Of a stretch of 64,000 bases of DNA, positions 1 to 64,000 are shown one piece after another. This stretch comes from Thermoanaerobaculia bacterium (GTDB taxonomy: Bacteria; Acidobacteriota; Thermoanaerobaculia; Multivoradales; Multivoraceae). Both the position numbers and the translations under genes were made by a program. Under the pieces are notes generated by a model that saw only the letters and a list, made by a program, of their open reading frames with translations, searched no databases and was not told the origin of the DNA. How positions within the stretch are numbered: position 1 is the first letter of the stretch; every line of letters begins with the position of its first letter. The stretch covers positions 2,464,001 through 2,528,000 of the forward strand of contig OY762911.1 in the NCBI GenBank assembly GCA_963666565.1. Direction: 5' to 3'.

Positions 1-86
1 GGTAATGGGATGGTCCGCCCCGCCCTCTACGGCCTCTTGTAGGGCCAGAATGGGTTTTTCCCAACCAACAAGGGAGGAGACGGACC

Positions 87-1145
87 ATGAAGAAGGTTAC
101 TCGAGTCGGTATCGATCTGGGCAAGCGCCTGTTCCAGGTGTGCGCGATGGACTCGTCGGGCGCGGTGGTGTTTCAGCGTCAGGTGAAGGCGTCGGGGCTG
201 ATGGAGTTGATGGTGCAGCTCGAGCCGTGCCTGGTGGGCATGGAGGCGAGCTGCGGCGCGCACTACTGGGTGGAGAAGCTGAGCGCTCTGGGTCACGACG
301 CGCGGATGATGAGTCCTCAGTTCGTGCGGCCTTACGTGAAGTCGAACAAGAGCGACTACCACGACGCGGAGGCGATCTGCGAGGCGGTGTCCCGTCCGAC
401 GATGCGTTTCGTGCCGTACAAGACGAAGGAGCAGCGTGCTCTTCAGCAGGTTCATCGGAGCCGGGAGGCGGCGCTTCGCCGTCGCACGCAGTTGGTGAAC
501 CAGTTGCGGGGATTCCTGGGCGAGTACGGGATCGTGCTGCGTCAGGGCCGGGCGGTGGTCATGCGGGCGGTGCCCGACATCGCGAGCGACGCGGAGCGCG
601 AGCTGCCGGGTCAGTTTCGCGCGCTGCTGTGGATGCAGTACGAGGCTCTGATGCAGGTCCACAAGGAGGTCGAGGACCTGACCGCGATGCTGGTGCGGGA
701 GTCGAAGGAGAACCCTCACTGCCAGCGTCTGATGTCGATTCCGGGCATCGGTCCGATCGTGGCGACGGCGATCGTGGCGGCGGTGGGCAACGGCTGGGCT
801 TTCAGCAGCGGTCGTCAGATGTCGGCCTGGATGGGCTTGGTGCCGCGTCAGGACTCGACCGGGGGTCGCACGGTGCTGCGCGGGATCAGCAAGCGCGGCG
901 ACCGTTACCTGCGCTCGCTCCTGATCCACGGTGCGCGGGCGGTCCTGCGCACGGCGGCGAAGGGCGAGCGAACGCGGCTGAAGGGCTGGGCGCTCGACGT
1001 CAAGCGGCGCCGGGGGCCGAACGTCGCCACGGTGGCACTGGCCAACAAGCTGGGCCGCATCGCCTGGGCGGTGCTTCGCCGCGGCGAGCTGTACCGCGAC
1101 GACCGCCTCGCCGGGTCTCGGCAGAAGGTCTCTCGGGCCGCGTAG
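87..1145 (+). CDS. IS110-family DEDD transposase/recombinase
   Basis: GIDLGK, GMEASC and KSDYHDAEAI (DEDD RuvC-like domain); SIPGIGPI and STGG in the C-terminal domain; GGAGGAG RBS upstream. Confidence 0.96.
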   Translation: MKKVTRVGIDLGKRLFQVCAMDSSGAVVFQRQVKASGLMELMVQLEPCLVGMEASCGAHYWVEKLSALGHDARMMSPQFVRPYVKSNKSDYHDAEAICEAVSRPTMRFVPYKTKEQRALQQVHRSREAALRRRTQLVNQLRGFLGEYGIVLRQGRAVVMRAVPDIASDAERELPGQFRALLWMQYEALMQVHKEVEDLTAMLVRESKENPHCQRLMSIPGIGPIVATAIVAAVGNGWAFSSGRQMSAWMGLVPRQDSTGGRTVLRGISKRGDRYLRSLLIHGARAVLRTAAKGERTRLKGWALDVKRRRGPNVATVALANKLGRIAWAVLRRGELYRDDRLAGSRQKVSRAA

Positions 1146-1425
1146 CAGGCGGCTCGATCCACATCGAATCAACCAAGGAGGATTGCCCCACCAAGTCGTT
1201 GCGAGGACACAACGGAGCGATGGCGAAACAGGTCGGACCGGCGCGTCGAGAGCCTGAACCCGCGCAGGGCCATTCAACAGGCCGTCTGGGTGTACAGAAG
1301 AGACGACGCGCGCGTATTCCATCGGGGCCAGGGAGCTCGAAACCACGAGACGCCCAACAACAGGCCGAATACATGCAAGCAACGACACCTCTCTCGCCGG
1401 AACTCCGGAAAGTGCCCTTGCACAA
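1146..1425 (+). ncRNA. Putative bridge RNA / seekRNA region of the IS1111-type element
   Basis: Non-coding region downstream of the transposase. Stem GCGCGTCG (1241-1248)/CGACGCGC (1304-1311) encloses ACCCGCGCA (1258-1266, reverse complement of the target right flank), a GGCC hairpin, and CTGGGTG (1286-1292, target top strand). Transcript ends are unknown. Confidence 0.75.
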
Positions 1426-1442
1426 GCGGGGCGGACCATACA
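1418..1442 (+). promoter_or_regulatory. -35 half of the IS circle-junction promoter
   Basis: TTGCAC at 1418-1423, a 17-nt spacer, then CA (1441-1442) joined to left-end TAAT (3-6) gives CATAAT only after circularisation. Confidence 0.75.
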
Positions 1443-1579
1443 TGCGCGGGTCTTCTGACCCGCATTCCGCCGAAAGCGGCCGACAGCATCGTCGCCGGCC
1501 TGCGGCCGGCGGCCCTGTTGTCCGGGCTCGCCGCTTCGCGGCGTCGCCCGCGAGCGGGTCGGAAGACCCGCGCACCCAG
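1443..1579. repeat. REPIN-like element: two inverted REP-like palindromes around a hairpin-rich spacer; the left REP is the IS target
   Basis: TGCGCGGGTCTTCTGACCCGC ... GCGGGTCGGAAGACCCGCGCACCCAG; the spacer is homologous, in reverse complement, to 9121-9212. Confidence 0.85.
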
Positions 1580-1591
1580 CGGAGGAGAGGT

Positions 1592-2932
1592 TCAGGGGCC
1601 GGGTTTCGCCGAGCCGCCGAACACGCCGTCGAGAACCGCCCGCACCCGCGGCAGCATCGGATACGTGTCCGGGTCGGACTCCGCCGCCGCGTAGCCGACC
1701 CACACGGCCACCACGTCCCGGACCGGGTTGACCAGCAGCCCCTGGCCGGCCCATCCGCCCTTGTACACGTCGTCGTTCGTGAAGACCAGGTCCCACTGGT
1801 AGACGTTGTGCCGGACGCCGGGCGGCCTGCCGCCGAAGCGGGCGTTCTCCAGCAGTTCCGGCCTGCCGCCGTGGAGGAGCAGGTCCACGTGCTCCTCGGG
1901 CACGATCCGCTCCGCCGACACCTTGCCGTAGCTCGGTGTGAACAGGAGACCGAACCGCGCCATGTCCCGCGGCCGCGCCAGCAGGCCGCCGGAGGTCAGC
2001 GGGATGCCGTAGCGGTTGGCGTAGATCGAGGCGTCCGCCTCGGCGCCGATGCGGGTCCACACATCACGGCTCAGCGCGTCCTGGAACGGCATGCCCGCGA
2101 CCTCCTCGACCAGCCAGCCGATCACGAAGGTGTTCGTGCCCGAGTAGTCGAAGCTCCGGCCCTGTTCGGCCCAGCGGCCGACGTCCAGGTTGGCGAGCAT
2201 CGTGTACGGATCGTCCGGCGTCTTCTCGCTGCGCACGCCGTCGCCGAGCGAGGCCTCGAACTGGTAGTAGCAGGTGCTCCGGTCGCTGTAGTCGCCGTCC
2301 GGGCAGTCGACGCCGGACGCCATGTCGAGCACGTTGCGAACGGTGACGCCCTTGAAGTCGGAGCCGGCGAGCGCGGGAACGTAGCGTTCCACCGGCTGGC
2401 TCGTGTCGACCAGCCCGCGCTGCTCGAGGATCGCCACCAGGGTCGCCGGGAGCACCTTGGTCACCGACCACCAGATCGGCTTCTCGTGCGGCTGCATCCG
2501 CGGATAGCGCTCGAACACGACGTCGCCCCGGTGGAGTACGACGATGCCCATCGTGGTCGAGTGTTCTCCGTGCAGCCAGGCGTCGAAGGTCGTCTCGCCG
2601 GCCGGCGTCTGCACCGGGAAGTCGGCGATGGCGGCCAGCGGGCGCGCCGCCAGCTCGCTGACCGGCCCGTCGCGGTAGACGTTGACGGTCGGCACGATCT
2701 GGTGGAGGTTGCGGTTGCGCCAGGCCATCGCCTCGCCGGTCTCGGTCCACCAGACCTCCTCGGCGGGGTCGGGCAGGGCGCGGTGCTGGCGCAGGTTCTC
2801 CGCGACGGTCGATGCCGGCTCGAAGACGTCCGTCGGCGGGCTGGCCACCTGGCCCTCCGTCGTCGAAGCGGTTTCATGCGTGCAGGCGGCGGCTACGGCG
2901 AGCGCGAGCGGCACGAAGAGCGCAGGCTTCAT
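1592..2932 (-). CDS. Serine hydrolase, beta-lactamase class C / NylB-like; probable lipoprotein
   Basis: SxxK motif WSVTK, LDMASG, FDYSG, GG...RPRDMARFG and GWAGQ motifs; N-terminal LAVAAAC lipobox-like signal. Confidence 0.88.
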   Translation of the reverse strand: MKPALFVPLALAVAAACTHETASTTEGQVASPPTDVFEPASTVAENLRQHRALPDPAEEVWWTETGEAMAWRNRNLHQIVPTVNVYRDGPVSELAARPLAAIADFPVQTPAGETTFDAWLHGEHSTTMGIVVLHRGDVVFERYPRMQPHEKPIWWSVTKVLPATLVAILEQRGLVDTSQPVERYVPALAGSDFKGVTVRNVLDMASGVDCPDGDYSDRSTCYYQFEASLGDGVRSEKTPDDPYTMLANLDVGRWAEQGRSFDYSGTNTFVIGWLVEEVAGMPFQDALSRDVWTRIGAEADASIYANRYGIPLTSGGLLARPRDMARFGLLFTPSYGKVSAERIVPEEHVDLLLHGGRPELLENARFGGRPPGVRHNVYQWDLVFTNDDVYKGGWAGQGLLVNPVRDVVAVWVGYAAAESDPDTYPMLPRVRAVLDGVFGGSAKPGP

Positions 2933-2967
2933 GACGGCAGTCTTGCATGGAACCTGCCGCCAAAGCG

Positions 2968-3039
2968 TTGCCGGCCTGACGGCCGGCGCGTTGCCTGGCC
3001 GCCTTCGGCGGCAGCGGGTCGGAAGACCCGCGCACCCGG
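2968..3039 (-). repeat. REP-like repeat with two trailing hairpins
   Basis: Reverse complement reads GGGTGCGCGGGTCTTCCGACCCGCTGCCGCCGAAGGCGGCC...GCCGGCCGTCAGGCCGGC, close to the copy at 58651. Confidence 0.85.
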
Positions 3040-3056
3040 CTCTTCGTGACGGACCC

Positions 3057-3983
3057 TCAGAAGTCGTAGCGCAGACCGGCGGAGAGCGCCATGAAGCCGG
3101 TGTCGTCGGTGCCGGTTCGGTACTCGACGGGCTCGCTGCCGTCGGCGCGCAGGTTGGAGACGTGGCTGCGCAGGCGAACGTAGCCGTCGCCGTCTTCGAG
3201 CCGGGAGAAACGGACGAAGCGCGCCGAGACGTCGAGGGTCAGGCGGTCGCTCAGCCCGATCCCCACGCCGGCCAGGATCTGGTAGCCGGAGAGCCGGTCG
3301 CGCAGGGTCGCCTGGGCGAGCGTTACCGTGCCGGCCAGGTTGCGGCGGACTTCCTCTTCGTTGGGCAGGCCGGCCGCGGTCGCGATCGTCGCCGGGTCGA
3401 TCGCCCGCGCCCAGTACGAGGTGTAGTCCAGGCGCATCCAAGCGACGCCGGCGCCGGCGCCGACATACGGTGTCGCGCGGCTCTCGTTGGGGAAGTCGAC
3501 CAGGAGGTTGAGGAAGCCGTGGTGGGCTGCGGCGGTCCCGACCCGTTCCTCGGCGCGCGGAATCTCCGGGCCGAAGATGTCGACGTAGGCCGTGCCGTTG
3601 GGCGCGACGATGTTCGATCGCTCGTCGTAGGCCGCCTGCCTGTGGGCGTACTCGAGTTCGAGCCGCAGCCGCGGCGAGAAGCGGTAGCCCACCGCAGCGC
3701 CCGCGAAGAGGCCCGAGGCGCTGCCGAAGTCGCTGGTCCACCGGTCGACCGCGTCGATGCTCCGGTTCGGATCGGTGCAGCCGGGGAGCAGCGCGTACTG
3801 CGGGTTGACGAAGCCGTCGCAGCGGCTGGGGCGGTCGTTGTCGGCGGTCGCGAGTTGCAGGCCCGGCGCCGCGTTCACTCCCAGGTCGGTCCGGACGTAG
3901 AAGCCAGTCTCGGCGACGGCGGGGGCGGCGGCCGGGGCGGCCGCCAGGACGAGAACGACGGTCGCGGTGCGCTGGATGCTCAT
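3057..3983 (-). CDS. Outer-membrane beta-barrel protein (opacity/OmpA-like)
   Basis: Start reassigned to ATG 3983 (MSIQRTATVVLVLAAAPAAA signal). GFYVR, AVGYRF...LRLELEY, PYVGAGAG and a C-terminal GLRYDF beta-signal. Confidence 0.82.
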   Translation of the reverse strand: MSIQRTATVVLVLAAAPAAAPAVAETGFYVRTDLGVNAAPGLQLATADNDRPSRCDGFVNPQYALLPGCTDPNRSIDAVDRWTSDFGSASGLFAGAAVGYRFSPRLRLELEYAHRQAAYDERSNIVAPNGTAYVDIFGPEIPRAEERVGTAAAHHGFLNLLVDFPNESRATPYVGAGAGVAWMRLDYTSYWARAIDPATIATAAGLPNEEEVRRNLAGTVTLAQATLRDRLSGYQILAGVGIGLSDRLTLDVSARFVRFSRLEDGDGYVRLRSHVSNLRADGSEPVEYRTGTDDTGFMALSAGLRYDF

Positions 3984-4084
3984 GGGCCGCATTCTGCCTT
4001 GCCGCGCTCGGATCGGTCCAGCGGGATCCGAGCCTTGCGGCGCCCCGGCTTTCGCGGTCCAGGGCGTTGTCCGCGCGCGCCGCG

Positions 4085-5359
4085 TCAGTCGAGGGTGCCC
4101 AGGTAGTGCCAGATCGCCTCGAACTGGCGGGCGGCCTCGCCGTCGAAGACGTCGTAGAGCGCCGTGTAGCCGTCCTCGTCGACGAACTGGGGCATCTTCG
4201 TTCCCGGCAGGATGCGCTGCGGGTCGAGCAGGAAGCGGTCGAAGAACGGGCGGCGCAGGCGGCGGCGCACGAGCGCGAAGTCGATGGCCTCCTCCGAGCC
4301 TTCGCCGCCCAGTGCCGGCTCGTCGCCGAGGGCGTGGCAGGAGTGGCAGCCCAGGCGGTCGCCGCTCACCAGGTCGCGGCCGATGGCGGCGAGATCCTCG
4401 TCGACCGGCTCGACGGTCGCGGGCGACGCCGGCAGGCCGTGCTGATGGTGCAGGCCCGCGGCGAGCGCGTCGGCGCGGGCAGCGGCGGTCTGCGCGCCGG
4501 CACGGGCGTCGCCGTCGGGCGTCCGCGCGGACAGGTGCGGCCGCGTCCGATCGCCGGCGTGGCCGGCGAGGAAGTCGGCGAGCCAGTCGCTGCGCAGCTT
4601 CTCGCCGGCCCACGTCAGGTCGGGCGCCGGCAGGCCGGGGCCGGCCTCGTCCGCCTGGCCGGCCGCCGCCGGCAGGGACGCGGCCTCGCCGTCGCGGGCA
4701 TGGCAGGCGAGGCAGCCGCCGTCGCGGATCGCGCGCTCCGCGAACTCGGCCGGCACGAGCCGGCCCGGCGAGGCGGCGCCGACGGCGGCATCGCGTGCCT
4801 CGCGGCGGGCCGCGCCGCGGTCGAACCCGGCCGACGCCGCCCGCCGGAGCGACTCGGGCGGCAGCGGTTCCTCCGGCAGGTAGTCGTTGCTCCAGGTCAG
4901 GCGCAGGGAAGCGTCGCCGCTTGCCGGGCTGCGGTAGACGAGTTCGATGGGGTTGAGGCCCTTGTGCAGCCGCACCTCGCCGTCGGTCGACGCGGGAGCG
5001 CCGCCGGGGGGCAAACTCTCCCGGTCGAGGACAACCTCGCCGCCGACGCTCAGCCGGACCGCGCCCGAGCCGCGCACCGTGAAGCGGTACCGGTCGTTCA
5101 GCTCCAGCTCGACGGCGCCGCGGAAGGTCGCCTCGAACGGCCCGGGGTCCAGGAAGAGGCTGGGGGGTTGGCCGTCCGGGACGTACAGCGCGGCCAGCCT
5201 CGCGGCGCGCACGTCCTCTTCGCCGGTCGCGGCCGAACGGAAGACGAGTTCCAGGCCGGGCTGGTCGAAGCGGCCGGCACGATCGTCGGCCACCTGCCGG
5301 TTGGCGGCGCTGGAGGCGGAGGCCGCCAGCAGCAGGAGCGCCGCCACGGATTTGCGCAA
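4085..5359 (-). CDS. Secreted PA14-domain, di-heme c-type cytochrome
   Basis: C-terminal part of ORF 4085..7810; start approximate (TTG 5359). Signal peptide, PA14-like FEATFRG...YRF...LRLTWS, two CxxCH motifs (CLACH, CHSCH), PGTKMPQF axial Met. Confidence 0.75.
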   Translation of the reverse strand: MRKSVAALLLLAASASSAANRQVADDRAGRFDQPGLELVFRSAATGEEDVRAARLAALYVPDGQPPSLFLDPGPFEATFRGAVELELNDRYRFTVRGSGAVRLSVGGEVVLDRESLPPGGAPASTDGEVRLHKGLNPIELVYRSPASGDASLRLTWSNDYLPEEPLPPESLRRAASAGFDRGAARREARDAAVGAASPGRLVPAEFAERAIRDGGCLACHARDGEAASLPAAAGQADEAGPGLPAPDLTWAGEKLRSDWLADFLAGHAGDRTRPHLSARTPDGDARAGAQTAAARADALAAGLHHQHGLPASPATVEPVDEDLAAIGRDLVSGDRLGCHSCHALGDEPALGGEGSEEAIDFALVRRRLRRPFFDRFLLDPQRILPGTKMPQFVDEDGYTALYDVFDGEAARQFEAIWHYLGTLD

Positions 5360-5376
5360 CTGCTTCGCCCGCGGCT

Positions 5377-7758
5377 TCAGCGGACGCCCGCCAGGATCTC
5401 GCCGCCGGCGCGGGCGCCGAGTTCGTGAATCGTGCCGTGGACGAACTCGCGGATCCGGGCGCCGTCCGCGCTCCGCAGGTTCATCTCCAGGTGGTACTGC
5501 TGCACCGGGAGGATTTCCGGGATCTCGACGAACACCGAGCGCCCGTCGGCCGAGAGGGTCGCGGAGGGGATCGCCAGGACGTCCTCGCCAACGCCGTCGC
5601 CGAGCACCCGGTAGTCCTCGGAGCCGTAGCTGGCCTGCCGCAGGTACTGCCAGATCCGCATCGAGTAGTTGCCCGGGTCGGCGGCGGCGTCCGGGTCGAG
5701 CGCGGCGCTGAAGCGCACGACGATGCCGTTCCGCGCGGTCTCGTAGCCGATCGGGATGCGCAGCGGCGCCGCGGTCCGCCGCACGCGGTAGAAGCCGCCG
5801 GCCTGGGTCCGGTCGCCGGCCCAGGCGAACAGGCCGCAGACGTAGAGATGGTCGTCGGCGGGGTTGAACCGGCCCCGGATCAGGCCGGTCGGCGCGGCCG
5901 CGACGGGCAGTTCCGTCACCGCCGCCTGACGGGGCGGGCCGCCGTCGCGGGGGAACGCTTCGTCCAGCAGCACCGAGAACATCTTGCCGTTGCCGTAGGA
6001 CAGGTAGATCAGCGAGCCGTCGACTTCGCCCCAGCGCTCGCTCCGCACCCGTACCGGCGCCGAGGGCGAGCGGTCCACGTCGTGGTGGATCCAGGTCGCG
6101 GGCCGGACGAAGTCGTCGGGATCGCGATCGGGCTCGCGCCAGGCCCGCATGTAGCCGTGGAAGGCGCCGGGCTCGACCCAGTCGATCCGGTTCTCCGGGA
6201 TCCAGTGCCCTTCCTGGTCGGTGACGACGACGCTGCCGTCGGGATTGACCGCCAGCCCGTTCGGGGCCCGGAAGCCCCCCGCGACGATCTCGGTGCTGGC
6301 GCCGTCCGCGGACACCTTGAGGATCGTGCCGTGCTGCGGCACGCGGGCGTCGAAGTCGTGCCCCGCGCCCTTGGCGTAGTAGAAGTTCCCGTCGGCGTCC
6401 GTCTCCAGGCCGACCGCGAACTCGTGGAAGTGGGCCGAAGCCTGGGCGTCGTGGTTGAACGCCTCGTAGCGATCGGCCTCGCCGTCGCCGTTCAGGTCGT
6501 GCAGCCGGGTGATCTGGTCGCGCGACGTGACGAAGATCTCGCCGCCCCGCGTGTTCACGCCGAGCGGTTCGTAGAGCCCGGTGGCGAAGCGCCTCCAGGT
6601 CGCCGCGCCGATCTCCTCGCCGCCCAGTCCGTCGACGATCCAGACGTCGCCCATCCATGTGGCGACCACGGCTCTCCGGCCGCCGTCGAGAAAGTCGAAG
6701 CCGCCGAGGCGCATCCAGGCGCGGTAGGGGTTGTCGAGCGGCGTCGTGATCGCTTCGAGGGCGAACGGACCGCCGCGGCGGCCCAGGACGCGGCTCTCTG
6801 TCGTCAGGGCCTCGGTCCAGCGCGCGGGGCCGCCGCGGGTCAACGGTTCGAGGTCGACCGCCGGCTCGACCCCGGCCGCCCTGGCCAGGAAGCCCGCGTT
6901 CGACCGGCCGCGCCGCCCGATCGCGATCTTGAAGCGGACCGGTTCGTCGCCGGCCGGGACGAGGAGGCGGAGATGGTCGCCGCCGCCGTTGTCGTCGCTG
7001 CCGACCCACCGGACGCCGTCCGGCGCGCCGATCAGCGCCGCGGCGGTGGGACCGCTTCGCTCGCCGCGGTCCCTGGCGGCCGCGCGGGGCGAGCGGAAGC
7101 CGGCGGCCTCGCTGTCCGTCCAGGCGCGGCCTCCCTCCTGGTGGGCCACCTGGATCAGCAGGTCGGCGTCGCGGGGCCCGACGTTCAGCGTGCGGCTGAA
7201 CAGCCCGCCGCCCTCCGAGGCGCCGAGCTCCAGCACCTCCGCGTCGCCGACGCGGTAGTGCAGCACCACCCGGGAACCGTGCAGGTAGTGGCCGAGCCAG
7301 CGGGCGACGGCGCGGTCCTGCGGTCCGAATCGCCGGCCCCCGCGCCCGACGATGCGCGTGTCCCGGAACCCGTCGCCCGCCCGCGACCAGCCCGGCGCGT
7401 CCGGGTTCGTGAACGCGAGATCGCCCACGATCGCCGGCTCCACCTCGTGCCGGCCGTTGTAGTTGATCGAGTTCCAGTCCATGAAGCCGGGTCCGGTCCA
7501 GCCCGCGGCCCAGCGCAGCGTGTCCGTGTCGAAGAGCAGGAACTCGGTCCCCTTCGCGACCCCGCCGGGGCCGTCGTCGACGCGGATGGCGATGCCCTTG
7601 TTCGCGTTGTTGCCCGGCTCGACGATGTACGAGTGGACCTTGAACGGCCCGTAGTCCATGTCGGACCAGCGGTAGCCCGTCAGCTCCTGGCCGGCGGCTG
7701 CGCCGGCGAGCAGGGTAGCGGCTGCGACCGTCAGGCCGGCGGCGGGCGAGTGTCGCAT
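5377..7758 (-). CDS. Secreted DUF6797-like / sorbosone-dehydrogenase-type beta-propeller protein
   Basis: Signal peptide; KGIAIRV...FDTDTLRW; FATGLYEPLG, DLNGDGEAD and GFRAPNG propeller motifs; co-oriented with the cytochrome c gene. Confidence 0.72.
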   Translation of the reverse strand: MRHSPAAGLTVAAATLLAGAAAGQELTGYRWSDMDYGPFKVHSYIVEPGNNANKGIAIRVDDGPGGVAKGTEFLLFDTDTLRWAAGWTGPGFMDWNSINYNGRHEVEPAIVGDLAFTNPDAPGWSRAGDGFRDTRIVGRGGRRFGPQDRAVARWLGHYLHGSRVVLHYRVGDAEVLELGASEGGGLFSRTLNVGPRDADLLIQVAHQEGGRAWTDSEAAGFRSPRAAARDRGERSGPTAAALIGAPDGVRWVGSDDNGGGDHLRLLVPAGDEPVRFKIAIGRRGRSNAGFLARAAGVEPAVDLEPLTRGGPARWTEALTTESRVLGRRGGPFALEAITTPLDNPYRAWMRLGGFDFLDGGRRAVVATWMGDVWIVDGLGGEEIGAATWRRFATGLYEPLGVNTRGGEIFVTSRDQITRLHDLNGDGEADRYEAFNHDAQASAHFHEFAVGLETDADGNFYYAKGAGHDFDARVPQHGTILKVSADGASTEIVAGGFRAPNGLAVNPDGSVVVTDQEGHWIPENRIDWVEPGAFHGYMRAWREPDRDPDDFVRPATWIHHDVDRSPSAPVRVRSERWGEVDGSLIYLSYGNGKMFSVLLDEAFPRDGGPPRQAAVTELPVAAAPTGLIRGRFNPADDHLYVCGLFAWAGDRTQAGGFYRVRRTAAPLRIPIGYETARNGIVVRFSAALDPDAAADPGNYSMRIWQYLRQASYGSEDYRVLGDGVGEDVLAIPSATLSADGRSVFVEIPEILPVQQYHLEMNLRSADGARIREFVHGTIHELGARAGGEILAGVR

Positions 7759-7814
7759 GTGAGCGGAGGATTCTAGCCGTGCGGTTTTTCGTGAAGGGAA
7801 CGTCGGACACGCGC

Positions 7815-8207
7815 TCAGGGTGGAGAACAGGCGGGCAGGAGCGTCAACCCGCCGTGCGTCGCGAAATGACGGAAGTCCCGATCGCGCGTGACGAGGGGCA
7901 GGTCATGGTCCAGGCAGGATTGACAGATCAACGTGTCCGCCAAGTTGGCGCGCAGTCCCTTCGCCAGAATGGCGGCTCGAAGAGTTGCAGCCCGCTCCCA
8001 GTAGCCGGGTGTCACCTGCAGCACGGGAAGCTGACGGATGAGCGCCTTGGTGTCTTCGTCCGCCCTGGGGCTGCTGAGGAGTTCTGTCAGGACCGGCGGA
8101 GGCAGGACTCCGATACAGAGGATCAACGCCTCCTGGACGGCACTGACGTCAGCCCCTTCGCCTCCTTCCAGGTAGGCGATGAGCGAGCTCGTGTCGAGCG
8201 CGATCAA
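7815..8207 (-). CDS. vapC: PIN-domain toxin (VapC family)
   Basis: IALDTS, VLTELL, LADTLI and LVTRDRDF acidic PIN motifs; 130 aa. Confidence 0.9.
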   Translation of the reverse strand: MIALDTSSLIAYLEGGEGADVSAVQEALILCIGVLPPPVLTELLSSPRADEDTKALIRQLPVLQVTPGYWERAATLRAAILAKGLRANLADTLICQSCLDHDLPLVTRDRDFRHFATHGGLTLLPACSPP

Positions 8208-8222
8208 GGCACTGCCGTGGCG

Positions 8223-8444
8223 CTAGTCTTCCCGGAGCCGCTTCAGGTCGAGATCGAACCGGACCTTTCCGCGCAGAGCACGGAGTTTGCCGTAGGCTTC
8301 GCGCGCGGCAACGAGGTGCAAGCCTTGGCGGACCGTCTCCGTGATCCCGGAGCCGCTCGCCCGACGGGCGCGCTGGAGAAGCGCGTTCGGCACGTGAACC
8401 GTGATCTTCTGGAGTGCTTCGCTCCGGTCTGCCGGTCCGTTCAT
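8223..8444 (-). CDS. vapB: Antitoxin (VapB-like, ribbon-helix-helix)
   Basis: 73 aa; KITVHVPNALLQRA...ITETVRQGL; immediately upstream of the PIN gene. Confidence 0.78.
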   Translation of the reverse strand: MNGPADRSEALQKITVHVPNALLQRARRASGSGITETVRQGLHLVAAREAYGKLRALRGKVRFDLDLKRLRED

Positions 8445-8554
8445 GGGTGCACCGTACCATAGTCGATGCCATGTGGCGTTACGGCATGCGACTCGTTGCA
8501 AGAGAGTTCGCGGCGTGTCATAACCTCCGCCCTCGGAGCAACAGGGAGTTCGCG

Positions 8555-9091
8555 ATGAAGAAGACGGTTCTTTGGCTTGCCGGGGCGGTTGCCGTCCTGA
8601 TCCTCTTCAGCCTCGGCTACGGTGTCGGCTGGTTCGTCCACGCCGCCGGCGTCGGCCGCACGGTGCCGGTCGAGGAACTCTCGGAGCGCGAGCGGGCGTT
8701 CGTCGAGCGGATGCGGAACGTCGACCTGGTCGGCCACTTCACGATCGAGGGGATCGAAGGGCTCGAGGACGTCGAAGGCGTGCAGCGCGACCGGAACCCG
8801 GAGCGCTACGAGATCGCCAGCGTCGCGAAGATCGACGGCCCGGGCGACCGCTGGCGGTTCGACGTGCGGGTCGTCTACATGACGGTGGACGTGACCCTGC
8901 CGGTCGTCGTGCCGATCGTCTGGGCGGGCGACACGCCGATGGTCAGCATCACGGACTTCGAGATCCCGGGCCTGGGCGAGCAGTTCGGCGCGCGGGTGCT
9001 GTTCTACGACGAGCGCTACGCCGGGACGTGGGACCACGGGCCGTACGGCGGGATGATGTACGGCACGATCGAGCCGGCCGCGTCCGAGTAG
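8555..9091 (+). CDS. Hypothetical membrane-anchored protein
   Basis: ATG 8555 with GGGAG RBS; N-terminal TM helix; GC3-biased codons. Confidence 0.75.
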   Translation: MKKTVLWLAGAVAVLILFSLGYGVGWFVHAAGVGRTVPVEELSERERAFVERMRNVDLVGHFTIEGIEGLEDVEGVQRDRNPERYEIASVAKIDGPGDRWRFDVRVVYMTVDVTLPVVVPIVWAGDTPMVSITDFEIPGLGEQFGARVLFYDERYAGTWDHGPYGGMMYGTIEPAASE

Positions 9092-9096
9092 AGACC

Positions 9097-9261
9097 GGGT
9101 GCGCGGGTCTTCCGACCCGCTCTCCGGGCGAAGCCGCGAAGCGGCGCAGCCCGGACAACGAGGTCGCCGGCCAAAGGCCGGCGACGATGCTGGCGGCCGC
9201 CTGCGGCGGCAAGCGGGTCGGAAGACCCGCGCACCCAGTGGGTCAGAAGACCCGCGCACCC
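9097..9261. repeat. REPIN-like element with three REP copies between convergent genes
   Basis: Forward REP 9097-9120, reverse REPs 9213-9236 and 9240-9261; spacer homologous to 1464-1553. Confidence 0.87.
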
Positions 9262-9269
9262 GGCGACGC

Positions 9270-12200
9270 CTACCAGGTGTCGATGTTCCTCCGCTTCTTG
9301 CCGTCGCGAACCGGGGGCGGCGGCACGGAGTCGAGGGTGCGGGCGATCCAGCGCCGGGAGTCGGCGGGGTCGATCACGTCGTCGACGGCGAACGACGCTC
9401 CCGCGGTCAGGGCGCTGCCGCGTTCGTAGGCCGCCGCGACGAGTTCCTCGTAGCGGGCGCGGCGTTCCTCGGGGTCGTCGATGGCCGCCAGCTCGTTGCG
9501 GAAGCCGAGCTTGACCTGGCCTTCCAGCCCCATGCCGCCGAACTCCGCCGTCGGCCAGGCGACGGTGAAGAACGGCTCCTTCAGGTCGCCGCCGGCCATG
9601 GCCTGGGCGCCGAGACCGTAGGCCTTGCGCAGCACGATCGTCAGCGACGGCACCGTGATGTTGGCGCCGACGACGAACAGCCGGCAGCAGTGCCGCACCA
9701 GGGCGGTGCGCTCGATCTCGGGGCCGACCATCATGCCCGGCGTGTCGCAGAGCACGAGCACGGGAATGTCGAAGGCGTCGCAGAGCTGGAGGAAGCGGGC
9801 GCCCTTGTCCGAGCCGTCGCTGTCGATGGCGCCGGACAGGAACTCCGGGTTGTTGGCCAGGATCCCCACCGGCCGCCCCTCGATCCGGACCAGGGCGGTC
9901 ACCATGCCGAGGCCGAACGCGGGCCGCAGTTCCAGCACGCTGCCGGTGTCGGCCAGGGTGTGGATCACCTCGCGGATGTCGTACACGCGCAGGCGGTTCT
10001 CGGGAACGACCCGGCGCAGCAGGCGCTGATCGGGCGCTTCCCAGTCCTCGGTCCGTCCCTGGAAGTAGGACAGGTACTGCCTGGCGACGGCCACCGCCTC
10101 CTCTTCGTCCTGGACCGCGACGTCGACGACGCCGTTCGGCACCTGGACGTCCATCGGGCCGACTTCCTCCGGCCGGAACACGCCCAGGCCGCCGCCCTCG
10201 ATCAGCGCCGGGCCGCCCATGCCGATGCTCGAGTCGGCGGTGGCGACGATCACGTCGCAGCAGCCGAGCAGCGCCGCGTTGCCGGCGAAGCAGAAGCGCG
10301 AGATGATGCCGACGATCGGCACCAGGCCGGAGAGCCGCGCGAAGGACGTGAAGGTCGGCGTGTCGAGCGGCCGGTAGGTCTCGTCGCTCCGGCCCTGGCC
10401 GGCCTTCGTCGTCGAGGCGCCGCCCTTGCGCTTGCCGCCGGTGCCGGCGCGGCCGCCGCCGCCCTCGGCGAACAGGACGACGGGCCGCTTCCAGCGATGG
10501 GCCAGCTCGACCATCCGGTCGGTCTTCGGATGGTTGAGAGCGCCCTGGGTGCCGGCGAGGACGGTGTAGTCGTAGGCCATGACGACGCAGCGCGAGCGGT
10601 CGTCGGGGAAGAGGTCGCCGTTGATCGAGCCGACGCCGGTGACCATGCCGTCGGTCGGGAACTTGCGGATGATCTCCTGCTTGGGGAGGCCCGTGCCGGG
10701 CGTGAGCACGAGTTGACCGTGCTCGACGAAGCTGCCCTCGTCGCAGAGGTCGTCGATGTTCTCGCGGGCGGTTCGCTGGTTCGTGGTGCGGCGCTTCCGG
10801 ACCGCGTCGGGCCGGGCGTCGTCCAGGGTCACCGCGTGGCGCTCGAGCACCTCGGCGAGATCGGGCCGGACGGCGTCGAGGTCGATCTCGCCCTCTTCGT
10901 CGCCGGTTGCGGCCGCCACGTCCCCTTCCTCGATCAGGGCCAGGACGTGGCCTTCCCAGACCGCGTCGCCGGCGGCCGCGCGCAGGTCGCGCAGCACGCC
11001 GCCGACTTCGGAGCGGATCTCGTGCTCCATCTTCATCGCTTCCATGATGAAGAGGATCCGGCCGGGAGCGATCTGCTCGCCCGGTTCCCCCTCGACGCTC
11101 AGCACGGTGCCCTGCATGGGCGCGCGCAGCGCGGTGAGCCCCTCGGGAACGGGAGTCGAATCGACGGGCGGCGGCTCGGCGGTGCGCACGCCGGCCGAGG
11201 GCGCGCCGGACTTGCCGTGGTCGAGCACCGCCAACGGGTCGACGGCGTCGACCTTGACGCCGGCGAGTCCGCGGCCCCCGTCCGCGAGGCCAGGGTCCCC
11301 TCCCGCGAGGCCACCGTTCCCGCTCGCGAGTCCGCAGCCCCCGTTTTCGGCGTCCCCGGCGCTCTCGCCGGCCCGGCGGGGACGTTCCTCGAGCGCGGCC
11401 GCGGCTTCGACCAGTTCGGGCAGCCGCTCGTCGACGAAGCGCGTGTGGACGTTCCATGCCCGGACCTCGGCGTGGCCCAGCAGCGCCCGCAGGAAGGAGG
11501 CGTTCGTGTCGATGCCGTCCGTCCGGAAGTCGCCGAGCGCGCGGGAGGTCCGCGCCAGCGCGGCGCCGACGTCGGCCGCCGGCGTGCGCCCCACGACCTT
11601 CGCGAGCAGGGAGTCGAAGCGGGGATTCGTCCGGTAGCCGGCGTAGCCGAACGTGTCCGTCCGCACGCCCGGCCCGGAGGGCGGCTCGAAGGCCGCCAGC
11701 ACGCCGCCGCCCGGCACCACGCGGCCGTCCGCGGCCATCGTTTCCATGTTGACCCGGGCCTGGACCGCGCAGCCGCGAGGCGTTGGCCGCTCGCCCGCCG
11801 ACCGCGCGCCGGGACCGGTTTGCGCGCGCCCGGCGCCGCGGTCCGCGGGATCCGGCGCGTCCTCCCGGCCGAAGCCCAGGTCGGCGAGCAGGCGTCCGCG
11901 GGCGAGTTCGAGCTGGAGGTGGACGAGGTCCACTCCGAAGACCTCCTCCGTCACCGTGTGCTCGACCTGGAGCCGGGCGTTCGCCTCGATGAAGAAGAAC
12001 CGCGGCTCGGCGCCCGCTCCCTCCCCGGTCTCGACCAGGAACTCGACCGTGCCCAGGTTGCGGTAGCCGACCGCCGCCGCGAGGGTGAGCGCCGCCTCCC
12101 GCATCGCCGCGCGCAGGCCGTCCGGCAACGCGGGCGCGGGCGCGATCTCGATCAGCTTCTGGTGGCGGCGCTGCAGGCTGCAGTCGCGGTCGCCGAAGTG

Positions 12201-12860
12201 GGTGACCGCGCCGCTGTCGTCGGCCGCGATCTGGACCTCGACGTGGCGAACGGCCGAGAGGAGTTGCTCGACGAATACGCCGTCGTTGCCGAAGGCCGCG
12301 CCGGCCTCGGACGTGGCGCGCCGGTAGGCGTCCTCGATCTCGTCGGCCGTTCGGACGATCCTCATCCCGCGGCCGCCGCCGCCCCCGACCGCCTTGATCA
12401 GCATCGAGGCGCCGTCCGGCAGTCCGTCGAAGAACGCACGGGCCCGTTCCAGCGACACCGCCCCGGAGATCCCGGGCACGACGGGCACGCCGTGTTCTTC
12501 GGCGAGAGCGCGCGCCCGCGCCTTGTCGCCGAACAGCTCCAGCGCTTCCGGCGGCGGTCCGACGAACGTGAGGCCGGCCTCGACGCAGGAGCGGGCGAAG
12601 CCGGCGTTCTCGCTCAGGAAGCCGTAGCCGGGGTGGACCGCGTCGCACCCGTGTTCCGTGGCGGCGCGGATCGACTGCTCGCCGTCGAGATACGCGGCCG
12701 GGCCGGCGCCGCGAAGCGCCGCCGCCTCGTCCGCCCTCGACGCGTGAAGCGATTCGGCGTCGTCCTCGGAGAACGCGGCGACCGCCGGCACGCCGAGTTC
12801 CGCCGCGGCGCGGGCGATGCGGACCGCGATCTCGCCGCGGTTGGCGATCAGGAGCTTCAT
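9270..12860 (-). CDS. Single-chain biotin-dependent acyl-CoA carboxylase (BC-BCCP-CT fusion)
   Basis: KLLIANRGEIA, HPGYGFLSEN, GGGGRGMR, RLQVEH (BC); EAMKME biotin site (BCCP); YDYTVLAGTQG and DTPGMMVG (CT). Confidence 0.93.
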   Translation of the reverse strand: MKLLIANRGEIAVRIARAAAELGVPAVAAFSEDDAESLHASRADEAAALRGAGPAAYLDGEQSIRAATEHGCDAVHPGYGFLSENAGFARSCVEAGLTFVGPPPEALELFGDKARARALAEEHGVPVVPGISGAVSLERARAFFDGLPDGASMLIKAVGGGGGRGMRIVRTADEIEDAYRRATSEAGAAFGNDGVFVEQLLSAVRHVEVQIAADDSGAVTHFGDRDCSLQRRHQKLIEIAPAPALPDGLRAAMREAALTLAAAVGYRNLGTVEFLVETGEGAGAEPRFFFIEANARLQVEHTVTEEVFGVDLVHLQLELARGRLLADLGFGREDAPDPADRGAGRAQTGPGARSAGERPTPRGCAVQARVNMETMAADGRVVPGGGVLAAFEPPSGPGVRTDTFGYAGYRTNPRFDSLLAKVVGRTPAADVGAALARTSRALGDFRTDGIDTNASFLRALLGHAEVRAWNVHTRFVDERLPELVEAAAALEERPRRAGESAGDAENGGCGLASGNGGLAGGDPGLADGGRGLAGVKVDAVDPLAVLDHGKSGAPSAGVRTAEPPPVDSTPVPEGLTALRAPMQGTVLSVEGEPGEQIAPGRILFIMEAMKMEHEIRSEVGGVLRDLRAAAGDAVWEGHVLALIEEGDVAAATGDEEGEIDLDAVRPDLAEVLERHAVTLDDARPDAVRKRRTTNQRTARENIDDLCDEGSFVEHGQLVLTPGTGLPKQEIIRKFPTDGMVTGVGSINGDLFPDDRSRCVVMAYDYTVLAGTQGALNHPKTDRMVELAHRWKRPVVLFAEGGGGRAGTGGKRKGGASTTKAGQGRSDETYRPLDTPTFTSFARLSGLVPIVGIISRFCFAGNAALLGCCDVIVATADSSIGMGGPALIEGGGLGVFRPEEVGPMDVQVPNGVVDVAVQDEEEAVAVARQYLSYFQGRTEDWEAPDQRLLRRVVPENRLRVYDIREVIHTLADTGSVLELRPAFGLGMVTALVRIEGRPVGILANNPEFLSGAIDSDGSDKGARFLQLCDAFDIPVLVLCDTPGMMVGPEIERTALVRHCCRLFVVGANITVPSLTIVLRKAYGLGAQAMAGGDLKEPFFTVAWPTAEFGGMGLEGQVKLGFRNELAAIDDPEERRARYEELVAAAYERGSALTAGASFAVDDVIDPADSRRWIARTLDSVPPPPVRDGKKRRNIDTW

Positions 12861-12923
12861 CGGAACCACACGAACCTTGCCGATCCGGAAGGGCGGCTCG
12901 GAAGGGCGCTATCCTACGCCCCC

Positions 12924-13949
12924 ATGAGAGTCCTTCGTACCCCCGACGAGCGCTTCGCCAACCTGCCCGACTTCGACTACGAGCCGCGCTACACCCTCGT
13001 CCCCAGGGGCGACGGCGAGGGCGAGGGCCTCCGGATTCACCACGTGGAGGCGGGCCCGGCGGACGGTCCGCCGGTCCTGCTGATGCACGGCCAGCCGACC
13101 TGGAGCTTCCTCTACCGCCGGATGATCCCGGTGCTGGCGGAGCGGGGGATGCGCGTCATGGCGCCCGACCTCGTCGGCTACGGCCGGTCCGACAAGCCGA
13201 CCGAGCGGGACGACTACACCTACCAGCGTCAGGTCGACTGGCTGAGCGCCTGGCTGCGGAGCAACGGCGTGATGCGCGCGACCCTGGTCGGCCAGGACTG
13301 GGGCGGCCTGGTCGGGCTGCGGATGGCGGCCCTCGACCCGGCCCGCTTCGACCGCATCGTCGCCGCGAACACCGCCCTGCCGCTGCCGATGGACGTGCCG
13401 GACGAGACGGTGGAGAAGATCGCGAAGTTCCGGGCCGAGGCGCCGACGCCGACCGTCGTGGAGATGCAGCGGCAGATCTCGCAGATGGGAACCGAGCCGG
13501 CCGAGAAGTTCGCGTACTGGCAGAAATGGACCTGGGAGACCGAGGACATTCCGGTCGGGGCTTTGCTCGGCGGCATGGCCGACGGGGTGACGCTCACGCC
13601 CGAAGAGGTCGCGGCCTACGACGCGCCCTTCCCCGACCCGTCGTACAAGGCGGGGATCCGGGCCATGCCGAGCCGGGTGCCGATGCTGCCGAACGACCCC
13701 TCCGTGCCGGCCCAGATGGAGGCCTGGAAGACGTTCTCGGAGTGGACGAAGCCGTTCCTCTGCGCCTTCTCGGACAACGACCCGGTGACGGCGGCGGCGC
13801 GGCGGCCGTTCGAGGAGCGCATTCCGGGGGCCAAGGGGCAGCCCCACCGGACGATCGAGGGCGGCGGGCACTTCCTCCAGGAGGGCCGGGGCGTGGAACT
13901 GGCCACGATCGTCGCCGACTTCATCGAACGGACGCCGGCGGGCGGGTAG
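12924..13949 (+). CDS. Haloalkane dehalogenase
   Basis: MRVLRTPDERF, HGQPTWSFLYR, nucleophile GQDWGG, AAYDAPFP and GGHFLQE motifs. Confidence 0.9.
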   Translation: MRVLRTPDERFANLPDFDYEPRYTLVPRGDGEGEGLRIHHVEAGPADGPPVLLMHGQPTWSFLYRRMIPVLAERGMRVMAPDLVGYGRSDKPTERDDYTYQRQVDWLSAWLRSNGVMRATLVGQDWGGLVGLRMAALDPARFDRIVAANTALPLPMDVPDETVEKIAKFRAEAPTPTVVEMQRQISQMGTEPAEKFAYWQKWTWETEDIPVGALLGGMADGVTLTPEEVAAYDAPFPDPSYKAGIRAMPSRVPMLPNDPSVPAQMEAWKTFSEWTKPFLCAFSDNDPVTAAARRPFEERIPGAKGQPHRTIEGGGHFLQEGRGVELATIVADFIERTPAGG

Positions 13950-14171
13950 CTCGGTCGTGGCGTCCGGCAGGGAGCGTGCCGCGGCGGCGGACCGTGTCGC
14001 CTCGCGGCCCGGCGCGGGGGACGAGAGGTAACGGCGTTCGGCCGGCAGCCACCGGATGGAACGCATCTGCCGCGTGCCGCCGGACCGCGTGACGCGCGAG
14101 CCGTACTGAACCGGGCGCCGGATCGCGCCAACGCGCTCGGCGGCGAGTTCCCCCGCAAGGCAGCCAGGCGC

Positions 14172-14678
14172 TCAGGCCACGACGACGCGATAGAGCAGAA
14201 AGATCAGGGAGACGGTCGTGCCCGTGTAGACGGTCGCGCCGGTCCCCATGATCCACAGCATGAGCTTCATCCGGCTCTCCATGCCGTCGAATCTGGCCTC
14301 CATGCCTTCGAATCTCGCGTCCATCCGGTCTTCCAGACCCTTGAACCTGGCGTTCATCTCGTCTCTCAGCCCGTCGATCCTGGCGTCCAGCCTTGCGAAC
14401 TCGCCCCGCGTCTCGGTGCGGAAGTTGGCGAAGCCGTGCTTCAGTTCGGTCACGTCGGTCTTGAGTACCGCGACGTCGGTCTTGAGCGTGGTCACGTCGG
14501 CCTTGAGCGTGGTCACGTCGGCCTTGAGCGTGGTCACGTCGGCCTTGAGTTCGCGTCGTTCGGCGGCGGTGCCGCTGAGGTCGACCAGCGCCTGCGCCTG
14601 ATTGTCGTCGAAGCCGACGTTCCTGAGGGCTTTCCTCGTCATCGTCGCGTCCGACTCTACTACTGCCGCTCTTTGCAT
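14172..14678 (-). CDS. DUF1640/CCDC90-like coiled-coil protein with C-terminal TM anchor
   Basis: LRNVGFDDNQAQAL head, heptad repeats LKADVTT, MDARFEG-type repeats, C-terminal hydrophobic helix; GGGAG RBS. Confidence 0.75.
   Translation of the reverse strand: MQRAAVVESDATMTRKALRNVGFDDNQAQALVDLSGTAAERRELKADVTTLKADVTTLKADVTTLKTDVAVLKTDVTELKHGFANFRTETRGEFARLDARIDGLRDEMNARFKGLEDRMDARFEGMEARFDGMESRMKLMLWIMGTGATVYTGTTVSLIFLLYRVVVA
14449..14549. repeat. 21-bp coding tandem repeat (about 5 units)
   Basis: GTCACGTCGGCCTTGAGCGTG units encoding LKADVTT on the minus strand. Confidence 0.85.
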
Positions 14679-14834
14679 GGCTCGTACTCCCGTTGCGTGG
14701 TCCTTCGTCGCCCGGACGGTTTCCGGGGCTCTACAGAACCAGGACGGATTTCGGCCCCGAGAACCCTGTGTCGACGCCGCGAGCGGCCAGGATGCGGGGC
14801 GACGGGGCTTCGTGGGCCGGGGTACGATGCCGCC

Positions 14835-15440
14835 ATGCTCGGCACGACGCTGGACGCCTCGGCGTACCTGGACCGGCTGCGTGCCGAACTCTCGAAGATC
14901 GACACGGCGGCGGTGGAGCGCTGGGCGGATTTCGTCTTCGACGCGTGGACCCGGGGCGGCACGCTCTACCTCGCCGGCAACGGCGGTTCCGCCGCGGCCG
15001 CAAGCCACCTGAGCGTCGACCTGGGCAAGGGCACGGTCGCGGCGGACGCGCTGCGCGACGAGTCGCACCGCCGGCTGCGGGTGGTCAGCCTGACCGACAA
15101 CGTGCCCTGGGTCACGGCGGTCGCGAACGACCTGGACTACGAGCAGGTCTTCGTTCAGCAGTTGATGAGCGCCGCCGTGTCGGGCGACGCGCTGATCGCC
15201 TTCAGCGGTTCGGGCGACAGCCCGAACGTGCTGGCCGCGGTCGACTGGGCGAACCGCCACGGGCTCCGCACCTTCGGCGTGACGGGGTTCGACGGCGGCC
15301 GGCTGAAGGAGATTCAGCAGGACGGCATGCACGTCGACCTGGACGACATGGCGATGGTCGAGAGCCTGCACGTGAGCCTCTTCCACTGGGTCGTGGACGA
15401 CGTCCACGCCCGCACCCAGGGCATCGGGCGCTACGCCTGA
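14835..15440 (+). CDS. SIS-domain protein, phosphoheptose isomerase (GmhA)-like
   Basis: GNGGSAAAASH, TAVAND, FSGSGDSPNV, GFDGG and ESLH motifs. Confidence 0.85.
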   Translation: MLGTTLDASAYLDRLRAELSKIDTAAVERWADFVFDAWTRGGTLYLAGNGGSAAAASHLSVDLGKGTVAADALRDESHRRLRVVSLTDNVPWVTAVANDLDYEQVFVQQLMSAAVSGDALIAFSGSGDSPNVLAAVDWANRHGLRTFGVTGFDGGRLKEIQQDGMHVDLDDMAMVESLHVSLFHWVVDDVHARTQGIGRYA

Positions 15441-15450
15441 GGACGTCGCC

Positions 15451-16302
15451 GTGGACTCCTCGCCGACGGGCCGCCGCGTCGACCTGCTGGGCCGGGGCGC
15501 GACCTGGGCCTACGACATCGCCGGGCCGCCCGGCGCGCCCACGCTGCTGCTCCTGCATGGCCTGGCGGCTACCGCGCTCCTGAACTGGTCGACGAGCTTC
15601 GCGGCGCTGGCGCGCGGCTTCCGGGTCGTCGCGCTCGATCACCGGGGCCACGGCCGGGGGATTCGGCGGATCGGCGCCTTCAAGCTGGAAGACTGCGCCG
15701 ACGACGTGGCGGCGCTCGCCGACCGGCTGGGCGTGGACCGGGTCATCCCGGTCGGCTACTCGATGGGCGGCGCCGTGGCCCAGTCGTTCTGGCGCCGCCA
15801 CCCGGACCGAACCGCCGGCCTCGTCCTCTGCGCGACGGGCTCCCGCTTTGGCGGTCCGCGGGCCAAGCGCGCCGCCTCGACGCTCGGACCGCTGCTGTCG
15901 CTCGCGGCGCGGGCGGCGCCCCGGTCGGTATGGGACAGCATGGGCGAGCGGATGCTCGAGAACGTCCAGGATCCCGGCCGGCGTCAGGCACTGAAGGAGG
16001 AACTCGGACCGACGGAGCCGGCCTCGGTGATCGAGGCGGCCGCCGCGCTGGCGCGTTTCGATTCCGGCCCTTGGCTGGGCGACATCGACGTCCCCGCCGC
16101 GGTCGTGCTCACGCTGCGGGACGAGCACATCCCGGCCCGGTACCAACAGGCGATGGCGGACGCCATCCCGGGCGCGGAGGTCCACCGGGTCGACGCGGAC
16201 CACTACGCCTGCGTCGCCAGGCCGCACCTGTTCGTGCCGGCCCTCTTCAGCGCCTGCCGTTCCGTCGCCTTGCGCGGCGCGTCCGTGCGCGCCGTGTCCT
16301 GA
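15451..16302 (+). CDS. Alpha/beta hydrolase
   Basis: LLLHG, DHRGHG and GYSMGG nucleophile elbow. Confidence 0.85.
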   Translation: MDSSPTGRRVDLLGRGATWAYDIAGPPGAPTLLLLHGLAATALLNWSTSFAALARGFRVVALDHRGHGRGIRRIGAFKLEDCADDVAALADRLGVDRVIPVGYSMGGAVAQSFWRRHPDRTAGLVLCATGSRFGGPRAKRAASTLGPLLSLAARAAPRSVWDSMGERMLENVQDPGRRQALKEELGPTEPASVIEAAAALARFDSGPWLGDIDVPAAVVLTLRDEHIPARYQQAMADAIPGAEVHRVDADHYACVARPHLFVPALFSACRSVALRGASVRAVS

Positions 16303-16319
16303 GTCCGCTCCGGCGCTGT

Positions 16320-19300
16320 TCAGAGGCGCCGCGAACGACGCTTGCGTTTTCGCCGCTGGCGCTGACGCCGCCGTGGCCGGGTGGCGCGGGCCGGCTGCGC
16401 GGCGGGCTGCCGGCTGAGGTTCACCATCCACTCCCACGCGACCCGGCTCCACGCGCTCGCCTTCTCGACGCTACGGTCGACCAGGTCGTAGACGACCGGC
16501 ACGACGAGCAGGGTGAGCAGCGTCGAAGTGGCCATGCCGCCCATCGTCAGCACCGCGATGGCGGCCCGGGCCTCGGAACCCGAAGCGGTCGAGAAGGCGA
16601 CCGGCAGCAGGCCGCAGATCAGCGAGAAGGCCGTCATCAGGACCGGACGCAGGCGCGCCGGCCCGGCTTCGAGAATGGCCTCGCGGCGCGAACGCCCGTC
16701 CTGGCGGAGCCGGTTGATGTAGTCGATCAGCAGGATCCCGTTCTTCATGACCAGCCCCATCAGCACGAGGAGGCCGATGCCAGTCATCATGTCGAGCGGC
16801 TTGCCCGCGAGCTTGAGGGCCAGGAACGCGCCGATGAAGGAGAGCGGCGCCGACATCATGATCGTGATCGGGTGGACCAGGGAGTTGAAGAGCGACGCCA
16901 GGACCATGTAGATCGCCGCGATCGCCAGCACGAAGGCGAAGAGCAGCGAGAGGCCCGTCTCCCGCATGACGACCGTCATGCCGCTGGGGACGAGCTGGTT
17001 CGGGGGCGCGAGGCCGATCCGCCGGCCGTACTCCTCGACCCGGGCGGCCAGTTCGGACTGCGCGACGCCCTCGGCGGCGTTGGCGGCGATCGTGATCTCG
17101 CGGGCGCGGTTCCGGCGGCCGATCTGGACCGCGCCCTCGCCGAGGCGGATGTCGGCGACGTTGGTGATCGGCGTCAGTTGGCCCGAGGCGGCGCGGATCC
17201 GGATCAAGTCCAGCTTGGCCGGCGTGTCGCGGTACTCGGGCAGCACCTGGACGCGGACGTCGTAGCGTTCGCCGCCTTCCTCGAAGGCGCCCAGTTCCTC
17301 CCCGGCGAGCAGGGTGCGGATCGTGCGGCCGATGACCGTGGCCGGCACTCCCAGGTCGGCCGCCCGGTCGCGGTCGACGTCGATCTCGATTTCGGGCTTG
17401 CCGGTCTCCCAGCTCGTGCCGACGTCGACGAACGCCGGGTCGGACCTCATCAGGCCGACCAGCCGCTCCGAATGGAACTCGAGGTCCTCCATCCGCGGCC
17501 CCCGCAGGCTGTAGGTCACGGCCCGCGCTCCCAACTGGTCGTCGCTCCCCGCGATCCAGGCGATCGGCGACACGGCGATCTCCTCGGCTTCCGGGACCCG
17601 CGCCAGCAACCGCTCGCGGACCCGGTCCATGATCGCGAGCTGCCCGAGGTCGCGCTCCCGCTTGTTCGTCAACTGGACGTAGATCGAGGCGCGGTGGGGC
17701 GCCTGCCGGCTGCCGCCGCCGATCGTCGCGAAGCGGTTGCGGACCTCCGGGTCGGCCGCGAGCACCTCTTCGGCGCGCCGCGCCGCCTCCGCGGTGACGG
17801 CGAGCGGCGTGCCGATCGGCATCTTGAGATCCACGTTGAACTCGCTCCGGTCCTCCGTCACGAACAGGTCGAACGGGAGGGTGCGGGCAACCAGGAAGCC
17901 GCCCGCCATGGCCGTCGCGGCGACGGCGAGCGTGACCGCGCGGTGGCCGAGGGCGCGGCGCAGAACCGCCTGGTAGAAGCGGTCCAGGCCGTCGAGGACG
18001 CGGCCCAGGAATCGGCTGACCGGGTCCTTTCCCTGGCGGGCCGTCAGCACGCGGCTGCCGAGCATGGGCGTGAAGGTCAGGGCGAAGACGCTCGAGACGC
18101 AGACGGCGATCGCCATCACCATGCCGAACTCGTAGAACCACTGGCCGACGGTGCCCGTCAGGAACGCGATCGGCACGAAGACGGCGCACAGGGCGAGGGT
18201 GGTGGAGATGACCGCCAGCGTCACCTGGCCGGCGCCTTCCTCCGCCGCTTCTCGGCGCCCCATGCCCTGCTCGATCCGCCGGTAGATCACCTCCAGCACG
18301 ACGATCGCGTCGTCGATGACGACGCCGATCGCCAGCGACAGCGCCATCAGGGTCATCACGTTCAGCGTGAAGCCGGCCAGATAGAAGAACGTGAACGACG
18401 CGATGACGGACGACGGGATCGCGAGCGCCGAGATCAGGGTCGACCTCGGGTTGCGAAGGAACAGGAGGACGACGGCGACCACCAGCAGGCCGCCCCAGAG
18501 CATGTTCGAGAACACGGAGTAGATGGAGTCCTCGATGAACACCGCCATGTCGCGGGTGATCAGGATCTCCATGCCGGGGGGCAGGTTGGGCCGCAGCGCC
18601 TCGACTTCCGTCCGAACGGCTTCGGCGACGGCGACCGTGTTCGTCCCGCTTCGCCGGCGCACTTCCAGCGAGACTCCCCGCTGCCCGTTGAAGCGGGCCA
18701 GCGAGCGCTCCTCGGCCAGGCCGTCCTCGATCTTCGCGACGTCCCGGAGGTAGACCAGGCGGCCGCCGCGCTCGGCGGCGATCAGGGCGCCGAAGTCCTC
18801 GACCCGCTTGACCCGGCCCGAGGTGGTCACGGTCCACTCGCGCTCGCGGCCCTCGACGCGGCCGCCGGCCGTCTCGGCGTTCTCGAGCAGCAGGGTGGAG
18901 CGGACGTCGTCGATCGACAGGCCGTAGCCGGCGAGACGGACGGGATCGAGCCAGATCCGGACCTCGCGCCGGCGCGAACCGATGATCTCGATGCTGCCCA
19001 CGCCGGGCAGGCGCTCGAGCCGGTCCTTGACCATGTTCTCCGCGATCTCCGACAGCTCGCGGACGGAGAGCGGGCCGCCCAGCATGACGGAGAGGATCGG
19101 CGTCGCGTCGGGATCGAGCTGGACGACCACCGGATCCTCGGCGTCGAGCGGCAGCTCGGCCCGCGCGGGAGCGACCTTCTCGCGTACCTGCTGCGCCTTG
19201 ACGTCCACGTCGTAGTTCGTCTCGAACTCGACGAAGACCTGGGAGACCCCTTCCGAGGAAACCGAGCTCAGGTCGCGGATGCCCTCGATCATGTTGATCT

Positions 19301-19511
19301 GCTCCTCGAGGATGTCCGTGACCTCGGTTTCGACCGTCTCCGGCGACGCTCCTTCCAGGACCGTGGTCACCGTGACGAAGGGCACCTCGACGTCCGGGTT
19401 CAGGTCGACGTTGAGCCGGTTCAGCGACACGAGGCCCAGAACGACCAGGGCCACGTTCAGCATGAGGGCGAAGACGGGCCGGCGGATCGAGAGGAGGGGC
19501 AGGTTCAGCAT
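16320..19511 (-). CDS. RND efflux permease (AcrB/HAE1 family)
   Basis: SIRRPV, GASPETVE, GVVIDDAIVVLE, MKNGILLID and RLRPVLMT motifs. Confidence 0.93.
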   Translation of the reverse strand: MLNLPLLSIRRPVFALMLNVALVVLGLVSLNRLNVDLNPDVEVPFVTVTTVLEGASPETVETEVTDILEEQINMIEGIRDLSSVSSEGVSQVFVEFETNYDVDVKAQQVREKVAPARAELPLDAEDPVVVQLDPDATPILSVMLGGPLSVRELSEIAENMVKDRLERLPGVGSIEIIGSRRREVRIWLDPVRLAGYGLSIDDVRSTLLLENAETAGGRVEGREREWTVTTSGRVKRVEDFGALIAAERGGRLVYLRDVAKIEDGLAEERSLARFNGQRGVSLEVRRRSGTNTVAVAEAVRTEVEALRPNLPPGMEILITRDMAVFIEDSIYSVFSNMLWGGLLVVAVVLLFLRNPRSTLISALAIPSSVIASFTFFYLAGFTLNVMTLMALSLAIGVVIDDAIVVLEVIYRRIEQGMGRREAAEEGAGQVTLAVISTTLALCAVFVPIAFLTGTVGQWFYEFGMVMAIAVCVSSVFALTFTPMLGSRVLTARQGKDPVSRFLGRVLDGLDRFYQAVLRRALGHRAVTLAVAATAMAGGFLVARTLPFDLFVTEDRSEFNVDLKMPIGTPLAVTAEAARRAEEVLAADPEVRNRFATIGGGSRQAPHRASIYVQLTNKRERDLGQLAIMDRVRERLLARVPEAEEIAVSPIAWIAGSDDQLGARAVTYSLRGPRMEDLEFHSERLVGLMRSDPAFVDVGTSWETGKPEIEIDVDRDRAADLGVPATVIGRTIRTLLAGEELGAFEEGGERYDVRVQVLPEYRDTPAKLDLIRIRAASGQLTPITNVADIRLGEGAVQIGRRNRAREITIAANAAEGVAQSELAARVEEYGRRIGLAPPNQLVPSGMTVVMRETGLSLLFAFVLAIAAIYMVLASLFNSLVHPITIMMSAPLSFIGAFLALKLAGKPLDMMTGIGLLVLMGLVMKNGILLIDYINRLRQDGRSRREAILEAGPARLRPVLMTAFSLICGLLPVAFSTASGSEARAAIAVLTMGGMATSTLLTLLVVPVVYDLVDRSVEKASAWSRVAWEWMVNLSRQPAAQPARATRPRRRQRQRRKRKRRSRRL

Positions 19512-19527
19512 CGTCGTCGTCCGACCC

Positions 19528-20718
19528 TCAGGGCGCGTTCGGGAGCTGGGCCAGGGGCGAGTTCCCGGCGTCGCCCGCGGGCGGCGATTCGGCGGCGTAG
19601 ATCGGCGCGCCGTCGGCCAGGCGTTCGATCAGGGGCCCGGTGACGACCGCGTCGCCCGGTTCGGCGCCGCTCCGGATCTCGACCCAGCGGGGGCCCGCGG
19701 CGCCGGTCGTCACCTCGATCCGGCGCGCCCGTCCGTCTTCGGCGCCGAACACGTAGGCGCGGCCGTCGCGGTTCAGGACCGCGGCGCGTTCGACGATGAC
19801 GGCGCCGCCGGGGGTCCGCGGCCTGATCTCGGCGCGGACGAAGGCGCCCGCCTTCGCCCCGGGCATGTCGCCGGGAACCGGCGCCCGCACCCGGTAGGTG
19901 CGGCTCTCCGGGTCGATCCTCGCGTTCACCGAGGCGATCCGCGACTCGAAGGGCGCGGCCGCGCCCTCGACGATCAGCAGGGCCGGGTCGCCGACCCGGA
20001 CCGGCGCCGCCGCCGCGGCGGGCACGTCGAGCTCGGCGGCGAAGCCGGTGTGCTCCTGAATCGTGAGGACGACCGAGCCCGGCCCGACGATGGCGCCCTC
20101 GTGAAGCTGCCGTTCGACCACGTGGGCGTCGTACGGACTCGTCACCGCCGTGCGGGTCAGGTCCTGCTCGGCGCTCTCGACCGTCGCGAGTTCCTGCTCG
20201 ACGCGGGCCCTGGCCACCGCGAGGTGGGTCAGTTGCCGGTCGAGGTGCTGGGTCGGGGCGACCTCCTGTTCGGCCAGCCGCCGGACCCGCTCCAGCTCCT
20301 GCCGGGCCTGCGCGGCCTCGGCCTGGGCCAGGGCAAGGCCGGCGCGCGCCCGCTTCAGGTCGGTCTCGAACGGTCCCGGATCGAGCTGGAGCACGACGTC
20401 GCCCGCCGCCACACGGTCGCCGACGTCGAAGTGGACGGCGGCGATGCGCCCGGCGACTTCCGGTCCGAGTTCGGTCAGGCGGGGAGCGACGACGGAGCCG
20501 GAAGCCGTGACGAGGGCGTCGACCTGGCCGCGGCGCACGCGAGTCGTCGGGGCGGATTCGCCGCGAAAACCCGGGGCTGCGCCGGCCGTCTCGGTTCCGC
20601 CGCCGGCGCCGCCGGCGCCGGCGTCCCGGCAGCCGGCGCTCGCGAGGCTCAGAACGAGCATCGCGCAGATCGCGGGCGACGCGCTTCGCGCCTCGTAGTC
20701 CGGCCTGGTGCCTTTCAT
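19528..20718 (-). CDS. RND periplasmic adaptor (membrane fusion protein)
   Basis: Lipobox LASAGC, lipoyl hybrid VGDRVAAGD...SPYDA, coiled coil; directly upstream of the RND gene. Confidence 0.88.
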   Translation of the reverse strand: MKGTRPDYEARSASPAICAMLVLSLASAGCRDAGAGGAGGGTETAGAAPGFRGESAPTTRVRRGQVDALVTASGSVVAPRLTELGPEVAGRIAAVHFDVGDRVAAGDVVLQLDPGPFETDLKRARAGLALAQAEAAQARQELERVRRLAEQEVAPTQHLDRQLTHLAVARARVEQELATVESAEQDLTRTAVTSPYDAHVVERQLHEGAIVGPGSVVLTIQEHTGFAAELDVPAAAAAPVRVGDPALLIVEGAAAPFESRIASVNARIDPESRTYRVRAPVPGDMPGAKAGAFVRAEIRPRTPGGAVIVERAAVLNRDGRAYVFGAEDGRARRIEVTTGAAGPRWVEIRSGAEPGDAVVTGPLIERLADGAPIYAAESPPAGDAGNSPLAQLPNAP

Positions 20719-20936
20719 TGACCGACTCCTGCTGGAAGTCGCGGAGTCGGGCCGGGACGGCCTGCATCGGACGGGTCCGGCGCCCCGGCCCTCCTCGTCG
20801 TCGCGCGGTTCGCGGCCGTGCCCGGTCGGGCTGGTACGCTGCCGCTATCCGCGTCCGAGATCATACAGCCGGCGGCGGATTTCCGCGGAACCGTCGCGCT
20901 CCGGCCTTCCCGCCCTGCCTGGAGGTTCGATCGAAC

Positions 20937-21776
20937 ATGCGTCCCGATTCCCGAAGAGTCTCCGTTCCCGGCGTCGCCGTTTCGCTGGCGGTCCTGGGCC
21001 TCGCCCCCGGCGCCGCGTCGCCGGCGCTCGCCGAGGAGTTCGACCACGTTCACCTGATCGCGCCCGAGACGCTGGCGGCGGCGAAGTGGTACCAGGAGCT
21101 CTTCGGCGGCGAACTCGGCAAGAGCGGTCCCTTCGATGCCGTCTACTACGGCAACGACATCCTGAAGGTCCGGGAAGGCGAACCGACGAGCGGCAGCGGC
21201 GGCACGTCCCTCGACCACATCAGCTTCTCCGTGACGGACGTGGAGGCGAGCCTGGAGGAGTGCGAAGCCGCGGGCGGCAAGGCGGTCGGCGCGGCTCGGC
21301 ACGTGGAGGCGGCCGGATTCACATTCGGTTTCTGCGAAGACCCCTGGGGCACGCGGATCGAGGTGATCGACGACATGGACCACGGCGGCGCGCCGGGACT
21401 GCACCACGTTCACGTGTTCACAAGCGACGCGGCCGCCACGGTGGCCTGGTACGCCGAGCAGTTCGGCGGTGAAGTCGTCGCGTTCAAGGGGCTTGCGCCG
21501 CTGCAGTCGATCCTCTACGACAACGGCGGCGACGAGACATGGCTGATCGTCACCCAGGCGCCGGGCGAACGGACCGGCACCGACGGCACGGCGGTCGATC
21601 ACATCGGTTGGCACACCACGGAGTACGATTCCTGGCTCGAACGGTTGCGCGCCAACGGCGTGAAATTCGTCGAAGAGCCGCGGGTGCTGGACGCCGGACA
21701 CCGGATCGCCTTCGTCGAGGGACCCGAGGGTACGAAGATCGAGCTGGTGGAGCTGCTGGAGGGAGGATCTCCTTGA
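20937..21776 (+). CDS. Secreted VOC/glyoxalase-family protein (tandem domains)
   Basis: GGAGG RBS, signal peptide, DHVHL, DHISF, DPWGTRIEV, HHVH and GPEGTKIELV motifs. Confidence 0.85.
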   Translation: MRPDSRRVSVPGVAVSLAVLGLAPGAASPALAEEFDHVHLIAPETLAAAKWYQELFGGELGKSGPFDAVYYGNDILKVREGEPTSGSGGTSLDHISFSVTDVEASLEECEAAGGKAVGAARHVEAAGFTFGFCEDPWGTRIEVIDDMDHGGAPGLHHVHVFTSDAAATVAWYAEQFGGEVVAFKGLAPLQSILYDNGGDETWLIVTQAPGERTGTDGTAVDHIGWHTTEYDSWLERLRANGVKFVEEPRVLDAGHRIAFVEGPEGTKIELVELLEGGSP

Positions 21777-22843
21777 CGCGCACGGAACTGGTGGCCCACT
21801 GGGTACGCGGGTCTTCTGACCCGCTGCCGCCGCAGGCGGCCAGAAATGCGCGCCGGCCGCGAGGCCGGCTCTGCTTTGGCCGCCGGTTCCGTGCGAGCCG
21901 GCGCCTGAACGCGAGGCGGCGGCTCGTCTGCGCGGCCGCGGCGCTGGCGGCGGCCGGACCGCTCGCGGCGCAGGAGGTGGGCTCGCCCGTCGAACCGGCC
22001 AGGTTCCACCACATCCACCTGAACGTCACCGACGTCGAGCGTTCCATCGACTTCTACCGCGCCACCTTCGGCGCCTTGCCCATCGAGTTCCGGGGCGTCT
22101 CGGACGCCCTGTTCACCGAGCGGTCCTTCATCCTCCTCAACGAGGTGGACGAGCCGCCGGACGGCGGCCAGCGGAGCGGCATCTGGCACTTCGGCTGGGG
22201 CGGCGTCGACCTGCCGAGCCAGTACCGCTGGCTGGTGTCCCGCGGCGTCGACATCCACACGCCGATCTACCGCCTGGGCCGGGGGCACGTGATCTACGTC
22301 AACGGCCCCGACCGCGAGATGATCGAGGTGAACACGATGGGCCACCACCGGTTCGCTCACCTCCATCTGTTCGCGGCCGACGTCAACGAGACGGCGGCCT
22401 GGTACGAACGCCACTTCGGACTGCCCGCGCGGCGCAGCGCCGAGGGCAACCCGCGTCCGGTCGGCGAGGGCGCGAAGTTCGCCACCTGGGAGGAGTTCCA
22501 CCGGGAACACCGGGCCTGGGCCAACTCGTTTCGCGCCGACAACGTGAACTTCATCGTCTACAACCTGCCGGACTACGAGCCGGTGGCGCCGTGGTGGCCC
22601 GAGGACGCGGCGCCGCTGCTGGAGACCCAGCCGCAACGGGGCCGCGCGATCGACCATTTCGCCTTCTCCTACCGCGACATCGAGCCGGTGTTCGAACGGC
22701 TGAAGGCCGCCGGAATCGAGATCGTCGAGCCGATCGCCTACCGGCCGGAGCTCGACATGAGGAGCTTCTTCGTCATGGGCCCGGACAAGGTGGCGGTGGA
22801 GGTCGTCGAGGCGAAACCGATCCCCGAAGGCGTCTGGGACTGA
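21773..22843 (+). CDS. Secreted VOC/glyoxalase-family protein
   Basis: TTG 21773 overlaps the upstream stop and follows GGAGGA; HHIHLNV, WHFGW, GPDREMIEV, DHFAF and GPDKVAVEV motifs. Start uncertain. Confidence 0.8.
   Translation: MTRTELVAHWVRGSSDPLPPQAARNARRPRGRLCFGRRFRASRRLNARRRLVCAAAALAAAGPLAAQEVGSPVEPARFHHIHLNVTDVERSIDFYRATFGALPIEFRGVSDALFTERSFILLNEVDEPPDGGQRSGIWHFGWGGVDLPSQYRWLVSRGVDIHTPIYRLGRGHVIYVNGPDREMIEVNTMGHHRFAHLHLFAADVNETAAWYERHFGLPARRSAEGNPRPVGEGAKFATWEEFHREHRAWANSFRADNVNFIVYNLPDYEPVAPWWPEDAAPLLETQPQRGRAIDHFAFSYRDIEPVFERLKAAGIEIVEPIAYRPELDMRSFFVMGPDKVAVEVVEAKPIPEGVWD
21799..21889 (+). repeat. REP-like repeat with trailing hairpins, lying in frame in the 5' end of the second VOC gene
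   Basis: CTGGGTACGCGGGTCTTCTGACCCGCTGCCGCCGCAGGCGGCC...GCCGGCCGCGAGGCCGGC. Confidence 0.82.
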
Positions 22844-22850
22844 CCGCACC

Positions 22851-22987
22851 GGGTGCGCGGGTCTGACATCCGACCGCCCGCCGACGGGCGCTCGGACTGT
22901 GACGCGGCTGGCGCGGGGACACGCCAGCCGGGTTCCGACCCGCACCGGGTGCGCCGGCGTCCCCGCCGGCATCCGGCGCGAAGCGCC
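22851..22987 (+). repeat. REP-1 with 69-nt insert, followed by a REP-2 copy
   Basis: GGGTGCGCGGGTC + 69 nt (22864-22932) + TTCCGACCCGC, then GGGTGCGCCGGCGTCCCCGCCGGCATCCGGCGCGAAGCGCC. Confidence 0.85.
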
Positions 22988-23066
22988 AGCCTTCGGAAGC
23001 AGGCCGCACCGGCCTGCTAGAGTCCGCCTGCCACTCGGACAAACCGGCTCGAAACTGGAGGCGCGC

Positions 23067-24386
23067 ATGAACCGCTCGATCGCTGCACTTCTCGTCCTCG
23101 GCACGCTCGGACTCGCGTCCGCGGCGGCCGCCGCCGACACCGGCGACGCCGTCACCTTCCACGAGGACGTCCTGGCCATCTTCCAGGAGAACTGCCAGAC
23201 CTGCCACCGCCCGGGCGGCGACAACGTGGCCGGCATGGTGGCGCCGATGTCCCTGATGACCTACGACGAGGTGCGGCCGTGGGCGCGCTCCATTGCCCGC
23301 CTCGTGCAGAGCCGCGAGATGCCCCCCTGGGACGCGACGGACCACACCGCCGGCGTCTTCCTCAACGAGCGGACCCTCACCCGGGAAGAGATCGACACGG
23401 TCGTGGCCTGGGCGAAGCGCGGCGCCCCCAAGGGCGATCCGTCGAAGGGTCCGGCGCCCCGCGAGTGGGAGGACACCGGCGGCTTCCTCATCGGCAAGCC
23501 CGATCTGCTCGTGTACATGGAGGAGCCCTACCACGTGGGCGACGACGTGGAGGACGAACAGCCGAACTTCTTCATCACGCTGACGGAGGAGATGCTCCCC
23601 GAGCCGCGCTGGATCCAGGCGATCGAGTACCAGCCGGACGCCGAGTTCGTCCATCACATCACCGGCCGGGCGTTGATCCCGAACGAGGACGGCGAGGTCG
23701 ACGTGCTGAGCGAGAACACCTTCTCGCTCGGTTCGATCGCGGCCGGCGAGGACCCGACGATCTACCCGCCGGGCTTCGGCAACCTGCTGCGGGCGGGCAT
23801 GGTCGTCCGCCTGAACGTCCACTACCACAAGGAGCCCGGTCCGGGCTCCGGCGGCTACGACCGGTCGGCGGTCGCCTTCCGCTTCCACCCGGTCGGCGCC
23901 GAGGTCAAGCACAAGGTGACCTGGAACACGATCGGCGCCGGCGCCTTCGAGATCCCGCCGGGCCACGGCAACTGGCGCGTCGGCTCGTCCCGGATCTTCG
24001 AGAAGGACACCGTGCTGCTGTCTCTCCATCCGCACATGCACTTCCGCGGCCAGAGCATGAAGTACACGGCCCACTACCCGGACGGCGGCGCCGAGGTGCT
24101 GCTCGACGTGCCCGAGTACGACTACAGTTGGCAGACGAACTACATCTACCGCGAGCCGAAGGTGCTGCCGGCGGGCACCCGCGTCGAGATCGAGGCCGTC
24201 TACGACAACTCGGAGACCAAGCTCGATGAGTACCCCTTCCTGAACATCGGCCGGGCGGTCGACTGGGGCGCCCAGAGCACGGACGAGATGATGGCGCCGT
24301 TCCTGGCCTGGACCTACGTCGAGCCCGAAGACGCGGCGGCCATCCGCGCAACCGGCGCCGCCGGATCCACCGGCGGCGGCGAGTAG
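23067..24386 (+). CDS. Secreted cytochrome c / copper type II (PHM/DBH-like) monooxygenase fusion
   Basis: GGAGG RBS, signal peptide, CQTCH heme motif, MPPW, Cu ligands VHH, HYH, HPHMH and DEMM. Confidence 0.82.
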   Translation: MNRSIAALLVLGTLGLASAAAAADTGDAVTFHEDVLAIFQENCQTCHRPGGDNVAGMVAPMSLMTYDEVRPWARSIARLVQSREMPPWDATDHTAGVFLNERTLTREEIDTVVAWAKRGAPKGDPSKGPAPREWEDTGGFLIGKPDLLVYMEEPYHVGDDVEDEQPNFFITLTEEMLPEPRWIQAIEYQPDAEFVHHITGRALIPNEDGEVDVLSENTFSLGSIAAGEDPTIYPPGFGNLLRAGMVVRLNVHYHKEPGPGSGGYDRSAVAFRFHPVGAEVKHKVTWNTIGAGAFEIPPGHGNWRVGSSRIFEKDTVLLSLHPHMHFRGQSMKYTAHYPDGGAEVLLDVPEYDYSWQTNYIYREPKVLPAGTRVEIEAVYDNSETKLDEYPFLNIGRAVDWGAQSTDEMMAPFLAWTYVEPEDAAAIRATGAAGSTGGGE

Positions 24387-24390
24387 CAGG

Positions 24391-24416
24391 CTGGGTGCGC
24401 GGGTCTTCCGACCCGC
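24391..24416 (+). repeat. REP-like palindrome between convergent genes
   Basis: CTGGGTGCGCGGGTCTTCCGACCCGC. Confidence 0.85.
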
Positions 24417-25792
24417 TACCGCGGAGAGAGCACTCCCAGTGGCGGCGAGCCGTCCAGGCTCTCGAAGTCGACGTCGAGCAGCATCGCGATGAGGTCGGCG
24501 ATGTCCGTCAGGCCCATGCGGTGCACGGTGCGGCCGGCTTCGAAGCCGGCGCCCCAGCCGACGAAGCCGGTGAGGATCTCGGGGAAGTCGGTGGGGAAGT
24601 GGCCGTGGGCGCCGCCGTCGGTGGGCCTGATCGCGTCGCCGGAGGCGTCGGCGCCGAAGCTGACGCCGAGCGCACCGGCGAGGGCGAAGGGGACGCCCGG
24701 GCTGGCGCCGATCTCGTCGAGTTCGTCGCGTTCGACGATCCGGAACAGCCGGCCGATGGGTTGGGGCAGGTCGGCGAGGATGGCGCGGACTGCCTTCAGC
24801 GCCTCTTCGTCGCCCGCGTCCCGCAGGTGAAGGAAGGTGGCGCCGCCGCTGGGGTGGAACGTGGCGCGCCACTCGCCGCGGTCGGGTGCCGTGCCGTGGA
24901 GACCGGCTTCGGCGAGCCAGACGTTGGGCATCACCTGGGTGTGGAGGTCGACGAAGCCGTGGTCGCCGGTGATCACGAAGGCCGTGCGGTCCAGGATGCC
25001 GGCGCGGGCCGCGGCGTCGCGGACCGCGCCGACCGCACGGTCGGCGGCGCCGACGGCGCGCCGGATGCGATCCGATTCCCGGCCGTGCGCGTGCTGGGCG
25101 GAGTCGGTCGTGATCAGGTGCAGCGCCAGCAGGGCCGGCTTGTGGGTCTCCAGGACGTAGGCGGCCATGGCGCCCGTCGTGTCGTCACGGGTGATGTAGG
25201 CGGCGCCGTAGTTGCGCAGGTTGAGCCGGCCGGTGGCCTCGCGCTCGAGTTCCTGCCACAGGCCTGGAGTCGTGCCCTCGCGCATCGGGGCAAGGCGGTC
25301 GCTGTTCGGGTCGAGGGAGTAGGTCTCGGGCACGAAGCGGTCGATCGGAGCACCGACGGTGACCGGCCACGAGATCGCGGCGGTCTGCTTGCCGGCAGCG
25401 CGCACCGCGTCCCAGAGCGTGTCGACCTGAATCGAGGACTCGAACCAGTACCACTCGCCGGTCTGTCCCTCCGGTTCGAAGGGCCGGTTGTAGTAGATCC
25501 CGTGCCGGGCGGGCAACGCGCCGGTGACGATCGTCGTGTGCGACGGGTAGGTGACGGTCGGAAACACCCCGCGCACGCCCTCGGCTTGGGCGCCGTCGCG
25601 TGCCATCTGCTGGATGTTCGGCGCCGGCCAGGAGGAGCCGGGGAGGTAGAAATCCGGCCGGAAGCCGTCCACCGAGACGAGCACGACGTGATCCGCGCGC
25701 TGCTCCGCCTGTGCCGCCAGCGGACCGGTAGCCAGCAGGAGACAACAGATGACAGGCCCGACTCTCCTGGCGATGGACGGTCCGGTTGCCAT
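24416..25792 (-). CDS. Nucleotide pyrophosphatase/phosphodiesterase (alkaline phosphatase superfamily), secreted
   Basis: VSVDGFR, FPTVTYPSHTT (Thr nucleophile), DSAQH, GDHG and GAHG motifs. Confidence 0.9.
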   Translation of the reverse strand: MATGPSIARRVGPVICCLLLATGPLAAQAEQRADHVVLVSVDGFRPDFYLPGSSWPAPNIQQMARDGAQAEGVRGVFPTVTYPSHTTIVTGALPARHGIYYNRPFEPEGQTGEWYWFESSIQVDTLWDAVRAAGKQTAAISWPVTVGAPIDRFVPETYSLDPNSDRLAPMREGTTPGLWQELEREATGRLNLRNYGAAYITRDDTTGAMAAYVLETHKPALLALHLITTDSAQHAHGRESDRIRRAVGAADRAVGAVRDAAARAGILDRTAFVITGDHGFVDLHTQVMPNVWLAEAGLHGTAPDRGEWRATFHPSGGATFLHLRDAGDEEALKAVRAILADLPQPIGRLFRIVERDELDEIGASPGVPFALAGALGVSFGADASGDAIRPTDGGAHGHFPTDFPEILTGFVGWGAGFEAGRTVHRMGLTDIADLIAMLLDVDFESLDGSPPLGVLSPR

Positions 25793-25801
25793 CGTGCTCC
25801 C

Positions 25802-26629
25802 CTACACCGCCGCGGCGAGCCGGCCGGCGTAGATGCTCTGCCGCATCTCTTCCAGCTTGTCGAGGTAGAGCTGCCTGTACTCGTCGTAGTCGAGGTCGAA
25901 CGGCGCCCGGCCGCGCTCGAAGCCGGCGAAGGTCTGGTTCGGGCCGTCTTCCGCGAACGGCCGCATCGCCTCGACCTGCTCCTCGAACAGGTCGACCAGG
26001 TGCGGATGCTCGGCGAGCAGGCGCTGCAGGACGTACACGCCGAAGCCGATGTGGCGGGCCTCGTCGCGCTGGATCAGGCGAATCCCGCGGTTGAGCGCGG
26101 GCAGCTTGCCCGTGCGCTCGAAGATCTTGTAGTAGATCGGGTAGCTGGCTTCCGCGCCCACGCCCTCGACGTAGAAGTGGTACAGCATGATGGCGCGCAG
26201 CAGCGCCTCCGGGCTGTCGTCGTCGAACAGCGCGCGCATCGTCGCGGGCAGCCGCGTCGAGAACATGTCGCCGTGCAGGTTGGGGTAGGGGATGTCGACC
26301 CCGAACCGGCCCGGCAGCGCCTCGATCAGCCAGGTCTCGAAGAACTGGATGTGGCGGGCCTCCTCGTACATCTGCGCGGTGACGTACATCTCGTCTTCCA
26401 GCCGACCGTCCTGGCGGAAGCGGAACTGGAGCGGCGCGAGTTCGTGGGTCACGCCGCGCTCGCCGACCCGGAAACCGGAGACCAGGCGGATCAGCAGGTT
26501 CCGTTCGTCGTCGGTGAACGACAGCCAGTCGGAGCGCTCCCGGGAGAAGTCGATGTCGGCGGGGTTCCACGAACGCTCGTGGGAAGCGGTGAAGAGTCGG
26601 ATCGGGAGCGACGAGTTGTCGAACGGCAT
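25802..26629 (-). CDS. R2-like ligand-binding oxidase (R2lox)
   Basis: AAGGAGG RBS; WNPADIDFS, GERGV, EEARH, VEGVGAEASY and DEARH motifs; no R1 subunit nearby. Confidence 0.85.
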   Translation of the reverse strand: MPFDNSSLPIRLFTASHERSWNPADIDFSRERSDWLSFTDDERNLLIRLVSGFRVGERGVTHELAPLQFRFRQDGRLEDEMYVTAQMYEEARHIQFFETWLIEALPGRFGVDIPYPNLHGDMFSTRLPATMRALFDDDSPEALLRAIMLYHFYVEGVGAEASYPIYYKIFERTGKLPALNRGIRLIQRDEARHIGFGVYVLQRLLAEHPHLVDLFEEQVEAMRPFAEDGPNQTFAGFERGRAPFDLDYDEYRQLYLDKLEEMRQSIYAGRLAAAV

Positions 26630-26674
26630 CGTGGACCTCCTTGAGGGGATTCTAGCGCGGCAGAAGGTCCGGAA

Positions 26675-26700
26675 GCCGGCGCTTGGCGCCGGCGCACCCG
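26675..26700 (-). repeat. REP-2-like palindrome
   Basis: Reverse complement CGGGTGCGCCGGCGCCAAGCGCCGGC resembles the REP-2 at 22947. Confidence 0.55.
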
Positions 26701-26868
26701 GTTTCTGCCGCGAAGGCGCCTGGTGGCGGCGGAAGGCCCGGACCGGCAGCAGCATGGCCACGGCCATGAGCAGGGAACCGGTCAGGAGCGGCGCGCCGGG
26801 CCTGGATGCCGCCGAGGCGGTGAAGCGCCGCGAGAGCAGTAGGGCTGGCAGGCGCTAGAGTTGACGCC

Positions 26869-27387
26869 ATGATCCACTTGGTCGAAGCGTCCCGGTCGAG
26901 TCGGCCCGTGCCGGCTCCTCGCGGCGGCAACTGGCATTGCGGGGGCGCCTTGGTGGCTGTGACTGTAACGCTGGCCGGAACGCTCGCGGCCTGCGGACCG
27001 TCGGAAACCCCGGCGCCCGCGGCGCCAGAGCCGGACGTGGAGACGCTGCGCGCGTCCTTCATCGCGCAGATCGAATCGATCGACCTCGTGGCGAATCTCG
27101 AAGCCGACGGCGACGACATTCGCTTCGTTCGCCCCGACGGCTCGGGCGAGGACGTCCAGTGGCGCGTGCGGATCGACTCGCTCGAAGTCCAGGCCGGGTC
27201 AGGCGAGGGGGCGCAGGCGCTCGGCCACGTACTGTCGGCCTGGAGTGCCGACGGCCGGCCGATCACGGTCTGGGAGGGATCCACCGGACCGCAGACGGAC
27301 ATGCCGCTGTGGGTTCTGGACGCGGGTCTGGCGACCGACTGCTGGGCGCTGTGGGACGACGCAGCGAAGGCGTGGAGCTGGACGTGA
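26869..27387 (+). CDS. Hypothetical lipoprotein
   Basis: Hydrophobic stretch ending LAAC, GC3-biased downstream codons; start uncertain. Confidence 0.65.
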   Translation: MIHLVEASRSSRPVPAPRGGNWHCGGALVAVTVTLAGTLAACGPSETPAPAAPEPDVETLRASFIAQIESIDLVANLEADGDDIRFVRPDGSGEDVQWRVRIDSLEVQAGSGEGAQALGHVLSAWSADGRPITVWEGSTGPQTDMPLWVLDAGLATDCWALWDDAAKAWSWT

Positions 27388-27470
27388 CGCGGACCGTCGC
27401 GCATCGGCGGCTATGATCGAAGGACGCTGGTTGGATTCCTGGTTTCACCCGCTCTTGGGAGGGTAGTCGG

Positions 27471-28547
27471 ATGAGGAAGAACGAACGGTCGAGTGCCGCG
27501 GCGACGACAGGCGCCGTGGTCCTGTTGCTCGGACTCGCCGCCGGCGCGGTTTCGGCGGCCAACAACAACGCCAACGACGCGGACTGGACGATTCCCCGCA
27601 CCGCCTACGGCCATCCCGACCTCCAGGGCGTGTGGGAGAACAACAACGGCACGCCGCTGCAGCGGCCCGCCGCCTGGGCGGGCAAGGAGCGCCTGACGGA
27701 CGAGGAGTTCCAGGAGCTGATGGCCGCGGTCGCCGAGGCGACGGACCCCGGCGCGGACGCCCTGTTCGGCGACCAGCTCGTCCTCGCGGCGATCGAGCGG
27801 ACGAAGGCGACGTCCTACGACCCGACGACCGGCAACTACAACCAGTTCTGGATCGCGGACCGCTACTTCACGAAGCGCACGTCCCTCGTCGTCGATCCCC
27901 CCGACGGCCTCATCCCGCCGTTCACGGAAGACGCCAAGGAACGCCTCTGCAAGCGGGTGAAGCACCTGATGGAGCATCCGGCCGATTCCTGGCTCGACCG
28001 GCCGATCGCCGAGCGCTGCATCAGCTACGGCGCCCCCTTCATCTTCCCGGGCTACAACGGCTATCACCAGTTCTTCCAGAGCCCGGACCACGTCGTCATT
28101 CACCAGGAGATGATCCACGACGCACGGGTCATCCGGTTGGACGACGAGTCCGCGCTCGACGACGACGTCCGGCTGTGGAACGGCGACTCCCGCGGCCACT
28201 GGGACGGCGACACCCTGGTCGTCGAGACGACGAACTACTCGAAGAAGAACGACTTCATGGGCTCCTCGGAGCAGCTTGCGATCACTGAGCGGTTCACCCT
28301 GACGGACCCGGAGACCCTGGAATGGGAGGTCACGGTGCACGACCCGGGGACGTGGACGAAGCCCTGGACGGCCTCGATTCCCCTCAAGCGCACGGAGGAC
28401 GCCATCTACGAGTACGCCTGTCACGAGGGCAACTACGGCATGGAGGGCATGCTCGCCGGCGCCCGCGCCCAGGAAGCGGCGAACAAGCCGAAGCAGATCG
28501 ACCCGGGCGCGGCCTTCCGCTACCCGGGTCTGATCTGCGACTTCTGA
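27471..28547 (+). CDS. Conserved secreted hypothetical protein
   Basis: GGAGGG RBS, signal peptide, PRTAYGHPDLQGVW, GDSRGHWDGDTLVVETTN and YEYACHEGNY motifs. Confidence 0.8.
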   Translation: MRKNERSSAAATTGAVVLLLGLAAGAVSAANNNANDADWTIPRTAYGHPDLQGVWENNNGTPLQRPAAWAGKERLTDEEFQELMAAVAEATDPGADALFGDQLVLAAIERTKATSYDPTTGNYNQFWIADRYFTKRTSLVVDPPDGLIPPFTEDAKERLCKRVKHLMEHPADSWLDRPIAERCISYGAPFIFPGYNGYHQFFQSPDHVVIHQEMIHDARVIRLDDESALDDDVRLWNGDSRGHWDGDTLVVETTNYSKKNDFMGSSEQLAITERFTLTDPETLEWEVTVHDPGTWTKPWTASIPLKRTEDAIYEYACHEGNYGMEGMLAGARAQEAANKPKQIDPGAAFRYPGLICDF

Positions 28548-28588
28548 GCGGAGGGGCGCCGCTCTCTTCGGTCGGGTGATGGACCCGG

Positions 28589-28960
28589 CTACACGCACAT
28601 GATCTGGCTCATGCCGAGGAGTTGGTTGCCGTAGGTCTTGAGCCTCGGCTGCTTTGTGCCTTCGCCCAGGACGATGTAGACGATGCCGCTGAGCAGAAGC
28701 GTGGTGCAGCCCAGCTTCGACCAGCGGCCCCCTTCCGCGCTCTCCAGGTCGATCGTCCGGAGACCGTCGAGCTCGGGGCGAGGCAGGCTCGTTGCCTGCT
28801 TCGCGGGATCCCCGTAGAGCGCCGCATCCGCGTGGGGGGCCGCATCCGCGTACGGGGCCGCATCCGCGCGGAGCGCGGCGCCCGCGTCGGGCGCGGCGGC
28901 CAGGGGAGCGCCGGCGGTCGTGAGGAGGAGGGCCAGTGCGATGGCTGTGAGGTTCTTCAT
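28589..28960 (-). CDS. Small secreted precursor peptide B (signal peptide + double-glycine-type leader + two-Cys core)
   Basis: AAAGGAG RBS; MKNLTAIALALLLTTAGAPLAA signal; LRTIDLESAEGG motif; core RWSKLGC...MCV. Confidence 0.75.
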   Translation of the reverse strand: MKNLTAIALALLLTTAGAPLAAAPDAGAALRADAAPYADAAPHADAALYGDPAKQATSLPRPELDGLRTIDLESAEGGRWSKLGCTTLLLSGIVYIVLGEGTKQPRLKTYGNQLLGMSQIMCV

Positions 28961-29020
28961 GGTCGATGGCTCCTTTGCCTGTGGATGGTTGAGAAGAGGC
29001 TCTTGCCCCTCCTGTAGACA

Positions 29021-29057
29021 AAGACGCGATCCGGCGGCGAAACACGGTTTCGCCGCC
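29021..29057. promoter_or_regulatory. Shared 14-bp motif plus 11-bp hairpin upstream of peptide B
   Basis: AAGACGCGATCCGG (29021-29034) is identical to 30298-30311; stem GGCGGCGAAAC/GTTTCGCCGCC at 29033-29057. Confidence 0.45.
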
Positions 29058-29156
29058 CGGTGTTCGCCGTTCTCGCGGCGCTCGAACAGGAAGGGCCGGC
29101 CGTTCGACCGGGCCGGCGGGTAGACGAACCGCCGTGCGACCGTTCGTCTTCGCGCG

Positions 29157-29849
29157 TCAGCCGCTCAGCATCGTCTCGCGCCGTTCGGCGCGGGCGAAGG
29201 TGAGCGCGACGATGGCGGCGATGGCCAACGCGATGCCGATGCGGTTCTGGAGGCCCATGGCGAGCAGTTGCTCCGCGTCGGCGCCTTCTACCGCCAGAGG
29301 ATTCCAGAGCGGTGAGACCCGTAGCTGTGATGCTCCCGAGGCGGTGATCCAACCGTTCAGAGCCAGGATCCCGCCGGCGGCCAGGGCACCGGTTGCCTGG
29401 CTACGGAACAGAGTGGACATTCCCATTGACGCGGCCAGGTAGAAGATGACGCCTTGAAAGGCGCCGTAGAGAGTCTGGACGACAGGGAACGGCGTGAAGA
29501 AGGCGAAGGTCAGGATCGCCATCAGGCCGAGGGCCAGAAGCAGCATCAAGCAAGCGGCGGCCAGCTTCCCGATCCAGACGCGACGCGTTCCGCCCGGCAC
29601 TGTGTAGGCGACTTCGAGGGTACGTTCATCGAGTTCCCCTGCGACGATGCGGCCGCCCAGAAACACCCCGAGGACCGCGACCGGCAGTCCGATCAGGATG
29701 TTCTGGGCGGCCGCGGGCTCGAAGCTCGGGCGGCCGCCGGCGATCAGGAGGCCGGCCTGCGCCAGGAGCCAAAGTGCCGGCGACAGGGGCAGCAGCCACC
29801 AGCGGCGACCGGCGAGCAGCACGGCGGGTAGGTGGACCGGCGCGATCAA
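29157..29849 (-). CDS. Small ABC-2-type permease, paralog 2
   Basis: 230 aa, about 6 TM; GELDERTLEVAYTVPG; C-terminus nearly identical to paralog 1. Confidence 0.8.
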   Translation of the reverse strand: MIAPVHLPAVLLAGRRWWLLPLSPALWLLAQAGLLIAGGRPSFEPAAAQNILIGLPVAVLGVFLGGRIVAGELDERTLEVAYTVPGGTRRVWIGKLAAACLMLLLALGLMAILTFAFFTPFPVVQTLYGAFQGVIFYLAASMGMSTLFRSQATGALAAGGILALNGWITASGASQLRVSPLWNPLAVEGADAEQLLAMGLQNRIGIALAIAAIVALTFARAERRETMLSG

Positions 29850-29889
29850 CCTACGGGCTCGCCGTGTTTGTCGCGGATCGTCGTCACCA

Positions 29890-30183
29890 CTAGACGCACT
29901 TCAGATGCTGAAGAACACGGCCGCCGACCTGTAGAACCCGGTTTGCGGAAAGCCAGCCGGCTACGAAGAGGATGCCGCCAGCGATCCGAAGGCCGGCGGT
30001 GCAGGCGTCGTGCCGGAACGCGGCGCCGACGACGTCGGCCAGGTCGGCCTCGGCAAGCTGCCGAACTCCCGGGTCGTGAACGACGGGTGCCCCGTCGAGT
30101 GCGGCCGGGTTCGGCGGTTCGGCGACGGCGGCGCCGGCCAGCAGCAGAATGGCGGAAAGTGCGATGGATGCGAACTTCGTCAT
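29890..30183 (-). CDS. Small secreted precursor peptide A (signal peptide + double-glycine-type leader + two-Cys core)
   Basis: Start reassigned to ATG 30183 after AAAGGA; MTKFASIALSAILLLAGAAVA signal; LAEADLADVVGA motif; core AFRHDAC...KCV. Confidence 0.75.
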   Translation of the reverse strand: MTKFASIALSAILLLAGAAVAEPPNPAALDGAPVVHDPGVRQLAEADLADVVGAAFRHDACTAGLRIAGGILFVAGWLSANRVLQVGGRVLQHLKCV

Positions 30184-30297
30184 GATGTTGATTCCTTTCT
30201 TTGGAAACGGGTTGTTCGAATGGCGGAGCGGCGTCTTCCGGCCCGGCGCGAGCACAGGGCCCGGCGCCGGGAACGGCTGCAGCTTCCGCTATGGACT

Positions 30298-30311
30298 AAG
30301 ACGCGATCCGG
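30298..30311. promoter_or_regulatory. Shared 14-bp motif upstream of peptide A
   Basis: AAGACGCGATCCGG, identical to 29021-29034. Confidence 0.45.
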
Positions 30312-30354
30312 ACGAAAAAGTCGGCGAACTCGTTTCCGGGGCGAAGTGACCGGC

Positions 30355-31047
30355 TCAGCCGCTCAGCATCTTCTCGCGCCGTTCGGCGCGGGCGAAAGTG
30401 AGCGCGACGATGGCGGCTATCGCGAGGGCGATGCCGATCCGGTTCTGTACGGCGAGCGCGAGTAGGCGTTCCGGGTCGATGTCCTCGATCGCCAGCGGGT
30501 TCCAGAAGGGCGAGACGCGCACGGGCTGGGTCCCCAGGCCGGTGATCAGGCCGTTGAAGCCGAGGACGGCCACGCTCGCGAGGGCGCCGGCCACTTCGCT
30601 GCGGAACAGCGTGGCGAACCCCATCGCGGCGGCGAGGTAGAAGGCGATGCCCTGAACGGCGCCGTAGAGGCTCTGGAGCACGGGGAAGGGAGTGAAGAAG
30701 GCGTAGGTGACCGCCGCCATGACGGCCACGCTGGCGCCCAGCAGCAGCCCGGCCGCGGCGAGTTTGCCGAGCCAGACGCGGTGGGCGCCGCCCGGCACCG
30801 TGTAGGCGATCTCCAGGCTGCGCTGGTCGAGTTCGCCGACGATCGTCCGGCCGCCGAGGAAGATGGCGAGCACCGCGACCGGCACGCCGATCAGCGTGTC
30901 CTGGGCCGCCGCGGGTTCGGCGGTTTCGCGGGCGCCGATCAGCAGCAGCAGTGCCTGCAGGCCGAGCCAGAGGAGCGGCAGCAGCGGCAGCAGCCAGAAC
31001 CGCCTGCCGGCCAGCAGCACGAGGGAGAGGCGAAGCACGGCCGTCAT
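30355..31047 (-). CDS. Small ABC-2-type permease, paralog 1
   Basis: ATG 31047 overlaps the upstream stop (ATGA); 230 aa; GELDQRSLEIAYTVPG; about 6 TM. Confidence 0.82.
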   Translation of the reverse strand: MTAVLRLSLVLLAGRRFWLLPLLPLLWLGLQALLLLIGARETAEPAAAQDTLIGVPVAVLAIFLGGRTIVGELDQRSLEIAYTVPGGAHRVWLGKLAAAGLLLGASVAVMAAVTYAFFTPFPVLQSLYGAVQGIAFYLAAAMGFATLFRSEVAGALASVAVLGFNGLITGLGTQPVRVSPFWNPLAIEDIDPERLLALAVQNRIGIALAIAAIVALTFARAERREKMLSG

Positions 31048-34000
31048 GCCGGCGCCTCCCCGCGCGCGGCACGGGCGAGCCAGAGATAGCCGTCCTCGAG
31101 CGTCGGTTCGACCGGTTCGGCGGCGTCGTTCGGTGGCCCTGAAGCGAGCACGCGCAAGCGGTTGCCTGCGGCTTCCGGCCGGCTGTCGGCCAGGACGGCG
31201 CCGGGCGGCAGGTCGGGTTGCTCCTCGCCCTCGGTCCGCCACGACCAGACTCGCCCGTCGGCCTCGCGCGACAGGGCGTCGGGCACGCCGTCGAACACCA
31301 GGCGGCCGCTGCTCAGCACGAGGACGCGCTCGCACGCCACCGCCACGTCTTCGACCACGTGGGTCGAGAACAGGACGATCCGGTCCTTGGCGAGCCGCGA
31401 CAGGAGGTTGCGGAAGCGCACCCGTTCGCGCGGGTCGAGGCCGACGGTCGGTTCGTCGACGACGATGATCGGCGGCAACCGGAGCAGCGTCCGCGCCACC
31501 GCGACGCGCTGGCGCATGCCGCCGGAGTAGCCGCCGATCGGTTCGCCGGCCCGCTCGGCGAGGCCGACCTCGGCCAGCAGGGACTCGATCCGCTCTTCCC
31601 GTACCTCCGGCTCTATCTGGTAGAGGGCGGCGTAGTACTCCAGGTACTGGCGGGCGGTCAGGCGGGCCGGCAGGCCGGCGTCCTGGGGCAGGTAGCCGAC
31701 CCAGCGCGCGAGATACTTGCGGATGCCGAGCAGCGGCACCCCTCCGATCGTGATCCGGCCGCGCGTCGAATCGAGGATCCCGGTCAACTGGCGGAGCAGG
31801 GTCGTCTTGCCGGCGCCGTTCGGCCCCAGCACGCCGACCATGCCGCGCTCCACGTCGAAGCTGACCGCCGCCAGCGCCCGCACCGTGTCGATGGGCAGGT
31901 CGAGGCCGAAGATCCGCGTCGCGGCGCCACGCCAGAAGACGAGCAGCGGGTTCCGGGAGCGACGGCGGTCCCGAGACGGGCTCTCCCGCCGCGCCGTCTC
32001 CCGGCGTGCGGTGCGGCGGCCCAACTGGACCACGGCGATGATGCCGCCGAAGATCGACAGGAAGATGGCCTCGGCGATGGCGAACTCGCCCGCGACCATC
32101 CAGGGCACGACGACGGCGGCCAGCGCGCCCCAGGGCATCAGCGCCGCCAGCACGCCCTCGACGCCGCCGGGCGCCACCCGGCCGAGCTCGTCGACGCGCC
32201 CGCGGGCCCGCCGGATCTCGAGCACCAGCCGGGACGCGATCGCGGCCGCCGCCGCGAGCAGGAGGAGCTTCCACAGCCCGTCCGCGATCCGGCTCACGGC
32301 GGCGATCGCGCCCGCAAGCAGCACGAGCAGGGGGAGCAGCCGGTCGCGGGCGTCGGCGGGGTGGAAGGGTTCGCCGTTCCGCGCCAGCACGCGCCGCGCG
32401 AAGTCGATCTTCGCGCGCAGCGCCCGCCGGAGCGGCCCGGGCAGGCCGTAGACCTTGCGCAGGTGCCGCACGACGAGTCGTGGCGGACCGTCCGCGGCCG
32501 CCGGCTCGGGCACGGCCTCCCTGGGCAGTGCCCGGACGGCGATGCCCAGCAGCGCGCCGCCGATCAGGATCGCCGTCGTGACCTGCCAGAACATCGACTC
32601 GACGACGTCGAACGCGAACAGCGGCCCGACGGCCGCGATCGTCGCGCCGAGCCAGACCATGACGACCCAGGGCCCGACCCGGCTGAAGAGTTCGTCGAGC
32701 CGGCGGAGGAACACGTAGCCGACGGGGATGACGAGCAGCGTGAGCACGGTCGCGGTCAGCAGTCCGCCGATGACCAGCACCGCGAAGGGCGGCCAGATCT
32801 CGTTGGCCCGGCCGGTGGGAATGGCGAGCGGGGCGAGCGCGGCGATCGTCGTGGCGCTGGTCATCAACACGGGGCGCGTCCGCTCCCTGACGGCGGCGAG
32901 GGCGGCCGCGCCGGCGCTCCAGCCGGCGCCGAGCGTCCGCTGCTGCATCCGGTCCACGAGCAGGACCGCCGGGTTCACCGCCAGTCCGAGCAGGACGAGA
33001 GCGCCCAGCAGGGCCATGCCGACCAGCCCCATCCCGCTGAAGACCAGCGCCCAGAGGGAACCGAGCAGGGTCAGCGGCAGGGCGAGCAGAACCAGCACGG
33101 GCAGGGTCATCGACTCGAAGGCGATCGCCAGGACGAGGAACAGGAGGGCGACGACCGGGACCAGGATCTTGCGGAACCAGTCCGTGCCCTGCGTGGACCG
33201 GTCGAGTTGCACGGTCGTGCCGGCGGGCCGGTAGACGGCGGCGATCGCGTCCTCGACGGCGCGGTCGAACGTCTGCCGCGCGGGGCCGCTGCCGGGCACG
33301 TCGCCGGACAGCCCGTAGGTCACCACCCGTTCGCGGCGCCCGTTGTGGTGGGTGATCACCGCCGCCGGCGGCGCCTGCCGCACGTCCGCCAGCGCCATGA
33401 CAGGCAGGACGCCCGCCCTGGTCGAGATCTGGAGCCGGGACAGGCCGGCGAGGGACACGTTCCGGTCGATCCCGCCGCCGTCCAGGACCTCCCGGTCGCC
33501 GAGCCCGCCCTCCAGCCGCTGAACCACGATCGGCAGCTCGCGGCCGCTGGGCAGCGGGTAGCCGCTGTTCATCCGGCTCCCCTCCCGGCCGGCGAGGTTC
33601 AGCATCGGCAGGACGTCGTCGAGCAGGACGCCGAAGGCCTCGAACGCGCGGCGATTCGGCCCGACGTGGATCTCCTCGGGGCCCGGCAGCACGGAGGGCG
33701 ACGCGTACGCGACCCCCTCGATGTTCCTGAGCCGGTCGGCGATCTCGTTCGCCAGGTCGGTCAGTTGTTCGTTGTCGTTGCCGGAGACGACGACCCGCTG
33801 GGGACCGCTGCCCAGCAGTTCCTCGGCGCCGCCGGCGCCGCCTCCTCCGCCGCCTCGACCGCCGCCGTCTTCCTCGCCGGGGCGGCTGAGCCTGATCGGC
33901 AACCGCCGCGCCGCGTCGCGGACGAGCCGGCGGACGCGGTTCGCGTTGAGGCCGGGCGGGCGCTCGTCCTCGGGCACGAGGTGTACCGTGAGCGAACCGC

Positions 34001-35846
34001 CCTCCTCGCGCACGAGGCTCTCGACGCGGTCGATCCCGTCGACGTCCCGCACCGACGCCTCGAGCCGCTCGAAGACTTGGACGGCGCCGTCCAGCGAACT
34101 CCGCCCCTGCGTGAGCCGTACCGAGAGCTGCACCTCGTCGGCGATTCGCGCCTGCGGTACGCCGCCCCCGATCACCAACGGCAACGCGATGACCGCCGTC
34201 AGGACGATCCCCAGCGCGACGAGGGTGACCAGGGTCGCCGGCCGCCTCAGGGCGGACGCGAGCCATCCGCTGAAGAGGACCCTGGTGGCTTCGGGCGGAG
34301 GTTCGCCGGCGAAGCGCTCCCGCCGTTCGCGCAGCACGGCGAGTCTCCGCAGGGCGGCCGGGGCCGCCAGCCAGCGCGCCAGCAGCGGCACCAGGCCCAT
34401 CGCGACGAGCAGGGAGCCCAGGAGCGGCAGCAGGATGGCCAGCGCGGCGATGGCGATCAGGTTGCGGATAGCGGGCGACCCGAGGTCGATCAGCATCGGC
34501 GGCAGGAAGACCGCCGCGGTCGTGGCGGACGCGGCGACGATGGCGCGCCCCGTGCGCCGGACGCCGCCGGCGGCGGCGGCGTCCGGGCCGTGGCCCCGCT
34601 CCAGGCGGCGCTGCACGGACTCGTAGACGACGACGCTGTTGTCGACCAGCAGCCCGACGCCGACCGCCAGGCCGAAGAGCGAGATCAGGTTGAGCGATTG
34701 CCCGGCGAGATAGAGGAAGCCGAGCGCCGACGCCAGACTGACCGGCACCGCGATCGCGACCACCGCCACCGCGCGCCACTGGCGAAGGAAGAGGAACAGG
34801 ACGAGCAGGGCGATGACGAAGCCGGAGAGGCCGAGATTGCGGAGCCGCTCCGTCTGTTCCTCGACCAGTTCGGCGGCGTCGAAGCCGATCGCGAGCCGCA
34901 CTCCGATCGGCGCCATCTCCTCGTTGATCTCGTCCACCCGCCTGCGGAGGTCGCGGCCGAGCCGGACCAGGTTCGCGCCCTCCTCCTGGAACGCGACGAG
35001 GCCGACGGCCGGTCGGCCGTCGACCCGGTTGGCCATCTGCCGGCGGCCCGGACCGATCTCGACGTGGGCGACGTGGCGGACGAGCACGGGGCGGTCGGGC
35101 CTCACCCGCACCTCGCCCAGGGACACGGGTCCCGCGGGCCGGCCGTCGAGCATGACCGCGGTCCGTCCGGCCTCGTCCTCCAGGCTGCCGAGGTAGCGGA
35201 GCCGCCCGGACGCTCCGCGGACCGCGTCGACCACCTCCTGCGGCGTCACGTCGAGCGCCGCGCAACGGTTCGGATCGACCCAGACCGTCAACTGCCGCGC
35301 GGCGCCGCCGGCCACCAGGGCCTGACTGACGCCCGGCACCGCCGCCAGCCGCGGCACGACGCGGTCCTCGACCAGTTCGTGGAGGGCGTCGATGTCCGCG
35401 GTCCCCGTCGCCTGGAGCGCCATCGCGAAGCTGGAGAGGATGCTGCTGTCGTTCGCCTGGACGTCGATGAAGGCGTCGCGCGGCTGGGTGCGGGCGATGT
35501 CGGCGGCCATCCGGTTGACGTCCAGTTCCCGCACCTTGAGGTCCGTGCCGCGCTCGAAGCGGATCGTGAAGGTGCCGGCGGAACCGGTCACCTCGCCCCA
35601 GGTCTCGGCGACGCCCGCCAGGGTGCGGACCCGCGCCTCCAGCGGCAGCAGCATCTCCCGCTCGACCGTCTCGGGCTCGCTGCCGGGGCGGATGAAGGAG
35701 ACGAACAGGCGGTCGCCGCTGACGTTCGGGAAGAGCTCGACCGGCAACCGCTGCCAGCCCACCGCGCCGACCAGCACCAGGCCGAGGAAGAACATGGCCA
35801 CCGCCACCGGGCGCCGGATGGCGAGGGTGTCGAGACCGTACTTCAC
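31044..35846 (-). CDS. RND (AcrB-like) permease fused to a C-terminal ABC ATPase domain
   Basis: AIRRPVA, GLLVDNSVVV and ERTRPVLMT (RND); GPNGAGKTT, YLPQD, YSGGMRQR, IIVVDEPT and STH (complete ABC motifs) in one 1600-aa ORF. Confidence 0.88.
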   Translation of the reverse strand: MKYGLDTLAIRRPVAVAMFFLGLVLVGAVGWQRLPVELFPNVSGDRLFVSFIRPGSEPETVEREMLLPLEARVRTLAGVAETWGEVTGSAGTFTIRFERGTDLKVRELDVNRMAADIARTQPRDAFIDVQANDSSILSSFAMALQATGTADIDALHELVEDRVVPRLAAVPGVSQALVAGGAARQLTVWVDPNRCAALDVTPQEVVDAVRGASGRLRYLGSLEDEAGRTAVMLDGRPAGPVSLGEVRVRPDRPVLVRHVAHVEIGPGRRQMANRVDGRPAVGLVAFQEEGANLVRLGRDLRRRVDEINEEMAPIGVRLAIGFDAAELVEEQTERLRNLGLSGFVIALLVLFLFLRQWRAVAVVAIAVPVSLASALGFLYLAGQSLNLISLFGLAVGVGLLVDNSVVVYESVQRRLERGHGPDAAAAGGVRRTGRAIVAASATTAAVFLPPMLIDLGSPAIRNLIAIAALAILLPLLGSLLVAMGLVPLLARWLAAPAALRRLAVLRERRERFAGEPPPEATRVLFSGWLASALRRPATLVTLVALGIVLTAVIALPLVIGGGVPQARIADEVQLSVRLTQGRSSLDGAVQVFERLEASVRDVDGIDRVESLVREEGGSLTVHLVPEDERPPGLNANRVRRLVRDAARRLPIRLSRPGEEDGGGRGGGGGGAGGAEELLGSGPQRVVVSGNDNEQLTDLANEIADRLRNIEGVAYASPSVLPGPEEIHVGPNRRAFEAFGVLLDDVLPMLNLAGREGSRMNSGYPLPSGRELPIVVQRLEGGLGDREVLDGGGIDRNVSLAGLSRLQISTRAGVLPVMALADVRQAPPAAVITHHNGRRERVVTYGLSGDVPGSGPARQTFDRAVEDAIAAVYRPAGTTVQLDRSTQGTDWFRKILVPVVALLFLVLAIAFESMTLPVLVLLALPLTLLGSLWALVFSGMGLVGMALLGALVLLGLAVNPAVLLVDRMQQRTLGAGWSAGAAALAAVRERTRPVLMTSATTIAALAPLAIPTGRANEIWPPFAVLVIGGLLTATVLTLLVIPVGYVFLRRLDELFSRVGPWVVMVWLGATIAAVGPLFAFDVVESMFWQVTTAILIGGALLGIAVRALPREAVPEPAAADGPPRLVVRHLRKVYGLPGPLRRALRAKIDFARRVLARNGEPFHPADARDRLLPLLVLLAGAIAAVSRIADGLWKLLLLAAAAAIASRLVLEIRRARGRVDELGRVAPGGVEGVLAALMPWGALAAVVVPWMVAGEFAIAEAIFLSIFGGIIAVVQLGRRTARRETARRESPSRDRRRSRNPLLVFWRGAATRIFGLDLPIDTVRALAAVSFDVERGMVGVLGPNGAGKTTLLRQLTGILDSTRGRITIGGVPLLGIRKYLARWVGYLPQDAGLPARLTARQYLEYYAALYQIEPEVREERIESLLAEVGLAERAGEPIGGYSGGMRQRVAVARTLLRLPPIIVVDEPTVGLDPRERVRFRNLLSRLAKDRIVLFSTHVVEDVAVACERVLVLSSGRLVFDGVPDALSREADGRVWSWRTEGEEQPDLPPGAVLADSRPEAAGNRLRVLASGPPNDAAEPVEPTLEDGYLWLARAARGEAPA

Positions 35847-35859
35847 GGGCGGTTCCGGA

Positions 35860-38800
35860 TCAGGCGTCCGCCGGCCGGCGCCGCGTCAGGCGGAACGAGT
35901 CGAGGATCAGGTAGACGCAGGGGAGCACGAGGAGCGAGCCGACGGTCGAGGTCAGGATGCCGCCGATGATCGTGTACGCCATCGGCCCGCGGAGTTCGGC
36001 CGCTTCGCCGGCGCCGACCGCCAGCGGCAGGAGCACGAGGACGGTGGTCAGCGTCGTCATCAGGATGGGCCGGAGCCGGATGGCCGCGGCGCGGGCCAGG
36101 GCGGCGCGCCGCTCCATGCCGGCGGCCATCAGCCGGCGGGCGGTCGCGAGCAGCAGCACGGCGTCGTTGACCGCAACCCCGGCCAGCACGATCAGCCCCA
36201 GGAGCGCCATGACGCCGACCGGGTTGCCCATCGGCCCCAGGGTGCAGGCGACGCCGACCAGGGCCAGCGGGATGGAGAACAGCACGGTGAGCGGCTGCAG
36301 CAGCGACTCGAACGTGCCGGCCAGCACCATCAGCACGAGGACGATCGCCAGCAGGCCGGCCCAGCGCAGCTCGCCCACCGCCTGCTCGCGCTCCTCCTCC
36401 TCGCCGGCCAGGCGCACGATCATGCCGGGCGGCAGCGCGGCGGCGCCCAGCACTTCCTCGGCGGCCGCCACCGCGCGCGGATAGTCGCTGCCGGTCGCGA
36501 TGCGGGCCGTGACCTGGGCCACCCGGCGCTGATCCCGGCGGAAGACCTCCCGGGCGCCTTCGGCGGGCTCGAAGCGGGCGACCTGGCCGAGGGCGAGCCG
36601 GGCGCCGCCGTCGTTCGTGAAGCGGAGGTCGGCGAGGTCCTCCGGGCGGGGTTGGGGCAGGGTGAGGACGACGTGGCGTTCCTCGTCGCCGGTCGAGAGC
36701 AGGGTGACGCGCCGCCCGTCGAGCGCCGACTCGAGCACGCGCGCGATCGTCTGGAGATCGACGCCCAGACCGTCCGCCATCGCCCGGTCGAGTTCGATGC
36801 GGAGTTCGGGCGGCCCGCCCTCGAAGGAGGAACGGACGTTCCAGACCTCCGGGCGGGAGGCGAGGGCCTCGCGCAGCTCGGACGCCACGGCGCGCAGGTC
36901 GGGCAGGGACTGGCTCGCGATCTCGAGCGCGATCGGCGGGCCGGTCGATCCGAGCGCCTCGGCCAGGGCGGAGGCGCCGACCTCCCACTCGATCTCGGTA
37001 TCCGGTATGTCGCGGAACCGCGGCGACAGGGCGTCCACGATCTGGTTGCCCGTCGGGCCGTCGGGCGAGAGCCGCACCAGGATCCGGGCGGTGTTCTCCT
37101 CCGTCAGTTCGGTGGTCACCAGCCGGTCGTCCTCGGGCAGGCGGCCGACTTCGGCCTGGATCGCCTCCAGGTGTTCGCCCGCGGCCTCGCGGATCGCGGC
37201 CTCCAGGGTGGCAACCGCGTTGGCCGTGGCCTCGACGCGCTGGCCGGCGGGGCCCACCATGCGAATGGAGAACTGCCGCGGGTCGGAGGGCGGCAGGAGC
37301 TCGCTGCCGAGGCCGAGCAGGACGTGGACCGCGCCGGCCGCGGCCAGGACCGCCGCCGGAACGACCGCCCAGCGTAGCCGCAGCAGGCCCAGGACCAGGC
37401 GTTCCGTCGCCCTGAAGGCGCGGCCGAGGGGGGGCGCCTCTTCCTCTTCCGTGGCCTCTGGCGCGTCCTCTACGGCCGCCGCCGGTTCGCCGCTGTGGCC
37501 GGCGGAGCTGGCGGCCGCGGCCTTCGCCCGCGGCAGCAGCCAGCGCGACAGGGCGGGGATCAGCATCATGGCGACCGCCAGCGAAGCGCCGAGCGAGGCG
37601 ACGACGGTGAACGAGATGCCCTCGATCAGGCGGGCGGCGAGTCCCTGGACGAACAGCACCGGCAGGAACACGACGCAGGTGGTCAGGGTCGAGGCGGCGA
37701 TGGCTCCCGCCACCTCCGAGGCGCCGCGGGCGGCGGTGTCCGCGGCCGACACGCCGGGGCGGTGGCGGCGGTGAATGCTCTCGACGACGACGATCGCGTT
37801 GTCGACCAGCATGCCGGCGCCGAGCGCCAGCCCGGCGAGGGTGATGATGTTGAGCGAGTGGTCCGCCAGGCGCATGGCGAACAGGGCGACGAAGAGGGAC
37901 ACCGGAACCGCCGACGCGACGACCACGGTCGGTCCGAGGGAGCGGAGGAACAGCGCCAGGACGACGATCGCCAAGGCGATGCCGACCAGCGCGGCGTTCA
38001 TCAGGTCGTCCATCGCGTTCTCGACCAGCGCCGCGTCGTCGTTGACCATGGACACGCTCACCCTGGGGAGGTCGCGCTCCAGGTCGTTGAGCGCGTCCCG
38101 CACCGTGCGGGACACCTCGACCGTGTTGGCCCCGGCCTCCTTGAACACCTGGAGCCCCACGCCCTCCACGCCTCCGACCCGGACCAGGTGGTCGATCTCG
38201 GCGTCGGCCAGCGCCACGTCGGCGACGTCCGATACCCGGATCGGCTGGCGGGTCATCTGGCCGGCGGCGCCCTGCTGGGTACGGTAGCGAACCACGACGC
38301 GTTCGACGTCGCGCGCTTCGCGGAAACGGGCGATGCCGCGGACGAGGTAGACGTCGCCTCCGTCCTCCAGGGTGCCGGCGTCGATGTCCAGGTTCTCCGC
38401 CATCAAGCGCTGCTCGAGTTGATTCAGAGTGACGCCGAACGCCTCGAGCCGGTAGCGGTCGACCCGGACCTGCACCTCGAGGTCCCGTCCGCCGAGAACG
38501 CGCACCTCCGCCACGTCGGGAAGCTCTTCCATGGCGGGCGCCAGTTGCCGACGGGCCAGCCGGCGCAGCTCGGCGAGGTCCGGCCCGTCGTCCTCCGCCA
38601 CCAGGCCCAGGGTCATCACCGGCGCTTGGCGGGGGTCGAGATGCCGGACGAGGACCTCGTCGACCTCCGGGTCGGCGGCGACGGGGTTCACGGCCTTCTG
38701 GACCTCGATCAGGGCGAAGTCCATCTCGGCGTCCCAGTCGAACCGGACGGTTGCGATGAGCCGCCCGGAACGGGCCACCTGCTGCACTTCGCGGATGCCG

Positions 38801-39048
38801 CGCACGGTGAACAGCCGCTGCTCGACCTGCTCGCCGTACAGGCGCTCCATCTCGGTCGGCGGCCGGTCGCCGGAGCGGACCGCGACGACGATCGTGGGCG
38901 AGCGCAGGTCGGGCAGCAGGTCGATCGGCAGCTCGCGCCAGGAGATCCAACCGACGAGCGCGAAGGCCAGCGCGGTGACCGTGACCGCGACCGGGCGCCG
39001 CGCGGCGAGACGTGCCGCCGCGGACGTGCTACCGGGCGCCGCGGTCAT
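35860..39048 (-). CDS. RND efflux permease
   Basis: AARRPVA, GMLVDNAIVVVE and RLRPILMTT motifs; 1062 aa. Confidence 0.92.
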   Translation of the reverse strand: MTAAPGSTSAAARLAARRPVAVTVTALAFALVGWISWRELPIDLLPDLRSPTIVVAVRSGDRPPTEMERLYGEQVEQRLFTVRGIREVQQVARSGRLIATVRFDWDAEMDFALIEVQKAVNPVAADPEVDEVLVRHLDPRQAPVMTLGLVAEDDGPDLAELRRLARRQLAPAMEELPDVAEVRVLGGRDLEVQVRVDRYRLEAFGVTLNQLEQRLMAENLDIDAGTLEDGGDVYLVRGIARFREARDVERVVVRYRTQQGAAGQMTRQPIRVSDVADVALADAEIDHLVRVGGVEGVGLQVFKEAGANTVEVSRTVRDALNDLERDLPRVSVSMVNDDAALVENAMDDLMNAALVGIALAIVVLALFLRSLGPTVVVASAVPVSLFVALFAMRLADHSLNIITLAGLALGAGMLVDNAIVVVESIHRRHRPGVSAADTAARGASEVAGAIAASTLTTCVVFLPVLFVQGLAARLIEGISFTVVASLGASLAVAMMLIPALSRWLLPRAKAAAASSAGHSGEPAAAVEDAPEATEEEEAPPLGRAFRATERLVLGLLRLRWAVVPAAVLAAAGAVHVLLGLGSELLPPSDPRQFSIRMVGPAGQRVEATANAVATLEAAIREAAGEHLEAIQAEVGRLPEDDRLVTTELTEENTARILVRLSPDGPTGNQIVDALSPRFRDIPDTEIEWEVGASALAEALGSTGPPIALEIASQSLPDLRAVASELREALASRPEVWNVRSSFEGGPPELRIELDRAMADGLGVDLQTIARVLESALDGRRVTLLSTGDEERHVVLTLPQPRPEDLADLRFTNDGGARLALGQVARFEPAEGAREVFRRDQRRVAQVTARIATGSDYPRAVAAAEEVLGAAALPPGMIVRLAGEEEEREQAVGELRWAGLLAIVLVLMVLAGTFESLLQPLTVLFSIPLALVGVACTLGPMGNPVGVMALLGLIVLAGVAVNDAVLLLATARRLMAAGMERRAALARAAAIRLRPILMTTLTTVLVLLPLAVGAGEAAELRGPMAYTIIGGILTSTVGSLLVLPCVYLILDSFRLTRRRPADA

Positions 39049-39117
39049 GGCGCCGGGCGCGTGGCGTCGCCGCCACCGCGTCGCAGTCGGAGATGGACCG
39101 GCTCTTCATCCGGCCGC

Positions 39118-40218
39118 TCATCCAGAGACGCTGACGCGGGTGCCGTCGGTCAGCGTTTCGAGTCCTCGGACGACGACCCGCTCGCCGACTTCGAGCCCCT
39201 GCCGCACCTCGGCGACCTCGTCGTCGCCGAGCCCGAGGACGACCTCGCGCCGAACGACGCGCTGCCCGTCGAGAACGAAGACGACGCGCCGGCCGCCCCG
39301 CTCGGTGATCGCCTCGCGCGGCACCACCGGGACTTCGTTCCGTTGCTCGACGACCAAGCTGACTTCGACGAACATGCCGGGCCGCAGCAGGCGGCCCGGG
39401 TTGCGCACGGCGACCTCGGCACGGAAGGTGTGGGTCACCGGGTCGACCTCGGGCGAGAGCCGGACGACCCCGCCGCCGAAGCTCTGGCCCGGCCAGGCGA
39501 AGTGCCGCAGCCGGGCTTCCTGGCCGGGGCGGACCCGCGCCAGTTCCGGGCCGACGAGGTCGATGTCGGCGATCAGCGAGTCGACGGGGGAGATGCGGGC
39601 GACCTGGAAGCCCTGGGTCACCAACTGGCCGTCGGCGACCGGCATGCCCTGGGCGTCGCGGGCGACCTCCATCAGCACGCCGCCGATCGGGGTGAGCAGG
39701 CGGGCCCGGTCTTCGGTGAGCAGACTCTGTTCCCAGCCCGCCTTCGCTTCCTCGAGCGACGTCTCCGCGCGGCGGAGCTCTTCGGCGCTGATCAGCTCCT
39801 GCTCGAACAGCCGGACGCGGGCGTCCCGCTCGGCCAGCGCCGAGAGGTAGGCCTTGTGGGTGACCTCGACCCGGGCGGCCAGGCGGGCGTCCTCGCCGGT
39901 GACCTCGGCGATGAGCTGGTCCGGAGTGACGCGGTCGCCCTCGGCGAGCCGGCGGCCGGACGGATGGCGCCCGACCTCCAGGCGGCCCGGGGTCTCGACC
40001 TGGAGCACCACGCTCTCGGCGGCCCGGAGCGTGCCGGTGGCCACGATCAGGTCCTCGACGTCCCCGGTCGTGACCTCGGCGGCGCTGACCGGGACCAGGA
40101 AGTCGATTTCGTTCGGGGCGCTAGCGGCCTGGCAGCCGAGGAGGACGGCGCAGGCGGCCGCCGCGGCAGCGCCGCGGCGGCGGACGGCGGGGGGGAATCT
40201 GCGGGCGGTCTCGTTCAC
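39118..40218 (-). CDS. RND periplasmic adaptor (MFP), lipoprotein
   Basis: GTG 40218 overlaps the upstream stop (GTGA); VLLGC lipobox; TPIGG, SPEVDPVTHTF and LRPGMFV motifs. Confidence 0.88.
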   Translation of the reverse strand: MNETARRFPPAVRRRGAAAAAACAVLLGCQAASAPNEIDFLVPVSAAEVTTGDVEDLIVATGTLRAAESVVLQVETPGRLEVGRHPSGRRLAEGDRVTPDQLIAEVTGEDARLAARVEVTHKAYLSALAERDARVRLFEQELISAEELRRAETSLEEAKAGWEQSLLTEDRARLLTPIGGVLMEVARDAQGMPVADGQLVTQGFQVARISPVDSLIADIDLVGPELARVRPGQEARLRHFAWPGQSFGGGVVRLSPEVDPVTHTFRAEVAVRNPGRLLRPGMFVEVSLVVEQRNEVPVVPREAITERGGRRVVFVLDGQRVVRREVVLGLGDDEVAEVRQGLEVGERVVVRGLETLTDGTRVSVSG

Positions 40219-43200
40219 TGGATCGCTACGCCTCCGCCGGTGGGCGCCGCGTCCGCGGCGCCGCCGGTGTCGAGCCGGACGAAGCGGACGGCGTCGGCCG
40301 CCACCGCGGTGCCCTCGGTCCGGTCGCTGAGCACCAGCGAGACGGGGCCGGACGCGAGGTCGAAATCGCCCAGGACCGCCCAGCCGGGGCCGGCGCTGGC
40401 GGCGTCGAAGTCGATGGATCGCGAACTGCCGCCGTTCTCGAGCTCCAGGTCGTAGTCGCCGAGCCGGAGGCCGAGGTTCACCGAGACCTGGACGCCCTCG
40501 TTTCCGCCCCGGCTGGGGGCGCCGCCGCCATCGTCGCCGATCCGCACCTCCCGCCGGATCTCTCCCGTGCCGGGCGGCAGCGGCGACAGGGACGGCACAT
40601 GGATCTCGACCCGCCAGCGGCCGGCTTGCGGCAGGTGGGCGCTGTAGGTTGCGCGGCGATCTCCCTCGCCGGCCGGGCCGACGACGGCCGTTCGCCGGTA
40701 GCGGCCCCAGCTTCGCGGCTGCCTGTAGCGCGACCACTCCCGGGGGGCGCCGAGGAAGGGCTGGTAGACGGGCAGGCCCCGGTCCAGCTCGATCGAGGGC
40801 GCGAAGTAGCCGGTCAGCCCTCCCTGGAGTCTCACGCCGCCGTCCGAGGCGGCCTTCTCGTCGCTGACCGAGAACCCGGAATCCAGGTCGTCGACGACGA
40901 TCACCTCGGTGTCCGCGTCGAGCCAGTCGGGCAACCAGTCGCTGGGCCGCGCGCCGCGCAGCGGCGCGCGCTCGACGATCCGCTCGCTGTCGACCGCGGG
41001 AAGGTCCACCGGGAACTCGCCCCGGTTGAGGGAGAGGTAGGGCGACGCGAGCATCAGTCCCGGCGGCGTCGACGTGACCAGCCCGAACTCCACCGAGGTC
41101 AGGCCCGGAACGAGGACCGGCTCGCTCGAGTCCCACCGCGGGCCGGCGTCGGACCGGACGGCGTAGCGGAGGCGGAACAGCCCCGGCGTCGGCTCGCCGT
41201 TGTGGACGGAGAGTCGGGTCTCGTACCGCGGGGCGCCCTGGTCGTCGTCGGCGAGGCGGACCAGGTCGGCGGCGGAGACGACGAAGCCGGGCAGGTCCGT
41301 GTCGTGCAGGAAGTCGCCCACCAGGCCGGCGAGGTCGATGCCCGCTTCCCCGGCGGCGCGGTCGAGGTCGGCGGCGTCGAAGGTCGTCCCCGCGTGGTCG
41401 CGCACCAGGTTCGCGACCATGGCCGCGGTCCGTTCGCGCCCGGCGCCGTCCAGGATGGCGGTGGCGAGCGCCGACGTCTTCAGATAGATGGCGTTGACCG
41501 CCCGCCTGGGATCTTCCTCCACCCTCAGGTCGGTCAGGGAGCTGCCGAGCACCGCCTCCCAGACTTCCGGGCGGTCCGTGATCGCGTTGACGATGCCGCT
41601 GGAGACGGAACCGCCGCCGGCCGCGAACTGGCCGCTGAACCCGTCCTGCAACGCGTTGCTGAGGGTCCAGCCCATGTTGCGGTCGAAGAGGTGGACGGAG
41701 AAGTAGGACTCGCCGCCGGTCACCAGCCGGTTGACCAGGTTGTGGCACAGCGCTTCCAGCGCCAGGGATTCGGGGCCGCGAGCGCCGGTGCGGTAGAGGA
41801 ACAGGTTGCGCGCGCCGCCCACCAGAATGTTGCCGCCGGTGTAGTCGTTGGCGAAGTAGTTCTCAAGTCCCAGCGCCTTGGCGCGCGGCAGGCCTCCTTC
41901 CCGGTCCTCGAACCGTTCGGGGTTGCGGAAGGTGAACTCGAAGCGGGAAGTCGGCAGTCCGTTCTCGCCGATCAGCAGCATGCCGGGCGGCGCCCTTGCG
42001 GTGTCCATCCTCCATCCGCCGCCGTAGCCGCGCAGGGTCCACGGCACCTCGACCAGGGAGAGTTGCCGGTAGGGGTAGGGGAGGCCGACTTCCCGGGCCG
42101 TGGCGAAGTGCTCGGCCGCGCGCTCCTCGATCGCCTCGCGGGCGTCGGCGAAGAACTCCAGGTTGCGGAGGTGGCGCCGGTCGAACAGCACTTCGATTTC
42201 GACGCCGTCGACCTCGGTCGTCCGGCGATCGTAGACGCCGGCGATCAGGGCGGCCTCCGGCACGGCCGCCGCCGGCCGGAAGCGTACGCGGTCGCCGTTC
42301 GGCTCGCCCTTGCCGGGGCCGGCGACGGTCCAGCCGGACGGGGCGCCGACGTCGAGGTCGAGCTCGAAGAAGTCCCGCGGCCGCTTCCGCGGGTCGTCGA
42401 CGCCGATCAGGGCGCCCGCGCGGGGCAGCCAGGCGAGGCCCGGGACCAAGGACACGAAGCGGCGCTCCAGTACGCCGTTGAGCGAGCCGAGAAGGACCAC
42501 CTGGGCGTCCTGGTAGCTGAGCCGCTCCAGGTCGATCGTCGAGTCCAGGTAGGCGAAGCGGATGTCGGGCCGGCCGCGGGCGCGCAGCCGCAGGTCGACC
42601 GTCTCGCCGGCCGCTGCTCGGCCGAGGTCGACCTCCAGCAGGCCGTCCCGGTGGGTGAAGGGGAGGGATCCGCCGGATCCGTGCTCGACCGCGTCGACCG
42701 CGATGCCGGGGTTCAGGCTGAACAGTGCCTGGGCGCCGCCGGCCGGGGCGAACCGGACCTCGAGGTCCAGGTCGAGGCGCCCCCCGGGCCCGATGTCGAC
42801 CGTGCCCCGGATGCGCTCGACATCGACCGCCGGCTCCTCCTGCCGGGCACGGTGCGCGTCCCGCCAGCCGTCGACCATGTCGAGTTCTCCCCGGCTTCCG
42901 CCGAACATGGCGACCAGGGTGGCGGCGCCGACGGCGCACAGGCCGCCGCCGCCGAGCCCCCAGGCGCGCCGGCGGGCGTCGTCGAGCCGCGGATGGACCG
43001 CGACGGCGATGCCGAGGAGCCCGGCGGCGAGGACCGTCAGGCTGCCCCGGTTCAGGATGTTCTCGGCGTTCCAGAGCTGCGGCGCCAGTTCCGAGATGTT
43101 GCCGGTGAAGCCGCCGTTGATGCCCAGGACGGGCAGCGCGTAGACCGGCAACCGCACGCTCAGCCAGATGCCGCCGATCGCGAGCCCGACGCCGGCCAGC

Positions 43201-43766
43201 GCCGCGACCAGCCGGTTCCGGCTCACCAGGGCGACGGCCTGGACGAAGGCGACGTAGAGCGCGAGGGCCGGTAGCGCGTCCAGGATCAGGAAGGCCCATA
43301 CGGAACTCCACAACGCGGGCTCGCCGACGTACCAGCCGAGGCCAATGGCGAGGTAACCGAAGCCCTGGATCAGCATCAGCGCCAGGACCGCGACGCTCAT
43401 CGCCATGAGCAGGGCGCCGGCGAACCGCCCCAGCACCAGTTCGGCGTTCGAGTAGGGCCGGCTGTCCAGGACCTCGATCACGCGGTCGCGCCGGTCCCGG
43501 GCGCGCAGGTCGAAGGCGAGGAAGATGACGCCGATGGCGAGGACGACCGTCTGCCACGACCCCATCTGAGCGAGCAGGTACCTGGGACTGAAGATCGAGA
43601 CGCTCCCCGACCAGCCGGACGCCAGGCCGTGGAAGGCCCAGTAGAAGCCGTACGACACCACGCAGTACAAGAGCGCGGCGCCGGAGAAGAACCAGAACCG
43701 GAACAGGCGGCGGATGGTGCGCATCTCGGCCCGGGCCAGGGTCCATGCCGCGGCGAGTGAAATCAC
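40215..43766 (-). CDS. Large ABC-2 permease fused to a degenerate M1-aminopeptidase-like ectodomain and a C-terminal golvesin/CBD-like domain
   Basis: N-terminal TMs with RDRRDRVIEVLDSRPYSN; FSLNPG and PYRQLSLVEVP; no HEXXH seen; C-terminal GWAVLGDFDL...LSD...ADAVRFV. Confidence 0.72.
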   Translation of the reverse strand: MISLAAAWTLARAEMRTIRRLFRFWFFSGAALLYCVVSYGFYWAFHGLASGWSGSVSIFSPRYLLAQMGSWQTVVLAIGVIFLAFDLRARDRRDRVIEVLDSRPYSNAELVLGRFAGALLMAMSVAVLALMLIQGFGYLAIGLGWYVGEPALWSSVWAFLILDALPALALYVAFVQAVALVSRNRLVAALAGVGLAIGGIWLSVRLPVYALPVLGINGGFTGNISELAPQLWNAENILNRGSLTVLAAGLLGIAVAVHPRLDDARRRAWGLGGGGLCAVGAATLVAMFGGSRGELDMVDGWRDAHRARQEEPAVDVERIRGTVDIGPGGRLDLDLEVRFAPAGGAQALFSLNPGIAVDAVEHGSGGSLPFTHRDGLLEVDLGRAAAGETVDLRLRARGRPDIRFAYLDSTIDLERLSYQDAQVVLLGSLNGVLERRFVSLVPGLAWLPRAGALIGVDDPRKRPRDFFELDLDVGAPSGWTVAGPGKGEPNGDRVRFRPAAAVPEAALIAGVYDRRTTEVDGVEIEVLFDRRHLRNLEFFADAREAIEERAAEHFATAREVGLPYPYRQLSLVEVPWTLRGYGGGWRMDTARAPPGMLLIGENGLPTSRFEFTFRNPERFEDREGGLPRAKALGLENYFANDYTGGNILVGGARNLFLYRTGARGPESLALEALCHNLVNRLVTGGESYFSVHLFDRNMGWTLSNALQDGFSGQFAAGGGSVSSGIVNAITDRPEVWEAVLGSSLTDLRVEEDPRRAVNAIYLKTSALATAILDGAGRERTAAMVANLVRDHAGTTFDAADLDRAAGEAGIDLAGLVGDFLHDTDLPGFVVSAADLVRLADDDQGAPRYETRLSVHNGEPTPGLFRLRYAVRSDAGPRWDSSEPVLVPGLTSVEFGLVTSTPPGLMLASPYLSLNRGEFPVDLPAVDSERIVERAPLRGARPSDWLPDWLDADTEVIVVDDLDSGFSVSDEKAASDGGVRLQGGLTGYFAPSIELDRGLPVYQPFLGAPREWSRYRQPRSWGRYRRTAVVGPAGEGDRRATYSAHLPQAGRWRVEIHVPSLSPLPPGTGEIRREVRIGDDGGGAPSRGGNEGVQVSVNLGLRLGDYDLELENGGSSRSIDFDAASAGPGWAVLGDFDLASGPVSLVLSDRTEGTAVAADAVRFVRLDTGGAADAAPTGGGVAIQ

Positions 43767-44761
43767 GATGCGTCCTCCTCTCGGGAACCCTGGCGGGCGA
43801 CCGCCTCGTCGTCGTCCCAGCAGACGTCGGCGTCGCCGTCGCTCTCGCCGAAGTGGCCGTCCCGCAGCAGATCCTCGGCGCGGCCGCGGGCGAGCATGAA
43901 GGCCAGGTACCCCTCCTCGAGCGTCGGGTCGGAGGCGGGCCGGGCGTTCTCGGGCAGGCGCCCCGGCGCCGCGACGCTGCGGTAGGTCGTCTCGGTGGGG
44001 CCGACCGTGCGCGAGACGATCTCGAAGTCGCCCTGCGGCGGCGGCGCGGAGGCGGGCAAGGTGAGCTCGAACACCTGGCCCTGGGCCCGTTCGAGCAACT
44101 CCCCGGGCGAGCCGCGGAAGACGATCGCGCCGCCGTCGAGCAGGGCGAGATCGTTGCAGCCGGCGCCGAGGTCGGCGACGATGTGGGTGGACAGGACGAT
44201 CGTCCGCTCCTTGCCCAGCGCCGTCATCAACTGGCGGAACCGGATCCGTTCCTCGGGGTCGAGCCCGACGGTCGGCTCGTCGACGATCAGCAGTTGCGGC
44301 CGGTGGATCAGGGCCTGCGCGATGCCGAGCCGGCGCGTCATGCCTCCGGAGAGCTTCTTCACCTTGCGGTGGGCGACCTCGCCCAGCCCGACGCTCTCAA
44401 GGACCGAGTCGACCCGGGCGCGCCGTTCGGCCCGGCCCTTCAGGCCCGAGAGATCGGCCAGCGTGTCCAGCGCCTCCTCCACCCGGTGCAGCCGCCAGGC
44501 GCCGAACTCCTGCGGCAGGTAGCCCAGGTGGGAGCGAACGGCACGGCGCTCCTTGAGCGCGTCGTGGCCGAAGACCGTTACGGCGCCGGCGCTCGGCTGT
44601 AGCAGCGTGCAGAGAATGCGCATCAGCGTGCTCTTGCCGGCGCCGTTCGGGCCCAGCAGACCGAACAGTCCGGCGCCGATCGACAGGTCGACCCCGTCGA
44701 GGGCGACCGTGCCTCCCTTGTAGACGTGCCGGAGGCCCTGCACGTCGACGGTCGTGCTCAC
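43763..44761 (-). CDS. ABC transporter ATP-binding protein
   Basis: GPNGAGKST, LSGGM, IVDEPT and STH motifs; GAGGAGGAG RBS. Confidence 0.93.
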   Translation of the reverse strand: MSTTVDVQGLRHVYKGGTVALDGVDLSIGAGLFGLLGPNGAGKSTLMRILCTLLQPSAGAVTVFGHDALKERRAVRSHLGYLPQEFGAWRLHRVEEALDTLADLSGLKGRAERRARVDSVLESVGLGEVAHRKVKKLSGGMTRRLGIAQALIHRPQLLIVDEPTVGLDPEERIRFRQLMTALGKERTIVLSTHIVADLGAGCNDLALLDGGAIVFRGSPGELLERAQGQVFELTLPASAPPPQGDFEIVSRTVGPTETTYRSVAAPGRLPENARPASDPTLEEGYLAFMLARGRAEDLLRDGHFGESDGDADVCWDDDEAVARQGSREEDAS

Positions 44762-44964
44762 GATGCTTCTCCTCCTCGGATGTCTATACGGTTCTGGGCG
44801 GGACTTGGTTTATGGCTTCGTCGCACGTCTTGCCCGCCGTTTGCCGGTCCGGCGAAACCCGCGCCGGTGGACCGGCGTAAACTGAGCAGTCGTATAGTAT
44901 GTCGCGCAACGCGGGAGCGCTGCGCCCGTCAACATCGTTGGACACCACCACCCGGAGATCCCGA

Positions 44965-46463
44965 ATGATCCGTCCCCAGACTTCCTCCGCGACCCGGCTG
45001 CTGGCCCTCGGCGCGCTCGCCTCGCTGGCGCTTGCCGGCGCCGCCTCAGCGGCCGCGGTCGACCCCGAGCCGATCACCTTCCACGCCGACGTAGCGCCCG
45101 TGCTGCAGCAGGAATGCCAGGTCTGCCACCGCCCGAACGGCGCCAACCTCGGCGGCATGGTCGCGCCGATGGCGTTCACGACCTACGAGGAGACGCGACC
45201 CTGGGCGCGCTCCATCGCCCGTCAGGTCGCCACGCGCGCGATGCCGCCCTGGGACGCCTCGCCGGCCCACAACGGCCAGTTCGCCAACGAGCGCACGCTG
45301 ACTCAGGAGCAGATCGACCTGCTCGTAGCCTGGGCCGAGTCCGGCGCGCCGGCCGGCGATCCGGCGGATGCTCCCGAGCCGGTCGAGTGGCCGAGCAGCG
45401 AAGGCTGGCTGATCGGCGAGCCGGACGTCGTCTTCACGTTCGACGAGCCCTACTTCGTCGAGGACAACGTGGACGACCTCTACATCTACTTCAAGACGAC
45501 GGTCACCGAAGAGATGCTCCCCGAGGACCGCTACGTCAAGGCGATCGAGTACCGGCCCGGCAGCGCCGCAGTGCATCACATCATCATCCCCGGCCTGGGC
45601 GGCATCGCTCCGGGCAACGATCCCGTCATCCATGCGGACGGCCTGGCCGACGTGATCCGCGCCGGCCAGGATCTGACCTGGCAGATGCACTACCACAAGG
45701 AGCCGGGCGCCGGCACTGGCGTCTGGGATCAATCCCAGGTCGCGCTCAGTTCTACGACAGCGAGGACGAGGTCACTCACAAGGTCTTCAACGCAGACCTC
45801 GGCAAGTACGACTTCGCCGTGCCGCCGGGCGCGACGGACTACACGATCCGGACCGACTGGACCTTCCCGGTCGACTCCGAGATCGTCAGCTACCTGCCGC
45901 ACATGCACCTGCGCGGCAAGGCGGCGAAGTACGAGGCCTTCTACCCGGACGGCACCAGCGAGGTTCTGCTGGACGTTCCGAACTACGACTTCAACTGGCA
46001 GACGACCTACCTCTACGAGGAGCGCAAGAAGGTCCCGGCAGGGACGAAGGTCGTGCTGACGACCGTGTTCGACAACTCGGAAGGCAACCCGGCGAATCCG
46101 GATCCGACGGCGACGGTGCGCTGGGGCGAGCCGACGACCGACGAGATGAGCTTCGGCTTCATGGCCTACATCAACGACGCGAACGAGGGCGAGGTCATCT
46201 TCTCGGATGTCGACGACGACGACGGCTTCCAGATCGACCTGACGGCGGTCGTCGCCATGGTCGACTCGAACCGCGATGGCAAGATGCAGCTCGACGAGGC
46301 CCCCGGCATGGTCAAGCAGTACTTCCAGATGATGGACCAGAACCAGGACGGCGCGGTCGACATGGAAGAGGCGCAGGCCGCCAATGCCTACCTCGAGCAG
46401 ATGACCGAGCAGCGCGAGAAGGCCGAGGCCACCGCTGTCGGCGCCGTTGGCGGCGGCGAGTAA
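44965..46463 (+). pseudogene. Frameshifted cytochrome c / Cu-monooxygenase paralog with C-terminal EF-hands
   Basis: N-half in ORF 44899..46059 (CQVCH, VHH, HYH); C-half in ORF 45114..46463 (HMH, DEM, DSNRDG/DQNQDG EF-hands). One base is missing at ~45748 (CTC AG TTC TAC); could be a sequencing error. Confidence 0.75.
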
Positions 46464-46486
46464 CCCCAGGTCCAGTCCGTTCAAGC

Positions 46487-46521
46487 GAACCGCCGGCGCG
46501 CCGCAAGGCCGCCGGCGGTTC
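46487..46521. terminator. Hairpin downstream of the gene (possible terminator)
   Basis: GAACCGCCGGCG / CGCCGGCGGTTC 12-bp stem; no clear U-tract. Confidence 0.45.
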
Positions 46522-46534
46522 CGCGTTGGAAACG

Positions 46535-46734
46535 CTGGGTGCGCGGGTCTGACATCCGACCGCCCGAGGACGGGCGCTCGGACTGTGACCCGGCTGGCGC
46601 GGGCACGCGCCAGCCGGGTTCCGACCCGCTGCCGCCGAGGGCGGCCAGAAGAACGGGCCGGCTGGGTGCGCGGGTCTTCTGACCCGCTGCCGCCGCAGGC
46701 GGCCAGAGAAACGGGCCGGCCGAAGGCCGGCGCC
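46535..46734 (+). repeat. Tandem REP-1 cluster; the first copy carries the 69-nt insert
   Basis: REP at 46535 with insert 46550-46618; plain REP at 46662-46687 plus trailing hairpins. Confidence 0.87.
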
Positions 46735-46757
46735 TCGCTGCCGGCGGAACGCCCGGC

Positions 46758-48272
46758 TCAGCGCTGTTCCGCCGCCGCCGGCCGAAGCGCGCCCGGCCGC
46801 AACCGCGGCAGGCTCGGGTGGCGCGGCGCGCCGCCCAGGTACGGGTACTCGTCGAAGGCGTCGCCGCCGCCGGTCGCGCGCGGGTCGCCGGTGGCCCGCA
46901 GACGCTCCATCAGCCGCTCGCCCAGTTCGTCCCGGACGGCCTCGTAGTCCGGCTCGCCGACGACGTTCACCTGCTGGTCAGGGTCGCTCCGCAGGTCGTA
47001 GAGCTCGACCGCGGGCCGCTTGCCGAACGCCAGTTCGTAGAGCCGCCGGTGCTCGGCGTCGCGGTCCCGCTGCTCGATCATCCAGGTCTTCGTCGGCCCG
47101 TTGTCCGCGTCGGCGTACCAGGCGCCCGGGTAGGCGGCCCGCTCGTGGTTCGGCGTGCCGTTGGGCCAGCGATCGGGCCGGAAGTTGCGGATGTAGAGGA
47201 AGTCGTGCGTGCGGATCGCCCGGCCGGGATAGCCGCCCACCTCCGGCGCCTCCTGCGCCGGCACGTGCCGTTCCTTGCCGGTCAGCACGAAGTCGCGTCC
47301 GTCGGCCTCGACTGCCGCCTCGACCGCGGTCTCGTCGGCGCCCGCTTCGAGCAGCGCGATCAGGCTGCGCCCGGTCATGGCCGCCGGCCGCGGAAGACCC
47401 GCGGCTTCCAGGAACGTCGGCGCCAGGTCGGTCAGGCTGACGAAGGCGTCGATCTCGACTCCGGCCGCGAGCCGTTCGGGCCAGCGGATCGCCAGCGGCA
47501 CCCGCGACCCGCAGTCGTAGAGGTTGCTTTTGCAGCGCGGGAAGGGCATGCCGTGGTCGCTCGTCATGACGACGATCGTGGTCTCCGCGAGACCCTGTTC
47601 GTCGAGCAGTCGCAACGCGTCGCCGACCAGGGCATCGAACCGCTGCACTTCCCAGAGGTAGTCCGCCACGTCGCCGCGGATGTCCGGGTGATCGGGAAAG
47701 GCGGCGGGAAGCTGGATCGCGTCCAGGTCCATGCCGCTCTCCTCGCCCGACCCGGGCCGGAAAGGCCGGTGCGGGTCGGAGGTACCCAGCCAGAACGCGA
47801 ACGGCTGAGCCTCCCCGAGCCCGGCCAGGAAGGCATCGAAGCTCTCGAACCGCCTCCCGGCGAGTTCCCGGCCCTCCGTTTCGGTGCGGCCCGGTCCCCA
47901 GCCCTTGCCTGTCATGCCCGTCCGGTAGCCGGCCGCCCTGAGCAACTCCTGGTACGTCTCGAATCGGTCGGGGAAGACGCTCCAGAGGTTCGCTGCGCCT
48001 TCGAGCCGCCAGTGCCACTGCCCGGTGAGGATCGCCCCGCGCGACGGCGTGCAGGATGGCGAGGAGACGTAGGCGTGGTGGGCCAGGGCGCCCTCGCGCG
48101 CGATGCGATCGAATGACGGCGTCTTGACGACGGGGTCGCCGTAGGCGGAAGCGTGCGGCCAGCCCCAGTCGTCCGCGATCGCGAACAGGACGTTCGGAGC
48201 GTCGTGCTGGGCCGTTGCCGCGGTGCCGGTGGCGAGCAGAAGAACGGCGAGCAGGCTGAACGGTCGAATCAC
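46758..48272 (-). CDS. Sulfatase (formylglycine-dependent, sulfamidase-like), secreted
   Basis: IADD, CTPSRGAILTG, TGKGW, DPHRP, SDHG and ELYDLRSDP motifs. Confidence 0.92.
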   Translation of the reverse strand: MIRPFSLLAVLLLATGTAATAQHDAPNVLFAIADDWGWPHASAYGDPVVKTPSFDRIAREGALAHHAYVSSPSCTPSRGAILTGQWHWRLEGAANLWSVFPDRFETYQELLRAAGYRTGMTGKGWGPGRTETEGRELAGRRFESFDAFLAGLGEAQPFAFWLGTSDPHRPFRPGSGEESGMDLDAIQLPAAFPDHPDIRGDVADYLWEVQRFDALVGDALRLLDEQGLAETTIVVMTSDHGMPFPRCKSNLYDCGSRVPLAIRWPERLAAGVEIDAFVSLTDLAPTFLEAAGLPRPAAMTGRSLIALLEAGADETAVEAAVEADGRDFVLTGKERHVPAQEAPEVGGYPGRAIRTHDFLYIRNFRPDRWPNGTPNHERAAYPGAWYADADNGPTKTWMIEQRDRDAEHRRLYELAFGKRPAVELYDLRSDPDQQVNVVGEPDYEAVRDELGERLMERLRATGDPRATGGGDAFDEYPYLGGAPRHPSLPRLRPGALRPAAAEQR

Positions 48273-48327
48273 CGCGATCGATCCTAGCGGGCGCTACGGC
48301 GGGCCAGGAGCATGCGCGGCAGAGACT

Positions 48328-48442
48328 GCGTGCGCCGGGGTGCCATCCGTGCGCCCGATGACGGACGCACGGACTGGTTCGCGGGTGGCGCGGTACCGCG
48401 CCACCCGGGTTCCCGCCGGCATCCGGCGCGAAAGCGCCGGCC
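48328..48442 (+). repeat. REP-2 copy carrying a diverged 69-nt insert
   Basis: GCGTGCGCCGGGG + 69 nt (48341-48409) + TTCCCGCCGGCATCCGGCGCGAAAGCGCCGG. Confidence 0.8.
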
Positions 48443-48475
48443 TCTGGACCTCTGCCGAGCTAGAGTCACCTGACG

Positions 48476-49333
48476 ATGCGGCTGGCTGTTCGCAATCTGC
48501 TCGGGCTGTTCGTGCTTTCCGTTCTCTGGCCGGTTCAGGCACTCGCCTTGACCGGCGAGGAGGCCAGGGAGGCCGTCCGCCGTTTCATCGAAGCCTGGAA
48601 CACCCGCGAGCCAGCCGCCTTCGCCGCGACACTCCAGTACCCGCACGTGCGGCCGACCGCGGACTTCGACGGCCGCGTCTTTGCCGACGCCGCGACGTAC
48701 GCTGCGGCCATCGACTTCGACCAGGTGCTGGCGACGGGCTGGGATCGGACCCGTCTCGACTCGGCTGAGGTCGTTCAGGCCGGAGAGGGTCAGGCCCACG
48801 TCGCCGGGCGGTACACGCGGCTGCGCGCCGACGGCTCCGTTATCTGGAGCAACCAGATCACGTACGTTGTGACGGAGATGAACGGCTCGACCGGGATCCA
48901 GGCCCGGCTCGCGGCGGGCCTGGACGACCTGTCGGAGTCGGATCGCGAGGCGAATGCGACGGCCGCCGTTGCCGCGGTCGAGAGCTATCTCGCGGCCTTC
49001 AACGCCCGTGACGAAGCGGCGATGACGGACGCCATGCAGTTTCCCCACGTCCGGGTCGGAGTCGGAAGGGCCCGAGTCTGGGAGTCCGCCGCCGAGTACA
49101 TGGAAGGGTTCGACTTCGACTCGTTCGCCGAGCGGCTCGGCTGGGAGCGCTCCGAAGCGGACTCCATGGAGGCGATCCAGGTCGGCGCCAGGGGCGTGAA
49201 CGTGGCGGTCAGAATCACGCGGTACGGCGCCGGCGGCGCCCCGATCCACAGCTTCGACACGATCTACCTGGTCACGGAACTGGACGGCCAGTGGCGGATC
49301 CGGGCGGGCGCCGGCATCGCGCCTTCGCCCTGA
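48476..49333 (+). CDS. Secreted protein with two NTF2/SnoaL-like domains
   Basis: Signal peptide; internal duplication (AWNTRE..QYPHVR..GW / AFNARD..QFPHVR..GW; YVVTE / YLVTE). Confidence 0.75.
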   Translation: MRLAVRNLLGLFVLSVLWPVQALALTGEEAREAVRRFIEAWNTREPAAFAATLQYPHVRPTADFDGRVFADAATYAAAIDFDQVLATGWDRTRLDSAEVVQAGEGQAHVAGRYTRLRADGSVIWSNQITYVVTEMNGSTGIQARLAAGLDDLSESDREANATAAVAAVESYLAAFNARDEAAMTDAMQFPHVRVGVGRARVWESAAEYMEGFDFDSFAERLGWERSEADSMEAIQVGARGVNVAVRITRYGAGGAPIHSFDTIYLVTELDGQWRIRAGAGIAPSP

Positions 49334-49362
49334 CGTCGGCACGCGGCGGTAGAGTCGGGTCG

Positions 49363-49746
49363 ATGAACCCGACGCCTTCTTCGTCCCGACGTGCCGCGGT
49401 CGTCCGGAGTGCCGACGACCCGCCGGCAAACAGGGTCGAACTCGGCACGGGGACGACGACTCAAGTGCTGCTCGGCGCCGCCGACGACGCGCCGCACTTT
49501 GCGATGCGGCGGTTCCGCATGGACGACGGCGGCGGGATGCCGCTGCACACGAACCAGGTCGAGCACGAACAGTACGTGCTGCGCGGGCGGGCGCGCATCG
49601 TGCTGGGCGACGAGACGGTCGAGGTCGGCGCGGACGACGTGCTGCTCATCCCGGCGGGCCTGCCGCACTCCTACGAGGTGATCGAGGCGCCGTTCGAGTT
49701 TCTCTGCCTGGTGCCGAACCGGCCGGACCGGATCGATCTGGTCTGA
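49363..49746 (+). CDS. Cupin-domain protein
   Basis: PLHTNQVEHEQYVLRG and IPAGLPHSY cupin motifs. Confidence 0.85.
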   Translation: MNPTPSSSRRAAVVRSADDPPANRVELGTGTTTQVLLGAADDAPHFAMRRFRMDDGGGMPLHTNQVEHEQYVLRGRARIVLGDETVEVGADDVLLIPAGLPHSYEVIEAPFEFLCLVPNRPDRIDLV

Positions 49747-49750
49747 ACCC

Positions 49751-51223
49751 GTGGCGCTTCGCGCTTGCTTCGCCGCTCTGGCGGTGCTTGCGGTCACCGG
49801 CGTCGCGGCCGCCGGCGACGACGCGCTGCCGCCGGACCTCCGCACGCGTGCGGACGGCATCGACTGGCCGGGCTTTCTCGGACCGAACCGCGACTCGAAG
49901 TCGCCCGAAACCGGCATCCGTACCGACTGGACGAGCGATCCGCCGCCGTTGCTCTGGCACCAGGAGCTCGGCGAGGGGTACGCCGCACCGTCGGTTGCCC
50001 GCGGGCGGCTCTTCTACTTCACGCGCGTCCGCGATCGGGCGCGACTTGTGGCGGTCCGTTCCGATACCGGCGAGGAACTCTGGCGATCAGAGTACTCGAC
50101 AGACTACGAGGACTACTACGGCTACGACGGCGGCCCGCGAACGGCGCCGCTGGTCGATGGGGCGCGCGTCTACTCGGTCGGAGCGGCCGGGGTTCTGCGT
50201 TGCCACCGCGTCCTCGACGGCGCCGTGCTGTGGGAACTGGACACCCACGCGAAGTACGGCGTCCGGCAGAACTTCTTCGGCGTCGCCAGTTCGCCGTGGA
50301 TCGAGGACGACCTGCTGATCGTCGCGGTCGGGGGCAGCCCGGCCGGCGCGCCGAACATCCACAGCGGCCGGGTCGAGCCGAACGGCACGGCGCTCGTGGC
50401 GTTCGACAAGCGGACTGGCGAGGAGCGCTACCGCCTCGGTGACGACCTGGCGAGCTACGCGAGCCCGGTGGTCGTCGACTTCGGCCGCAAGCGCCGGGGT
50501 TTCCATTTCGCCCGTTTCGGCCTCATCCTCTTCGACCCGAAGGACGGCCGGACGATCGACGGCTTCGCTTGGCGCGCGCGCCGGCTGACCAGCGTCAACG
50601 CGGCGAACCCGGTCGTCGTCGGCAACCAGGTGCTGCTGACCGAGTCCTACGAGAAGGGCGCGGTGCTGCTCGAGTACGGCGGCGGTGCAGAGAGCGGCCG
50701 CGGCGGCGCGGATAGCGGTGGCGGCGGCGCGGATAAACGCGACAGCGGCGCGGATAAGGGCGGCGGCGGCCCGGAGAGCGGCGAGAGCGGCTTCCGGCCG
50801 GTCTGGCAGGACGGCCCGCGCAACCAGGCGATCGCCGCGCACTGGAACACGCCCGTTCACCACGAAGGCGTGGTCTACGTTTCGAGCGGCGAGAAGTCGC
50901 CGAACGCGGAGCTGCGGGCCGTCGACTGGGCGACCGGCGAAGTCCGCTGGAGTCAGCCGCGCCTCGCCCGCACTCAGTTGCTCCACGTGGACGGCCACCT
51001 CGTGGTCCACAGCGAGGTAGGCGACCTGCTGCTCGTCCGCGCGAGGCCGGAGAGCTACCAGCAGGTGGGCCACCTCCGCCTGCGCGGCGACGTGGACGGC
51101 CGCACCGTCGACCTCCTGCGCTATCCGGCCTGGGCGGCCCCGGTGCTCGCCCACGGCGTGCTCTACCTGCGCGGGCGCGGCAGGCTGGCCGCGCTGGAAC
51201 TCATCCCGCCGCCGGTGCCGTGA
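49751..51223 (+). CDS. PQQ-binding-like beta-propeller protein, secreted
   Basis: DWPGFLGPNRD, GEGYAAP, TGEELW, SSPW and WAAPV motifs. Confidence 0.85.
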   Translation: MALRACFAALAVLAVTGVAAAGDDALPPDLRTRADGIDWPGFLGPNRDSKSPETGIRTDWTSDPPPLLWHQELGEGYAAPSVARGRLFYFTRVRDRARLVAVRSDTGEELWRSEYSTDYEDYYGYDGGPRTAPLVDGARVYSVGAAGVLRCHRVLDGAVLWELDTHAKYGVRQNFFGVASSPWIEDDLLIVAVGGSPAGAPNIHSGRVEPNGTALVAFDKRTGEERYRLGDDLASYASPVVVDFGRKRRGFHFARFGLILFDPKDGRTIDGFAWRARRLTSVNAANPVVVGNQVLLTESYEKGAVLLEYGGGAESGRGGADSGGGGADKRDSGADKGGGGPESGESGFRPVWQDGPRNQAIAAHWNTPVHHEGVVYVSSGEKSPNAELRAVDWATGEVRWSQPRLARTQLLHVDGHLVVHSEVGDLLLVRARPESYQQVGHLRLRGDVDGRTVDLLRYPAWAAPVLAHGVLYLRGRGRLAALELIPPPVP

Positions 51224-54200
51224 CGGATCCGGCGTCGTCGTCGATCCTGGTTTCGGCTTCGGCCGGCGCGCGCCTGGCCGCGGCCGGCGAGAGGCTGCGG
51301 GCGTGCCTCGAGACCGGCGACGAGGCGCTGCTGCTCGCTCCGTCCCGCGGCGCCGCCGACGACCTGCTGCGGCGCCTGTCGGCGGCCGGCGGCGGCCTGC
51401 TGGGCGTTCACGCCATGTCCTTCGCGCAGTGGGCGCTCCAGGCCGCCGCGCTCGACCTGGCCGCTCGCGATCTGCGCCCGATCACGCCGCTCGGAACCGA
51501 GGCGATCGCCGCCCGCGCCGCCCGGCTGGCGGAGGCGGACGGCGAACTGGAGCGCCTGTCCCCGGTCGCCGGCATGCCGGGGTTCGCTCGTTCCCTGGCC
51601 GCGACGATCCGGGAACTGCGGTCGGCCGGGGTGCCCGCCGCGGCGCTCATGGAAGACGAGTCCACGCGCGACCTGGGCCGGTTGCTCGCCCGCTTCGCTG
51701 ACGAAATGGACCGGTTCGGACTTGCCGACCGGCCGGCCGTCCTGCGGCTCGCCGCGGCGGCCCTGGCCGAGGGGAGGGCGGCCGCGCCGCCGCGCTCGAT
51801 CTGGCTCGACCTGCCGTTGCGCAACCGGGCCCAGGCCGAGGCGTTACGGGCTCTTTCCGCGCGCAGCCGCGAGGTCGCGGCGACCGTCGCCGCGGGCGAC
51901 GGCGAGTCGATGGAGTGGCTGACCGCGGTGCTCGGCGACCGGGCCGCTACCGACCTCGACCGGGATGCGGACGGCGGCGAGGGGACTGCGCTCGGCCGGA
52001 GTGCGGACGGCGGCGAGGGGGCCGGTCTCGACCGGGACGTGGACGGCGCCGAGGGGACCGATCCCGACCGGGATGCGGCCACAGGCGAGGGGACCGCGCT
52101 CGGCCGGGTGCAGCGTTTCGTCTTCGAGACCGGCGCCGAGGTTGCCGGCGCCGAGCGCCCGGTCGAGGAAGCGCCGGCGTCCGTCGATCTCTTCTCGGCC
52201 GCGGGCGAGGGCCAGGAGTGCGTCGAGATCGCCCGCCGCATCCGCCGGGCCGCGGCCGGCGGGCTCGCCTTCGACCGCGTCGCGATCCTGGTGCGCCAGC
52301 CCGCGGCCTACCTGCCCCTGGTGGAGGACGCGCTGGCCCGGGCCGGAGTTCCCGCCTGGGTCACGCGGGGTTCGCTTCGTCCGAACCCGGCCGGCCGAGC
52401 CTTCCTGGCCCTGCTCGCGTGCGCCGGGGAGCGGCTCTCGGCGAGCCGGTTCGCCGAGTACCTGTCCCTCGGCCAGACGCCGAAACCGGCGGCGGATGGC
52501 GCTCCGCCGAAGACGGAGAGGGTCCTCTGGGTGGAGCCGGCCGGCGAACAGCTCGTGCTCAAGTCGCCGGAATCGCCGGAACCCGGTTCGGGCATCGGCG
52601 CACCGACCGCGCACCGGTCGCCGCGTCCATCGCCCGGTGCGGAGATGGCGCCGGAAGGGTCGAATCCGCGGAGCGAATCGGCCGGCAGAGACGCGGGACG
52701 CCAGGATGCCGCCGATTCCGCGGAAGACGCCGCCCCGGCCGGTGCGCTCCGCGTTCCCGCGCAATGGGAGCGCCTGCTGGTGGACGCGGCCGTGGTCGGC
52801 GGCGCCGGCCGCTGGCGGAAGCGCCTCGAGGGGCTGGACGAGGAGTTTCGGCTGCAACTGCGCGAGGCCGCAGACGAGAACGAGGGCCGCCGGGGCTACC
52901 TCGAGCGCCAGATCGCGCGGCTCGGCACGCTCCGCGACTTCGCACTGCCCCTGGTCGAGTTCCTGGACGGTCTGCCGGAGAGCGCTGACTGGGGCCTCTG
53001 GCTCGACCGCCTCGGCGAACTGGCGACGATGGCGCTGCGGCGCCCGGAGTCGGTGCTTGAACTGCTGGCGGAGCTGCGGCCGCTCTCGGAGGTCGACGAG
53101 GTGGGCCTGGCCGAGGTCGAGCGGGTGCTCGCCGAGCGCCTCCGGTTCAGCCGGCGCGAACCGCCGAAGCGCCGCTACGGCCGCGTCTTCGTGGGCGCGG
53201 TGGAGGAGGCGGCCGGGCGGTCCTTCGACCTCGTCTTCGTGCCGGGCCTCGCCGAGGGGGTCTTCCCGCGGCGCTCCGGCGAGGACGCCCTGCTGCTGGA
53301 CGACCGGCGCCGCGCACTGGGGGCTGCGGGCTACCGCCTCCCGATCGACGTCGACCGCACGCGCCGGGAGCAACTCCTGCTGCGGCTCGCCGCCGGCGCG
53401 GCGGGCCGGCGGCTCGTCGCCTCCTGGCCGCGGGTCGATCTGGTGCAGGGGCGGGCCCGGGTGCCGTCGCTCTACGCTCTCGACCTGCTACGGGCCGCCG
53501 AGGGCCGGCTGCCCGACCTGGACGCCCTCGGCCGGCGAGCCGCGGCCGCCGGCGCCGCCGTCGTCGGCTGGCCCGCGCCGGAAGACCCGGACGAGGCGAT
53601 CGACGAGGCGGAGTTCGACCTCGCCATGCTCCAGCCGCTGCTCGCCGGCGGGCTGGAGGCGGAGGAGCGCCGGGGCCGGGCGCGCTTCCTGCTGTCGTCG
53701 AACGAGCACCTGGCGCGGGCGCTGCGGGCCCGGGCCAGGCGCTGGCGGAAGGGGTGGTTCCCGGTCGACGGCCTGGTCGACGCCGGCGACGAGGCCCGGG
53801 AGTACCTGTCCCGGCACCGCGTCGGCGCCCGCTCCTACTCGCCGACCGCGCTCCAGAACTTCGCCGCCTGCCCCTACCGGTTCTTCCTCCAGGCCGTGCT
53901 CTACCTGCGGCCGCGCGACGAACTCGTGCAGATCGAGCAGTTGGACCCGATGACCCGGGGCGGCATCTTCCACGAGATCCAGTTCCGGCTGTTCGGCGCG
54001 CTCGAGGAGAAGGAGCTTCACCCGGTGACGGCCGCCCGGCTCGACGACGCGTTCGCGGCGCTCGACGACGTGATCGAGGAAGCCGAGCGCGAGTACCGCG
54101 ACCGCCTGGCGCCGCCGATCGAGCGTGTTTGGACGGCCGAGTTCGAGGGCCTGCGCGGCGATCTCCGGGGCTGGCTCCGGCAGGTCGCGGACGAGGGCGG

Positions 54201-54750
54201 CGGCTGGACGCCGGTCCACGCCGAACTCGGCTTCGGCCTCGCGCGGTCGCGCGAGCGGGATCCCCGGAGCGTCCGGCAGCCGGCGGAGGTGCAGGACGGC
54301 GCGCAACTGCGCGGTTCGATCGACCTGGTCGAGGCGGACGCCGCCGGCCGCCTGCGGGTGACCGACCACAAGACCGGCGGCGCCCGCCACGCCGGCAGGG
54401 GACTCGTGATCGGCGGCGGCAAGGTCCTGCAGCCGGCGCTCTACAGCCTGGCGGCCGAGGCCGTCCTCGGCCGGGACGTGGCCTCGGGCCGGCTGTTCTA
54501 CTGCACCCAGCGCGGCGGCTACCGCGTCGCCTCCGTCCCGCTCGACGAGCGCAGCCGCGGCGCCGTCCGCAGGATGCTCGCCACCGTCGACAGCGCGCTG
54601 GAGGAGGGCTTCCTGCCCGCCGCGCCGGACAAGGACGAGTGCCGCTACTGCGACTACCGCGCGGTCTGCGGCCCGTACGAGGAACTCCGGGTGGCGGCCA
54701 AGCAGCGGCGCCGTCTCGAGCCGCTCCATGCCCTGAGGCTCGAACCGTGA
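51220..54750 (+). CDS. addB: AddB-like subunit of the ATP-dependent helicase/nuclease
   Basis: Inactive helicase-like N-terminus; SPTALQNFAACPYRFF, LRGSIDLVE, VTDHKTG, LQPALY; CRYCDYRAVC Fe-S staple; coupled to addA. Confidence 0.85.
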   Translation: MTDPASSSILVSASAGARLAAAGERLRACLETGDEALLLAPSRGAADDLLRRLSAAGGGLLGVHAMSFAQWALQAAALDLAARDLRPITPLGTEAIAARAARLAEADGELERLSPVAGMPGFARSLAATIRELRSAGVPAAALMEDESTRDLGRLLARFADEMDRFGLADRPAVLRLAAAALAEGRAAAPPRSIWLDLPLRNRAQAEALRALSARSREVAATVAAGDGESMEWLTAVLGDRAATDLDRDADGGEGTALGRSADGGEGAGLDRDVDGAEGTDPDRDAATGEGTALGRVQRFVFETGAEVAGAERPVEEAPASVDLFSAAGEGQECVEIARRIRRAAAGGLAFDRVAILVRQPAAYLPLVEDALARAGVPAWVTRGSLRPNPAGRAFLALLACAGERLSASRFAEYLSLGQTPKPAADGAPPKTERVLWVEPAGEQLVLKSPESPEPGSGIGAPTAHRSPRPSPGAEMAPEGSNPRSESAGRDAGRQDAADSAEDAAPAGALRVPAQWERLLVDAAVVGGAGRWRKRLEGLDEEFRLQLREAADENEGRRGYLERQIARLGTLRDFALPLVEFLDGLPESADWGLWLDRLGELATMALRRPESVLELLAELRPLSEVDEVGLAEVERVLAERLRFSRREPPKRRYGRVFVGAVEEAAGRSFDLVFVPGLAEGVFPRRSGEDALLLDDRRRALGAAGYRLPIDVDRTRREQLLLRLAAGAAGRRLVASWPRVDLVQGRARVPSLYALDLLRAAEGRLPDLDALGRRAAAAGAAVVGWPAPEDPDEAIDEAEFDLAMLQPLLAGGLEAEERRGRARFLLSSNEHLARALRARARRWRKGWFPVDGLVDAGDEAREYLSRHRVGARSYSPTALQNFAACPYRFFLQAVLYLRPRDELVQIEQLDPMTRGGIFHEIQFRLFGALEEKELHPVTAARLDDAFAALDDVIEEAEREYRDRLAPPIERVWTAEFEGLRGDLRGWLRQVADEGGGWTPVHAELGFGLARSRERDPRSVRQPAEVQDGAQLRGSIDLVEADAAGRLRVTDHKTGGARHAGRGLVIGGGKVLQPALYSLAAEAVLGRDVASGRLFYCTQRGGYRVASVPLDERSRGAVRRMLATVDSALEEGFLPAAPDKDECRYCDYRAVCGPYEELRVAAKQRRRLEPLHALRLEP
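51958..52101 (+). repeat. 36-bp coding tandem repeat (4 units) in addB
   Basis: DRDADGGEGTAL-type units. Confidence 0.8.
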
Positions 54751-57700
54751 CCGCCGGGACCGAGCGGCCGCTCGCCGACGAGACCGCCCGCCGGCGGATC
54801 CGGGAGGCGCTGCGCGAGAGTCAGCTCGTCGAGGCGGCGGCCGGCACCGGCAAGACGACGGTGCTGGTCGAACGGCTGGTGGCGATCCTGGAGCGGGGCC
54901 TCGGCACGGTCGACGGACTGGCCGCCGTCACCTTCACGCGCAAGGCCGCCGGCGAGCTGAAGCTCCGCCTGCGGGAGGAACTCGACCGGCGGCTGGTCGA
55001 GTTGCGGGCCGCGGGCGCGGCCGACGAGCGCAGCCGGAACCTGGAGGCCGCCATCTCGCGCCTGGAGGAAGCGTCCATCGGGACGATCCACTCGCTTTGC
55101 GCCGAGATCCTCCGCGAGCGGCCGGTCGAGGCCGGCGTCGATCCGGGCTTCGGCGAACTGGCCGAGGACGAGGCGCCGCGCCTGTTCGACCGGACCTTCC
55201 GGGGCTGGATCGAGGAGCAGCTCGAATCGATGCGGCCCGGACTGCGGCGGGCGCTGGCGCGGCTGACGGCCGGACCGTGGTCGCCCCAACGGCCGCCGCT
55301 GGACCGGCTGCGGGAAACGGCGTGGCGGCTGGTCGACTGGCGGGACTTCCCGGCGCGCTGGCGGCGGCCGGAGCTCGACCGCGAAACGCAACTCGCCGAT
55401 CTTGCGGAGCGCGTGGAGAGGCTGGCCGATCTCGTGCGCCATGGCCGGCGCGGCGACATCCTGAGGCGGGACCTCGACCGGGTCGTGGAACTTGCGGCCT
55501 GGATGGCCCGCGCGCGGGAGCTGGGCGTTCCGGGACCGAACGGCGGTGGCCGGGAAGCGAGCGGCGGCGGCCGGGAAGTGGACGGCGGCGGCCGGGAAGT
55601 GGCCGGCGGCGGCGACGAAGCGGAGGGCGGCGAGGCGTTTCGGGATCAGTTGGAAGCGCGGCTCGTCGAACTGCGGCGCCGCCTGAGCGGCTGGGGCAAG
55701 CCCCGCAAGGGCCGGGGCGGCTTCGCCGAAGGCGTCGCCCGCGACCACGTCTGGCGCCTCTGGCTGGGGCTGTCGGAGCGCCTGGAGGACTTCGTGGAGT
55801 CGGCCGACGCGGACCTCGCGGCGCTGCTCCGGGACGAACTCGGCGGCGCGGTCGAGCGGTACGAGGAGGCGAAGGCCGCCCTCGGCAAGCTCGACTTCCA
55901 CGACCTCCTGATCAAGGCCAGGGACCTGTTGCGTTCGGACGGCGCGGTGCGCGCCCACCTGCAGCGGCGCTACGGCCACCTGTTCATCGACGAGTTCCAG
56001 GACACGGATCCGCTCCAGGCCGAGATCCTGCTGCTGCTCGCGGCGGACGATCCGGACCAGGACGACTGGAGAGAGGTTCGGCCGGCGGCGGGCAAGCTGT
56101 TCGTCGTCGGCGACCCGAAGCAGTCGATCTACCGCTTCCGCCGGGCGGACGTCGTGCTGTACCACGACGTCAAGGAGATGCTCGCCGGGCGCGGCGTTGA
56201 GGTCCTCCACCTGACGACGAGCTTCCGCTCGGTCGCGCCGATCCAGCGGCTGGTGAACGCGGCCTTCGCGCCGCTGATGACCGGCGACCGCGAGGCCGGC
56301 AGCGCGGACTACATCGCCCTCGGCGAGCACCGCGAACCGATCGCCGGCCAGCCCGCGGTCGTCGCCCTGCCGCCGCCCAGGCCGTACGGCGTCCGCAACC
56401 TGAGCAACCGGGAGATCGAGGCGTGCCAGCCTTACGCCACGGTGGAGTTCGTCCGCTGGCTGATCCAGGACAGCGGCTTCGAGGTCGAGACGCCGGATCC
56501 CGACCGGTCCGGACATCGCAAGCGGTCGCGGGTGCGGCCGCGCGACGTCTGCCTGCTCTTCCGCCGCTTCATGAGCTGGAACCGGGACACGTCCCGCGAG
56601 TACGTCCGGGGACTGGAGGCCGTGGGCATTCCCCATCTCCTGCTCGGCGCGCGTTCGTTCCACGAGCGGGAGGAAGTCGAGGCGCTGCGGTCGGCGCTCA
56701 AGGCGGTCGAGTGGCCGGACGACGACCTCTCGGTCTACGCGACGCTGCGCGGCGGCCTGTTCGCGTTCGACGACGACCTGCTGCTTCGTTTCCGGGCGCG
56801 CTACGGCGGCTGGCATCCGTTCCGGGCGCCGCGGCGGGCGCAGGAGAATGGCGAGCCGCTTGAGGAGTTCCGCTCCCTGGTCGAGGTGCTCGACTTCCTC
56901 GCCGAACTCCACCGCCGCCGGAACTACCGCCCGATCGTCGGTACCGTGCAGGAGGTGCTGGCGAGGCCGCGGGCCCAGGCGTCGATGGCGCTCCGGCCCG
57001 CCGGCAACCAGGTGCTGGGCAACGCGCAGCGGGTGTGCGATCTCGCCCGCCGCTACGAGCTGGGCGGCGGCCGCTCGTTCCGCGGCTTCGTCGAGCAGTT
57101 GGACGAGGAGGCCGAGCGCCCGGCCAGCACCCAGGCGCCGGTGGTGGAGGAGGACGCGGAAGGCGTGCGGATCATGACCGTCCACACCGCGAAGGGGCTG
57201 GAGTTCCCGGTCGTCATCCTCGCCGACATGACCGCGGGCCTGTCCCGCGGCGCCGAACGGACCATGAGCCCCGACGACGGCCTGTGCGCGATGAAGCTCC
57301 TCGGCCTGTCGCCGCGGGAACTGCTGGAATCGAGGGAGATCGAGGACCGCCGCGAGGAGGCGGAGGGCGTGCGGGTCGCCTACGTGGCGGCGACGCGGGC
57401 CCGCGACCTGCTCGTCGTCCCGGCGGTCGGCGACGCGAAGCGGAACGGATGGGTCCAGTGCCTGAACGACGCGGTGTATCCGCCGCCGGAGCGCCGGCGG
57501 CAGTCCGAGCCGGCGGAGGGCTGCCCGGCGTTCGGCGAGCGATCGGTGGCAAGGCGGCCGGACGACCGGGATCGGTTGCCGCAGCCCGAGACGTCCGTCC
57601 GGCCGGGCAGGCACCGGTTCCCGGGCATGGCCGGCGAAGATGGCGGGACCGGCAAAGGGGGCGAAGCCGGCGAAGGGGGCGAAGCCGGCGAAGGGGGCGA

Positions 57701-58637
57701 AGCCGGCGAAGGGGGTGAGGCCGGTAAAGCGGGCGAGGCCGCCAATTGGAATGATGCCGGCAAGACCGGCGATGCCGGCTACGACGTCGTCTGGTGGGAC
57801 GCGAACCTGGTGGATGTGAAGCCGCCGGCGAGCTACGGCCTGCTGGGCGAGGATCTGCTGGTCGAGGCCGGCGACAACGCCAACCGCGAACGGTTCGAAC
57901 GCTGGCGGCGCCACGGCGAGGACCTGGTCGCCCGCGGTTCGGTGCCGAGCGCCCGCCCGGTCGCGGTCACCGAACTCGAGGTCGACCCGCCGGGCGAGCC
58001 AGCGGAGGTCTCGGTGGAGGAACTGGAGCGGTCTCGCGACCGGCCCGGCGGCGTCCGTTTCGGCAGCCTGGTCCACACCTTGCTGCGCGGCGCGCCGCTG
58101 TCGGGCGAAGCGGAACGGATCAGCGAGCTGGCACGCCTGCACGGCGCCCTCTTGGCCGCGACCGGCGCCGAGATCGAAGCGGCCCAAGCCGTCGTGACCG
58201 CGGCGCTCGCGAGCCCGGCCGCCGAGGCGGCTCGGGCTTCGCGGAGGCTTCTGCGCGAGACGCCGTTCCTCCTGCCCCTGGCGATCAAGAGTCTGCCCCC
58301 GGCCGGCGAGGGTCTGCCCCCTGCTGGCCAGGGTCTGCCGCAGGCGAGCGGCGCTCTGCCTCTGGCCGGCGACGCTCCGCCCTTGGCCGGCGACGCGACT
58401 AACCGGATCGTCGAGGGAGCGATCGATCTCGCCTACCTCGACGACGACGGCCGCTGGATCGTCGTCGACTGGAAGACCGACCTCGGCGATCTGGACGCGC
58501 CGGCAGGCGGTAGCGGCGATTCCGGCGCCGACGCCACCGCCCGCGGGGAACGCTACCGCCGGCAAGTCCGCTGGTACTGCTACGCGTTGGAGCAACTGAC
58601 CGGCGCGCCAGCCTCCGGCCGCCTCGTACTGCTTTAG
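54747..58637 (+). CDS. addA: AddA-like UvrD helicase/nuclease
   Basis: GTG overlaps the addB stop; AAAGTGKT, TFTRKAA, IDEFQDTD, VGDPKQSIYRFR, TVHTAKGLEF, YVAATRARD, GAIDL..VDWKTD. Confidence 0.9.
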   Translation: MTAGTERPLADETARRRIREALRESQLVEAAAGTGKTTVLVERLVAILERGLGTVDGLAAVTFTRKAAGELKLRLREELDRRLVELRAAGAADERSRNLEAAISRLEEASIGTIHSLCAEILRERPVEAGVDPGFGELAEDEAPRLFDRTFRGWIEEQLESMRPGLRRALARLTAGPWSPQRPPLDRLRETAWRLVDWRDFPARWRRPELDRETQLADLAERVERLADLVRHGRRGDILRRDLDRVVELAAWMARARELGVPGPNGGGREASGGGREVDGGGREVAGGGDEAEGGEAFRDQLEARLVELRRRLSGWGKPRKGRGGFAEGVARDHVWRLWLGLSERLEDFVESADADLAALLRDELGGAVERYEEAKAALGKLDFHDLLIKARDLLRSDGAVRAHLQRRYGHLFIDEFQDTDPLQAEILLLLAADDPDQDDWREVRPAAGKLFVVGDPKQSIYRFRRADVVLYHDVKEMLAGRGVEVLHLTTSFRSVAPIQRLVNAAFAPLMTGDREAGSADYIALGEHREPIAGQPAVVALPPPRPYGVRNLSNREIEACQPYATVEFVRWLIQDSGFEVETPDPDRSGHRKRSRVRPRDVCLLFRRFMSWNRDTSREYVRGLEAVGIPHLLLGARSFHEREEVEALRSALKAVEWPDDDLSVYATLRGGLFAFDDDLLLRFRARYGGWHPFRAPRRAQENGEPLEEFRSLVEVLDFLAELHRRRNYRPIVGTVQEVLARPRAQASMALRPAGNQVLGNAQRVCDLARRYELGGGRSFRGFVEQLDEEAERPASTQAPVVEEDAEGVRIMTVHTAKGLEFPVVILADMTAGLSRGAERTMSPDDGLCAMKLLGLSPRELLESREIEDRREEAEGVRVAYVAATRARDLLVVPAVGDAKRNGWVQCLNDAVYPPPERRRQSEPAEGCPAFGERSVARRPDDRDRLPQPETSVRPGRHRFPGMAGEDGGTGKGGEAGEGGEAGEGGEAGEGGEAGKAGEAANWNDAGKTGDAGYDVVWWDANLVDVKPPASYGLLGEDLLVEAGDNANRERFERWRRHGEDLVARGSVPSARPVAVTELEVDPPGEPAEVSVEELERSRDRPGGVRFGSLVHTLLRGAPLSGEAERISELARLHGALLAATGAEIEAAQAVVTAALASPAAEAARASRRLLRETPFLLPLAIKSLPPAGEGLPPAGQGLPQASGALPLAGDAPPLAGDATNRIVEGAIDLAYLDDDGRWIVVDWKTDLGDLDAPAGGSGDSGADATARGERYRRQVRWYCYALEQLTGAPASGRLVLL
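57633..57740 (+). repeat. 18-bp coding tandem repeat (6 units) in addA
   Basis: GGCGAAGGGGGCGAAGCC units (GEGGEA). Confidence 0.85.
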
Positions 58638-58650
58638 CTTTAGCCGTCCG

Positions 58651-58724
58651 CTGGGTGCGCGAGTCCTCTGACCCGCTGCCGCCGAAGGCGGCCAACAGAA
58701 CGCGCCGGCCGTCAGGCCGGCGCC
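58651..58724 (+). repeat. REP-like repeat with trailing hairpins after addA
   Basis: CTGGGTGCGCGAGTCCTCTGACCCGCTGCCGCCGAAGGCGGCC...GCCGGCCGTCAGGCCGGC. Confidence 0.8.
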
Positions 58725-59520
58725 GCTGTGGCGCCACCGGTTCCTTGCTCGCTACAGCCAGCCCGTCGGTACCGGTTGCGGCAGAGGGGGCGATCGCCCA
58801 GGAACCACTCGTACGCGGGCCGAGCCTCGATCCCGCTTACGGTCTCGGAGGGAAGGCCCGACATCGTGAGGGTCAACAGCATCTTGCGGGCGTTCGGAAA
58901 GGGGATTATACGCTTGGGTTGACGGCCGTCAGGTAGCGCGGAACTGATCCCGTCCGCACGCCTGGGCGGGGATGAGCGAGGACACCCTGGCCGACCGCCG
59001 CTGGGCGGGGAGGAGGCGGGGACGTCGTGACCCGACCGGACTCCCGCAGCCGAATTCTGTCAGGTCCTGCCTGCACTTTCCGGCTTCGTGTACCCCGAGA
59101 ATTGGCCAAGGCCTGACGCCGGGTGCGAGGATCCGGGCCGGGGGTTGAAGAGCCCCCCGGCCCGGACGCCGCCGTGTGGGCGGCAATGGGCACAACGATC
59201 TTCTGCGCCTGGAGTCCAGCAGGCGCCGCAGGAGACGCTCCCAGCCCTGTACGACCTGGATCTCGTCGAGCAGCCAGGCTTCGGGCGCGGCGTCCGCACT
59301 CTCCAGATAGCGGCTTGGGTACTCGTCGATCAGTGCGCCCAGGGAGAGGGCGTCCAGTCCGGCGAACCGTTCGTCCTCGAGCCTCAGGAACGGTAGCCGC
59401 CATGGTGCGGCGCCTCCGGCCATCTTCTCGGCTCTCAACTGATGCAGGAACGTCGTCTTTCCCGCGCGGCGCATTCCGATGACGGACGTGACCTTGCCCG
59501 GCAACCGGACTTGGCTGAAA

Positions 59521-60822
59521 GGCTCTTCCGGGTTGATGGTGGAAATCGCGTAGTGTGGCGCGATGCGCGACACAGACTTGTACGGTCGGATTCTCGGCAT
59601 CGAGAGTCCCTGGAAGGTGACGGACGTCGAGCTGCGGCTTGACGCCGGCGAGGTGGAGGTGTTGGTGGCTCGCAGGCAGGGCGAGTCGTTCCGTTGTCCG
59701 AAGTGCGGCGGCGCTGCGAGTCGGCACGATTCGCGTCGTCGGCGCTGGCGGCATCTGCCGACGTGCCAGTACCGGACGATCCTGACCGCGGACGTGCCTC
59801 GGGTGCGGTGCGCGGAGCACGGGGTGCTGACGATCGGCGTGCCCTGGTCGGACCCGGGTTCGCGGTTCACGGCGTTGTTCGAGGCGCTGGTGATCGACTG
59901 GCTGGGTGCGGCGAGCGTCTCGGCGGTGGCTCGGCTTCTGGACCTGAGTTGGGACCAGGTATCCGGCGTGATGGAGCGTGCGGTGAAGCGCGGGCTCGAG
60001 CGGCGCGGGCCGGCGTCGGCGTCGAGGGTTCTGGGCGTGGACGAGACGTCGTTTCAGAAGCGCCACGAGTACGTGACGGTGGTGGCTGACATCGAGGGCG
60101 AGCCGCGGATGCACCACGTGGCGGACGGTCGGGGCAAGGACGCTCTGTCCTCGTACTACGAGTCGCTGTCGGAGGCGGCGCGCTCGCGGATCGAGACGGT
60201 GGCGATGGACATGTGGCCGGCGTACATCTCGGCGACGGTGTCCTGCCTGCCGGACGGCGGCGCCAAGCTCGCGTACGACAAGTTCCACGTCGCGGCCCAT
60301 CTGGGCGACGCCGTGAACCGGGTGCGGGTAGCGGAGCACCGAGAGCTGCAGAACCGGGGGGACGACCGGCTGGCCGGTACCCGGTACATGTGGCTGTACC
60401 ACCCCGACCGGTTGCCGGAGAGGCATGCGGCCTCCTTCAAGACCTTGGTGAACGCGACCTTGAAGACGGCGCGTTGCTGGCACCTGAAGGAGGTGGCGAT
60501 GATGATGTGGGAGACGCGGGACCGCGTCGAGGCGCGAGAGATCTTCGACGGCTGGTACTCGTGGGCGATCCGCAGTCGTCTCGAGCCCATGAAGGAAGTC
60601 GCCCGCATGATCAAGGCTCATCTCGACGGCGTGCTGAACGCGATCGAGCGGGGCGTCACCAACGCCCGCCTCGAAGGCATCAACTCGGTCATCCAGTCGC
60701 TCAAGAAGTCCGCCCGCGGCTACCGGAATCGGGACCGGTTCCGCGACGCCATCTACTTCCATCTCGGCGGCCTGAACCTCTACCCCGATTCGCTCACGTT
60801 CCACACGAAACCCTGAAGAGCC
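59521..60822 (+). mobile_element. ISL3-family insertion sequence
   Basis: 24-bp terminal IRs GGCTCTTC... (59521-59544 / 60799-60822, 19/24 match); 8-bp TSD GGCTGAAA at 59513-59520 and 60823-60830. Confidence 0.95.
59563..60816 (+). CDS. ISL3 transposase
   Basis: CPKC...RVRC..HG zinc finger, GVDETS, AMDMW, DKFHV, TNARLEGINS and ARGYRN motifs. Confidence 0.95.
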   Translation: MRDTDLYGRILGIESPWKVTDVELRLDAGEVEVLVARRQGESFRCPKCGGAASRHDSRRRRWRHLPTCQYRTILTADVPRVRCAEHGVLTIGVPWSDPGSRFTALFEALVIDWLGAASVSAVARLLDLSWDQVSGVMERAVKRGLERRGPASASRVLGVDETSFQKRHEYVTVVADIEGEPRMHHVADGRGKDALSSYYESLSEAARSRIETVAMDMWPAYISATVSCLPDGGAKLAYDKFHVAAHLGDAVNRVRVAEHRELQNRGDDRLAGTRYMWLYHPDRLPERHAASFKTLVNATLKTARCWHLKEVAMMMWETRDRVEAREIFDGWYSWAIRSRLEPMKEVARMIKAHLDGVLNAIERGVTNARLEGINSVIQSLKKSARGYRNRDRFRDAIYFHLGGLNLYPDSLTFHTKP

Positions 60823-60963
60823 GGCTGAAAACGCGGCGTCTCGTGAAAGACGGCCCCGCGTCGTCCAGTCCGTCGGCGAGCTGGGCGTCGAAAGCGAGTC
60901 GGAGCCGGTCCAGATCCGGTGACATGGGCCTACGGTTTCTCCTTCCCGGAAGGAGAATCGCAC

Positions 60964-61695
60964 TCAGCATCGGTTTGCCGCGAGCGGAACGCGCGGTCGC
61001 CACTTGACTGCTCCTCTGCCGTCGACGAAGACCTCGCCTCGGAAGCACTTCTCCCTGACGTAGGTCGCGAATCCTCCGTCCGCGATCGTACCGACGACCT
61101 CACCGTCCACGACGAGTTCGTGCACCTCCCGCCGCTGGAGCGCGGCGGTTTTCCGGGGAAGGAGGAGCCGGAACCCCGGGGGAGGTTCGGCCGGCATCTG
61201 TCCGACCTTGGCCAGTTCCGTCGTCGCGCGCCGCCAAGCGTCGCGGGCCGAGCTCGGATCGGTCGTCAGGTCCGCGGCCCTGGGAGCTTGGGATGGGGAG
61301 CCGGCGGGCCCGGCCTGCGTGTGCGGTTCCGCTGCCACGCTGTTTTCGGCACCGGGGCCTGACGGGTCAGCGACAGCAGAGTGAGCGGCTTCCGGGTCAG
61401 AGGTGTTTTGGACTTCGCCTGAGAGCCTGTCCGGTCCTTCGGCCATCTTGTAGACGGTCTGGCCCTCGGGAACCCCGACTCTCATTTCGTCCTCCAGGCG
61501 GTTCACAAGCGCCGGAGGCCATCCGTAGTAGCGCGCGGCTTCCCGCAGATCGACGAAACGGACCGCCGTGCGCTCGGCCTGCGCGAGCGTTACTGCCTTC
61601 AGGCGGCCTCGGCGAATCGCTGCTCTGACAGCGGCGACCGTTACTCCGGCCAGACGCGCCGTGAGCTTGATCGATAGAAGAACTTCGCCGGCCAT
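60964..61695 (-). CDS. Hypothetical protein with N-terminal excisionase/MerR-like HTH
   Basis: LSIKLTARLAGVTVAAVRAAIRRGRLKA resembles HTH_17; the rest is unassigned. Confidence 0.55.
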   Translation of the reverse strand: MAGEVLLSIKLTARLAGVTVAAVRAAIRRGRLKAVTLAQAERTAVRFVDLREAARYYGWPPALVNRLEDEMRVGVPEGQTVYKMAEGPDRLSGEVQNTSDPEAAHSAVADPSGPGAENSVAAEPHTQAGPAGSPSQAPRAADLTTDPSSARDAWRRATTELAKVGQMPAEPPPGFRLLLPRKTAALQRREVHELVVDGEVVGTIADGGFATYVREKCFRGEVFVDGRGAVKWRPRVPLAANRC

Positions 61696-61878
61696 CGTCA
61701 GTGTCGCTCTTCGTCAGTGTGTGACGGAACGTAACGGTGTAGCGTAGCGTAACACGATCTGCTGCCGTGGGCTCCACCGGGACTGGTTGCCGGACGGCCG
61801 TGTCGCTACACTCCGCGCTGGCGAACTAGGCAACGGGCCTACGGCGTCCCACTTTGGAGAGACTGGCAGGGAGTTCAC

Positions 61879-62949
61879 ATGGAGGACATCAAGCTCTGGC
61901 AACTCGAAGGTTCTCGGGCCACTCCGCTCGCGTCGAACAACCGGCTGGAGTCCGAGCACCTCCTCGAGGAGACGCTGGTGGAGAACCCGGACCTTTTGAT
62001 CGACGGTCTGACTCTGGTGGGCAGGCAGACGCCAACCGAAGGCGGGCCGCTCGATCTGCTGGGCGTGGATCCGAACGGCAGGTTGGTCGTGTTCGAGCTG
62101 AAGCGCGGCACCCTCTCTCGGGACGCCGTCGCACAGGTGATCGACTACGCCTCACATCTCGACGACATGGACCTGGGAGATCTCGCGGCTCACATCGCGT
62201 CGGCGTCGGGCGCCCACGGTATCGACCGGATCGATGACTTCGAGGAATGGTACGGCCGGAAGTACCGCGAGGATTTGGAGTTGCTGAAGCCGCTGCGCCT
62301 CTTTCTCGTCGGGCTTGGCGTCGATGAGCGGACCGAACGTATGGTGAGGTTCCTCGCCGTCAACAGCGAGATGGAGATCTCCCTGTTGACATTTCACGGC
62401 TTCGACCAGGGCGGAAAGACGCTTCTGGCAAAGCAGGTCGAGGTGAGCGCAACGGAGGAAGCGCGCCCGACCAGACGACGAAGACACAGAACCAAGGCGG
62501 AGTACCAAGCGATACTTGACAGGAAGCTACGGGAATCGGAAGTCGCCGACTTGTTCGCCGAAGTTCTGACCGCGTGGGATGCTGTTTGGAGTTCCCCCGG
62601 AAAGGCGCCCGGGGTCTTCGGGCTCCGTCTCAGGCTGGGAAACCCGCGCACCGGGGGGTATGCCACTCTGGCCCGACTTGAGCCCTGGTCTCGGGAAGTC
62701 GCAATGGTCTTCTACTCCGAGGCGATCCGACTGTGTCGAGAGGAGTTCCGCCCGTTCGTGGAAGGCGACGACGCGATCCCCCACGAGACGTCGCCGATGA
62801 ACCAGGCGCCGGTGTCGGACCCGCAGCCGGAAATCAAGCTGAAGGTGTCTCGGGATGTTTGGAGCGCGCACCAGACGCGCCTGACCGCACTCCTGCAATC
62901 CGTCTACGAGGCCTGGCACGACCTTGAGGAAGACGACGATTCACCGTAG
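61879..62949 (+). CDS. NucS/DUF91-like PD-(D/E)XK endonuclease-domain protein
   Basis: GGGAG RBS; EHLLEE, LDLLGVD...VFELKR...AQVIDY (D-ExK-QxxxY). Confidence 0.8.
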   Translation: MEDIKLWQLEGSRATPLASNNRLESEHLLEETLVENPDLLIDGLTLVGRQTPTEGGPLDLLGVDPNGRLVVFELKRGTLSRDAVAQVIDYASHLDDMDLGDLAAHIASASGAHGIDRIDDFEEWYGRKYREDLELLKPLRLFLVGLGVDERTERMVRFLAVNSEMEISLLTFHGFDQGGKTLLAKQVEVSATEEARPTRRRRHRTKAEYQAILDRKLRESEVADLFAEVLTAWDAVWSSPGKAPGVFGLRLRLGNPRTGGYATLARLEPWSREVAMVFYSEAIRLCREEFRPFVEGDDAIPHETSPMNQAPVSDPQPEIKLKVSRDVWSAHQTRLTALLQSVYEAWHDLEEDDDSP

Positions 62950-62966
62950 GTGTTGGTGCCGACGCA

Positions 62967-63965
62967 TCAGCCGGGCAGCTTCATGCCGCCTCCTCGCAAC
63001 ACCTCGATGATCCCCTCTTTCTTCAGCAGCTCGCGAATCCTCTCGACATCGTGCTTTTCGATCCACCCCTGGAAGTGCTTCCAGCCTCGACTCCCCTCGA
63101 TGGGAATCTCGAGGTAGATATCCTTCGCGAGGCGTTGGTCCTTCTTGCTCAGGCCCAGTTCGGAGAAGTTGACGGATGGACGGCGACCCAGGAACGGATC
63201 CGACCTTAGCCAGGTCCTAAGTTCCCCGAGCATTCGCCGGTCCAGACGACCGAGATCAGCGATGAAGTCGTGGAGCATCTCCGGTTCCGGGCTCCAGCGA
63301 CTGGCGGGCGCGATCTCCTCCCAGGTCGCGTAGTCGTCCGGCTGCCTGGCCAGAATGAAGCCGACACCGGTACGTTGGGCTTCTCGTGCGATTCTCCCGA
63401 CGGTCGCGGCATCCGGGTCACCTCCTGACGCGGGGGGATGGCAGATCAGATAGGCGTGCGTGGCGTGCGTCCGGTGCGACAGGGCTTCGTAGAGCCCGGT
63501 GATGTCCAGAGACGGCTTGACTTCGAAGGTCACGACGTCCAGGAACTTCCCCGGCAGAAAGGGCAGAGTCCTTCCTCCGACAAGCGTGATGTCGGGTGCG
63601 TTCCAGCGACCTCTCTTCATGCCATGAGTGCCCAGAACTTCGCAGAAACGACTGGGCTCGATGAAGTCGTGAGGCCACTCGTCCGCCCATCGCGTCGCGA
63701 TCTCGGCTCTCATGTCGGGATAGAGACTGTGCTCGTTCGGGTAGTGGCGGAGGTTCCTCGACACCGAGCGGGATCCGCCTCGACCAGTGGAAACGAGCCC
63801 GCCGTCCCTGAGAAAGTCGATCCAGCGGGTAACACTGCTCTTGGCCACGTCTTCCAGTGCGGCCGAGATGCGAAGTTCGCTCGTGGCCCCGCCGTTCGGA
63901 GGAACGAGGCCGTAGACCTTGCGGAGAACCTGCTCGTCTTCAGATGAGAGCGTCTCGTGCTTCAC
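62967..63965 (-). CDS. Putative winged-helix + PD-(D/E)XK restriction-endonuclease-like protein
   Basis: EHSLYP, PDITLVG...VTFEVK and EALSH motifs; N- and C-terminal GRGG/RGGG wing-like motifs. Confidence 0.65.
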   Translation of the reverse strand: MKHETLSSEDEQVLRKVYGLVPPNGGATSELRISAALEDVAKSSVTRWIDFLRDGGLVSTGRGGSRSVSRNLRHYPNEHSLYPDMRAEIATRWADEWPHDFIEPSRFCEVLGTHGMKRGRWNAPDITLVGGRTLPFLPGKFLDVVTFEVKPSLDITGLYEALSHRTHATHAYLICHPPASGGDPDAATVGRIAREAQRTGVGFILARQPDDYATWEEIAPASRWSPEPEMLHDFIADLGRLDRRMLGELRTWLRSDPFLGRRPSVNFSELGLSKKDQRLAKDIYLEIPIEGSRGWKHFQGWIEKHDVERIRELLKKEGIIEVLRGGGMKLPG

Positions 63966-64000
63966 GAGTTCGCCGTACGTCTTGTTCGCCTTGTCGGTGC

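What the first reader, a model, noticed from the sequence alone, without database searches (positions are those of the whole stretch)
1..1463. IS1111-type element whose bridge/seekRNA guides can be read directly and are programmed against the host REP repeat
Seen: removing 3-1442 restores GG|TGCGCGGGTCTTCTGACCCGC, the REP found many times in this window. In the non-coding region, the 8-bp stem 1241-1248/1304-1311 encloses ACCCGCGCA (1258-1266), the exact reverse complement of the target flank TGCGCGGGT (1443-1451). It then has a GGCC-N8-GGCC hairpin and CTGGGTG (1286-1292), identical to the REP top strand across the insertion point. Established: IS110/IS1111 recombinases use bridge/seekRNA loops that pair with both target strands, and some IS110 members target REPs. 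Inference: a natural RNA-guided recombinase specific for CTGGGTGCGCGGGT. Empty sites exist at 1566-1579 (rev), 9225-9238 (rev), 24391, 46535 and 46662.
Basis: partly seen in the sequence, partly recalled or inferred. Interest (0 to 1): 0.8.

Follow-up and report, generated by a model that had tools for sequence, protein, structure and literature searches.

The report
REP-targeting IS1111 element with readable seekRNA
This is an intact jumping gene of the known IS1111 type whose own small guide RNA region spells out the host repeat sequence it inserts into; it is a clear example but an ordinary member of a mechanism published in 2024.

Summary
Window 3-1442 is a 1440-bp IS1111-family insertion sequence. 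It has a 352-aa DEDD/Transposase_20 transposase (87-1145), 14-bp sub-terminal inverted repeats, the canonical 7-bp left and 3-bp right extensions, and a 297-nt 3' non-coding region.

The genome holds 5 identical copies, all inserted at [C/A]TGGG|TGCGCGGGTC. The empty 14-mer occurs 526 times, against 0.3 expected. It belongs to a REP family that has a RAYT-like gene.

An 8-bp stem (1241-1248/1304-1311) encloses ACCCGCGCA, complementary to the top strand, 5' of CTGGGTG, complementary to the bottom strand. This is the order published for IS1111 seekRNAs.

Relatives in sister genomes give a natural test. Among 42 distinct insertions in 7 genomes, one lineage carries guide GTCGGCGCA. It sits in TGCGCCGAC or TGCGCCGGC, the REP variant of a host that has no copy of the window's target. 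All three guide differences are compensatory.

The enclosing stem covaries with a clade at about 40% protein identity.

RNA expression and activity were not tested. ISPa11, a published IS1111 member, already targets Pseudomonas REPs through a seekRNA, so this is a new member of a known kind.

The parts
1..2 (+). Last two bases (GG) of the left half of the interrupted target CTGGG. The rest lies upstream of the window.
   Evidence: Genome flank ...CCCCCTGGG|.
3..1442 (+). Complete IS1111-family insertion sequence, 1440 bp. A shared T makes 4-1443 formally possible too.
   Evidence: Five identical copies in the genome. The boundaries come from comparison with 526 empty sites and give the canonical 7/3 extensions.
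3..9 (+). 7-bp left terminal extension, TAATGGG.
   Evidence: Read; same ends in 35 related loci. The 7-bp left / 3-bp right rule is from the PMC11187229 introduction.
10..23 (+). Left sub-terminal inverted repeat, ATGGTCCGCCCCGC.
87..1145 (+). Transposase gene, 352 aa. It has a DEDD RuvC-like N-terminal domain (candidate D10, E53, D90, D93). The C-terminal domain carries GLVPRQDSTG (250-259), with T258 as the putative nucleophile.
   Evidence: ORF. Pfam PF01548 at 4.1e-20 and PF02371 at 7.6e-24. Motif positions. T258 aligns with the S of ESG in the ISCro4 transposase chain 9t56.
1146..1442 (+). 297-nt 3' non-coding region that holds the predicted seekRNA/bridge RNA.
   Evidence: Covariance model R1 hits 1230-1383 and the same place in the four other copies, and nowhere else in the genome.
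1241..1248 (+). 5' arm of the 8-bp stem that closes the target-guide loop.
   Evidence: Present in the MFE and centroid folds. On alignment A2, 4 of 8 pairs change on both sides, 96.9% of cells are paired, and slid controls give 29-50%.
1258..1266 (+). Guide T (ACCCGCGCA), complementary to the top strand of the right target flank TGCGCGGGT.
   Evidence: It covaries with the flank in relatives.
1268..1283 (+). GGCC-N8-GGCC hairpin between the two guides.
   Evidence: Conserved in relatives. 4 of 8 distant-clade elements have GGCU/AGCC instead, a compensatory change (sequences printed).
1286..1292 (+). Guide B (CTGGGTG), identical to the top strand across the insertion point (CTGGG|TG), so complementary to the bottom strand.
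   Evidence: 41 of 42 insertions match 7/7 and 1 matches 6/7.
1304..1311 (+). 3' arm of the 8-bp stem.
1326..1366 (+). Second module: a GGCC...GGCC-closed hairpin with a variable loop.
   Evidence: RNAalifold consensus. The GGCC/GGCC pairs are invariant in 16 of 16 sequences, so there is no covariation evidence.
1369..1376 (+). ATACATGC, identical to the last 5 nt of the right end plus the first 3 nt of the right flank. Candidate donor (right-end) guide with a short extension into the flank. Inferred.
   Evidence: Matching segments sit at the same scaffold place in other clades: L046 ATACA|CGTC, L067 AGAT|ACGAG, L075 AGAT|ACGACTG.
1426..1439 (+). Right sub-terminal inverted repeat, GCGGGGCGGACCAT.
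1440..1442 (+). 3-bp right terminal extension, ACA.
1443..1463 (+). Right half of the interrupted REP: TGCGCGGGT, then the hairpin GCGGGTC-TTCT-GACCCGC.
1566..1579 (-). Empty target site, CTGGGTGCGCGGGT.
9225..9238 (-). Empty target site.
24391..24404 (+). Empty target site.
46535..46548 (+). Empty target site. No REP hairpin follows it.
46662..46675 (+). Empty target site.

Best explanation
Window 3-1442 is an intact, recently active IS1111-family insertion sequence.

**Proposed mechanism.** The transposase is a DEDD RuvC-like domain joined to a PF02371 domain that carries a Thr-Gly nucleophile motif. It is proposed to work with a seekRNA/bridge RNA made from the 3' non-coding region, core about 1235-1320. 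An 8-bp stem presents two guides.
- ACCCGCGCA pairs with the top strand of TGCGCGGGT.
- CTGGGUG pairs with the bottom strand of CTGGG|TG.

Together the guides specify the 14-nt site CTGGGTGCGCGGGT, which is the conserved 5' part of the host's main REP. The element inserts there in one orientation without duplicating the target, presumably through a circular intermediate.

**Second module.** A conserved module lies downstream (1312-1376). It ends in ATACAUGC, which equals the right end plus the first 3 nt of the flank. It probably serves donor-end recognition.

**Shown here:** the anatomy, the insertion sites, guide-target covariation and stem covariation.

**Inferred from experimentally studied relatives (ISEc11, ISPa11, ISKpn4, IS621):** that the RNA is made, binds the protein and directs recombination.
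For: **Family features**
- Pfam PF01548 and PF02371.
- GL-P----TG motif at residues 250-259.
- 14-bp sub-terminal repeats with 7-bp and 3-bp extensions.
- 297-nt 3' non-coding region against an 84-nt 5' end.
- 40% identity over 95% of the protein to IS4321/IS5075-family transposases.

**Site specificity**
- 5 of 5 identical copies lie at [C/A]TGGG|TGCGCGGGTC. One of them, at genome position 347393, has no REP hairpin after the 15 conserved bases.
- There are 526 empty 14-mers against 0.3 expected.

**Guide order**
- T lies 5' of B and the two overlap in the target, as published for IS1111 seekRNAs (PMC11187229 section 9).

**Covariation over 42 distinct insertions in 7 genomes**
- Guide ACCCGCGCA: 17 of 17 lie in TGCGCGGGT (9 Watson-Crick pairs).
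- Guide GTCGGCGCA: 7 lie in TGCGCCGAC (9 Watson-Crick), 14 in TGCGCCGGC (8 Watson-Crick plus one U-G), and 1 is an outlier.
- The three guide differences (A>G, C>U, C>G) face the three target differences.
- That host has 0 copies of the window's 14-mer. It has 420 of the degenerate form CTGGGTGCGCSGRY, of which 138 are the GAC type.

**Chance**
- 5 of 20000 shuffles reach both matches.

**Structure**
- In the enclosing stem, 4 of 8 pairs change on both sides between clades. 96.9% of cells are paired, against 29-50% when the partner is slid.
- A covariance model of the scaffold finds 17 of 23 further loci at E<=1, 16 of them at E<0.001.
- The same model finds exactly the 5 IS copies in this genome.
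- In the distant clade the same slot holds complements of quite different flanks: L069 9 nt, L071 10 nt.
Against: - No RNA data exist for this organism, so expression, processing and protein binding are untested.
- No circle junction or empty-site polymorphism was seen in the contigs that were laid.
- The non-coding region as a whole does not fold better than shuffles (z -1.54).
- One of 42 insertions (L062) has a right flank that matches only TGC.
- L011's guide mismatches its flank at 1 of 9 positions. The two G065 insertions have 8 Watson-Crick pairs each.
- In the distant clade only 2 of 9 elements (L067-L073, L075, L078) show an exact complement of 9 nt or more.
- The covariation comes from a few lineages of related elements, so there are few independent events.
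- The element that pairs with the left end was not assigned cleanly.
Confidence: 0.88

Rival explanations
1. Dual recognition. The RNA guides select the sequence, but the REP hairpin next to the site is an additional, perhaps required, structural determinant read by the transposase. A 2026 preprint reports this for ISPpu10.
For: - 40 of 42 insertions have a hairpin right after the guide-matched bases (flanks printed).
- The right flank overlaps the 5' arm of the hairpin.
- The ISPpu10 preprint abstract reports a target stem-loop as a second specificity layer (10.64898/2026.03.19.712850; abstract seen).
Against: - Two insertions, L005 in this genome and L027, have no hairpin after TGCGCGGGTC / TGCGCCGGCG.
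- In this genome 45 of 526 empty 14-mers lack the hairpin, and 1 of 5 insertions does. There is no sign of avoidance, but the numbers are tiny.
- The hairpin co-occurs with the 14-mer anyway, so its frequency proves nothing.
Confidence: 0.2
2. The protein alone recognises the REP. The two matching segments in the non-coding region are captured or converted REP fragments with no guiding role.
For: - REPs are very abundant (526 copies).
- GC-rich shuffles reach a 9-nt complement in 102 of 20000 trials.
- No RNA evidence is available.
Against: - The two segments are in opposite orientations, separated by a conserved hairpin and enclosed by a covarying stem. This is not the layout of a REP copy.
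- The same scaffold slots in clades of about 40% identity hold complements of unrelated targets.
- Both matches occur together in only 5 of 20000 shuffles.
- Experimentally validated relatives work through the RNA (PMC11187229, sections 9 and 10).
Confidence: 0.04
3. The copies are immobile relics whose shared target reflects an old burst. The guide match carries no present function.
For: No empty-site or circle joint was seen in the four contig sets laid.
Against: - The five copies are identical over 1440 bp and have an intact reading frame.
- Related genomes hold up to 22 identical copies at different sites.
- The guide is retuned to each host's own REP variant.
Confidence: 0.05

Closest known systems
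ISPa11 (IS1111 family, Pseudomonas aeruginosa)
   Same: An IS1111 member that targets its host's REP. Its 96-nt seekRNA from the 3' non-coding region carries a top-strand match 5' of a bottom-strand match (PMC11187229 introduction and sections 8-9). Durrant et al. also inspected it as one of six predicted bridge RNAs (PMC11208160 legend).
   Different: The phylum differs: relatives' records are titled Thermoanaerobaculia / Candidatus Multivorans. The REP and the guides differ. No direct sequence comparison was made, because no ISPa11 sequence was available in the tools. For the window's element nothing is shown experimentally.
ISEc11 / ISXne4 (IS1111 family)
   Same: Same anatomy. They are the published case of natural retargeting by replacement of the guide segments, with the stems kept (PMC11187229 section 10). 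Here sister lineages differ at 3 of 9 guide positions, matched by 3 target changes.
   Different: ISEc11 uses a short linear target, not a REP. In that pair only 3 of 13 target bases are shared, whereas here the retuning is fine-scale and follows REP variants of sister species.
IS4321 / IS5075 (IS1111 family)
   Same: The closest named transposases found: 40% identity over 95% of the protein. According to the title of Partridge and Hall 2003, as cited, they have sub-terminal inverted repeats.
   Different: [quoted passage not shown]
IS621 and ISCro4 (IS110 group, solved structures 8wt6 and 9t56)
   Same: RNA-guided DEDD recombinases. IS621 also targets REPs. Both use two guides that read opposite strands, plus short handshake extensions (PMC11208158).
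   Different: Only the C-terminal domain aligns (E about 1e-9). In the IS110 group the bridge RNA lies in the left end and the guide order is reversed (PMC11187229 abstract). The nucleophile there is Ser, whereas here the aligned residue is Thr.
ISPpu9 / ISPpu10 (Pseudomonas putida)
   Same: IS110-family elements that occupy REPs. ISPpu9 has an sRNA gene downstream of the transposase gene (abstract in the search listing). ISPpu10 shows a target stem-loop effect (abstract).
   Different: ISPpu9 has extra solo sRNA copies, according to that abstract. Here the model finds the RNA module only inside the 5 IS copies.

Membership tests
IS1111 family (within IS110 superfamily) | N-terminal DEDD (RuvC-like) catalytic domain | tested here: met
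   PF01548 at residues 7-147, E 4.1e-20. Candidate residues D10, E53, D90 and D93 were assigned by reading the motifs GIDLG, GMEAS and SDYHDAE. These assignments are inferred.
IS1111 family (within IS110 superfamily) | C-terminal PF02371 domain with a GL-P----S/TG motif | tested here: met
   PF02371 at E 7.6e-24. GLVPRQDSTG lies at residues 250-259. The motif is as stated in PMC11187229 section 6.
IS1111 family (within IS110 superfamily) | Sub-terminal inverted repeats (usually 11-13 bp; 7-17 bp according to Durrant et al.) | tested here: met
   14-bp perfect repeats at 10-23 and 1426-1439.
IS1111 family (within IS110 superfamily) | Asymmetric terminal extensions: 7 bp left, 3 bp right | tested here: met
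   Comparing filled and empty sites gives TAATGGG and ACA. A shared T leaves a 1-nt ambiguity (6/4).
IS1111 family (within IS110 superfamily) | Long non-coding region downstream of the transposase gene | tested here: met
   297 nt on the 3' side against 84 nt on the 5' side.
IS1111 family (within IS110 superfamily) | Site- and orientation-specific insertion without target duplication | tested here: met
   5 of 5 copies in this genome. Among relatives, 41 of 42 insertions have both flanks as expected.
IS1111 family (within IS110 superfamily) | Transposase related over its full length to IS1111-family transposases | tested here: met
   40% identity over residues 1-336 to IS4321/IS5075-family transposases. 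Only residues 170-336 align to IS621 and ISCro4. No tree was built.
IS1111 family (within IS110 superfamily) | seekRNA region with a top-strand complement 5' of a bottom-strand complement, overlapping in the target | tested here: met
   Guide T at 1258-1266 and guide B at 1286-1292 overlap on TG.
IS1111 family (within IS110 superfamily) | RNA from the non-coding region is made and co-purifies with the transposase | not testable with these tools
   No run on record as RNA holds the stretch.
IS1111 family (within IS110 superfamily) | Circular intermediate | tested here: inconclusive
   No circle joint appears among the joints listed for four contig sets. Contigs drop rare forms, so this says little.
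IS110 group proper (IS621-like bridge RNA in the left end) | Long non-coding left end that encodes the bridge RNA; short or absent sub-terminal repeats | tested here: not met
   The left end is 84 nt and the sub-terminal repeats are 14 bp.
REP (repetitive extragenic palindrome) as the target | Short imperfect palindrome in hundreds of copies, often clustered | tested here: met
   There are 526 copies of the 14-mer, 481 of them with the hairpin, and 1624 hairpins in all. 156 neighbour distances are under 200 bp.
REP (repetitive extragenic palindrome) as the target | Associated RAYT (Y1 transposase) flanked by REPs | tested here: met
   One PF01797 match at 36.3 bits, over the cut-off. Its open frame contains HIH and YIQHNP and runs into an array of REPs, with an inverted REP after it. 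The REPs were seen at and beyond the 3' end of the open frame only.
REP (repetitive extragenic palindrome) as the target | Extragenic location | not tested
   Only seen informally: site 1566-1579 lies just past the 3' end of ORF 1592-2932.

The most novel reading that the evidence does not exclude
The IS lineage and the host REP/RAYT repeat family co-diverge. Each sister species' element has retuned 1-3 guide bases to that host's dominant REP variant. One lineage uses a U that reads both the A and the G sub-variant about equally (7 insertions against 138 empty sites; 14 against at most 282). In addition, the conserved segment at the same scaffold place in three clades (right end plus the first bases of the flank) would mean that natural IS1111 RNAs carry a donor/handshake-type loop. 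The published short-seekRNA model does not require such a loop.
Probability: 0.3. Interest if true: 0.45.

Novelty: new member of a known kind. Interest (0 to 1): 0.3.

Why it matters
It gives a clean natural example of RNA-guided target choice in a phylum where none has been studied. The target is known (14 nt), hundreds of empty sites exist, and sister elements have guides retuned to a different REP variant. This is a ready-made pair for reprogramming tests and for asking how many mismatches or wobbles an IS1111 guide tolerates. It adds no new principle, because ISPa11, ISEc11 and IS621 already established the mechanism and the REP targeting.

Tried and rejected
**Rfam.** The evalue-mode search over 1-1700 returned 9 matches, none reaching a gathering score. 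The best was Pseudomon-groES at 27.4 bits against a cut-off of 50, over the REP region 1408-1510. The whole window at gathering thresholds returned 0 matches. This shows only that no curated family reached threshold.

**RNA evidence.** No RNA holder was listed.

**Contigs laid.** Contigs of X1, X2, X3 and X5 were laid on L001.
- No listed joint skips exactly the IS, and none joins its right end to its left end.
- Summed contig depth over the IS is about 4-7 times that of the flanks. The tool warns that depth is not a copy number.

**Left-end (RDG-like) guide.**
- In the distant clade, TTCATCCT and CATCAT complement the left junction.
- In the window's group two registers are possible: AUUCCAU with left-end positions 3-9 including one U-G, or CCAUC with positions 7-11. 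I could not decide between them, so it is left unassigned.
- TCCCAT, seen in some relatives, is not conserved and was dropped.

**Left-end hairpin.** The left end (30-40) is 7-12 nt complementary to the seekRNA hairpin in relatives. The window's changed seekRNA loop has no matching change in its left end. I therefore do not read it as a pairing.

**GUAUUC/GAAUAC stem (1314-1319 with 1367-1372).** It is perfect in the window, has mismatches in L011 and L013, and RNAalifold did not predict it.

**Promoters.** No sigma-70-like promoter was found in the integrated copy.

**Distant-clade guide test.** Exact complement runs in or near the T slot were 9 nt (L069), 10 nt (L071), 7 nt (L068, L078) and 6 nt (L070). 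L067, L072, L073 and L075 showed none at that place. This is partial support only.

**Rows left out of the 42-insertion table.**
- Loci whose ends did not match my end strings: L034/L063, L035, L036, L040/L064, L052, L065 and L081, which are truncated or decayed.
- L039/L061 has one changed base in the right repeat. Its flanks are the expected TCTGGG| and |TGCGCGGGTC.
- L065 and L052 carry guide GCCGGCGCA but have no usable right flank.

**Not done or not available.**
- No tree of transposases was built.
- I could not check whether ISfinder already names this element.
- The supplements of PMC11187229 and PMC11208160 (target logos, predicted RNAs) were closed and may list relatives.
Full report
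**What is there**

Window 3-1442 is a 1440-bp insertion sequence. It encodes one 352-aa protein at 87-1145. The protein has Pfam DEDD_Tnp_IS110 (E 4.1e-20) and Transposase_20 (E 7.6e-24) domains.

- The ends carry perfect 14-bp sub-terminal inverted repeats at 10-23 and 1426-1439.
- Seven bases (TAATGGG) lie outside the left repeat and three (ACA) outside the right one.
- This 7/3 arrangement is stated for the IS1111 family in the introduction of Siddiquee et al. 2024 (PMC11187229; passage seen).
- The long non-coding region (297 nt) follows the gene, and the 5' end has 84 nt.
- The C-terminal domain holds GLVPRQDSTG (250-259). This is the TG form of the family motif GL-P----S/TG (PMC11187229 section 6).
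- T258 aligns with the Ser of ESG in the ISCro4 transposase chain 9t56.
- The protein is 40% identical over 95% of its length to transposases annotated as the IS4321 and IS5075 family. Only its C-terminal half aligns to IS621 and ISCro4 (E about 1e-9).

**Copies and target**

The genome is one contig of 4.79 Mb. It holds five copies, identical over all 1440 bp.

- All five have TGGG to the left (CTGGG in 4, ATGGG in 1) and TGCGCGGGTC to the right.
- One copy has no REP hairpin after those bases, so the conserved part of the site is the 14-15 nt that the guides cover.
- The sequence upstream of window base 1 is ...CCCCCTGGG.
- The empty 14-mer CTGGGTGCGCGGGT occurs 526 times against 0.3 expected from composition. 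481 of these have the hairpin.
- This is the dominant variant in the genome. A minor CCGGC variant has 51 copies.
- The repeat behaves as a REP. The hairpin occurs 1624 times and the 14-mer sites are often clustered.
- The genome's single Y1-transposase match has HIH and YIQHNP motifs. Its open frame runs into an array of these repeats.

**The guides**

GCGCGTCG (1241-1248) pairs with CGACGCGC (1304-1311). The stem appears in both the MFE and the centroid fold. Inside the loop:

- ACCCGCGCA (1258-1266) is complementary to the top strand of the right flank.
- A GGCC-N8-GGCC hairpin follows.
- CTGGGTG (1286-1292) equals the top strand across the insertion point.
- The two matches overlap on TG.

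Top-strand complement first, bottom-strand complement second, overlapping in the target, is what Siddiquee et al. report for the seekRNAs of ISEc11, ISPa11 and ISKpn4 (section 9).

In 20000 dinucleotide-preserving shuffles, 102 reach the first match, 516 the second and 5 both. The non-coding region as a whole is not unusually stable (z -1.54).

**The natural test**

Relatives at 75-82% protein identity occur in records titled Thermoanaerobaculia bacterium or Candidatus Multivorans. The genome search places several of them in the window's genus: 10 of 31 genomes of that genus that were searched have a match.

I tabulated 42 distinct insertions from 7 genomes with the same ends.

| Guide T | Insertions | Right flank and pairing |
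|---|---|---|
| ACCCGCGCA | 17 of 17 | TGCGCGGGT, 9 Watson-Crick pairs |
| GTCGGCGCA | 22 | 7 in TGCGCCGAC (9 Watson-Crick); 14 in TGCGCCGGC (8 plus a U-G); 1 (L062) matches only TGC |
| GCCCGCGCA | 2 | 8 Watson-Crick pairs each |
| GCCGCCGCA (L011) | 1 | 8 of 9 |

- The GTCGGCGCA elements are one 1443-bp element found in one genome.
- The three guide differences between the first two lineages face the three target differences.
- The host of the second lineage has no copy of the window's 14-mer. It has 420 of the degenerate form, of which 138 are the GAC type.
- The three other hosts with the window's guide have 52, 69 and 166 copies of the window's 14-mer.
- Guide B is invariant and matches 7/7 in 41 of 42 insertions.

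**Structure across clades**

A clade at 37-41% protein identity from other families of the class has different ends and a different target. Its scaffold is visibly the same:

1. GACCG;
2. the 5' arm of the stem;
3. AGCCGA;
4. the guide slot;
5. a GGC(C/U) hairpin;
6. the second guide slot;
7. the 3' arm of the stem;
8. a GGCC-closed hairpin;
9. a segment equal to the right end plus the flank.

On the 16-sequence alignment A2, 4 of the 8 pairs of the enclosing stem change on both sides. 96.9% of cells are paired, against 29-50% with the partner slid. The second GGCC/GGCC stem never varies, so it says nothing.

A covariance model built from A2 finds the module in 17 of 23 loci not used to build it. 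These include loci from Burkholderiales, Comamonadaceae and Gammaproteobacteria records. In the window's genome it finds only the five IS copies.

The clades are few and the sequences related, so these counts represent few independent events.

**Second module**

ATACATGC (1369-1376) equals the last 5 nt of the element plus the first 3 nt of the flank. The segment at the same scaffold place in other clades does the same: L046 ATACA|CGTC, L067 AGAT|ACGAG, L075 AGAT|ACGACTG. In L068-L072 the flank part fits only partly.

By analogy with the donor loop and handshake guides of IS621 (PMC11208158, passages) I read this as a donor-end guide. This is inference. The partner for the left end was not assigned.

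**How it most likely works**

The transposase and an RNA from about 1235-1320 recognise both strands of CTGGG|TGCGCGGGT. The element is excised as a circle and inserted without duplication.

Joining the ends in silico creates TGCACA-N16-CATAAT across the junction in 9 of 11 distinct elements. The integrated copy has no sigma-70-like site. This fits the junction promoters known for the superfamily, a point I recall rather than tested.

None of the RNA or recombination steps is shown here.

**Comparison and novelty**

ISPa11 is an IS1111 member that targets P. aeruginosa REPs. It has a sequenced 96-nt seekRNA with the same guide order. Natural retargeting is published for ISEc11 and ISXne4. Durrant et al. 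predicted bridge RNAs in 93.0% of IS1111 elements, located in the right end (PMC11208160 section 12).

The element is therefore a new member of a known kind. The fine-scale retuning to REP variants of sister species and the U-G dual reading are worth noting but are not new principles.

My literature searches were the two. I did not search for this particular element or host.

Noticed in passing
L086:1018-1932 (G000:C1:748944-749858, + strand): A RAYT-like Y1 transposase open frame (PF01797, 36.3 bits; HIH and YIQHNP motifs). Its 3' end runs into tandem REPs, and an inverted REP follows. Three of the five IS copies (at 725951, 740364 and 804959) lie within about 55 kb of it.
   Followed up: partly
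window 30-47 and 1268-1285: The left end holds a GGCC-N8-GGCC hairpin that is nearly the reverse complement of the seekRNA hairpin plus GT. Exact complementarity is 7 nt here and 9-12 nt in relatives. The window's changed seekRNA loop has no matching change in the left end, so the cause is unexplained. It could be a shared protein-binding motif or an old duplication.
   Followed up: partly
L062 (G029:C1:16513-20565): One of the 22 copies of the sister element has the normal left flank (CACTGGG). Its right flank matches the target only in TGC. This may be a half-match off-target insertion or a later rearrangement. Two more copies lie within 7 kb.
   Followed up: no
window 1419-1442 joined to 3-6: Joining the right and left ends would create TGCACA-N16-CATAAT, with the -10 hexamer spanning the junction. 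This holds in 9 of 11 distinct related elements. The integrated copy has no such promoter-like site.
   Followed up: partly
L067-L075 (other families of the class): A second IS1111 clade has ends GATGA(A/G)(G/A)-TGGACTCCTCC...GAT. It sits in a recurring site, GTCCGCTGCAA(G/T)|A(C/T)GA..GTTAGG, whose identity was not examined.
   Followed up: no
window 1408-1510: A sub-threshold Rfam match to Pseudomon-groES RNA (27.4 bits against a cut-off of 50) covers the IS right end, the REP hairpin and two further hairpins. It is probably hairpin likeness only.
   Followed up: no
G000 genome-wide: REP 14-mers less than 200 bp apart are mostly in the same orientation or converging (++ 73, +- 48, -- 31). 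They rarely diverge (-+ 4).
   Followed up: no
L001:1498-2952 in run X5: A contig from a run labelled marine metagenome carries a variant of the IS with 20 differing letters and one 1-nt gap over 1455 nt.
   Followed up: no
L065:2114-2264 and L052:2467-2565: Decayed or incomplete copies in two further genomes carry guide GCCGGCGCA. This is the exact complement of TGCGCCGGC and one base different from L011's guide. Their right flanks are not usable.
   Followed up: partly

Follow-up and report, generated by a model that had tools for sequence, protein, structure and literature searches.

A hybrid RND-ABC envelope pump operon conserved across phyla and its peptide-permease cassettes in an acidobacterial genus

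Nine co-oriented minus-strand genes occupy positions 28589 to 44761 of the window, by which we mean the whole 64,000-nt stretch of DNA analyzed here. Our reading of the open reading frames recovers all nine genes listed in the preliminary description, at the positions given there except for two small corrections. Small permease 1 is the frame at 30355-31047, overlapping the fusion stop, and not the 258-aa ORF at 30296-31072, for which no family match was obtained. The start of peptide A is corrected to the ATG at 30183, giving a product of 97 aa. The reported translational overlaps can be read directly in the DNA, with GTGA at 43766-43763 joining the ATPase stop to the large-permease start, GTGA at 40218-40215 joining the large-permease stop to the adaptor start, and ATGA at 31047-31044 joining the fusion stop to the permease 1 start; the gap between the plain RND stop and the fusion start is 13 nt. 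As also reported, the cluster has neither TolC nor a PCAT transporter: the window contains no OMF, all 11 OEP domain matches of the genome lying outside it, and no C39 domain. We saw neither sensor kinases nor response regulators within the cluster or in the flanking DNA.

The operon begins with an ABC-2-type ATPase of 332 aa (43763-44761, minus strand; ABC_tran 9e-32, Pfam), the partner of the large permease encoded next to it. Its best NCBIfam matches are DrrA and GldA, both under the cut-off, and orthologues with 60-65% identity are found immediately 5' of the large permease in four of the five distant genomes checked. The large ABC-2 permease (40215-43766, minus strand; 1183 aa) comprises an ABC2_membrane_2 domain at residues 8-196, a large ectodomain and a C-terminal Golvesin_C beta domain (3e-08, Pfam), and its sole PDB sequence match is NosY (E 0.0082). 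An AF2 model of residues 300-1183 (pLDDT 82.2, pTM 0.82) returned IRAP, EryP, PepN and ERAP1 as top Foldseek matches of the ectodomain, with E values down to 6.6e-19 over ~640 columns. Hallmarks of M1 aminopeptidases are the HExxH-x18-E zinc site and the GxMEN motif. HExxH is present in none of the 34 aligned large-permease members, and Pfam Peptidase_M1 gives no match to the large permease even at E 5. Judged by its modeled fold, the periplasmic domain is an M1-aminopeptidase-like pseudo-enzyme, predicted to be catalytically dead, with the zinc site absent.

The periplasmic adaptor (MFP; 39118-40218, minus strand) scores 165.9 bits against TIGR01730 RND_mfp (NCBIfam cut-off 94.9) and matches HlyD_D23 at 7.4e-18. 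It is followed on the same strand by a plain RND permease of 1062 aa (35860-39048; ACR_tran 3.4e-199) and by an RND-ABC fusion of 1600 aa (31044-35846), in which ACR_tran (residues 8-1047, 3e-139) and ABC_tran (1327-1467, 3e-26) lie in one open frame. Both have the full-length 12-TM architecture of AcrB-like RNDs, covering ACR_tran model positions 3-1020 of 1021 in the plain RND and 4-1020 in the fusion. A database search yielded 1280 relatives of the fusion, with both domains in 120 of 120 among the matches listed; RND-less relatives are rare, with 29 shorter matches that are mostly fragments. Six extra TM helices connect the RND part of this single conserved protein to a split ABC ATPase. 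The last 552 aa of the fusion were modeled with AF2 at pLDDT 86.2, and loop charges obey the positive-inside rule, supporting the six-helix topology. Across 52 aligned C-termini of the fusion every ATPase motif is invariant: the A-loop Tyr (Y85), Walker A (GPNGAGKTT 293-301), Q-loop (Q340), signature (SGG 393-395), Walker B D-E (D416-E417) and H-loop (H448), in C-terminus numbering. The first strand of the ATPase, which bears the A-loop Tyr, is separated from Walker A by ~190 residues with four TM helices.

Relay residues were compared in 138 RND modules aligned with MAFFT. The plain RND has VDNA in TM4 (62/67) and VNDA in TM10 (63/67), whereas in the fusion VNPA replaces VNDA in 70 of 71 sequences, placing Pro where the partner RND has Asp. 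In an alignment to 7cz9_A, VDDA and CKNA of the reference correspond to VDNS and VNPA in the fusion. Membership of HAE-1 (AcrB/MexB type) was rejected, as neither RND has the Asp-Asp/Lys relay, which in AcrB consists of D407/D408 in TM4 and K940 in TM10. NCBIfam RND subfamily scores of 536.6 and 356.3 fall far under the cut-off of 1250.

Small ABC-2-like permease 1 (30355-31047, minus strand; 230 aa), the core copy, gives weak ABC2_membrane matches (E 0.002-0.003). Permease 2 (29157-29849, minus strand; 230 aa) matches ABC2_membrane_2 at 5.7e-06 (Pfam) and is a genus-specific extra paralogue, with 67% identity to permease 1 (E 2e-91); the DNA of the two genes forms a repeat, 71-81% identical, whose copies are 1198 nt apart. 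In a quick tree it clusters with all 24 extra copies as one group inside the genus clade (SH-aLRT 94). The extra permeases have no ATPase gene of their own, and terminal peptides, peptide B included, have no permease downstream. Against Pfam ABC2_membrane-type models the large permease scores 25.8 and permease 2 26.2 (threshold 27.2 each), and permease 1 scores 17.4; for these scores under the gathering threshold, the operon context is compatible with assignment as ABC-2 permeases.

The two small ORFs are real peptide genes, with Sec signals and with the double-glycine-type leaders and C-x ends attributed to them earlier. The precursor of peptide A (29890-30183, minus strand; 97 aa, family profile E 1.5e-29) comprises a Sec signal, the GG-type leader LAEADLADVVGA and a two-Cys hydrophobic core ending in KCV. 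That of peptide B (28589-28960, minus strand; 123 aa, E 1.9e-21) has a Sec signal, a pro-region expanded by an 18-nt tandem repeat (28803-28892), the GG leader LRTIDLESAEGG and a two-Cys core ending in MCV. BLASTP finds no similarity between peptides A and B; both fit one family alignment in which the Gly of the GG site and two Cys are invariant, at least 90% of sequences have L44 in the leader, and the acidic and the hydrophobic leader positions line up. The leader motif, L-x3-[DE]-[LM]-x2-[VI]-x-G-[GA], fits the double-glycine consensus, an L-x3-E-L-x2-I-type motif followed by G-[GAS]. The cores, of 39-46 residues, are hydrophobic, Gly/Ala-rich and bounded by the two cysteines. Each of the 29 peptides contains two Cys and no others, spaced 33-38 residues apart, the last being followed by one or two residues, and the set has a mean GRAVY of +0.74 and a mean net charge of +1.1. 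The core is more variable than the signal peptide (mean column identity 0.43 vs 0.66), and the peptide profile matches only 33 clusters among 1.84 billion representatives.

Both peptide genes have AAAGGA ~8 nt 5' of the ATG as a ribosome-binding site. An 18-nt motif, GGATCGCGTCTTAGTCCA, lies 5' of peptide A (30292-30309, minus strand) with a second copy 5' of peptide B (29015-29032); allowing up to two mismatches, these are the only two matches in the window, against 0 expected from 100 shuffles. A looser form is found ~98 nt upstream of peptide genes in four relatives, and similar matches occur in 6 of 29 peptide upstream regions vs 61 of 2000 random segments.

Six genes, those for the ABC ATPase, large ABC-2 permease, adaptor, plain RND, RND-ABC fusion and one small permease, constitute a core found in the same order in Acidobacteriota, Gammaproteobacteria and Desulfobacterota. 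Adaptor, RND and fusion are found in this order at 62 of the 63 loci with room (at least three phyla), a small permease is immediately 3' of the fusion gene at 73 of the 75 loci with room, and the large permease is upstream on the same strand at 52 of 63. Sequence, synteny and fold together establish these six conserved genes as a hybrid envelope pump made of two modules. The composite RND and ABC operon proposed in the preliminary description is real and conserved across phyla, and we found no publication on such a hybrid in the literature searched. The homologue survey that it suggested returned a conserved gene order, but peptide ORFs only in the window's genus: peptides are present in 21 of its 26 genomes vs none of 174 others in the class, and all peptide matches with E < 1e-12 lie within ~5 kb of the fusion gene. 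The idea of a machine built around the peptides has to be given up, since the six-gene core stands without peptide genes at all 59 loci outside the window's clade, which have a single small permease, and peptides are also missing from five of the 26 genomes of the genus. The 59 outside loci indicate that the main substrate of the core is something other than peptides.

The absence of a C39 peptidase, noted earlier for the cluster, is true of the window but not of the genome, where an anchored C39 is encoded 0.56 Mb away. This protein, the genome's one strong C39 match (Pfam PF03412 1.4e-29, 103 bits, with 110.1 for a cassette protein of relative L015; cut-off 22), is a stand-alone membrane-anchored protein of 206 aa, predicted to face the periplasm. 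It adjoins a Thioredoxin_2 protein with CxxC and a different, Pro/Cys-rich peptide. Every one of the 31 genomes of the genus searched for it encodes an anchored C39. At four of five relatives' C39 loci the next gene encodes a peptide built in the same way, with a signal, a GG-type leader and a Cys...Cys-x end; the L127 locus, the other of the five examined, gave no peptide match. A C39 inside the cassette was found at one of 80 loci, that of L015, in the order small permease, C39 paralogue, peptide; this cassette region also has an integrase-like fragment and an inverted peptide gene. Combined export and cleavage by a PCAT was rejected on the grounds that the window has no C39, the genome's C39 is stand-alone and the precursors carry a Sec signal.

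Loci L017 and L019 have identical permease 1 copies together with peptide cores of 28% and permease 2 copies of 74% identity, while for L012 and L019 permease 1 is 70% identical, the cores 78% and the permease 2 copies 92%. Across 136 locus pairs, core similarity follows permease 2 no more closely than permease 1 (Spearman 0.21 vs 0.27), and only leader similarity does (0.64 for permease 2 vs 0.43 for permease 1). The duplication in the permease-peptide cassettes described earlier is confirmed; the swappable unit, as far as these comparisons go, looks more like a peptide with its downstream permease than a permease with its downstream peptide.

The explanation that we favor, at about even chances, is that bacteriocin-like peptide and permease cassettes have been grafted onto a general hybrid pump. 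The first module of the pump is an ABC-2 exporter formed by the ATPase and the permease with the periplasmic dead M1-peptidase-like domain; the second is an MdtABC-like set of adaptor, plain RND and RND-ABC fusion, followed by the translationally coupled small permease. Plain RND and fusion may assemble into a mixed trimer under the adaptor, with an outer-membrane channel encoded elsewhere, and two fusion subunits would provide two ATPase domains driving a small-permease dimer beside the RND; both the mixed trimer and this two-ATPase arithmetic are what we purely infer. The ABC part could lift a membrane-embedded substrate and hand it to the RND part for expulsion. A second layer, found only in this genus, consists of peptide and extra-permease cassettes at the operon end, swapped between strains. 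We predict that the precursor is exported by Sec, that the anchored periplasm-facing C39 peptidase cleaves after the G-[GA] site, that the thioredoxin-like partner helps form the Cys...Cys-x disulfide, and that the resulting hydrophobic, slightly cationic product of 39-46 residues is a bacteriocin-like membrane-active peptide. The extra permeases, without an ATPase gene of their own, may borrow the tethered ATPase, extract the producer's own peptide from its inner membrane, giving self-protection, and hand it over for release through the RND, adaptor and OMF.

A further version, which we consider somewhat unlikely, is that the core represents a new dual-energy class co-opted by the genus for secretion and immunity. 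Each mixed trimer would contain one relay-competent RND and two relay-defective RND-ATPase fusions, with a complete ABC-2 transporter on the same scaffold, its ATP cycle being mechanically linked to that of the RND, such that ATP would extract membrane-embedded cargo and the proton gradient would expel it across the outer membrane. In this genus the assembly would serve as a combined secretion-immunity device for a novel type of Sec-dependent, periplasmically C39-processed, disulfide-stapled bacteriocin.

Release need not involve the RND, adaptor and OMF path if the cassettes are pairs of a bacteriocin and an ABC-2 immunity permease using the tethered ATPase for self-protection, in the manner of LanFEG. 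Transporters of that type have small ABC-2 permeases encoded beside the peptide that is expelled from the membrane, and here the extra permeases co-occur with peptides only in this genus, cassette swapping resembles toxin-immunity exchange, and elsewhere the core pump functions in the absence of peptides. The known substrates of RND porter channels are well below 4-5 kDa. Peptides of 4-5 kDa are large for such a channel, so their passage through the RND part is doubtful. We nevertheless judge immunity alone unlikely, as it leaves unexplained the position of the cassettes at the pump-operon end in every genome with matches at E < 1e-12, names no other outer-membrane route, and sits poorly with terminal peptides that have no permease of their own. 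The double-glycine-type leader, strain-specific variation, which is typical of pherotypes too, and the 18-nt motif common to both peptide upstream regions would suit signals or regulators, acting as strain-specific pheromones or pump ligands like ComC/Blp-type double-glycine signaling peptides. This we find very unlikely, given that neither cluster nor flanks show a sensor kinase or response regulator, that the hydrophobic, Gly/Ala-rich cores, predicted to be disulfide-closed, resemble membrane-active peptides, and that the permease duplication goes unexplained.

It is equally improbable that the peptide is a structural subunit, neither cleaved nor released, that completes or tunes the ABC-2 module as a membrane hairpin. 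The C-terminal 40 residues are hydrophobic enough for the membrane, and peptide and permease counts rise together, but the core pump of other phyla does without such a subunit (0/59 loci), unrelated cores follow identical permease 1 copies, and both the conserved GG-type site and the presence of the same peptide build beside C39 without any permease point to cleavage. Simple hitch-hiking, in which the operon 3' end is a permissive landing site for a mobile cassette tied to the pump by nothing more than read-through transcription, draws on the exchange of cassettes between strains and on a recombination-prone region, as seen in the integrase-like fragment and inverted peptide gene of L015. We put little faith in it: the position of the cassette is constant in 21 genomes, and the extra permease is paralogous to the small permease of the pump itself and, without an ATPase gene of its own, would depend on the ATPase domains of the pump.

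Textbooks present RND and ABC pumps as separate solutions to energy coupling. The present operon joins the two in one conserved protein found in at least three phyla, and the fusion, with its split ATPase and TM10 Pro, suggests that two motors can be wired into one machine. The grafted cassettes point to double-glycine maturation via Sec and a periplasmic C39 instead of a PCAT, a route that, if correct, widens the rules for bacteriocin genome mining and explains how diderms could process double-glycine peptides outside the cytoplasm. Their swapping at the strain level suggests that close relatives compete within this uncultured genus of Acidobacteriota.

Like MdtABC and MuxABC, the RND module has an adaptor gene followed by two tandem RND paralogues, with the OMF encoded elsewhere. 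The closest NCBIfam equivalog-level matches of the RNDs are MdtC and MdtB, the MdtB structure 9lyq_B is among the PDB matches, and excerpts of PMC8277102 describe RND heterotrimers for MdtBC. Unlike in those systems, six extra TM helices and an ABC ATPase are attached to the second RND, and two ABC-2 modules belong to the operon. By fold and sequence the fusion ATPase is nearest to TM_1403, NosF and ABCA-type domains of ABC-2 (type V) exporters and to the DrrA/GldA models, and the permeases give weak ABC2_membrane and NosY matches; in contrast to NosFY, DrrAB and GldAFG, this ATPase is split by membrane helices and covalently tied to an RND. The ectodomain of the large permease matches the fold of M1 aminopeptidases such as PepN, IRAP/ERAP1 and the lanthipeptide leader peptidase EryP, but has no HExxH zinc site and is joined to an ABC-2 membrane domain. 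A possible likeness to LanFEG is that small ABC-2 permeases adjoin the peptide gene in both systems; those described here are part of an RND operon and lack an ATPase gene dedicated to them.

MacAB-TolC offers a precedent: according to excerpts of PMC8277102, this tripartite pump exports enterotoxin STII, a peptide that is delivered by Sec and disulfide-bonded, out of the periplasm. MacB is a type VII ABC transporter with no RND, and use of the present pump by peptides is a proposal. Whereas the C39 of a PCAT is the cytoplasmic N-domain of an ABC exporter, the C39 here is stand-alone, anchored and predicted to face the periplasm. In this it resembles FapD of the Pseudomonas Fap amyloid system, presented in excerpts of PMC5557850 as a stand-alone C39 protease that acts in the periplasm on Sec-exported proteins. 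FapD serves amyloid secretion via FapF and its targets are without canonical GG leaders, which the present peptides have. Class II bacteriocins and microcins likewise combine a GG leader motif with a small, hydrophobic, cationic, Gly-rich core and an associated C39, and in contrast to those with PCAT exporters, the precursors described here also carry an N-terminal Sec signal.

Nine co-oriented minus-strand genes occupy positions 44761-28589 of the window; gene calls and family scans agree on this with the preliminary description, and the architecture of the locus is secure. The first six form the core operon and encode an ABC ATPase (43763-44761; ABC_tran, 9e-32), a large permease of 1183 aa with an N-terminal ABC2_membrane_2 and a C-terminal Golvesin_C domain (40215-43766), an RND-type adaptor (39118-40218; TIGR01730, score over the cut-off), an RND permease (35860-39048; ACR_tran, 3.4e-199), a 1600-aa fusion comprising a complete ACR_tran module and ABC_tran (31044-35846), and small permease 1 (30355-31047), whose frame overlaps the stop of the fusion gene. 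Beyond these lie two small ORFs, peptide A (29890-30183) and peptide B (28589-28960), each with a good ribosome-binding site before it, and small permease 2 (29157-29849), which is 67% identical to small permease 1. The gene overlaps claimed earlier (GTGA, GTGA, ATGA) were verified base by base. A 258-aa ORF at 30296-31072, considered as permease 1, is spurious, lying in another frame without a family match. The G+C content of the locus is ∼72%, and the source genome is a single contig of 4.79 Mb, of which the window covers 2,464,001-2,528,000.

No outer-membrane factor (OMF) is encoded in the window, and all 11 OEP domain matches of the genome fall outside it, the nearest ∼160 kb away, so that the earlier remark that the cluster has no TolC holds. 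No Rfam family matched within 28300-45300 at E up to 0.1, and a scan of 28300-31200 returned no sigma-70 promoter-like sites and one terminator-like site, against 1.5 expected. An 18-nt minus-strand motif, GGATCGCGTCTT[AT]GTC[CT]A, is present in exactly two copies in the window (30292-30309 and 29015-29032; chance expectation 0), one upstream of each peptide gene, and in four relatives one peptide type is preceded, at a distance of ∼98 nt, by a looser form. The motif may serve as a promoter or an operator. Elsewhere in the window are a conventional second RND permease 9 kb downstream of the cluster (16320-19511, minus; ACR_tran 4.4e-272), which appears unrelated to it, an ISL3-family transposase (59563-60816, plus; DDE_Tnp_ISL3 1.1e-68), a single 1199-aa protein combining biotin carboxylase, biotinyl and carboxyltransferase domains (9270-12869, minus), and an AddAB-like pair consisting of a PD-(D/E)XK nuclease and a UvrD-type helicase with a nuclease domain (51220-58637, plus).

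The RND-ABC fusion is a conserved protein. Using only its last 551 residues as query and restricting the targets to long proteins, a database search found 1280 relatives, and all 120 of these that were listed, under generic source names only, contain both ACR_tran and ABC_tran in ∼1600 residues. Linker-matching proteins of 303-966 residues number 29, mostly fragments still carrying the RND domain, and at most three (on contigs >10 kb) are without it, indicating that the module is hardly ever found unfused. AlphaFold modeling of the C-terminal 552 residues (52 homologues, pLDDT 86.2) predicts two membrane helices, after which come the first ATPase strand, a basic helix, a pair of helical hairpins and the remaining ATPase. 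The short loops FDVVES, IADG and GEFA have no Lys or Arg and the long loops have 7, 3 and 7, a distribution that predicts a cytoplasmic ATPase and six extra membrane helices. None of the catalytic ATPase motifs varies, and this extends to the A-loop Tyr, which sits on the displaced first strand. Foldseek matched only the ATPase part of this C-terminus, best to ABC-2/NosF/ABCA-type domains, and the six-helix insertion had no PDB match of its own. Three homologues of 1840-1876 aa (P0075, P0083 and P0084) also bear sigma-70 region 4 domains (PF04545, PF08281), reflecting either further fusion or merged gene calls. One genome of the same genus, G121, has two copies of the fusion gene, with a peptide-profile match ∼1 kb from each (C1:5065319-5067901 and 4534765-4537533).

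The conserved core operon can be separated from the peptides. In a sample of 80 loci from genome contigs, the adaptor, RND permease and fusion follow one another in order in 62 of the 63 with room for the genes counted, and a small permease stands directly 3' of the fusion in 73 of 75. As for the large permease, 52 of 63 loci have it upstream in the same orientation and two on the opposite strand, and in nine it was not found; the ATPase directly precedes it in four of five distant genomes and is 1.4 Mb off in the fifth. These loci come from Acidobacteriota (including a cultured acidobacterium, L083), Gammaproteobacteria (Pseudomonadales, Azotimanducaceae), Desulfatiglandales and others. Their distribution is patchy: within the class sample the core operon was detected in 26/26 genomes of the genus, 0/2 genomes of sister genera and 2/172 others, and within the phylum sample in 20/401, the window's genome counted. 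The preliminary description had proposed looking for conserved gene order together with downstream small peptide ORFs; the order is kept, but peptide ORFs accompany it in 18 of 21 loci within the window's clade and in none of the 59 others.

Alignment of 138 RND modules, from the window and the 80 related loci, indicates that the two RND proteins differ at the proton-relay positions, and that the AcrB-type relay is absent from both. Plain RND permeases have VDNA (62/67) or VDNS (5/67) in TM4 and VNDA (63/67) or VNPA/VNPG (4/67) in TM10, keeping an acid in each helix. The fusions have VDNS/IDNS in TM4 and [VIL]NP[AG] in TM10 (70/71 each), the TM10 position being Pro in all lineages sampled; the few exceptions probably reflect modules that were assigned to the wrong query. 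Set against a solved HAE-1 pump, the window's fusion reads VDNS versus VDDA in TM4 and VNPA versus CKNA in TM10. From these columns we infer that the fusion would be unable to run on protons alone.

Peptides A and B have no mutual BLASTP similarity, and by that measure alone might be taken for unrelated chance ORFs. This is ruled out by profile matches and by an alignment with 22 homologues from related loci, in which one Gly and two Cys are invariant. The peptides thus belong to a single hypervariable family, whose mean column identity is 0.66 for the signal and drops to 0.43 for the core. They begin with a Sec-type signal (e.g., MKKVLSIAVAALLLSVGGAFA preceding EPP) and a pro-region, followed by a leader of double-glycine (GG) type, L-[TS]-D-x-[DE]-[LM]-x-x-V-x-G-[GARE], with the core C-terminal to it. 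Exactly two Cys are found in 29/29 peptides, spaced by 33-38 residues and with 1-2 residues past the last, and the core measures 39-46 residues in the 27 peptides with the pattern correctly anchored (means: GRAVY +0.74, net charge +1.1, Gly + Ala 29%). In peptide B, four 18-nt tandem repeats in the pro-region (28803-28892), encoding ADAAP[YH]-like hexapeptides, account for its extra length (123 vs ∼98 aa). The peptide profile matches 21/26 other genomes of the genus and none of 174 from the rest of the class. Every match with E <1e-12 lies within ∼5 kb of a fusion gene, and the profile retrieves only 33 clusters at E up to 0.001 from 1.84 billion representative proteins. Of 52,160 ORF segments of the whole genome, a regular expression for the peptide build picked out just the two window peptides; the reversed-genome control gave 1, so this expression is not specific by itself.

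The C39 peptidase reported as absent is outside the window locus, yet not missing from the genome. Its one strong match (Pfam 1.4e-29) is a 206-aa protein whose basic N-terminus and single membrane helix predict a periplasm-facing domain. It is the center of an operon-like trio (L091:1097-2530, at ∼1.9035 Mb of the same genome), between an upstream membrane-anchored Thioredoxin_2 protein (168 aa, CxxC) and a downstream secreted Pro/Cys-rich ORF (106 aa, no family). The trio recurs in relatives, often followed by a GG-leader two-Cys peptide. C39 is present in 31/31 genomes of the genus, with a second paralogue in eight. At four of the five C39 loci examined in relatives, C39 is followed by a small ORF that encodes a signal peptide, a leader of GG type and a Cys...Cys-x(1-3) end and matches the peptide profile, two of these matches having come up in the genome-level profile search as well; the fifth gave no match, and no small permease was found at the C39 loci examined. 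In the related locus L015, the pump is followed by a small permease, C39 (Pfam 9.4e-32) and a peptide in that order, which together with the C39-adjoining peptides ties the peptide build to the periplasmic C39 and thioredoxin pair. In L015 the interval from the fusion gene to the small permease (11727-13012) also holds a further gene of the peptide family, in inverted orientation, next to a fragment of an integrase/transposase-like ORF, suggesting IS-mediated rearrangement of the cassette region. A published precedent for a periplasmic C39 is described for FapD (PMC5557850).

A single origin of the extra permeases, which go together with the peptides, is suggested by a quick maximum-likelihood tree that covers 97 small permeases: all 24 extra copies fall into a single group, which the post-rearrangement L015 copy joins (SH-aLRT 94) and which is nested within the genus clade (support 99). 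Pairwise comparison of 17 loci (136 pairs) provides contrasts that argue for the peptide and its downstream permease as the moving unit. L017 and L019 are 100% identical in permease 1, and only 28% in the peptide core, 74% in permease 2 and 54% in the leader, whereas L012 and L019 are 70% identical in permease 1, and 78%, 92% and 88% in these other parts, respectively. Against such a unit, the correlation of core similarity with permease 2 (0.21) does not exceed that with permease 1 (0.27) over the 136 pairs, and terminal peptides, peptide B among them, lack a permease downstream; the leader alone tracks permease 2 better (0.64 vs 0.43 for permease 1). A secreted 358-aa protein without a Pfam match is encoded on the plus strand at 27471-28547, convergent with peptide B, and its orthologue flanks the L015 cassette region too, making it a fixed outer border of the variable region.

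By sequence methods the large permease has only an ABC-2 domain, a weak NosY match and Golvesin_C. A model of its ectodomain (residues 300-1183; pLDDT 82.2, pTM 0.82) matches the M1 aminopeptidases IRAP, ERAP1 and PepN and the lanthipeptide peptidase EryP, with E to 6.6e-19 over ∼640 columns. An active peptidase is ruled out by the absence of HExxH from all 34 ectodomain homologues. We read the modeled ectodomain as a probable periplasmic binding domain and would guess that it binds peptides.

The preliminary description interpreted the locus as a composite envelope machine for small disulfide peptides, a reading that finds partial support; the architecture stands, and the mechanism can be put forward from anatomy and precedent. 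Small permeases working on the tethered ATPase would perform ATP-driven extraction, the cargo would then be handed to the path formed by RND, adaptor and OMF, and the peptide and permease cassettes may act as a bacteriocin plus its immunity. MacAB-TolC is described as exporting Sec-delivered, disulfide-bonded STII, a published precedent (PMC8277102). Among the open-access papers searched we found none on an RND-ABC fusion or on Sec-plus-GG precursors cut by a periplasmic C39.

Among known systems, the defining features of HAE-1 pumps and of peptides dependent on C39-peptidase ABC exporters (PCATs) were sought in the locus and are lacking, and M1 peptidases share the fold of the ectodomain but not their defining features with it. 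The closest likeness in operon logic is to MdtABC, the ATPase and permeases are closest to the ABC-2 type, and in peptide logic the locus comes closest to the double-glycine class II bacteriocins.

Follow-up and report, generated by a model that had tools for sequence, protein, structure and literature searches.

Two divergent predicted pre-pro-peptides with Sec-type signals and double-glycine-type leaders encoded in an RND/ABC-2 pump operon of a Thermoanaerobaculia bacterium

The window, meaning the whole 64,000-nucleotide stretch of DNA analysed, carries on its minus strand two short genes for precursor peptides, here called A and B, which stand at the end of an operon of efflux-pump components and have the following features:

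28589..28960, minus strand: peptide B precursor gene, 123 aa plus stop (listed open reading frame)
28592..28726, minus strand: predicted core of B, 45 aa, RWSKLGC...IMCV, with Cys85 and Cys122
28727..28762, minus strand: double-glycine-type leader of B, LRTIDLESAEGG, residues 67-78
28821..28868, minus strand: 18-nt tandem repeat, 2.7 copies, in the linker of B
29017..29034, minus strand: 18-nt element upstream of B, one base different from CCGGATCGCGTCTTAGTC
29890..30183, minus strand: peptide A precursor gene, 97 aa plus stop (listed open reading frame)
29893..30021, minus strand: predicted core of A, 43 aa, AFRHDAC...KCV, with Cys61 and Cys96
30022..30057, minus strand: double-glycine-type leader of A, LAEADLADVVGA, residues 43-54
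30121..30183, minus strand: Sec-type signal peptide of A, residues 1-21, ending in AVA before EPP (read by eye)
30294..30311, minus strand: 18-nt element CCGGATCGCGTCTTAGTC, upstream of A

An RBS-like sequence (AGGA/AAGGAG) lies 9 nt before the ATG of each gene, and both products begin with a signal peptide of the n/h/c type, as judged by eye from the sequence, in which the alanine at the signal-peptidase -1 position is invariant in the family alignment; in A this segment is a predicted helix (residues 4-19 of the AF2 model). The leaders follow further downstream, that of B having Ala at -4. An earlier note on this DNA had described ribosome-binding sites, signal peptides and bacteriocin-type leaders in both frames, as well as Cys-Val termini and cysteines spaced 34 and 36 residues apart, and each of these descriptions holds. 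Of the genome's 52,160 frames, A and B are the two that match a composite pattern of signal, double-glycine-type motif and Cys...Cys-x terminus; as chance controls, the reversed frames gave 1 match and the 5 shuffles 0-1 each. Neither peptide has a family in Pfam or NCBIfam, and neither matches any double-glycine-leader or bacteriocin model at E up to 0.1. Rfam has no match within 28400-31200, a promoter and terminator scan returned nothing exceeding shuffles, and Protein Atlas, queried with a stored homologue, gave noise-level rows only (scores around 0.8).

BLASTP yields no alignment of A with B, and profiles were thus needed to relate them: an HMM built from 32 relatives, with A and B left out, recognises A at 1.5e-22 and B at 1.7e-7, as would be expected of the divergent paralogues that the note took them for. 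The family is restricted to a single Acidobacteriota genus, with 29 matches among 1.84 billion representative proteins. Conservation was counted over 34 distinct members, in all of which a signal-like segment of 21-22 residues and a linker precede the motif L(-12), D/E(-8), L/M(-7), V(-4), G(-2). Gly(-2) and exactly two cysteines are kept throughout (34/34), and the sole invariant residues are these three and the signal-peptidase Ala; the last Cys is followed by one residue in 31 members and by two in 3. The same features (motif and two Cys) recur in 24 of 24 further metagenomic representatives. P0053 and P0048 are orthologous to B, the latter a variant shorter by 6 aa.

Two parts of the earlier description do not extend to the whole family. 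The placement of the first Cys exactly 7 residues after the leader site is correct for A and B, but family-wide the position is +7 in 15 members, +6 in 9, +4 in 6, +5 in 2 and +3 in 2. Likewise, of the GG/GA motif expected in homologues, Gly(-2) is universal but position -1 is G or A in just 21 of 34, being R, E or K in the other 13. These residues are non-canonical at P1 of a C39 substrate, which makes the precise point of cleavage uncertain. No member of the 34 scores above the curated cut-off of any double-glycine-leader or bacteriocin model; related peptides score 13.6-14.6 bits against a cut-off of 15.7. Spurious open frames are abundant in high-GC DNA, and A and B could in principle be chance frames of this kind and not genes, but family frames with invariant functional residues are conserved in 34 of the 41 other genomes of the genus (7 lack the family), the 29 library matches are called proteins of the same length, and both starts are preceded by RBS-like sequence, so that chance is barely conceivable here.

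The cores of A and B are confidently predicted by AF2, with core pLDDT above 90, to be helix-turn-helix hairpins, in agreement with the fold proposed from the sequence. In A the helices span residues 40-79 and 82-92, with pLDDT of 93-97 across residues 61-90; in B they span 78-102 and 105-122 (pLDDT 82-93), with both cysteines 17 residues away from the turn, and the leader forms a short helix (69-75) that breaks at the GG. The underlying alignments are shallow (34-36 rows) and pTM is 0.39-0.44. A Foldseek search of model A against the PDB gave a best E of 2.7.

The remainder of the operon encodes the following components:

29157..29849, minus strand: ABC-2 permease paralogue 2, 230 aa, upstream of B (Pfam ABC2_membrane_2, 26.2 bits, slightly below the cut-off of 27.2)
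30355..31047, minus strand: ABC-2 permease paralogue 1, 230 aa, upstream of A
31044..35846, minus strand: AcrB-type RND pump fused to a DrrA-type ABC ATPase, 1600 aa (Pfam ACR_tran 3e-139, ABC_tran 3e-26)
35860..39048, minus strand: second AcrB-type RND subunit, 1062 aa (Pfam ACR_tran 3.4e-199)
39118..40250, minus strand: HlyD-type membrane-fusion protein, start approximate (Pfam HlyD_D23 5.1e-17)
40215..43766, minus strand: 1183-aa protein, an N-terminal ABC-2 membrane domain followed by about 900 residues without a family
43763..44761, minus strand: DrrA/GldA-type ABC ATPase, the first gene of the operon

The two permease paralogues are 67% identical and one stands directly ahead of each peptide gene; paralogue 1, whose start and the stop codon of the pump overlap, groups with the "first-position" clade in the permease tree. 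The HlyD_D23 match lies in the C-terminal part of its frame, and GC3 shows a change of frame; the 1183-aa protein has GC3 of 0.88-0.97 along its entire frame and no NCBIfam match. The drrA subfamily model matches at 4e-48 to 4e-64, with the lantibiotic-protection and PmtA models below their cut-offs, and DrrA-type ATPase and ABC-2 permeases (ABC2_membrane_2 at or just under its cut-off) adjoin the peptide genes. The fusion of pump and ATPase is widespread outside the genus and the peptide family is not; therefore the pump has another primary role.

At all 17 loci compared, the peptide genes lie between or behind the permease genes of this one conserved operon. Peptide-bearing loci carry 2-4 permeases, and each of the five peptide-less genomes that were checked has one full permease and no peptide; these counts argue that the peptide modules are accessory in nature. 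In two species the DNA of permease, spacer and signal peptide is 97-100% identical and then drops to 45-53% inside the peptide gene, which we read as diversification of the peptides, cassette by cassette, behind a conserved signal peptide. Strict cognate pairing of permease and peptide was considered and rejected, different cores being found behind identical permeases, and core-specific immunity conferred by the neighbouring permease is disfavoured for the same reason.

Small subunits of transporters have precedents in AcrZ, which acts on AcrB, and YknW, which acts on YknXYZ. The peptides might similarly be accessory subunits of the RND/ABC-2 transporter, the hairpin staying in the inner membrane to tune or plug the pump and the GG-like motif being a structural hinge or a site cut merely to free the anchor. 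The invariable position of the genes in the operon, the gain of peptides along with permease copies and the hydrophobicity of the cores (GRAVY +0.32 to +1.38 across the family) are what such a role would predict, and at the upper end of that range some cores could simply remain in the inner membrane; small membrane proteins that modulate tripartite pumps are known (PMC5985334). We nevertheless regard an accessory subunit as unlikely, because homologous peptides occur in arrays of 1-4 beside C39 genes without a pump, the hypervariable core is swapped cassette-wise behind an identical permease, the second helix of A has four basic residues, and conservation falls on the leader and the two cysteines rather than on a membrane interface.

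A periplasmic C39 peptidase, which the earlier note had suggested seeking elsewhere in the genome, was found about 590 kb from A and B, at C1:1903484-1904101. It is the only C39 peptidase of the genome (104 bits against a cut-off of 22), a stand-alone protein of 206 aa with an Arg-rich N-terminus and a single N-terminal hydrophobic anchor, and these orientation signals predict that it is membrane-anchored and faces the periplasm. Its Gln, Cys, His and Asp residues are conserved in 10 of 10 aligned copies, and its closest solved relatives are LahT150, PCAT1 and ComA. Adjoining it is a TlpA-like thioredoxin with a CGNC motif and an anchor of its own, and further along the locus lie genes for a DrrA-type ABC ATPase and a pair of YknW/Yip1-like proteins; the order thioredoxin, C39, peptide, ABC, Yip1 also occurs in an Ignavibacteriales MAG and in another Acidobacteriota MAG. 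A 304-aa membrane protein of the C39 locus has no detectable kinship with the permeases of the window.

All genomes of the genus (41 of 41) carry the C39 gene, even the 7 that lack the A/B family, so that its co-occurrence with the peptides is uninformative. Linkage is suggested in other ways. Within 2.6 kb downstream of 46 of the 50 stand-alone C39 loci of the genus there are 1-4 small ORFs with Sec signals and bracketing cysteines (97 distinct ORFs in total), among which G-T-G variants of the motif are common and many cores are rich in Gly, Ala and Val. An HMM of 87 such C39-adjacent peptides, none of them from the A/B family, was searched against the 52,160 frames of the genome. Its top two matches are the two peptides beside this genome's own C39 gene, followed by A (3.8e-8) and then B (6.2e-4); after B the best match is at 0.26. 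Moreover, a C39 paralogue lies within the same pump operon in three relatives: the syntenic slot holds pump, permease, C39 and peptide in G019, and pump, C39 and peptide in G036 and G031; in a fourth relative, G003, it holds permease and C39. A and B are best explained, on this sequence evidence, as pre-pro-peptides of a branch, restricted to one genus, that would belong to a wider family of exported two-leader peptides, and their anatomy points to extracytoplasmic maturation by an undescribed route.

The C39 protein matches the models of FapD (8.9e-12; 44.8 bits, cut-off 330) and FilB (4.4e-5; 23 bits, cut-off 475), both under cut-off, and C39-adjacent cores are often Gly/Ala/Val-rich, as might be expected if the peptides polymerised through Gly/Ala-rich cores into a fibre or coat outside the cell, as proposed for Fap/Fil-type systems. 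That they are subunits of this kind is very improbable, given that the peptidase is nearer to PCAT peptidase domains (3.8e-23) than to FapD, that the genes scanned at the C39 and A/B loci include no FapF-type outer-membrane channel, fibre subunits or amyloid-repeat protein, and that helical hairpins are predicted for A and B.

Double-glycine leaders are used by competence and bacteriocin-inducing pheromones as well as by bacteriocins, and the peptides could be secreted signals that undergo the same processing and are sensed by a receptor instead of acting on membranes. Sub-threshold matches to BlpC (0.0022 for one related peptide, and 0.017 or weaker for 2 of the 34 members) point in this direction, as does the 18-nt element common to the upstream regions of A and B, which has 2 matches within the window where 0.12 are expected; it is absent upstream of the other 32 family genes, preceding only A and B among the 34. 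A signalling role is decidedly unlikely all the same: no histidine kinase or response regulator was found among the scanned neighbours, clamped-hairpin cores of 38-46 residues are large for this class, and each genome encodes several highly dissimilar cores.

The reading that we prefer, and consider somewhat probable, is Sec export followed by periplasmic cleavage by C39 and formation of one disulfide, giving a bacteriocin-like product that is handled by the RND/ABC-2 pump; in the disulfide-closed helical hairpin and the two-step maturation it follows the earlier note, which had left the role as bacteriocin-, pilin- or signal-like, and the sequence comparisons and models support that interpretation. 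It builds on what the sequences show, namely the make-up of the precursors, conservation across the family, a predicted hairpin fold, a C39 peptidase with its orientation signals and linkage in the genomes, and from these we infer the steps up to the disulfide, as chemistry, and the entire bacteriocin and pump stage. The precursor would be exported by Sec and cut by signal peptidase I after the conserved Ala (AVA|EPP in A). Its amphipathic double-glycine-type leader would then be recognised in the periplasm by the single anchored C39 of the genome, which would remove the pro-region by cutting at the invariant Gly or beside it. The invariant pair of cysteines would close the open end of the 43-45-residue hairpin with one disulfide, oxidised by the thioredoxin that accompanies C39 or else by the general Dsb system. 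Such a hairpin, hydrophobic and mostly cationic, may be a bacteriocin-like, membrane-active product, in which case the RND-MFP pump would expel it from the periplasm or the outer leaflet, and the extra ABC-2 permeases, powered by the pump-fused ATPase, would keep it off the producer's own membrane. A wider generalisation is entertained tentatively: several diderm phyla may make bacteriocin-like peptides by a hitherto undescribed route, in which they pass from Sec to a stand-alone, membrane-anchored C39 with its own thioredoxin, lose the leader in the periplasm and go on to ABC-2/Yip1 or RND transporters. This genus would then have produced well over 100 hypervariable, disulfide-clamped hairpin cores, exchanged as cassettes behind a conserved signal peptide, and A and B would be copies captured by a pump operon.

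To our knowledge, all characterised double-glycine-leader peptides are cleaved in the cytoplasm by their own exporter. The locus supplies short, explicit substrates with near-canonical leaders, together with a matching enzyme and a thioredoxin, and extracytoplasmic processing of double-glycine leaders is therefore directly testable with three small genes. According to PMC5557850, FapD, the sole periplasmic C39 peptidase to have been studied, has no defined substrate as yet. If the cores are active, the genus would constitute a large natural library of single-disulfide hairpins of 38-56 residues, and its tie to an RND-ABC fusion pump would add a new case of peptides being exported out of the periplasm. 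A literature search, with supplementary files outside its scope, found no published description of the cassette.

The leader spacing of the double-glycine-leader peptides of PCAT/AMS systems recurs in A and B, where positions -4, -7 and -12 are hydrophobic, -8 is acidic and -2 is Gly, and the C39 protein shares the Gln/Cys/His/Asp set and its highest similarity with PCAT/AMS peptidase domains. Unlike canonical leaders, those described here are internal, behind a Sec signal and a linker of 20-45 residues, often have R, E, K or T at -1, and score below the cut-off of every leader model; unlike PCAT/AMS proteins, the 206-aa C39 stands alone, predicted to be anchored toward the periplasm and unfused to an ABC exporter. 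A conserved leader joined to a hypervariable core is also typical of class II bacteriocins and microcins, and the ending of A and B resembles that of microcin V, pediocin PA-1 and cerein 7B, in which a disulfide is formed with the C-terminal or penultimate Cys. Glycocins such as sublancin are helical hairpins with disulfide staples, comparable to the helix-loop-helix cores that AF2 predicts for A and B, but exactly two cysteines (34/34) permit a single disulfide here, as against the two nested ones of glycocins, and no glycosyltransferase family was found among the scanned neighbours of A/B and C39. Pediocin-type loci (PMC4919988, PMC9148482) place a thioredoxin-family protein, the thiol-disulfide oxidoreductase PedC, beside the C39 function (the C39-ABC exporter PedD) for a disulfide-containing double-glycine-leader peptide, and in the present genome C39 likewise has a dedicated thioredoxin-family protein encoded next to it; in contrast to pediocin and glycocin systems, the host is a diderm and Sec export would come first.

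FapD of the Pseudomonas Fap amyloid system and FilB share with the present system a stand-alone, extracytoplasmic C39 and, as proposed here, Sec-exported substrates, but they differ in that the cores described here are hydrophobic hairpins of 38-56 residues and not fibre subunits, the C39 scores far under both model cut-offs and is accompanied by a thioredoxin, an ABC ATPase and by Yip1 proteins, and the genes scanned include no FapF-type channel. According to PMC5985334, the E. coli enterotoxin STII crosses the inner membrane by Sec, undergoes oxidation by DsbA and is then pumped out of the periplasm by MacAB-TolC, and YknWXYZ gives protection against the Sec-dependent SDP peptide. The peptides A and B would share with STII the route of Sec, periplasmic oxidation and expulsion by an MFP pump, although their pump is not of the MacB type but combines an RND pair, fused to an ABC ATPase, with ABC-2 permeases; they differ from both STII and SDP in the added C39 step and in having no sequence similarity to either. 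Yip1/YknW-like proteins and ABC ATPases beside peptide genes are common to the YknWXYZ/SDP system and the C39 locus, and a DrrA-type ATPase with ABC-2 permeases at a peptide gene is an arrangement that the A/B operon shares with the LanFEG and Pmt transporters.

The minus strand of the window carries a single long operon, which begins with an ATPase gene and ends with the second of two small predicted exported-peptide precursors, A and B; a convergent gene ends the locus:

43763-44761, minus strand: DrrA-type ABC ATPase (operon position 1)
40215-43766, minus strand: 1183-aa protein with an N-terminal ABC-2 membrane domain (position 2)
about 39118-40250, minus strand: HlyD-type membrane-fusion protein (position 3)
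35860-39048, minus strand: AcrB-type RND subunit (position 4)
31044-35846, minus strand: AcrB fused to a DrrA-type ABC ATPase, 1600 aa (position 5)
30355-31047, minus strand: ABC-2 permease, first copy (position 6)
29890-30183, minus strand: peptide A, 97 aa (position 7)
29157-29849, minus strand: ABC-2 permease, second copy (position 8)
28589-28960, minus strand: peptide B, 123 aa (position 9)
27471-28547, plus strand: 358-aa protein with a signal-like N-terminus

The two ABC-2 permeases are 67% identical to each other. The frame of the 1183-aa protein is one real gene (GC3 evidence), of which about 900 residues past the ABC-2 domain belong to no family, save a 34-bit Golvesin_C-like C-terminal stretch. 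The 358-aa protein had no match to Pfam or NCBIfam families; it is conserved, and borders the peptide array in 16 of 17 mapped syntenic loci. In the 1600-aa protein the ATPase is joined at the C-terminus of the pump. This fusion implies that the RND pump may be physically coupled with the ABC-2 permeases. Such fusions are frequent in metagenomes: of 8,000 candidates scored, 1,057 reach E up to 1e-10, and both Pfam domains are present in 120 of 120 among the matches listed; their source annotation is generic only. TolC-type and DsbA-family genes are present elsewhere in this genome.

Both peptide genes have an AGGA-type ribosome-binding site 9 nt 5' of the ATG, and both products have a signal-like N-terminus, judged by reading the sequence (a basic residue, a stretch of 15-17 hydrophobic ones, and small residues at -3/-1), as an earlier note on this DNA had claimed. 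Linkers of 20 residues in A and 45 in B lead to the leader motif (LAEADLADVVGA in A, LRTIDLESAEGG in B), after which come predicted cores of 43 and 45 residues, respectively; the double-glycine-type leader, the cysteine as core residue 7 and the C-terminal Cys-Val of that note were found in A and B alike. Its claim that the two are paralogous though divergent was also borne out: BLASTP of A against B gave no alignment, but an HMM of 32 relatives, built without A and B, recovered A at 1.5e-22 and B at 1.7e-7. With a composite pattern, A and B were the sole matches among 52,160 genome frames (0-1 in reversed and shuffled controls). Two public representative proteins, P0053 and P0048, are orthologues of B, the latter a near-identical variant 6 residues shorter. 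An 18-nt tandem repeat (2.7 copies, 28821-28868, minus strand) codes for (A)DAAP(Y/H) units in the linker of B.

In 34 distinct homologues, collected from syntenic loci within the genus, the columns that never vary are the alanine before the presumed signal-peptidase cut, the leader glycine at -2 and two cysteines; every member has exactly two cysteines, separated by 32-37 residues, and the last is followed by one residue in 31 members and by two in 3. The expected conservation thus held for the glycine and the cysteines; it did not hold for position -1, which is glycine or alanine in only 21 of 34 (G 14, A 7, R 8, E 3, K 2; R, E or K being followed by G or A), nor for the distance from the motif to the first cysteine, which ranges over 3-7 residues. 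By segment, pairwise identity averages 0.53 (signal), 0.28 (linker), 0.42 (leader) and 0.30 (core). Run on 41 other genomes in the genus, the family profile finds members in 34; 15 genomes from 12 other genera in the same taxonomic family gave a single weak match, probably spurious. Among 1.84 billion representative proteins there were 29 matches at E up to 1e-3, labelled hypothetical proteins by their sources; the motif glycine and both cysteines are kept in all 24 representatives fetched.

The earlier note had pointed to the rest of the genome as the place to seek a periplasmic peptidase of family C39, which cuts double-glycine leaders, and a single C39 copy was found: a protein of 206 aa in which an Arg-rich N-terminus and a single hydrophobic segment precede the C39 domain, and which is therefore predicted by the positive-inside rule to be anchored facing the periplasm. 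All 10 aligned copies keep Gln, Cys, His and Asp, and its closest relatives of solved structure are LahT150, PCAT1 and ComA. The upstream neighbour encodes a thioredoxin-fold protein that is anchored and has a CGNC motif. On the downstream side come three small ORFs with Sec signals, of which two also have a GG-like site and a Cys...Cys core; beyond these are membrane proteins, a DrrA-type ABC ATPase and a pair of YknW/Yip1-like proteins. The small secreted ORF directly 3' of the C39 gene (L066, a locus of this genome, 6168-6485, minus strand) is conserved and Cys/Pro-rich (...YWPCGC.P.PGCP.P.PWP...), without the GG motif, and has ten distinct versions at the same position in relatives.

A and B are linked to this system by profile. 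In 46 of 50 stand-alone C39 loci in the genus, the 2.6 kb that follow hold 1-4 small ORFs on the same strand, all of which open with a signal-like segment and carry a hydrophobic C-terminal region bracketed by cysteines; of the other four loci, two have <250 nt of sequence remaining. These ORFs comprise 97 distinct sequences, 10 being of the separate Cys/Pro-rich type. The remaining 87, which include no member of the A/B alignment, were made into an HMM that was run on every genome frame: this genome's two C39-adjacent peptides took the top ranks (3.9e-18, 1.2e-13), followed by A in third place (3.8e-8) and B in fourth (6.2e-4); the best frame after these scored 0.26. The glycine and cysteine of the profile align with those of A and B. 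In several relatives the parts are neighbours: the syntenic slot of G019 holds, in order, the pump-ATPase fusion, a permease, a C39 paralogue and a peptide; in both G036 and G031 a second such fusion precedes C39, with a peptide after it; G003 has a permease, then C39. In G019 the stretch that separates the pump gene from the permease (locus L055, 2900-4250) holds a peptide gene in inverted orientation (2921-3217, minus strand) and a fragment of an integrase core (rve_3; 3562-4203), which suggests that an insertion sequence rearranged its peptide array. An Ignavibacteriales MAG and another, distant Acidobacteriota MAG (L118:4523-9029, L122:346-5526) carry, in order, thioredoxin, stand-alone C39, a Sec-GG-Cys peptide, two unknown membrane proteins, an ABC ATPase and Yip1, so the cassette reaches past one genus; a third MAG outside the genus has a rearranged thioredoxin-C39-peptide-ABC-Yip1 order.

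The peptide array itself is variable. All 17 syntenic loci examined have AcrB, the AcrB-ATPase fusion, then 1-3 peptides amid 2-4 permease copies or fragments; in genomes without the peptides, 5 of 5 checked, the permease is present as one full-length copy. First-position permeases form one group in the permease tree and later copies another. Identical first-position permeases precede different core types, which makes core-specific immunity a poor fit. Between relatives G020 and G009, DNA identity is 97-100% over the permease, spacer and signal-peptide codons and then 45-53% inside the peptide gene, which indicates that the portion behind the signal peptide is exchanged as a cassette; the recombination breakpoint within the peptide gene is sharp (L038:6250-7650 versus L032:6880-8290). 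In the window, an 18-nt element, CCGGATCGCGTCTT(T/A)GTC, lies 72 nt upstream of the start codon of B (29017-29034, minus strand) and 126 nt upstream of that of A (30294-30311, minus strand), two matches where 0.12 would be expected. None of the other 32 family genes is preceded by it, and it may be a species-specific operator, a promoter part or a duplication scar. In the tree, the window's second permease sits on a long branch close to the first-position group; this branch and the shared element would fit a local duplication after which B diverged fast.

Helical-hairpin cores, also proposed earlier, agree with AlphaFold2 models from family alignments, which were shallow (pTM 0.39-0.44): two helices are predicted in each core. 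The model of A has helices at 40-79 and 82-92 (pLDDT 93-97 over residues 61-90), and that of B a short leader helix (69-75), broken at the GG, and helices at 78-102 and 105-122 (pLDDT 82-93). The cysteines of B, because both are 17 residues from the turn, would lie at the open end of the hairpin. Foldseek against the PDB gave no match better than E = 2.7.

The most economical reading of these sequences is that the precursors would be exported by Sec, the leader cut in the periplasm by C39, a single disulfide formed in the core, and the bacteriocin-like hairpin handled by the pump and ABC-2 permeases. Its later steps have precedents (PMC5985334) in STII, which is exported by Sec, oxidized by DsbA and expelled via MacAB-TolC, and the Sec-dependent SDP, against which YknWXYZ gives protection. 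Against this reading stand the non-canonical residue at -1 in 13 of 34 members, the distance of C39 from A and B in this genome, and the wide occurrence of the pump-ATPase fusion without these peptides; C39 is universal in the genus, so its co-occurrence with the peptides is uninformative. Alternatively, the hydrophobic cores could simply remain in the membrane.

If Sec export and C39 cleavage do occur, A and B would work like GG-leader bacteriocin precursors, from which they differ in that the leader of the latter is N-terminal on a cytoplasmic precursor; A and B also fail the curated GG-leader bacteriocin models. A literature search, supplements being outside its scope, found no paper describing this cassette. 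The C39 protein is nearer to PCAT peptidase domains (3.8e-23) than to FapD (8.9e-12), but is not a PCAT domain, and is an equivalog of neither FapD nor FilB. Its thioredoxin partner is reminiscent of PedC beside PedD (PMC4919988, PMC9148482).
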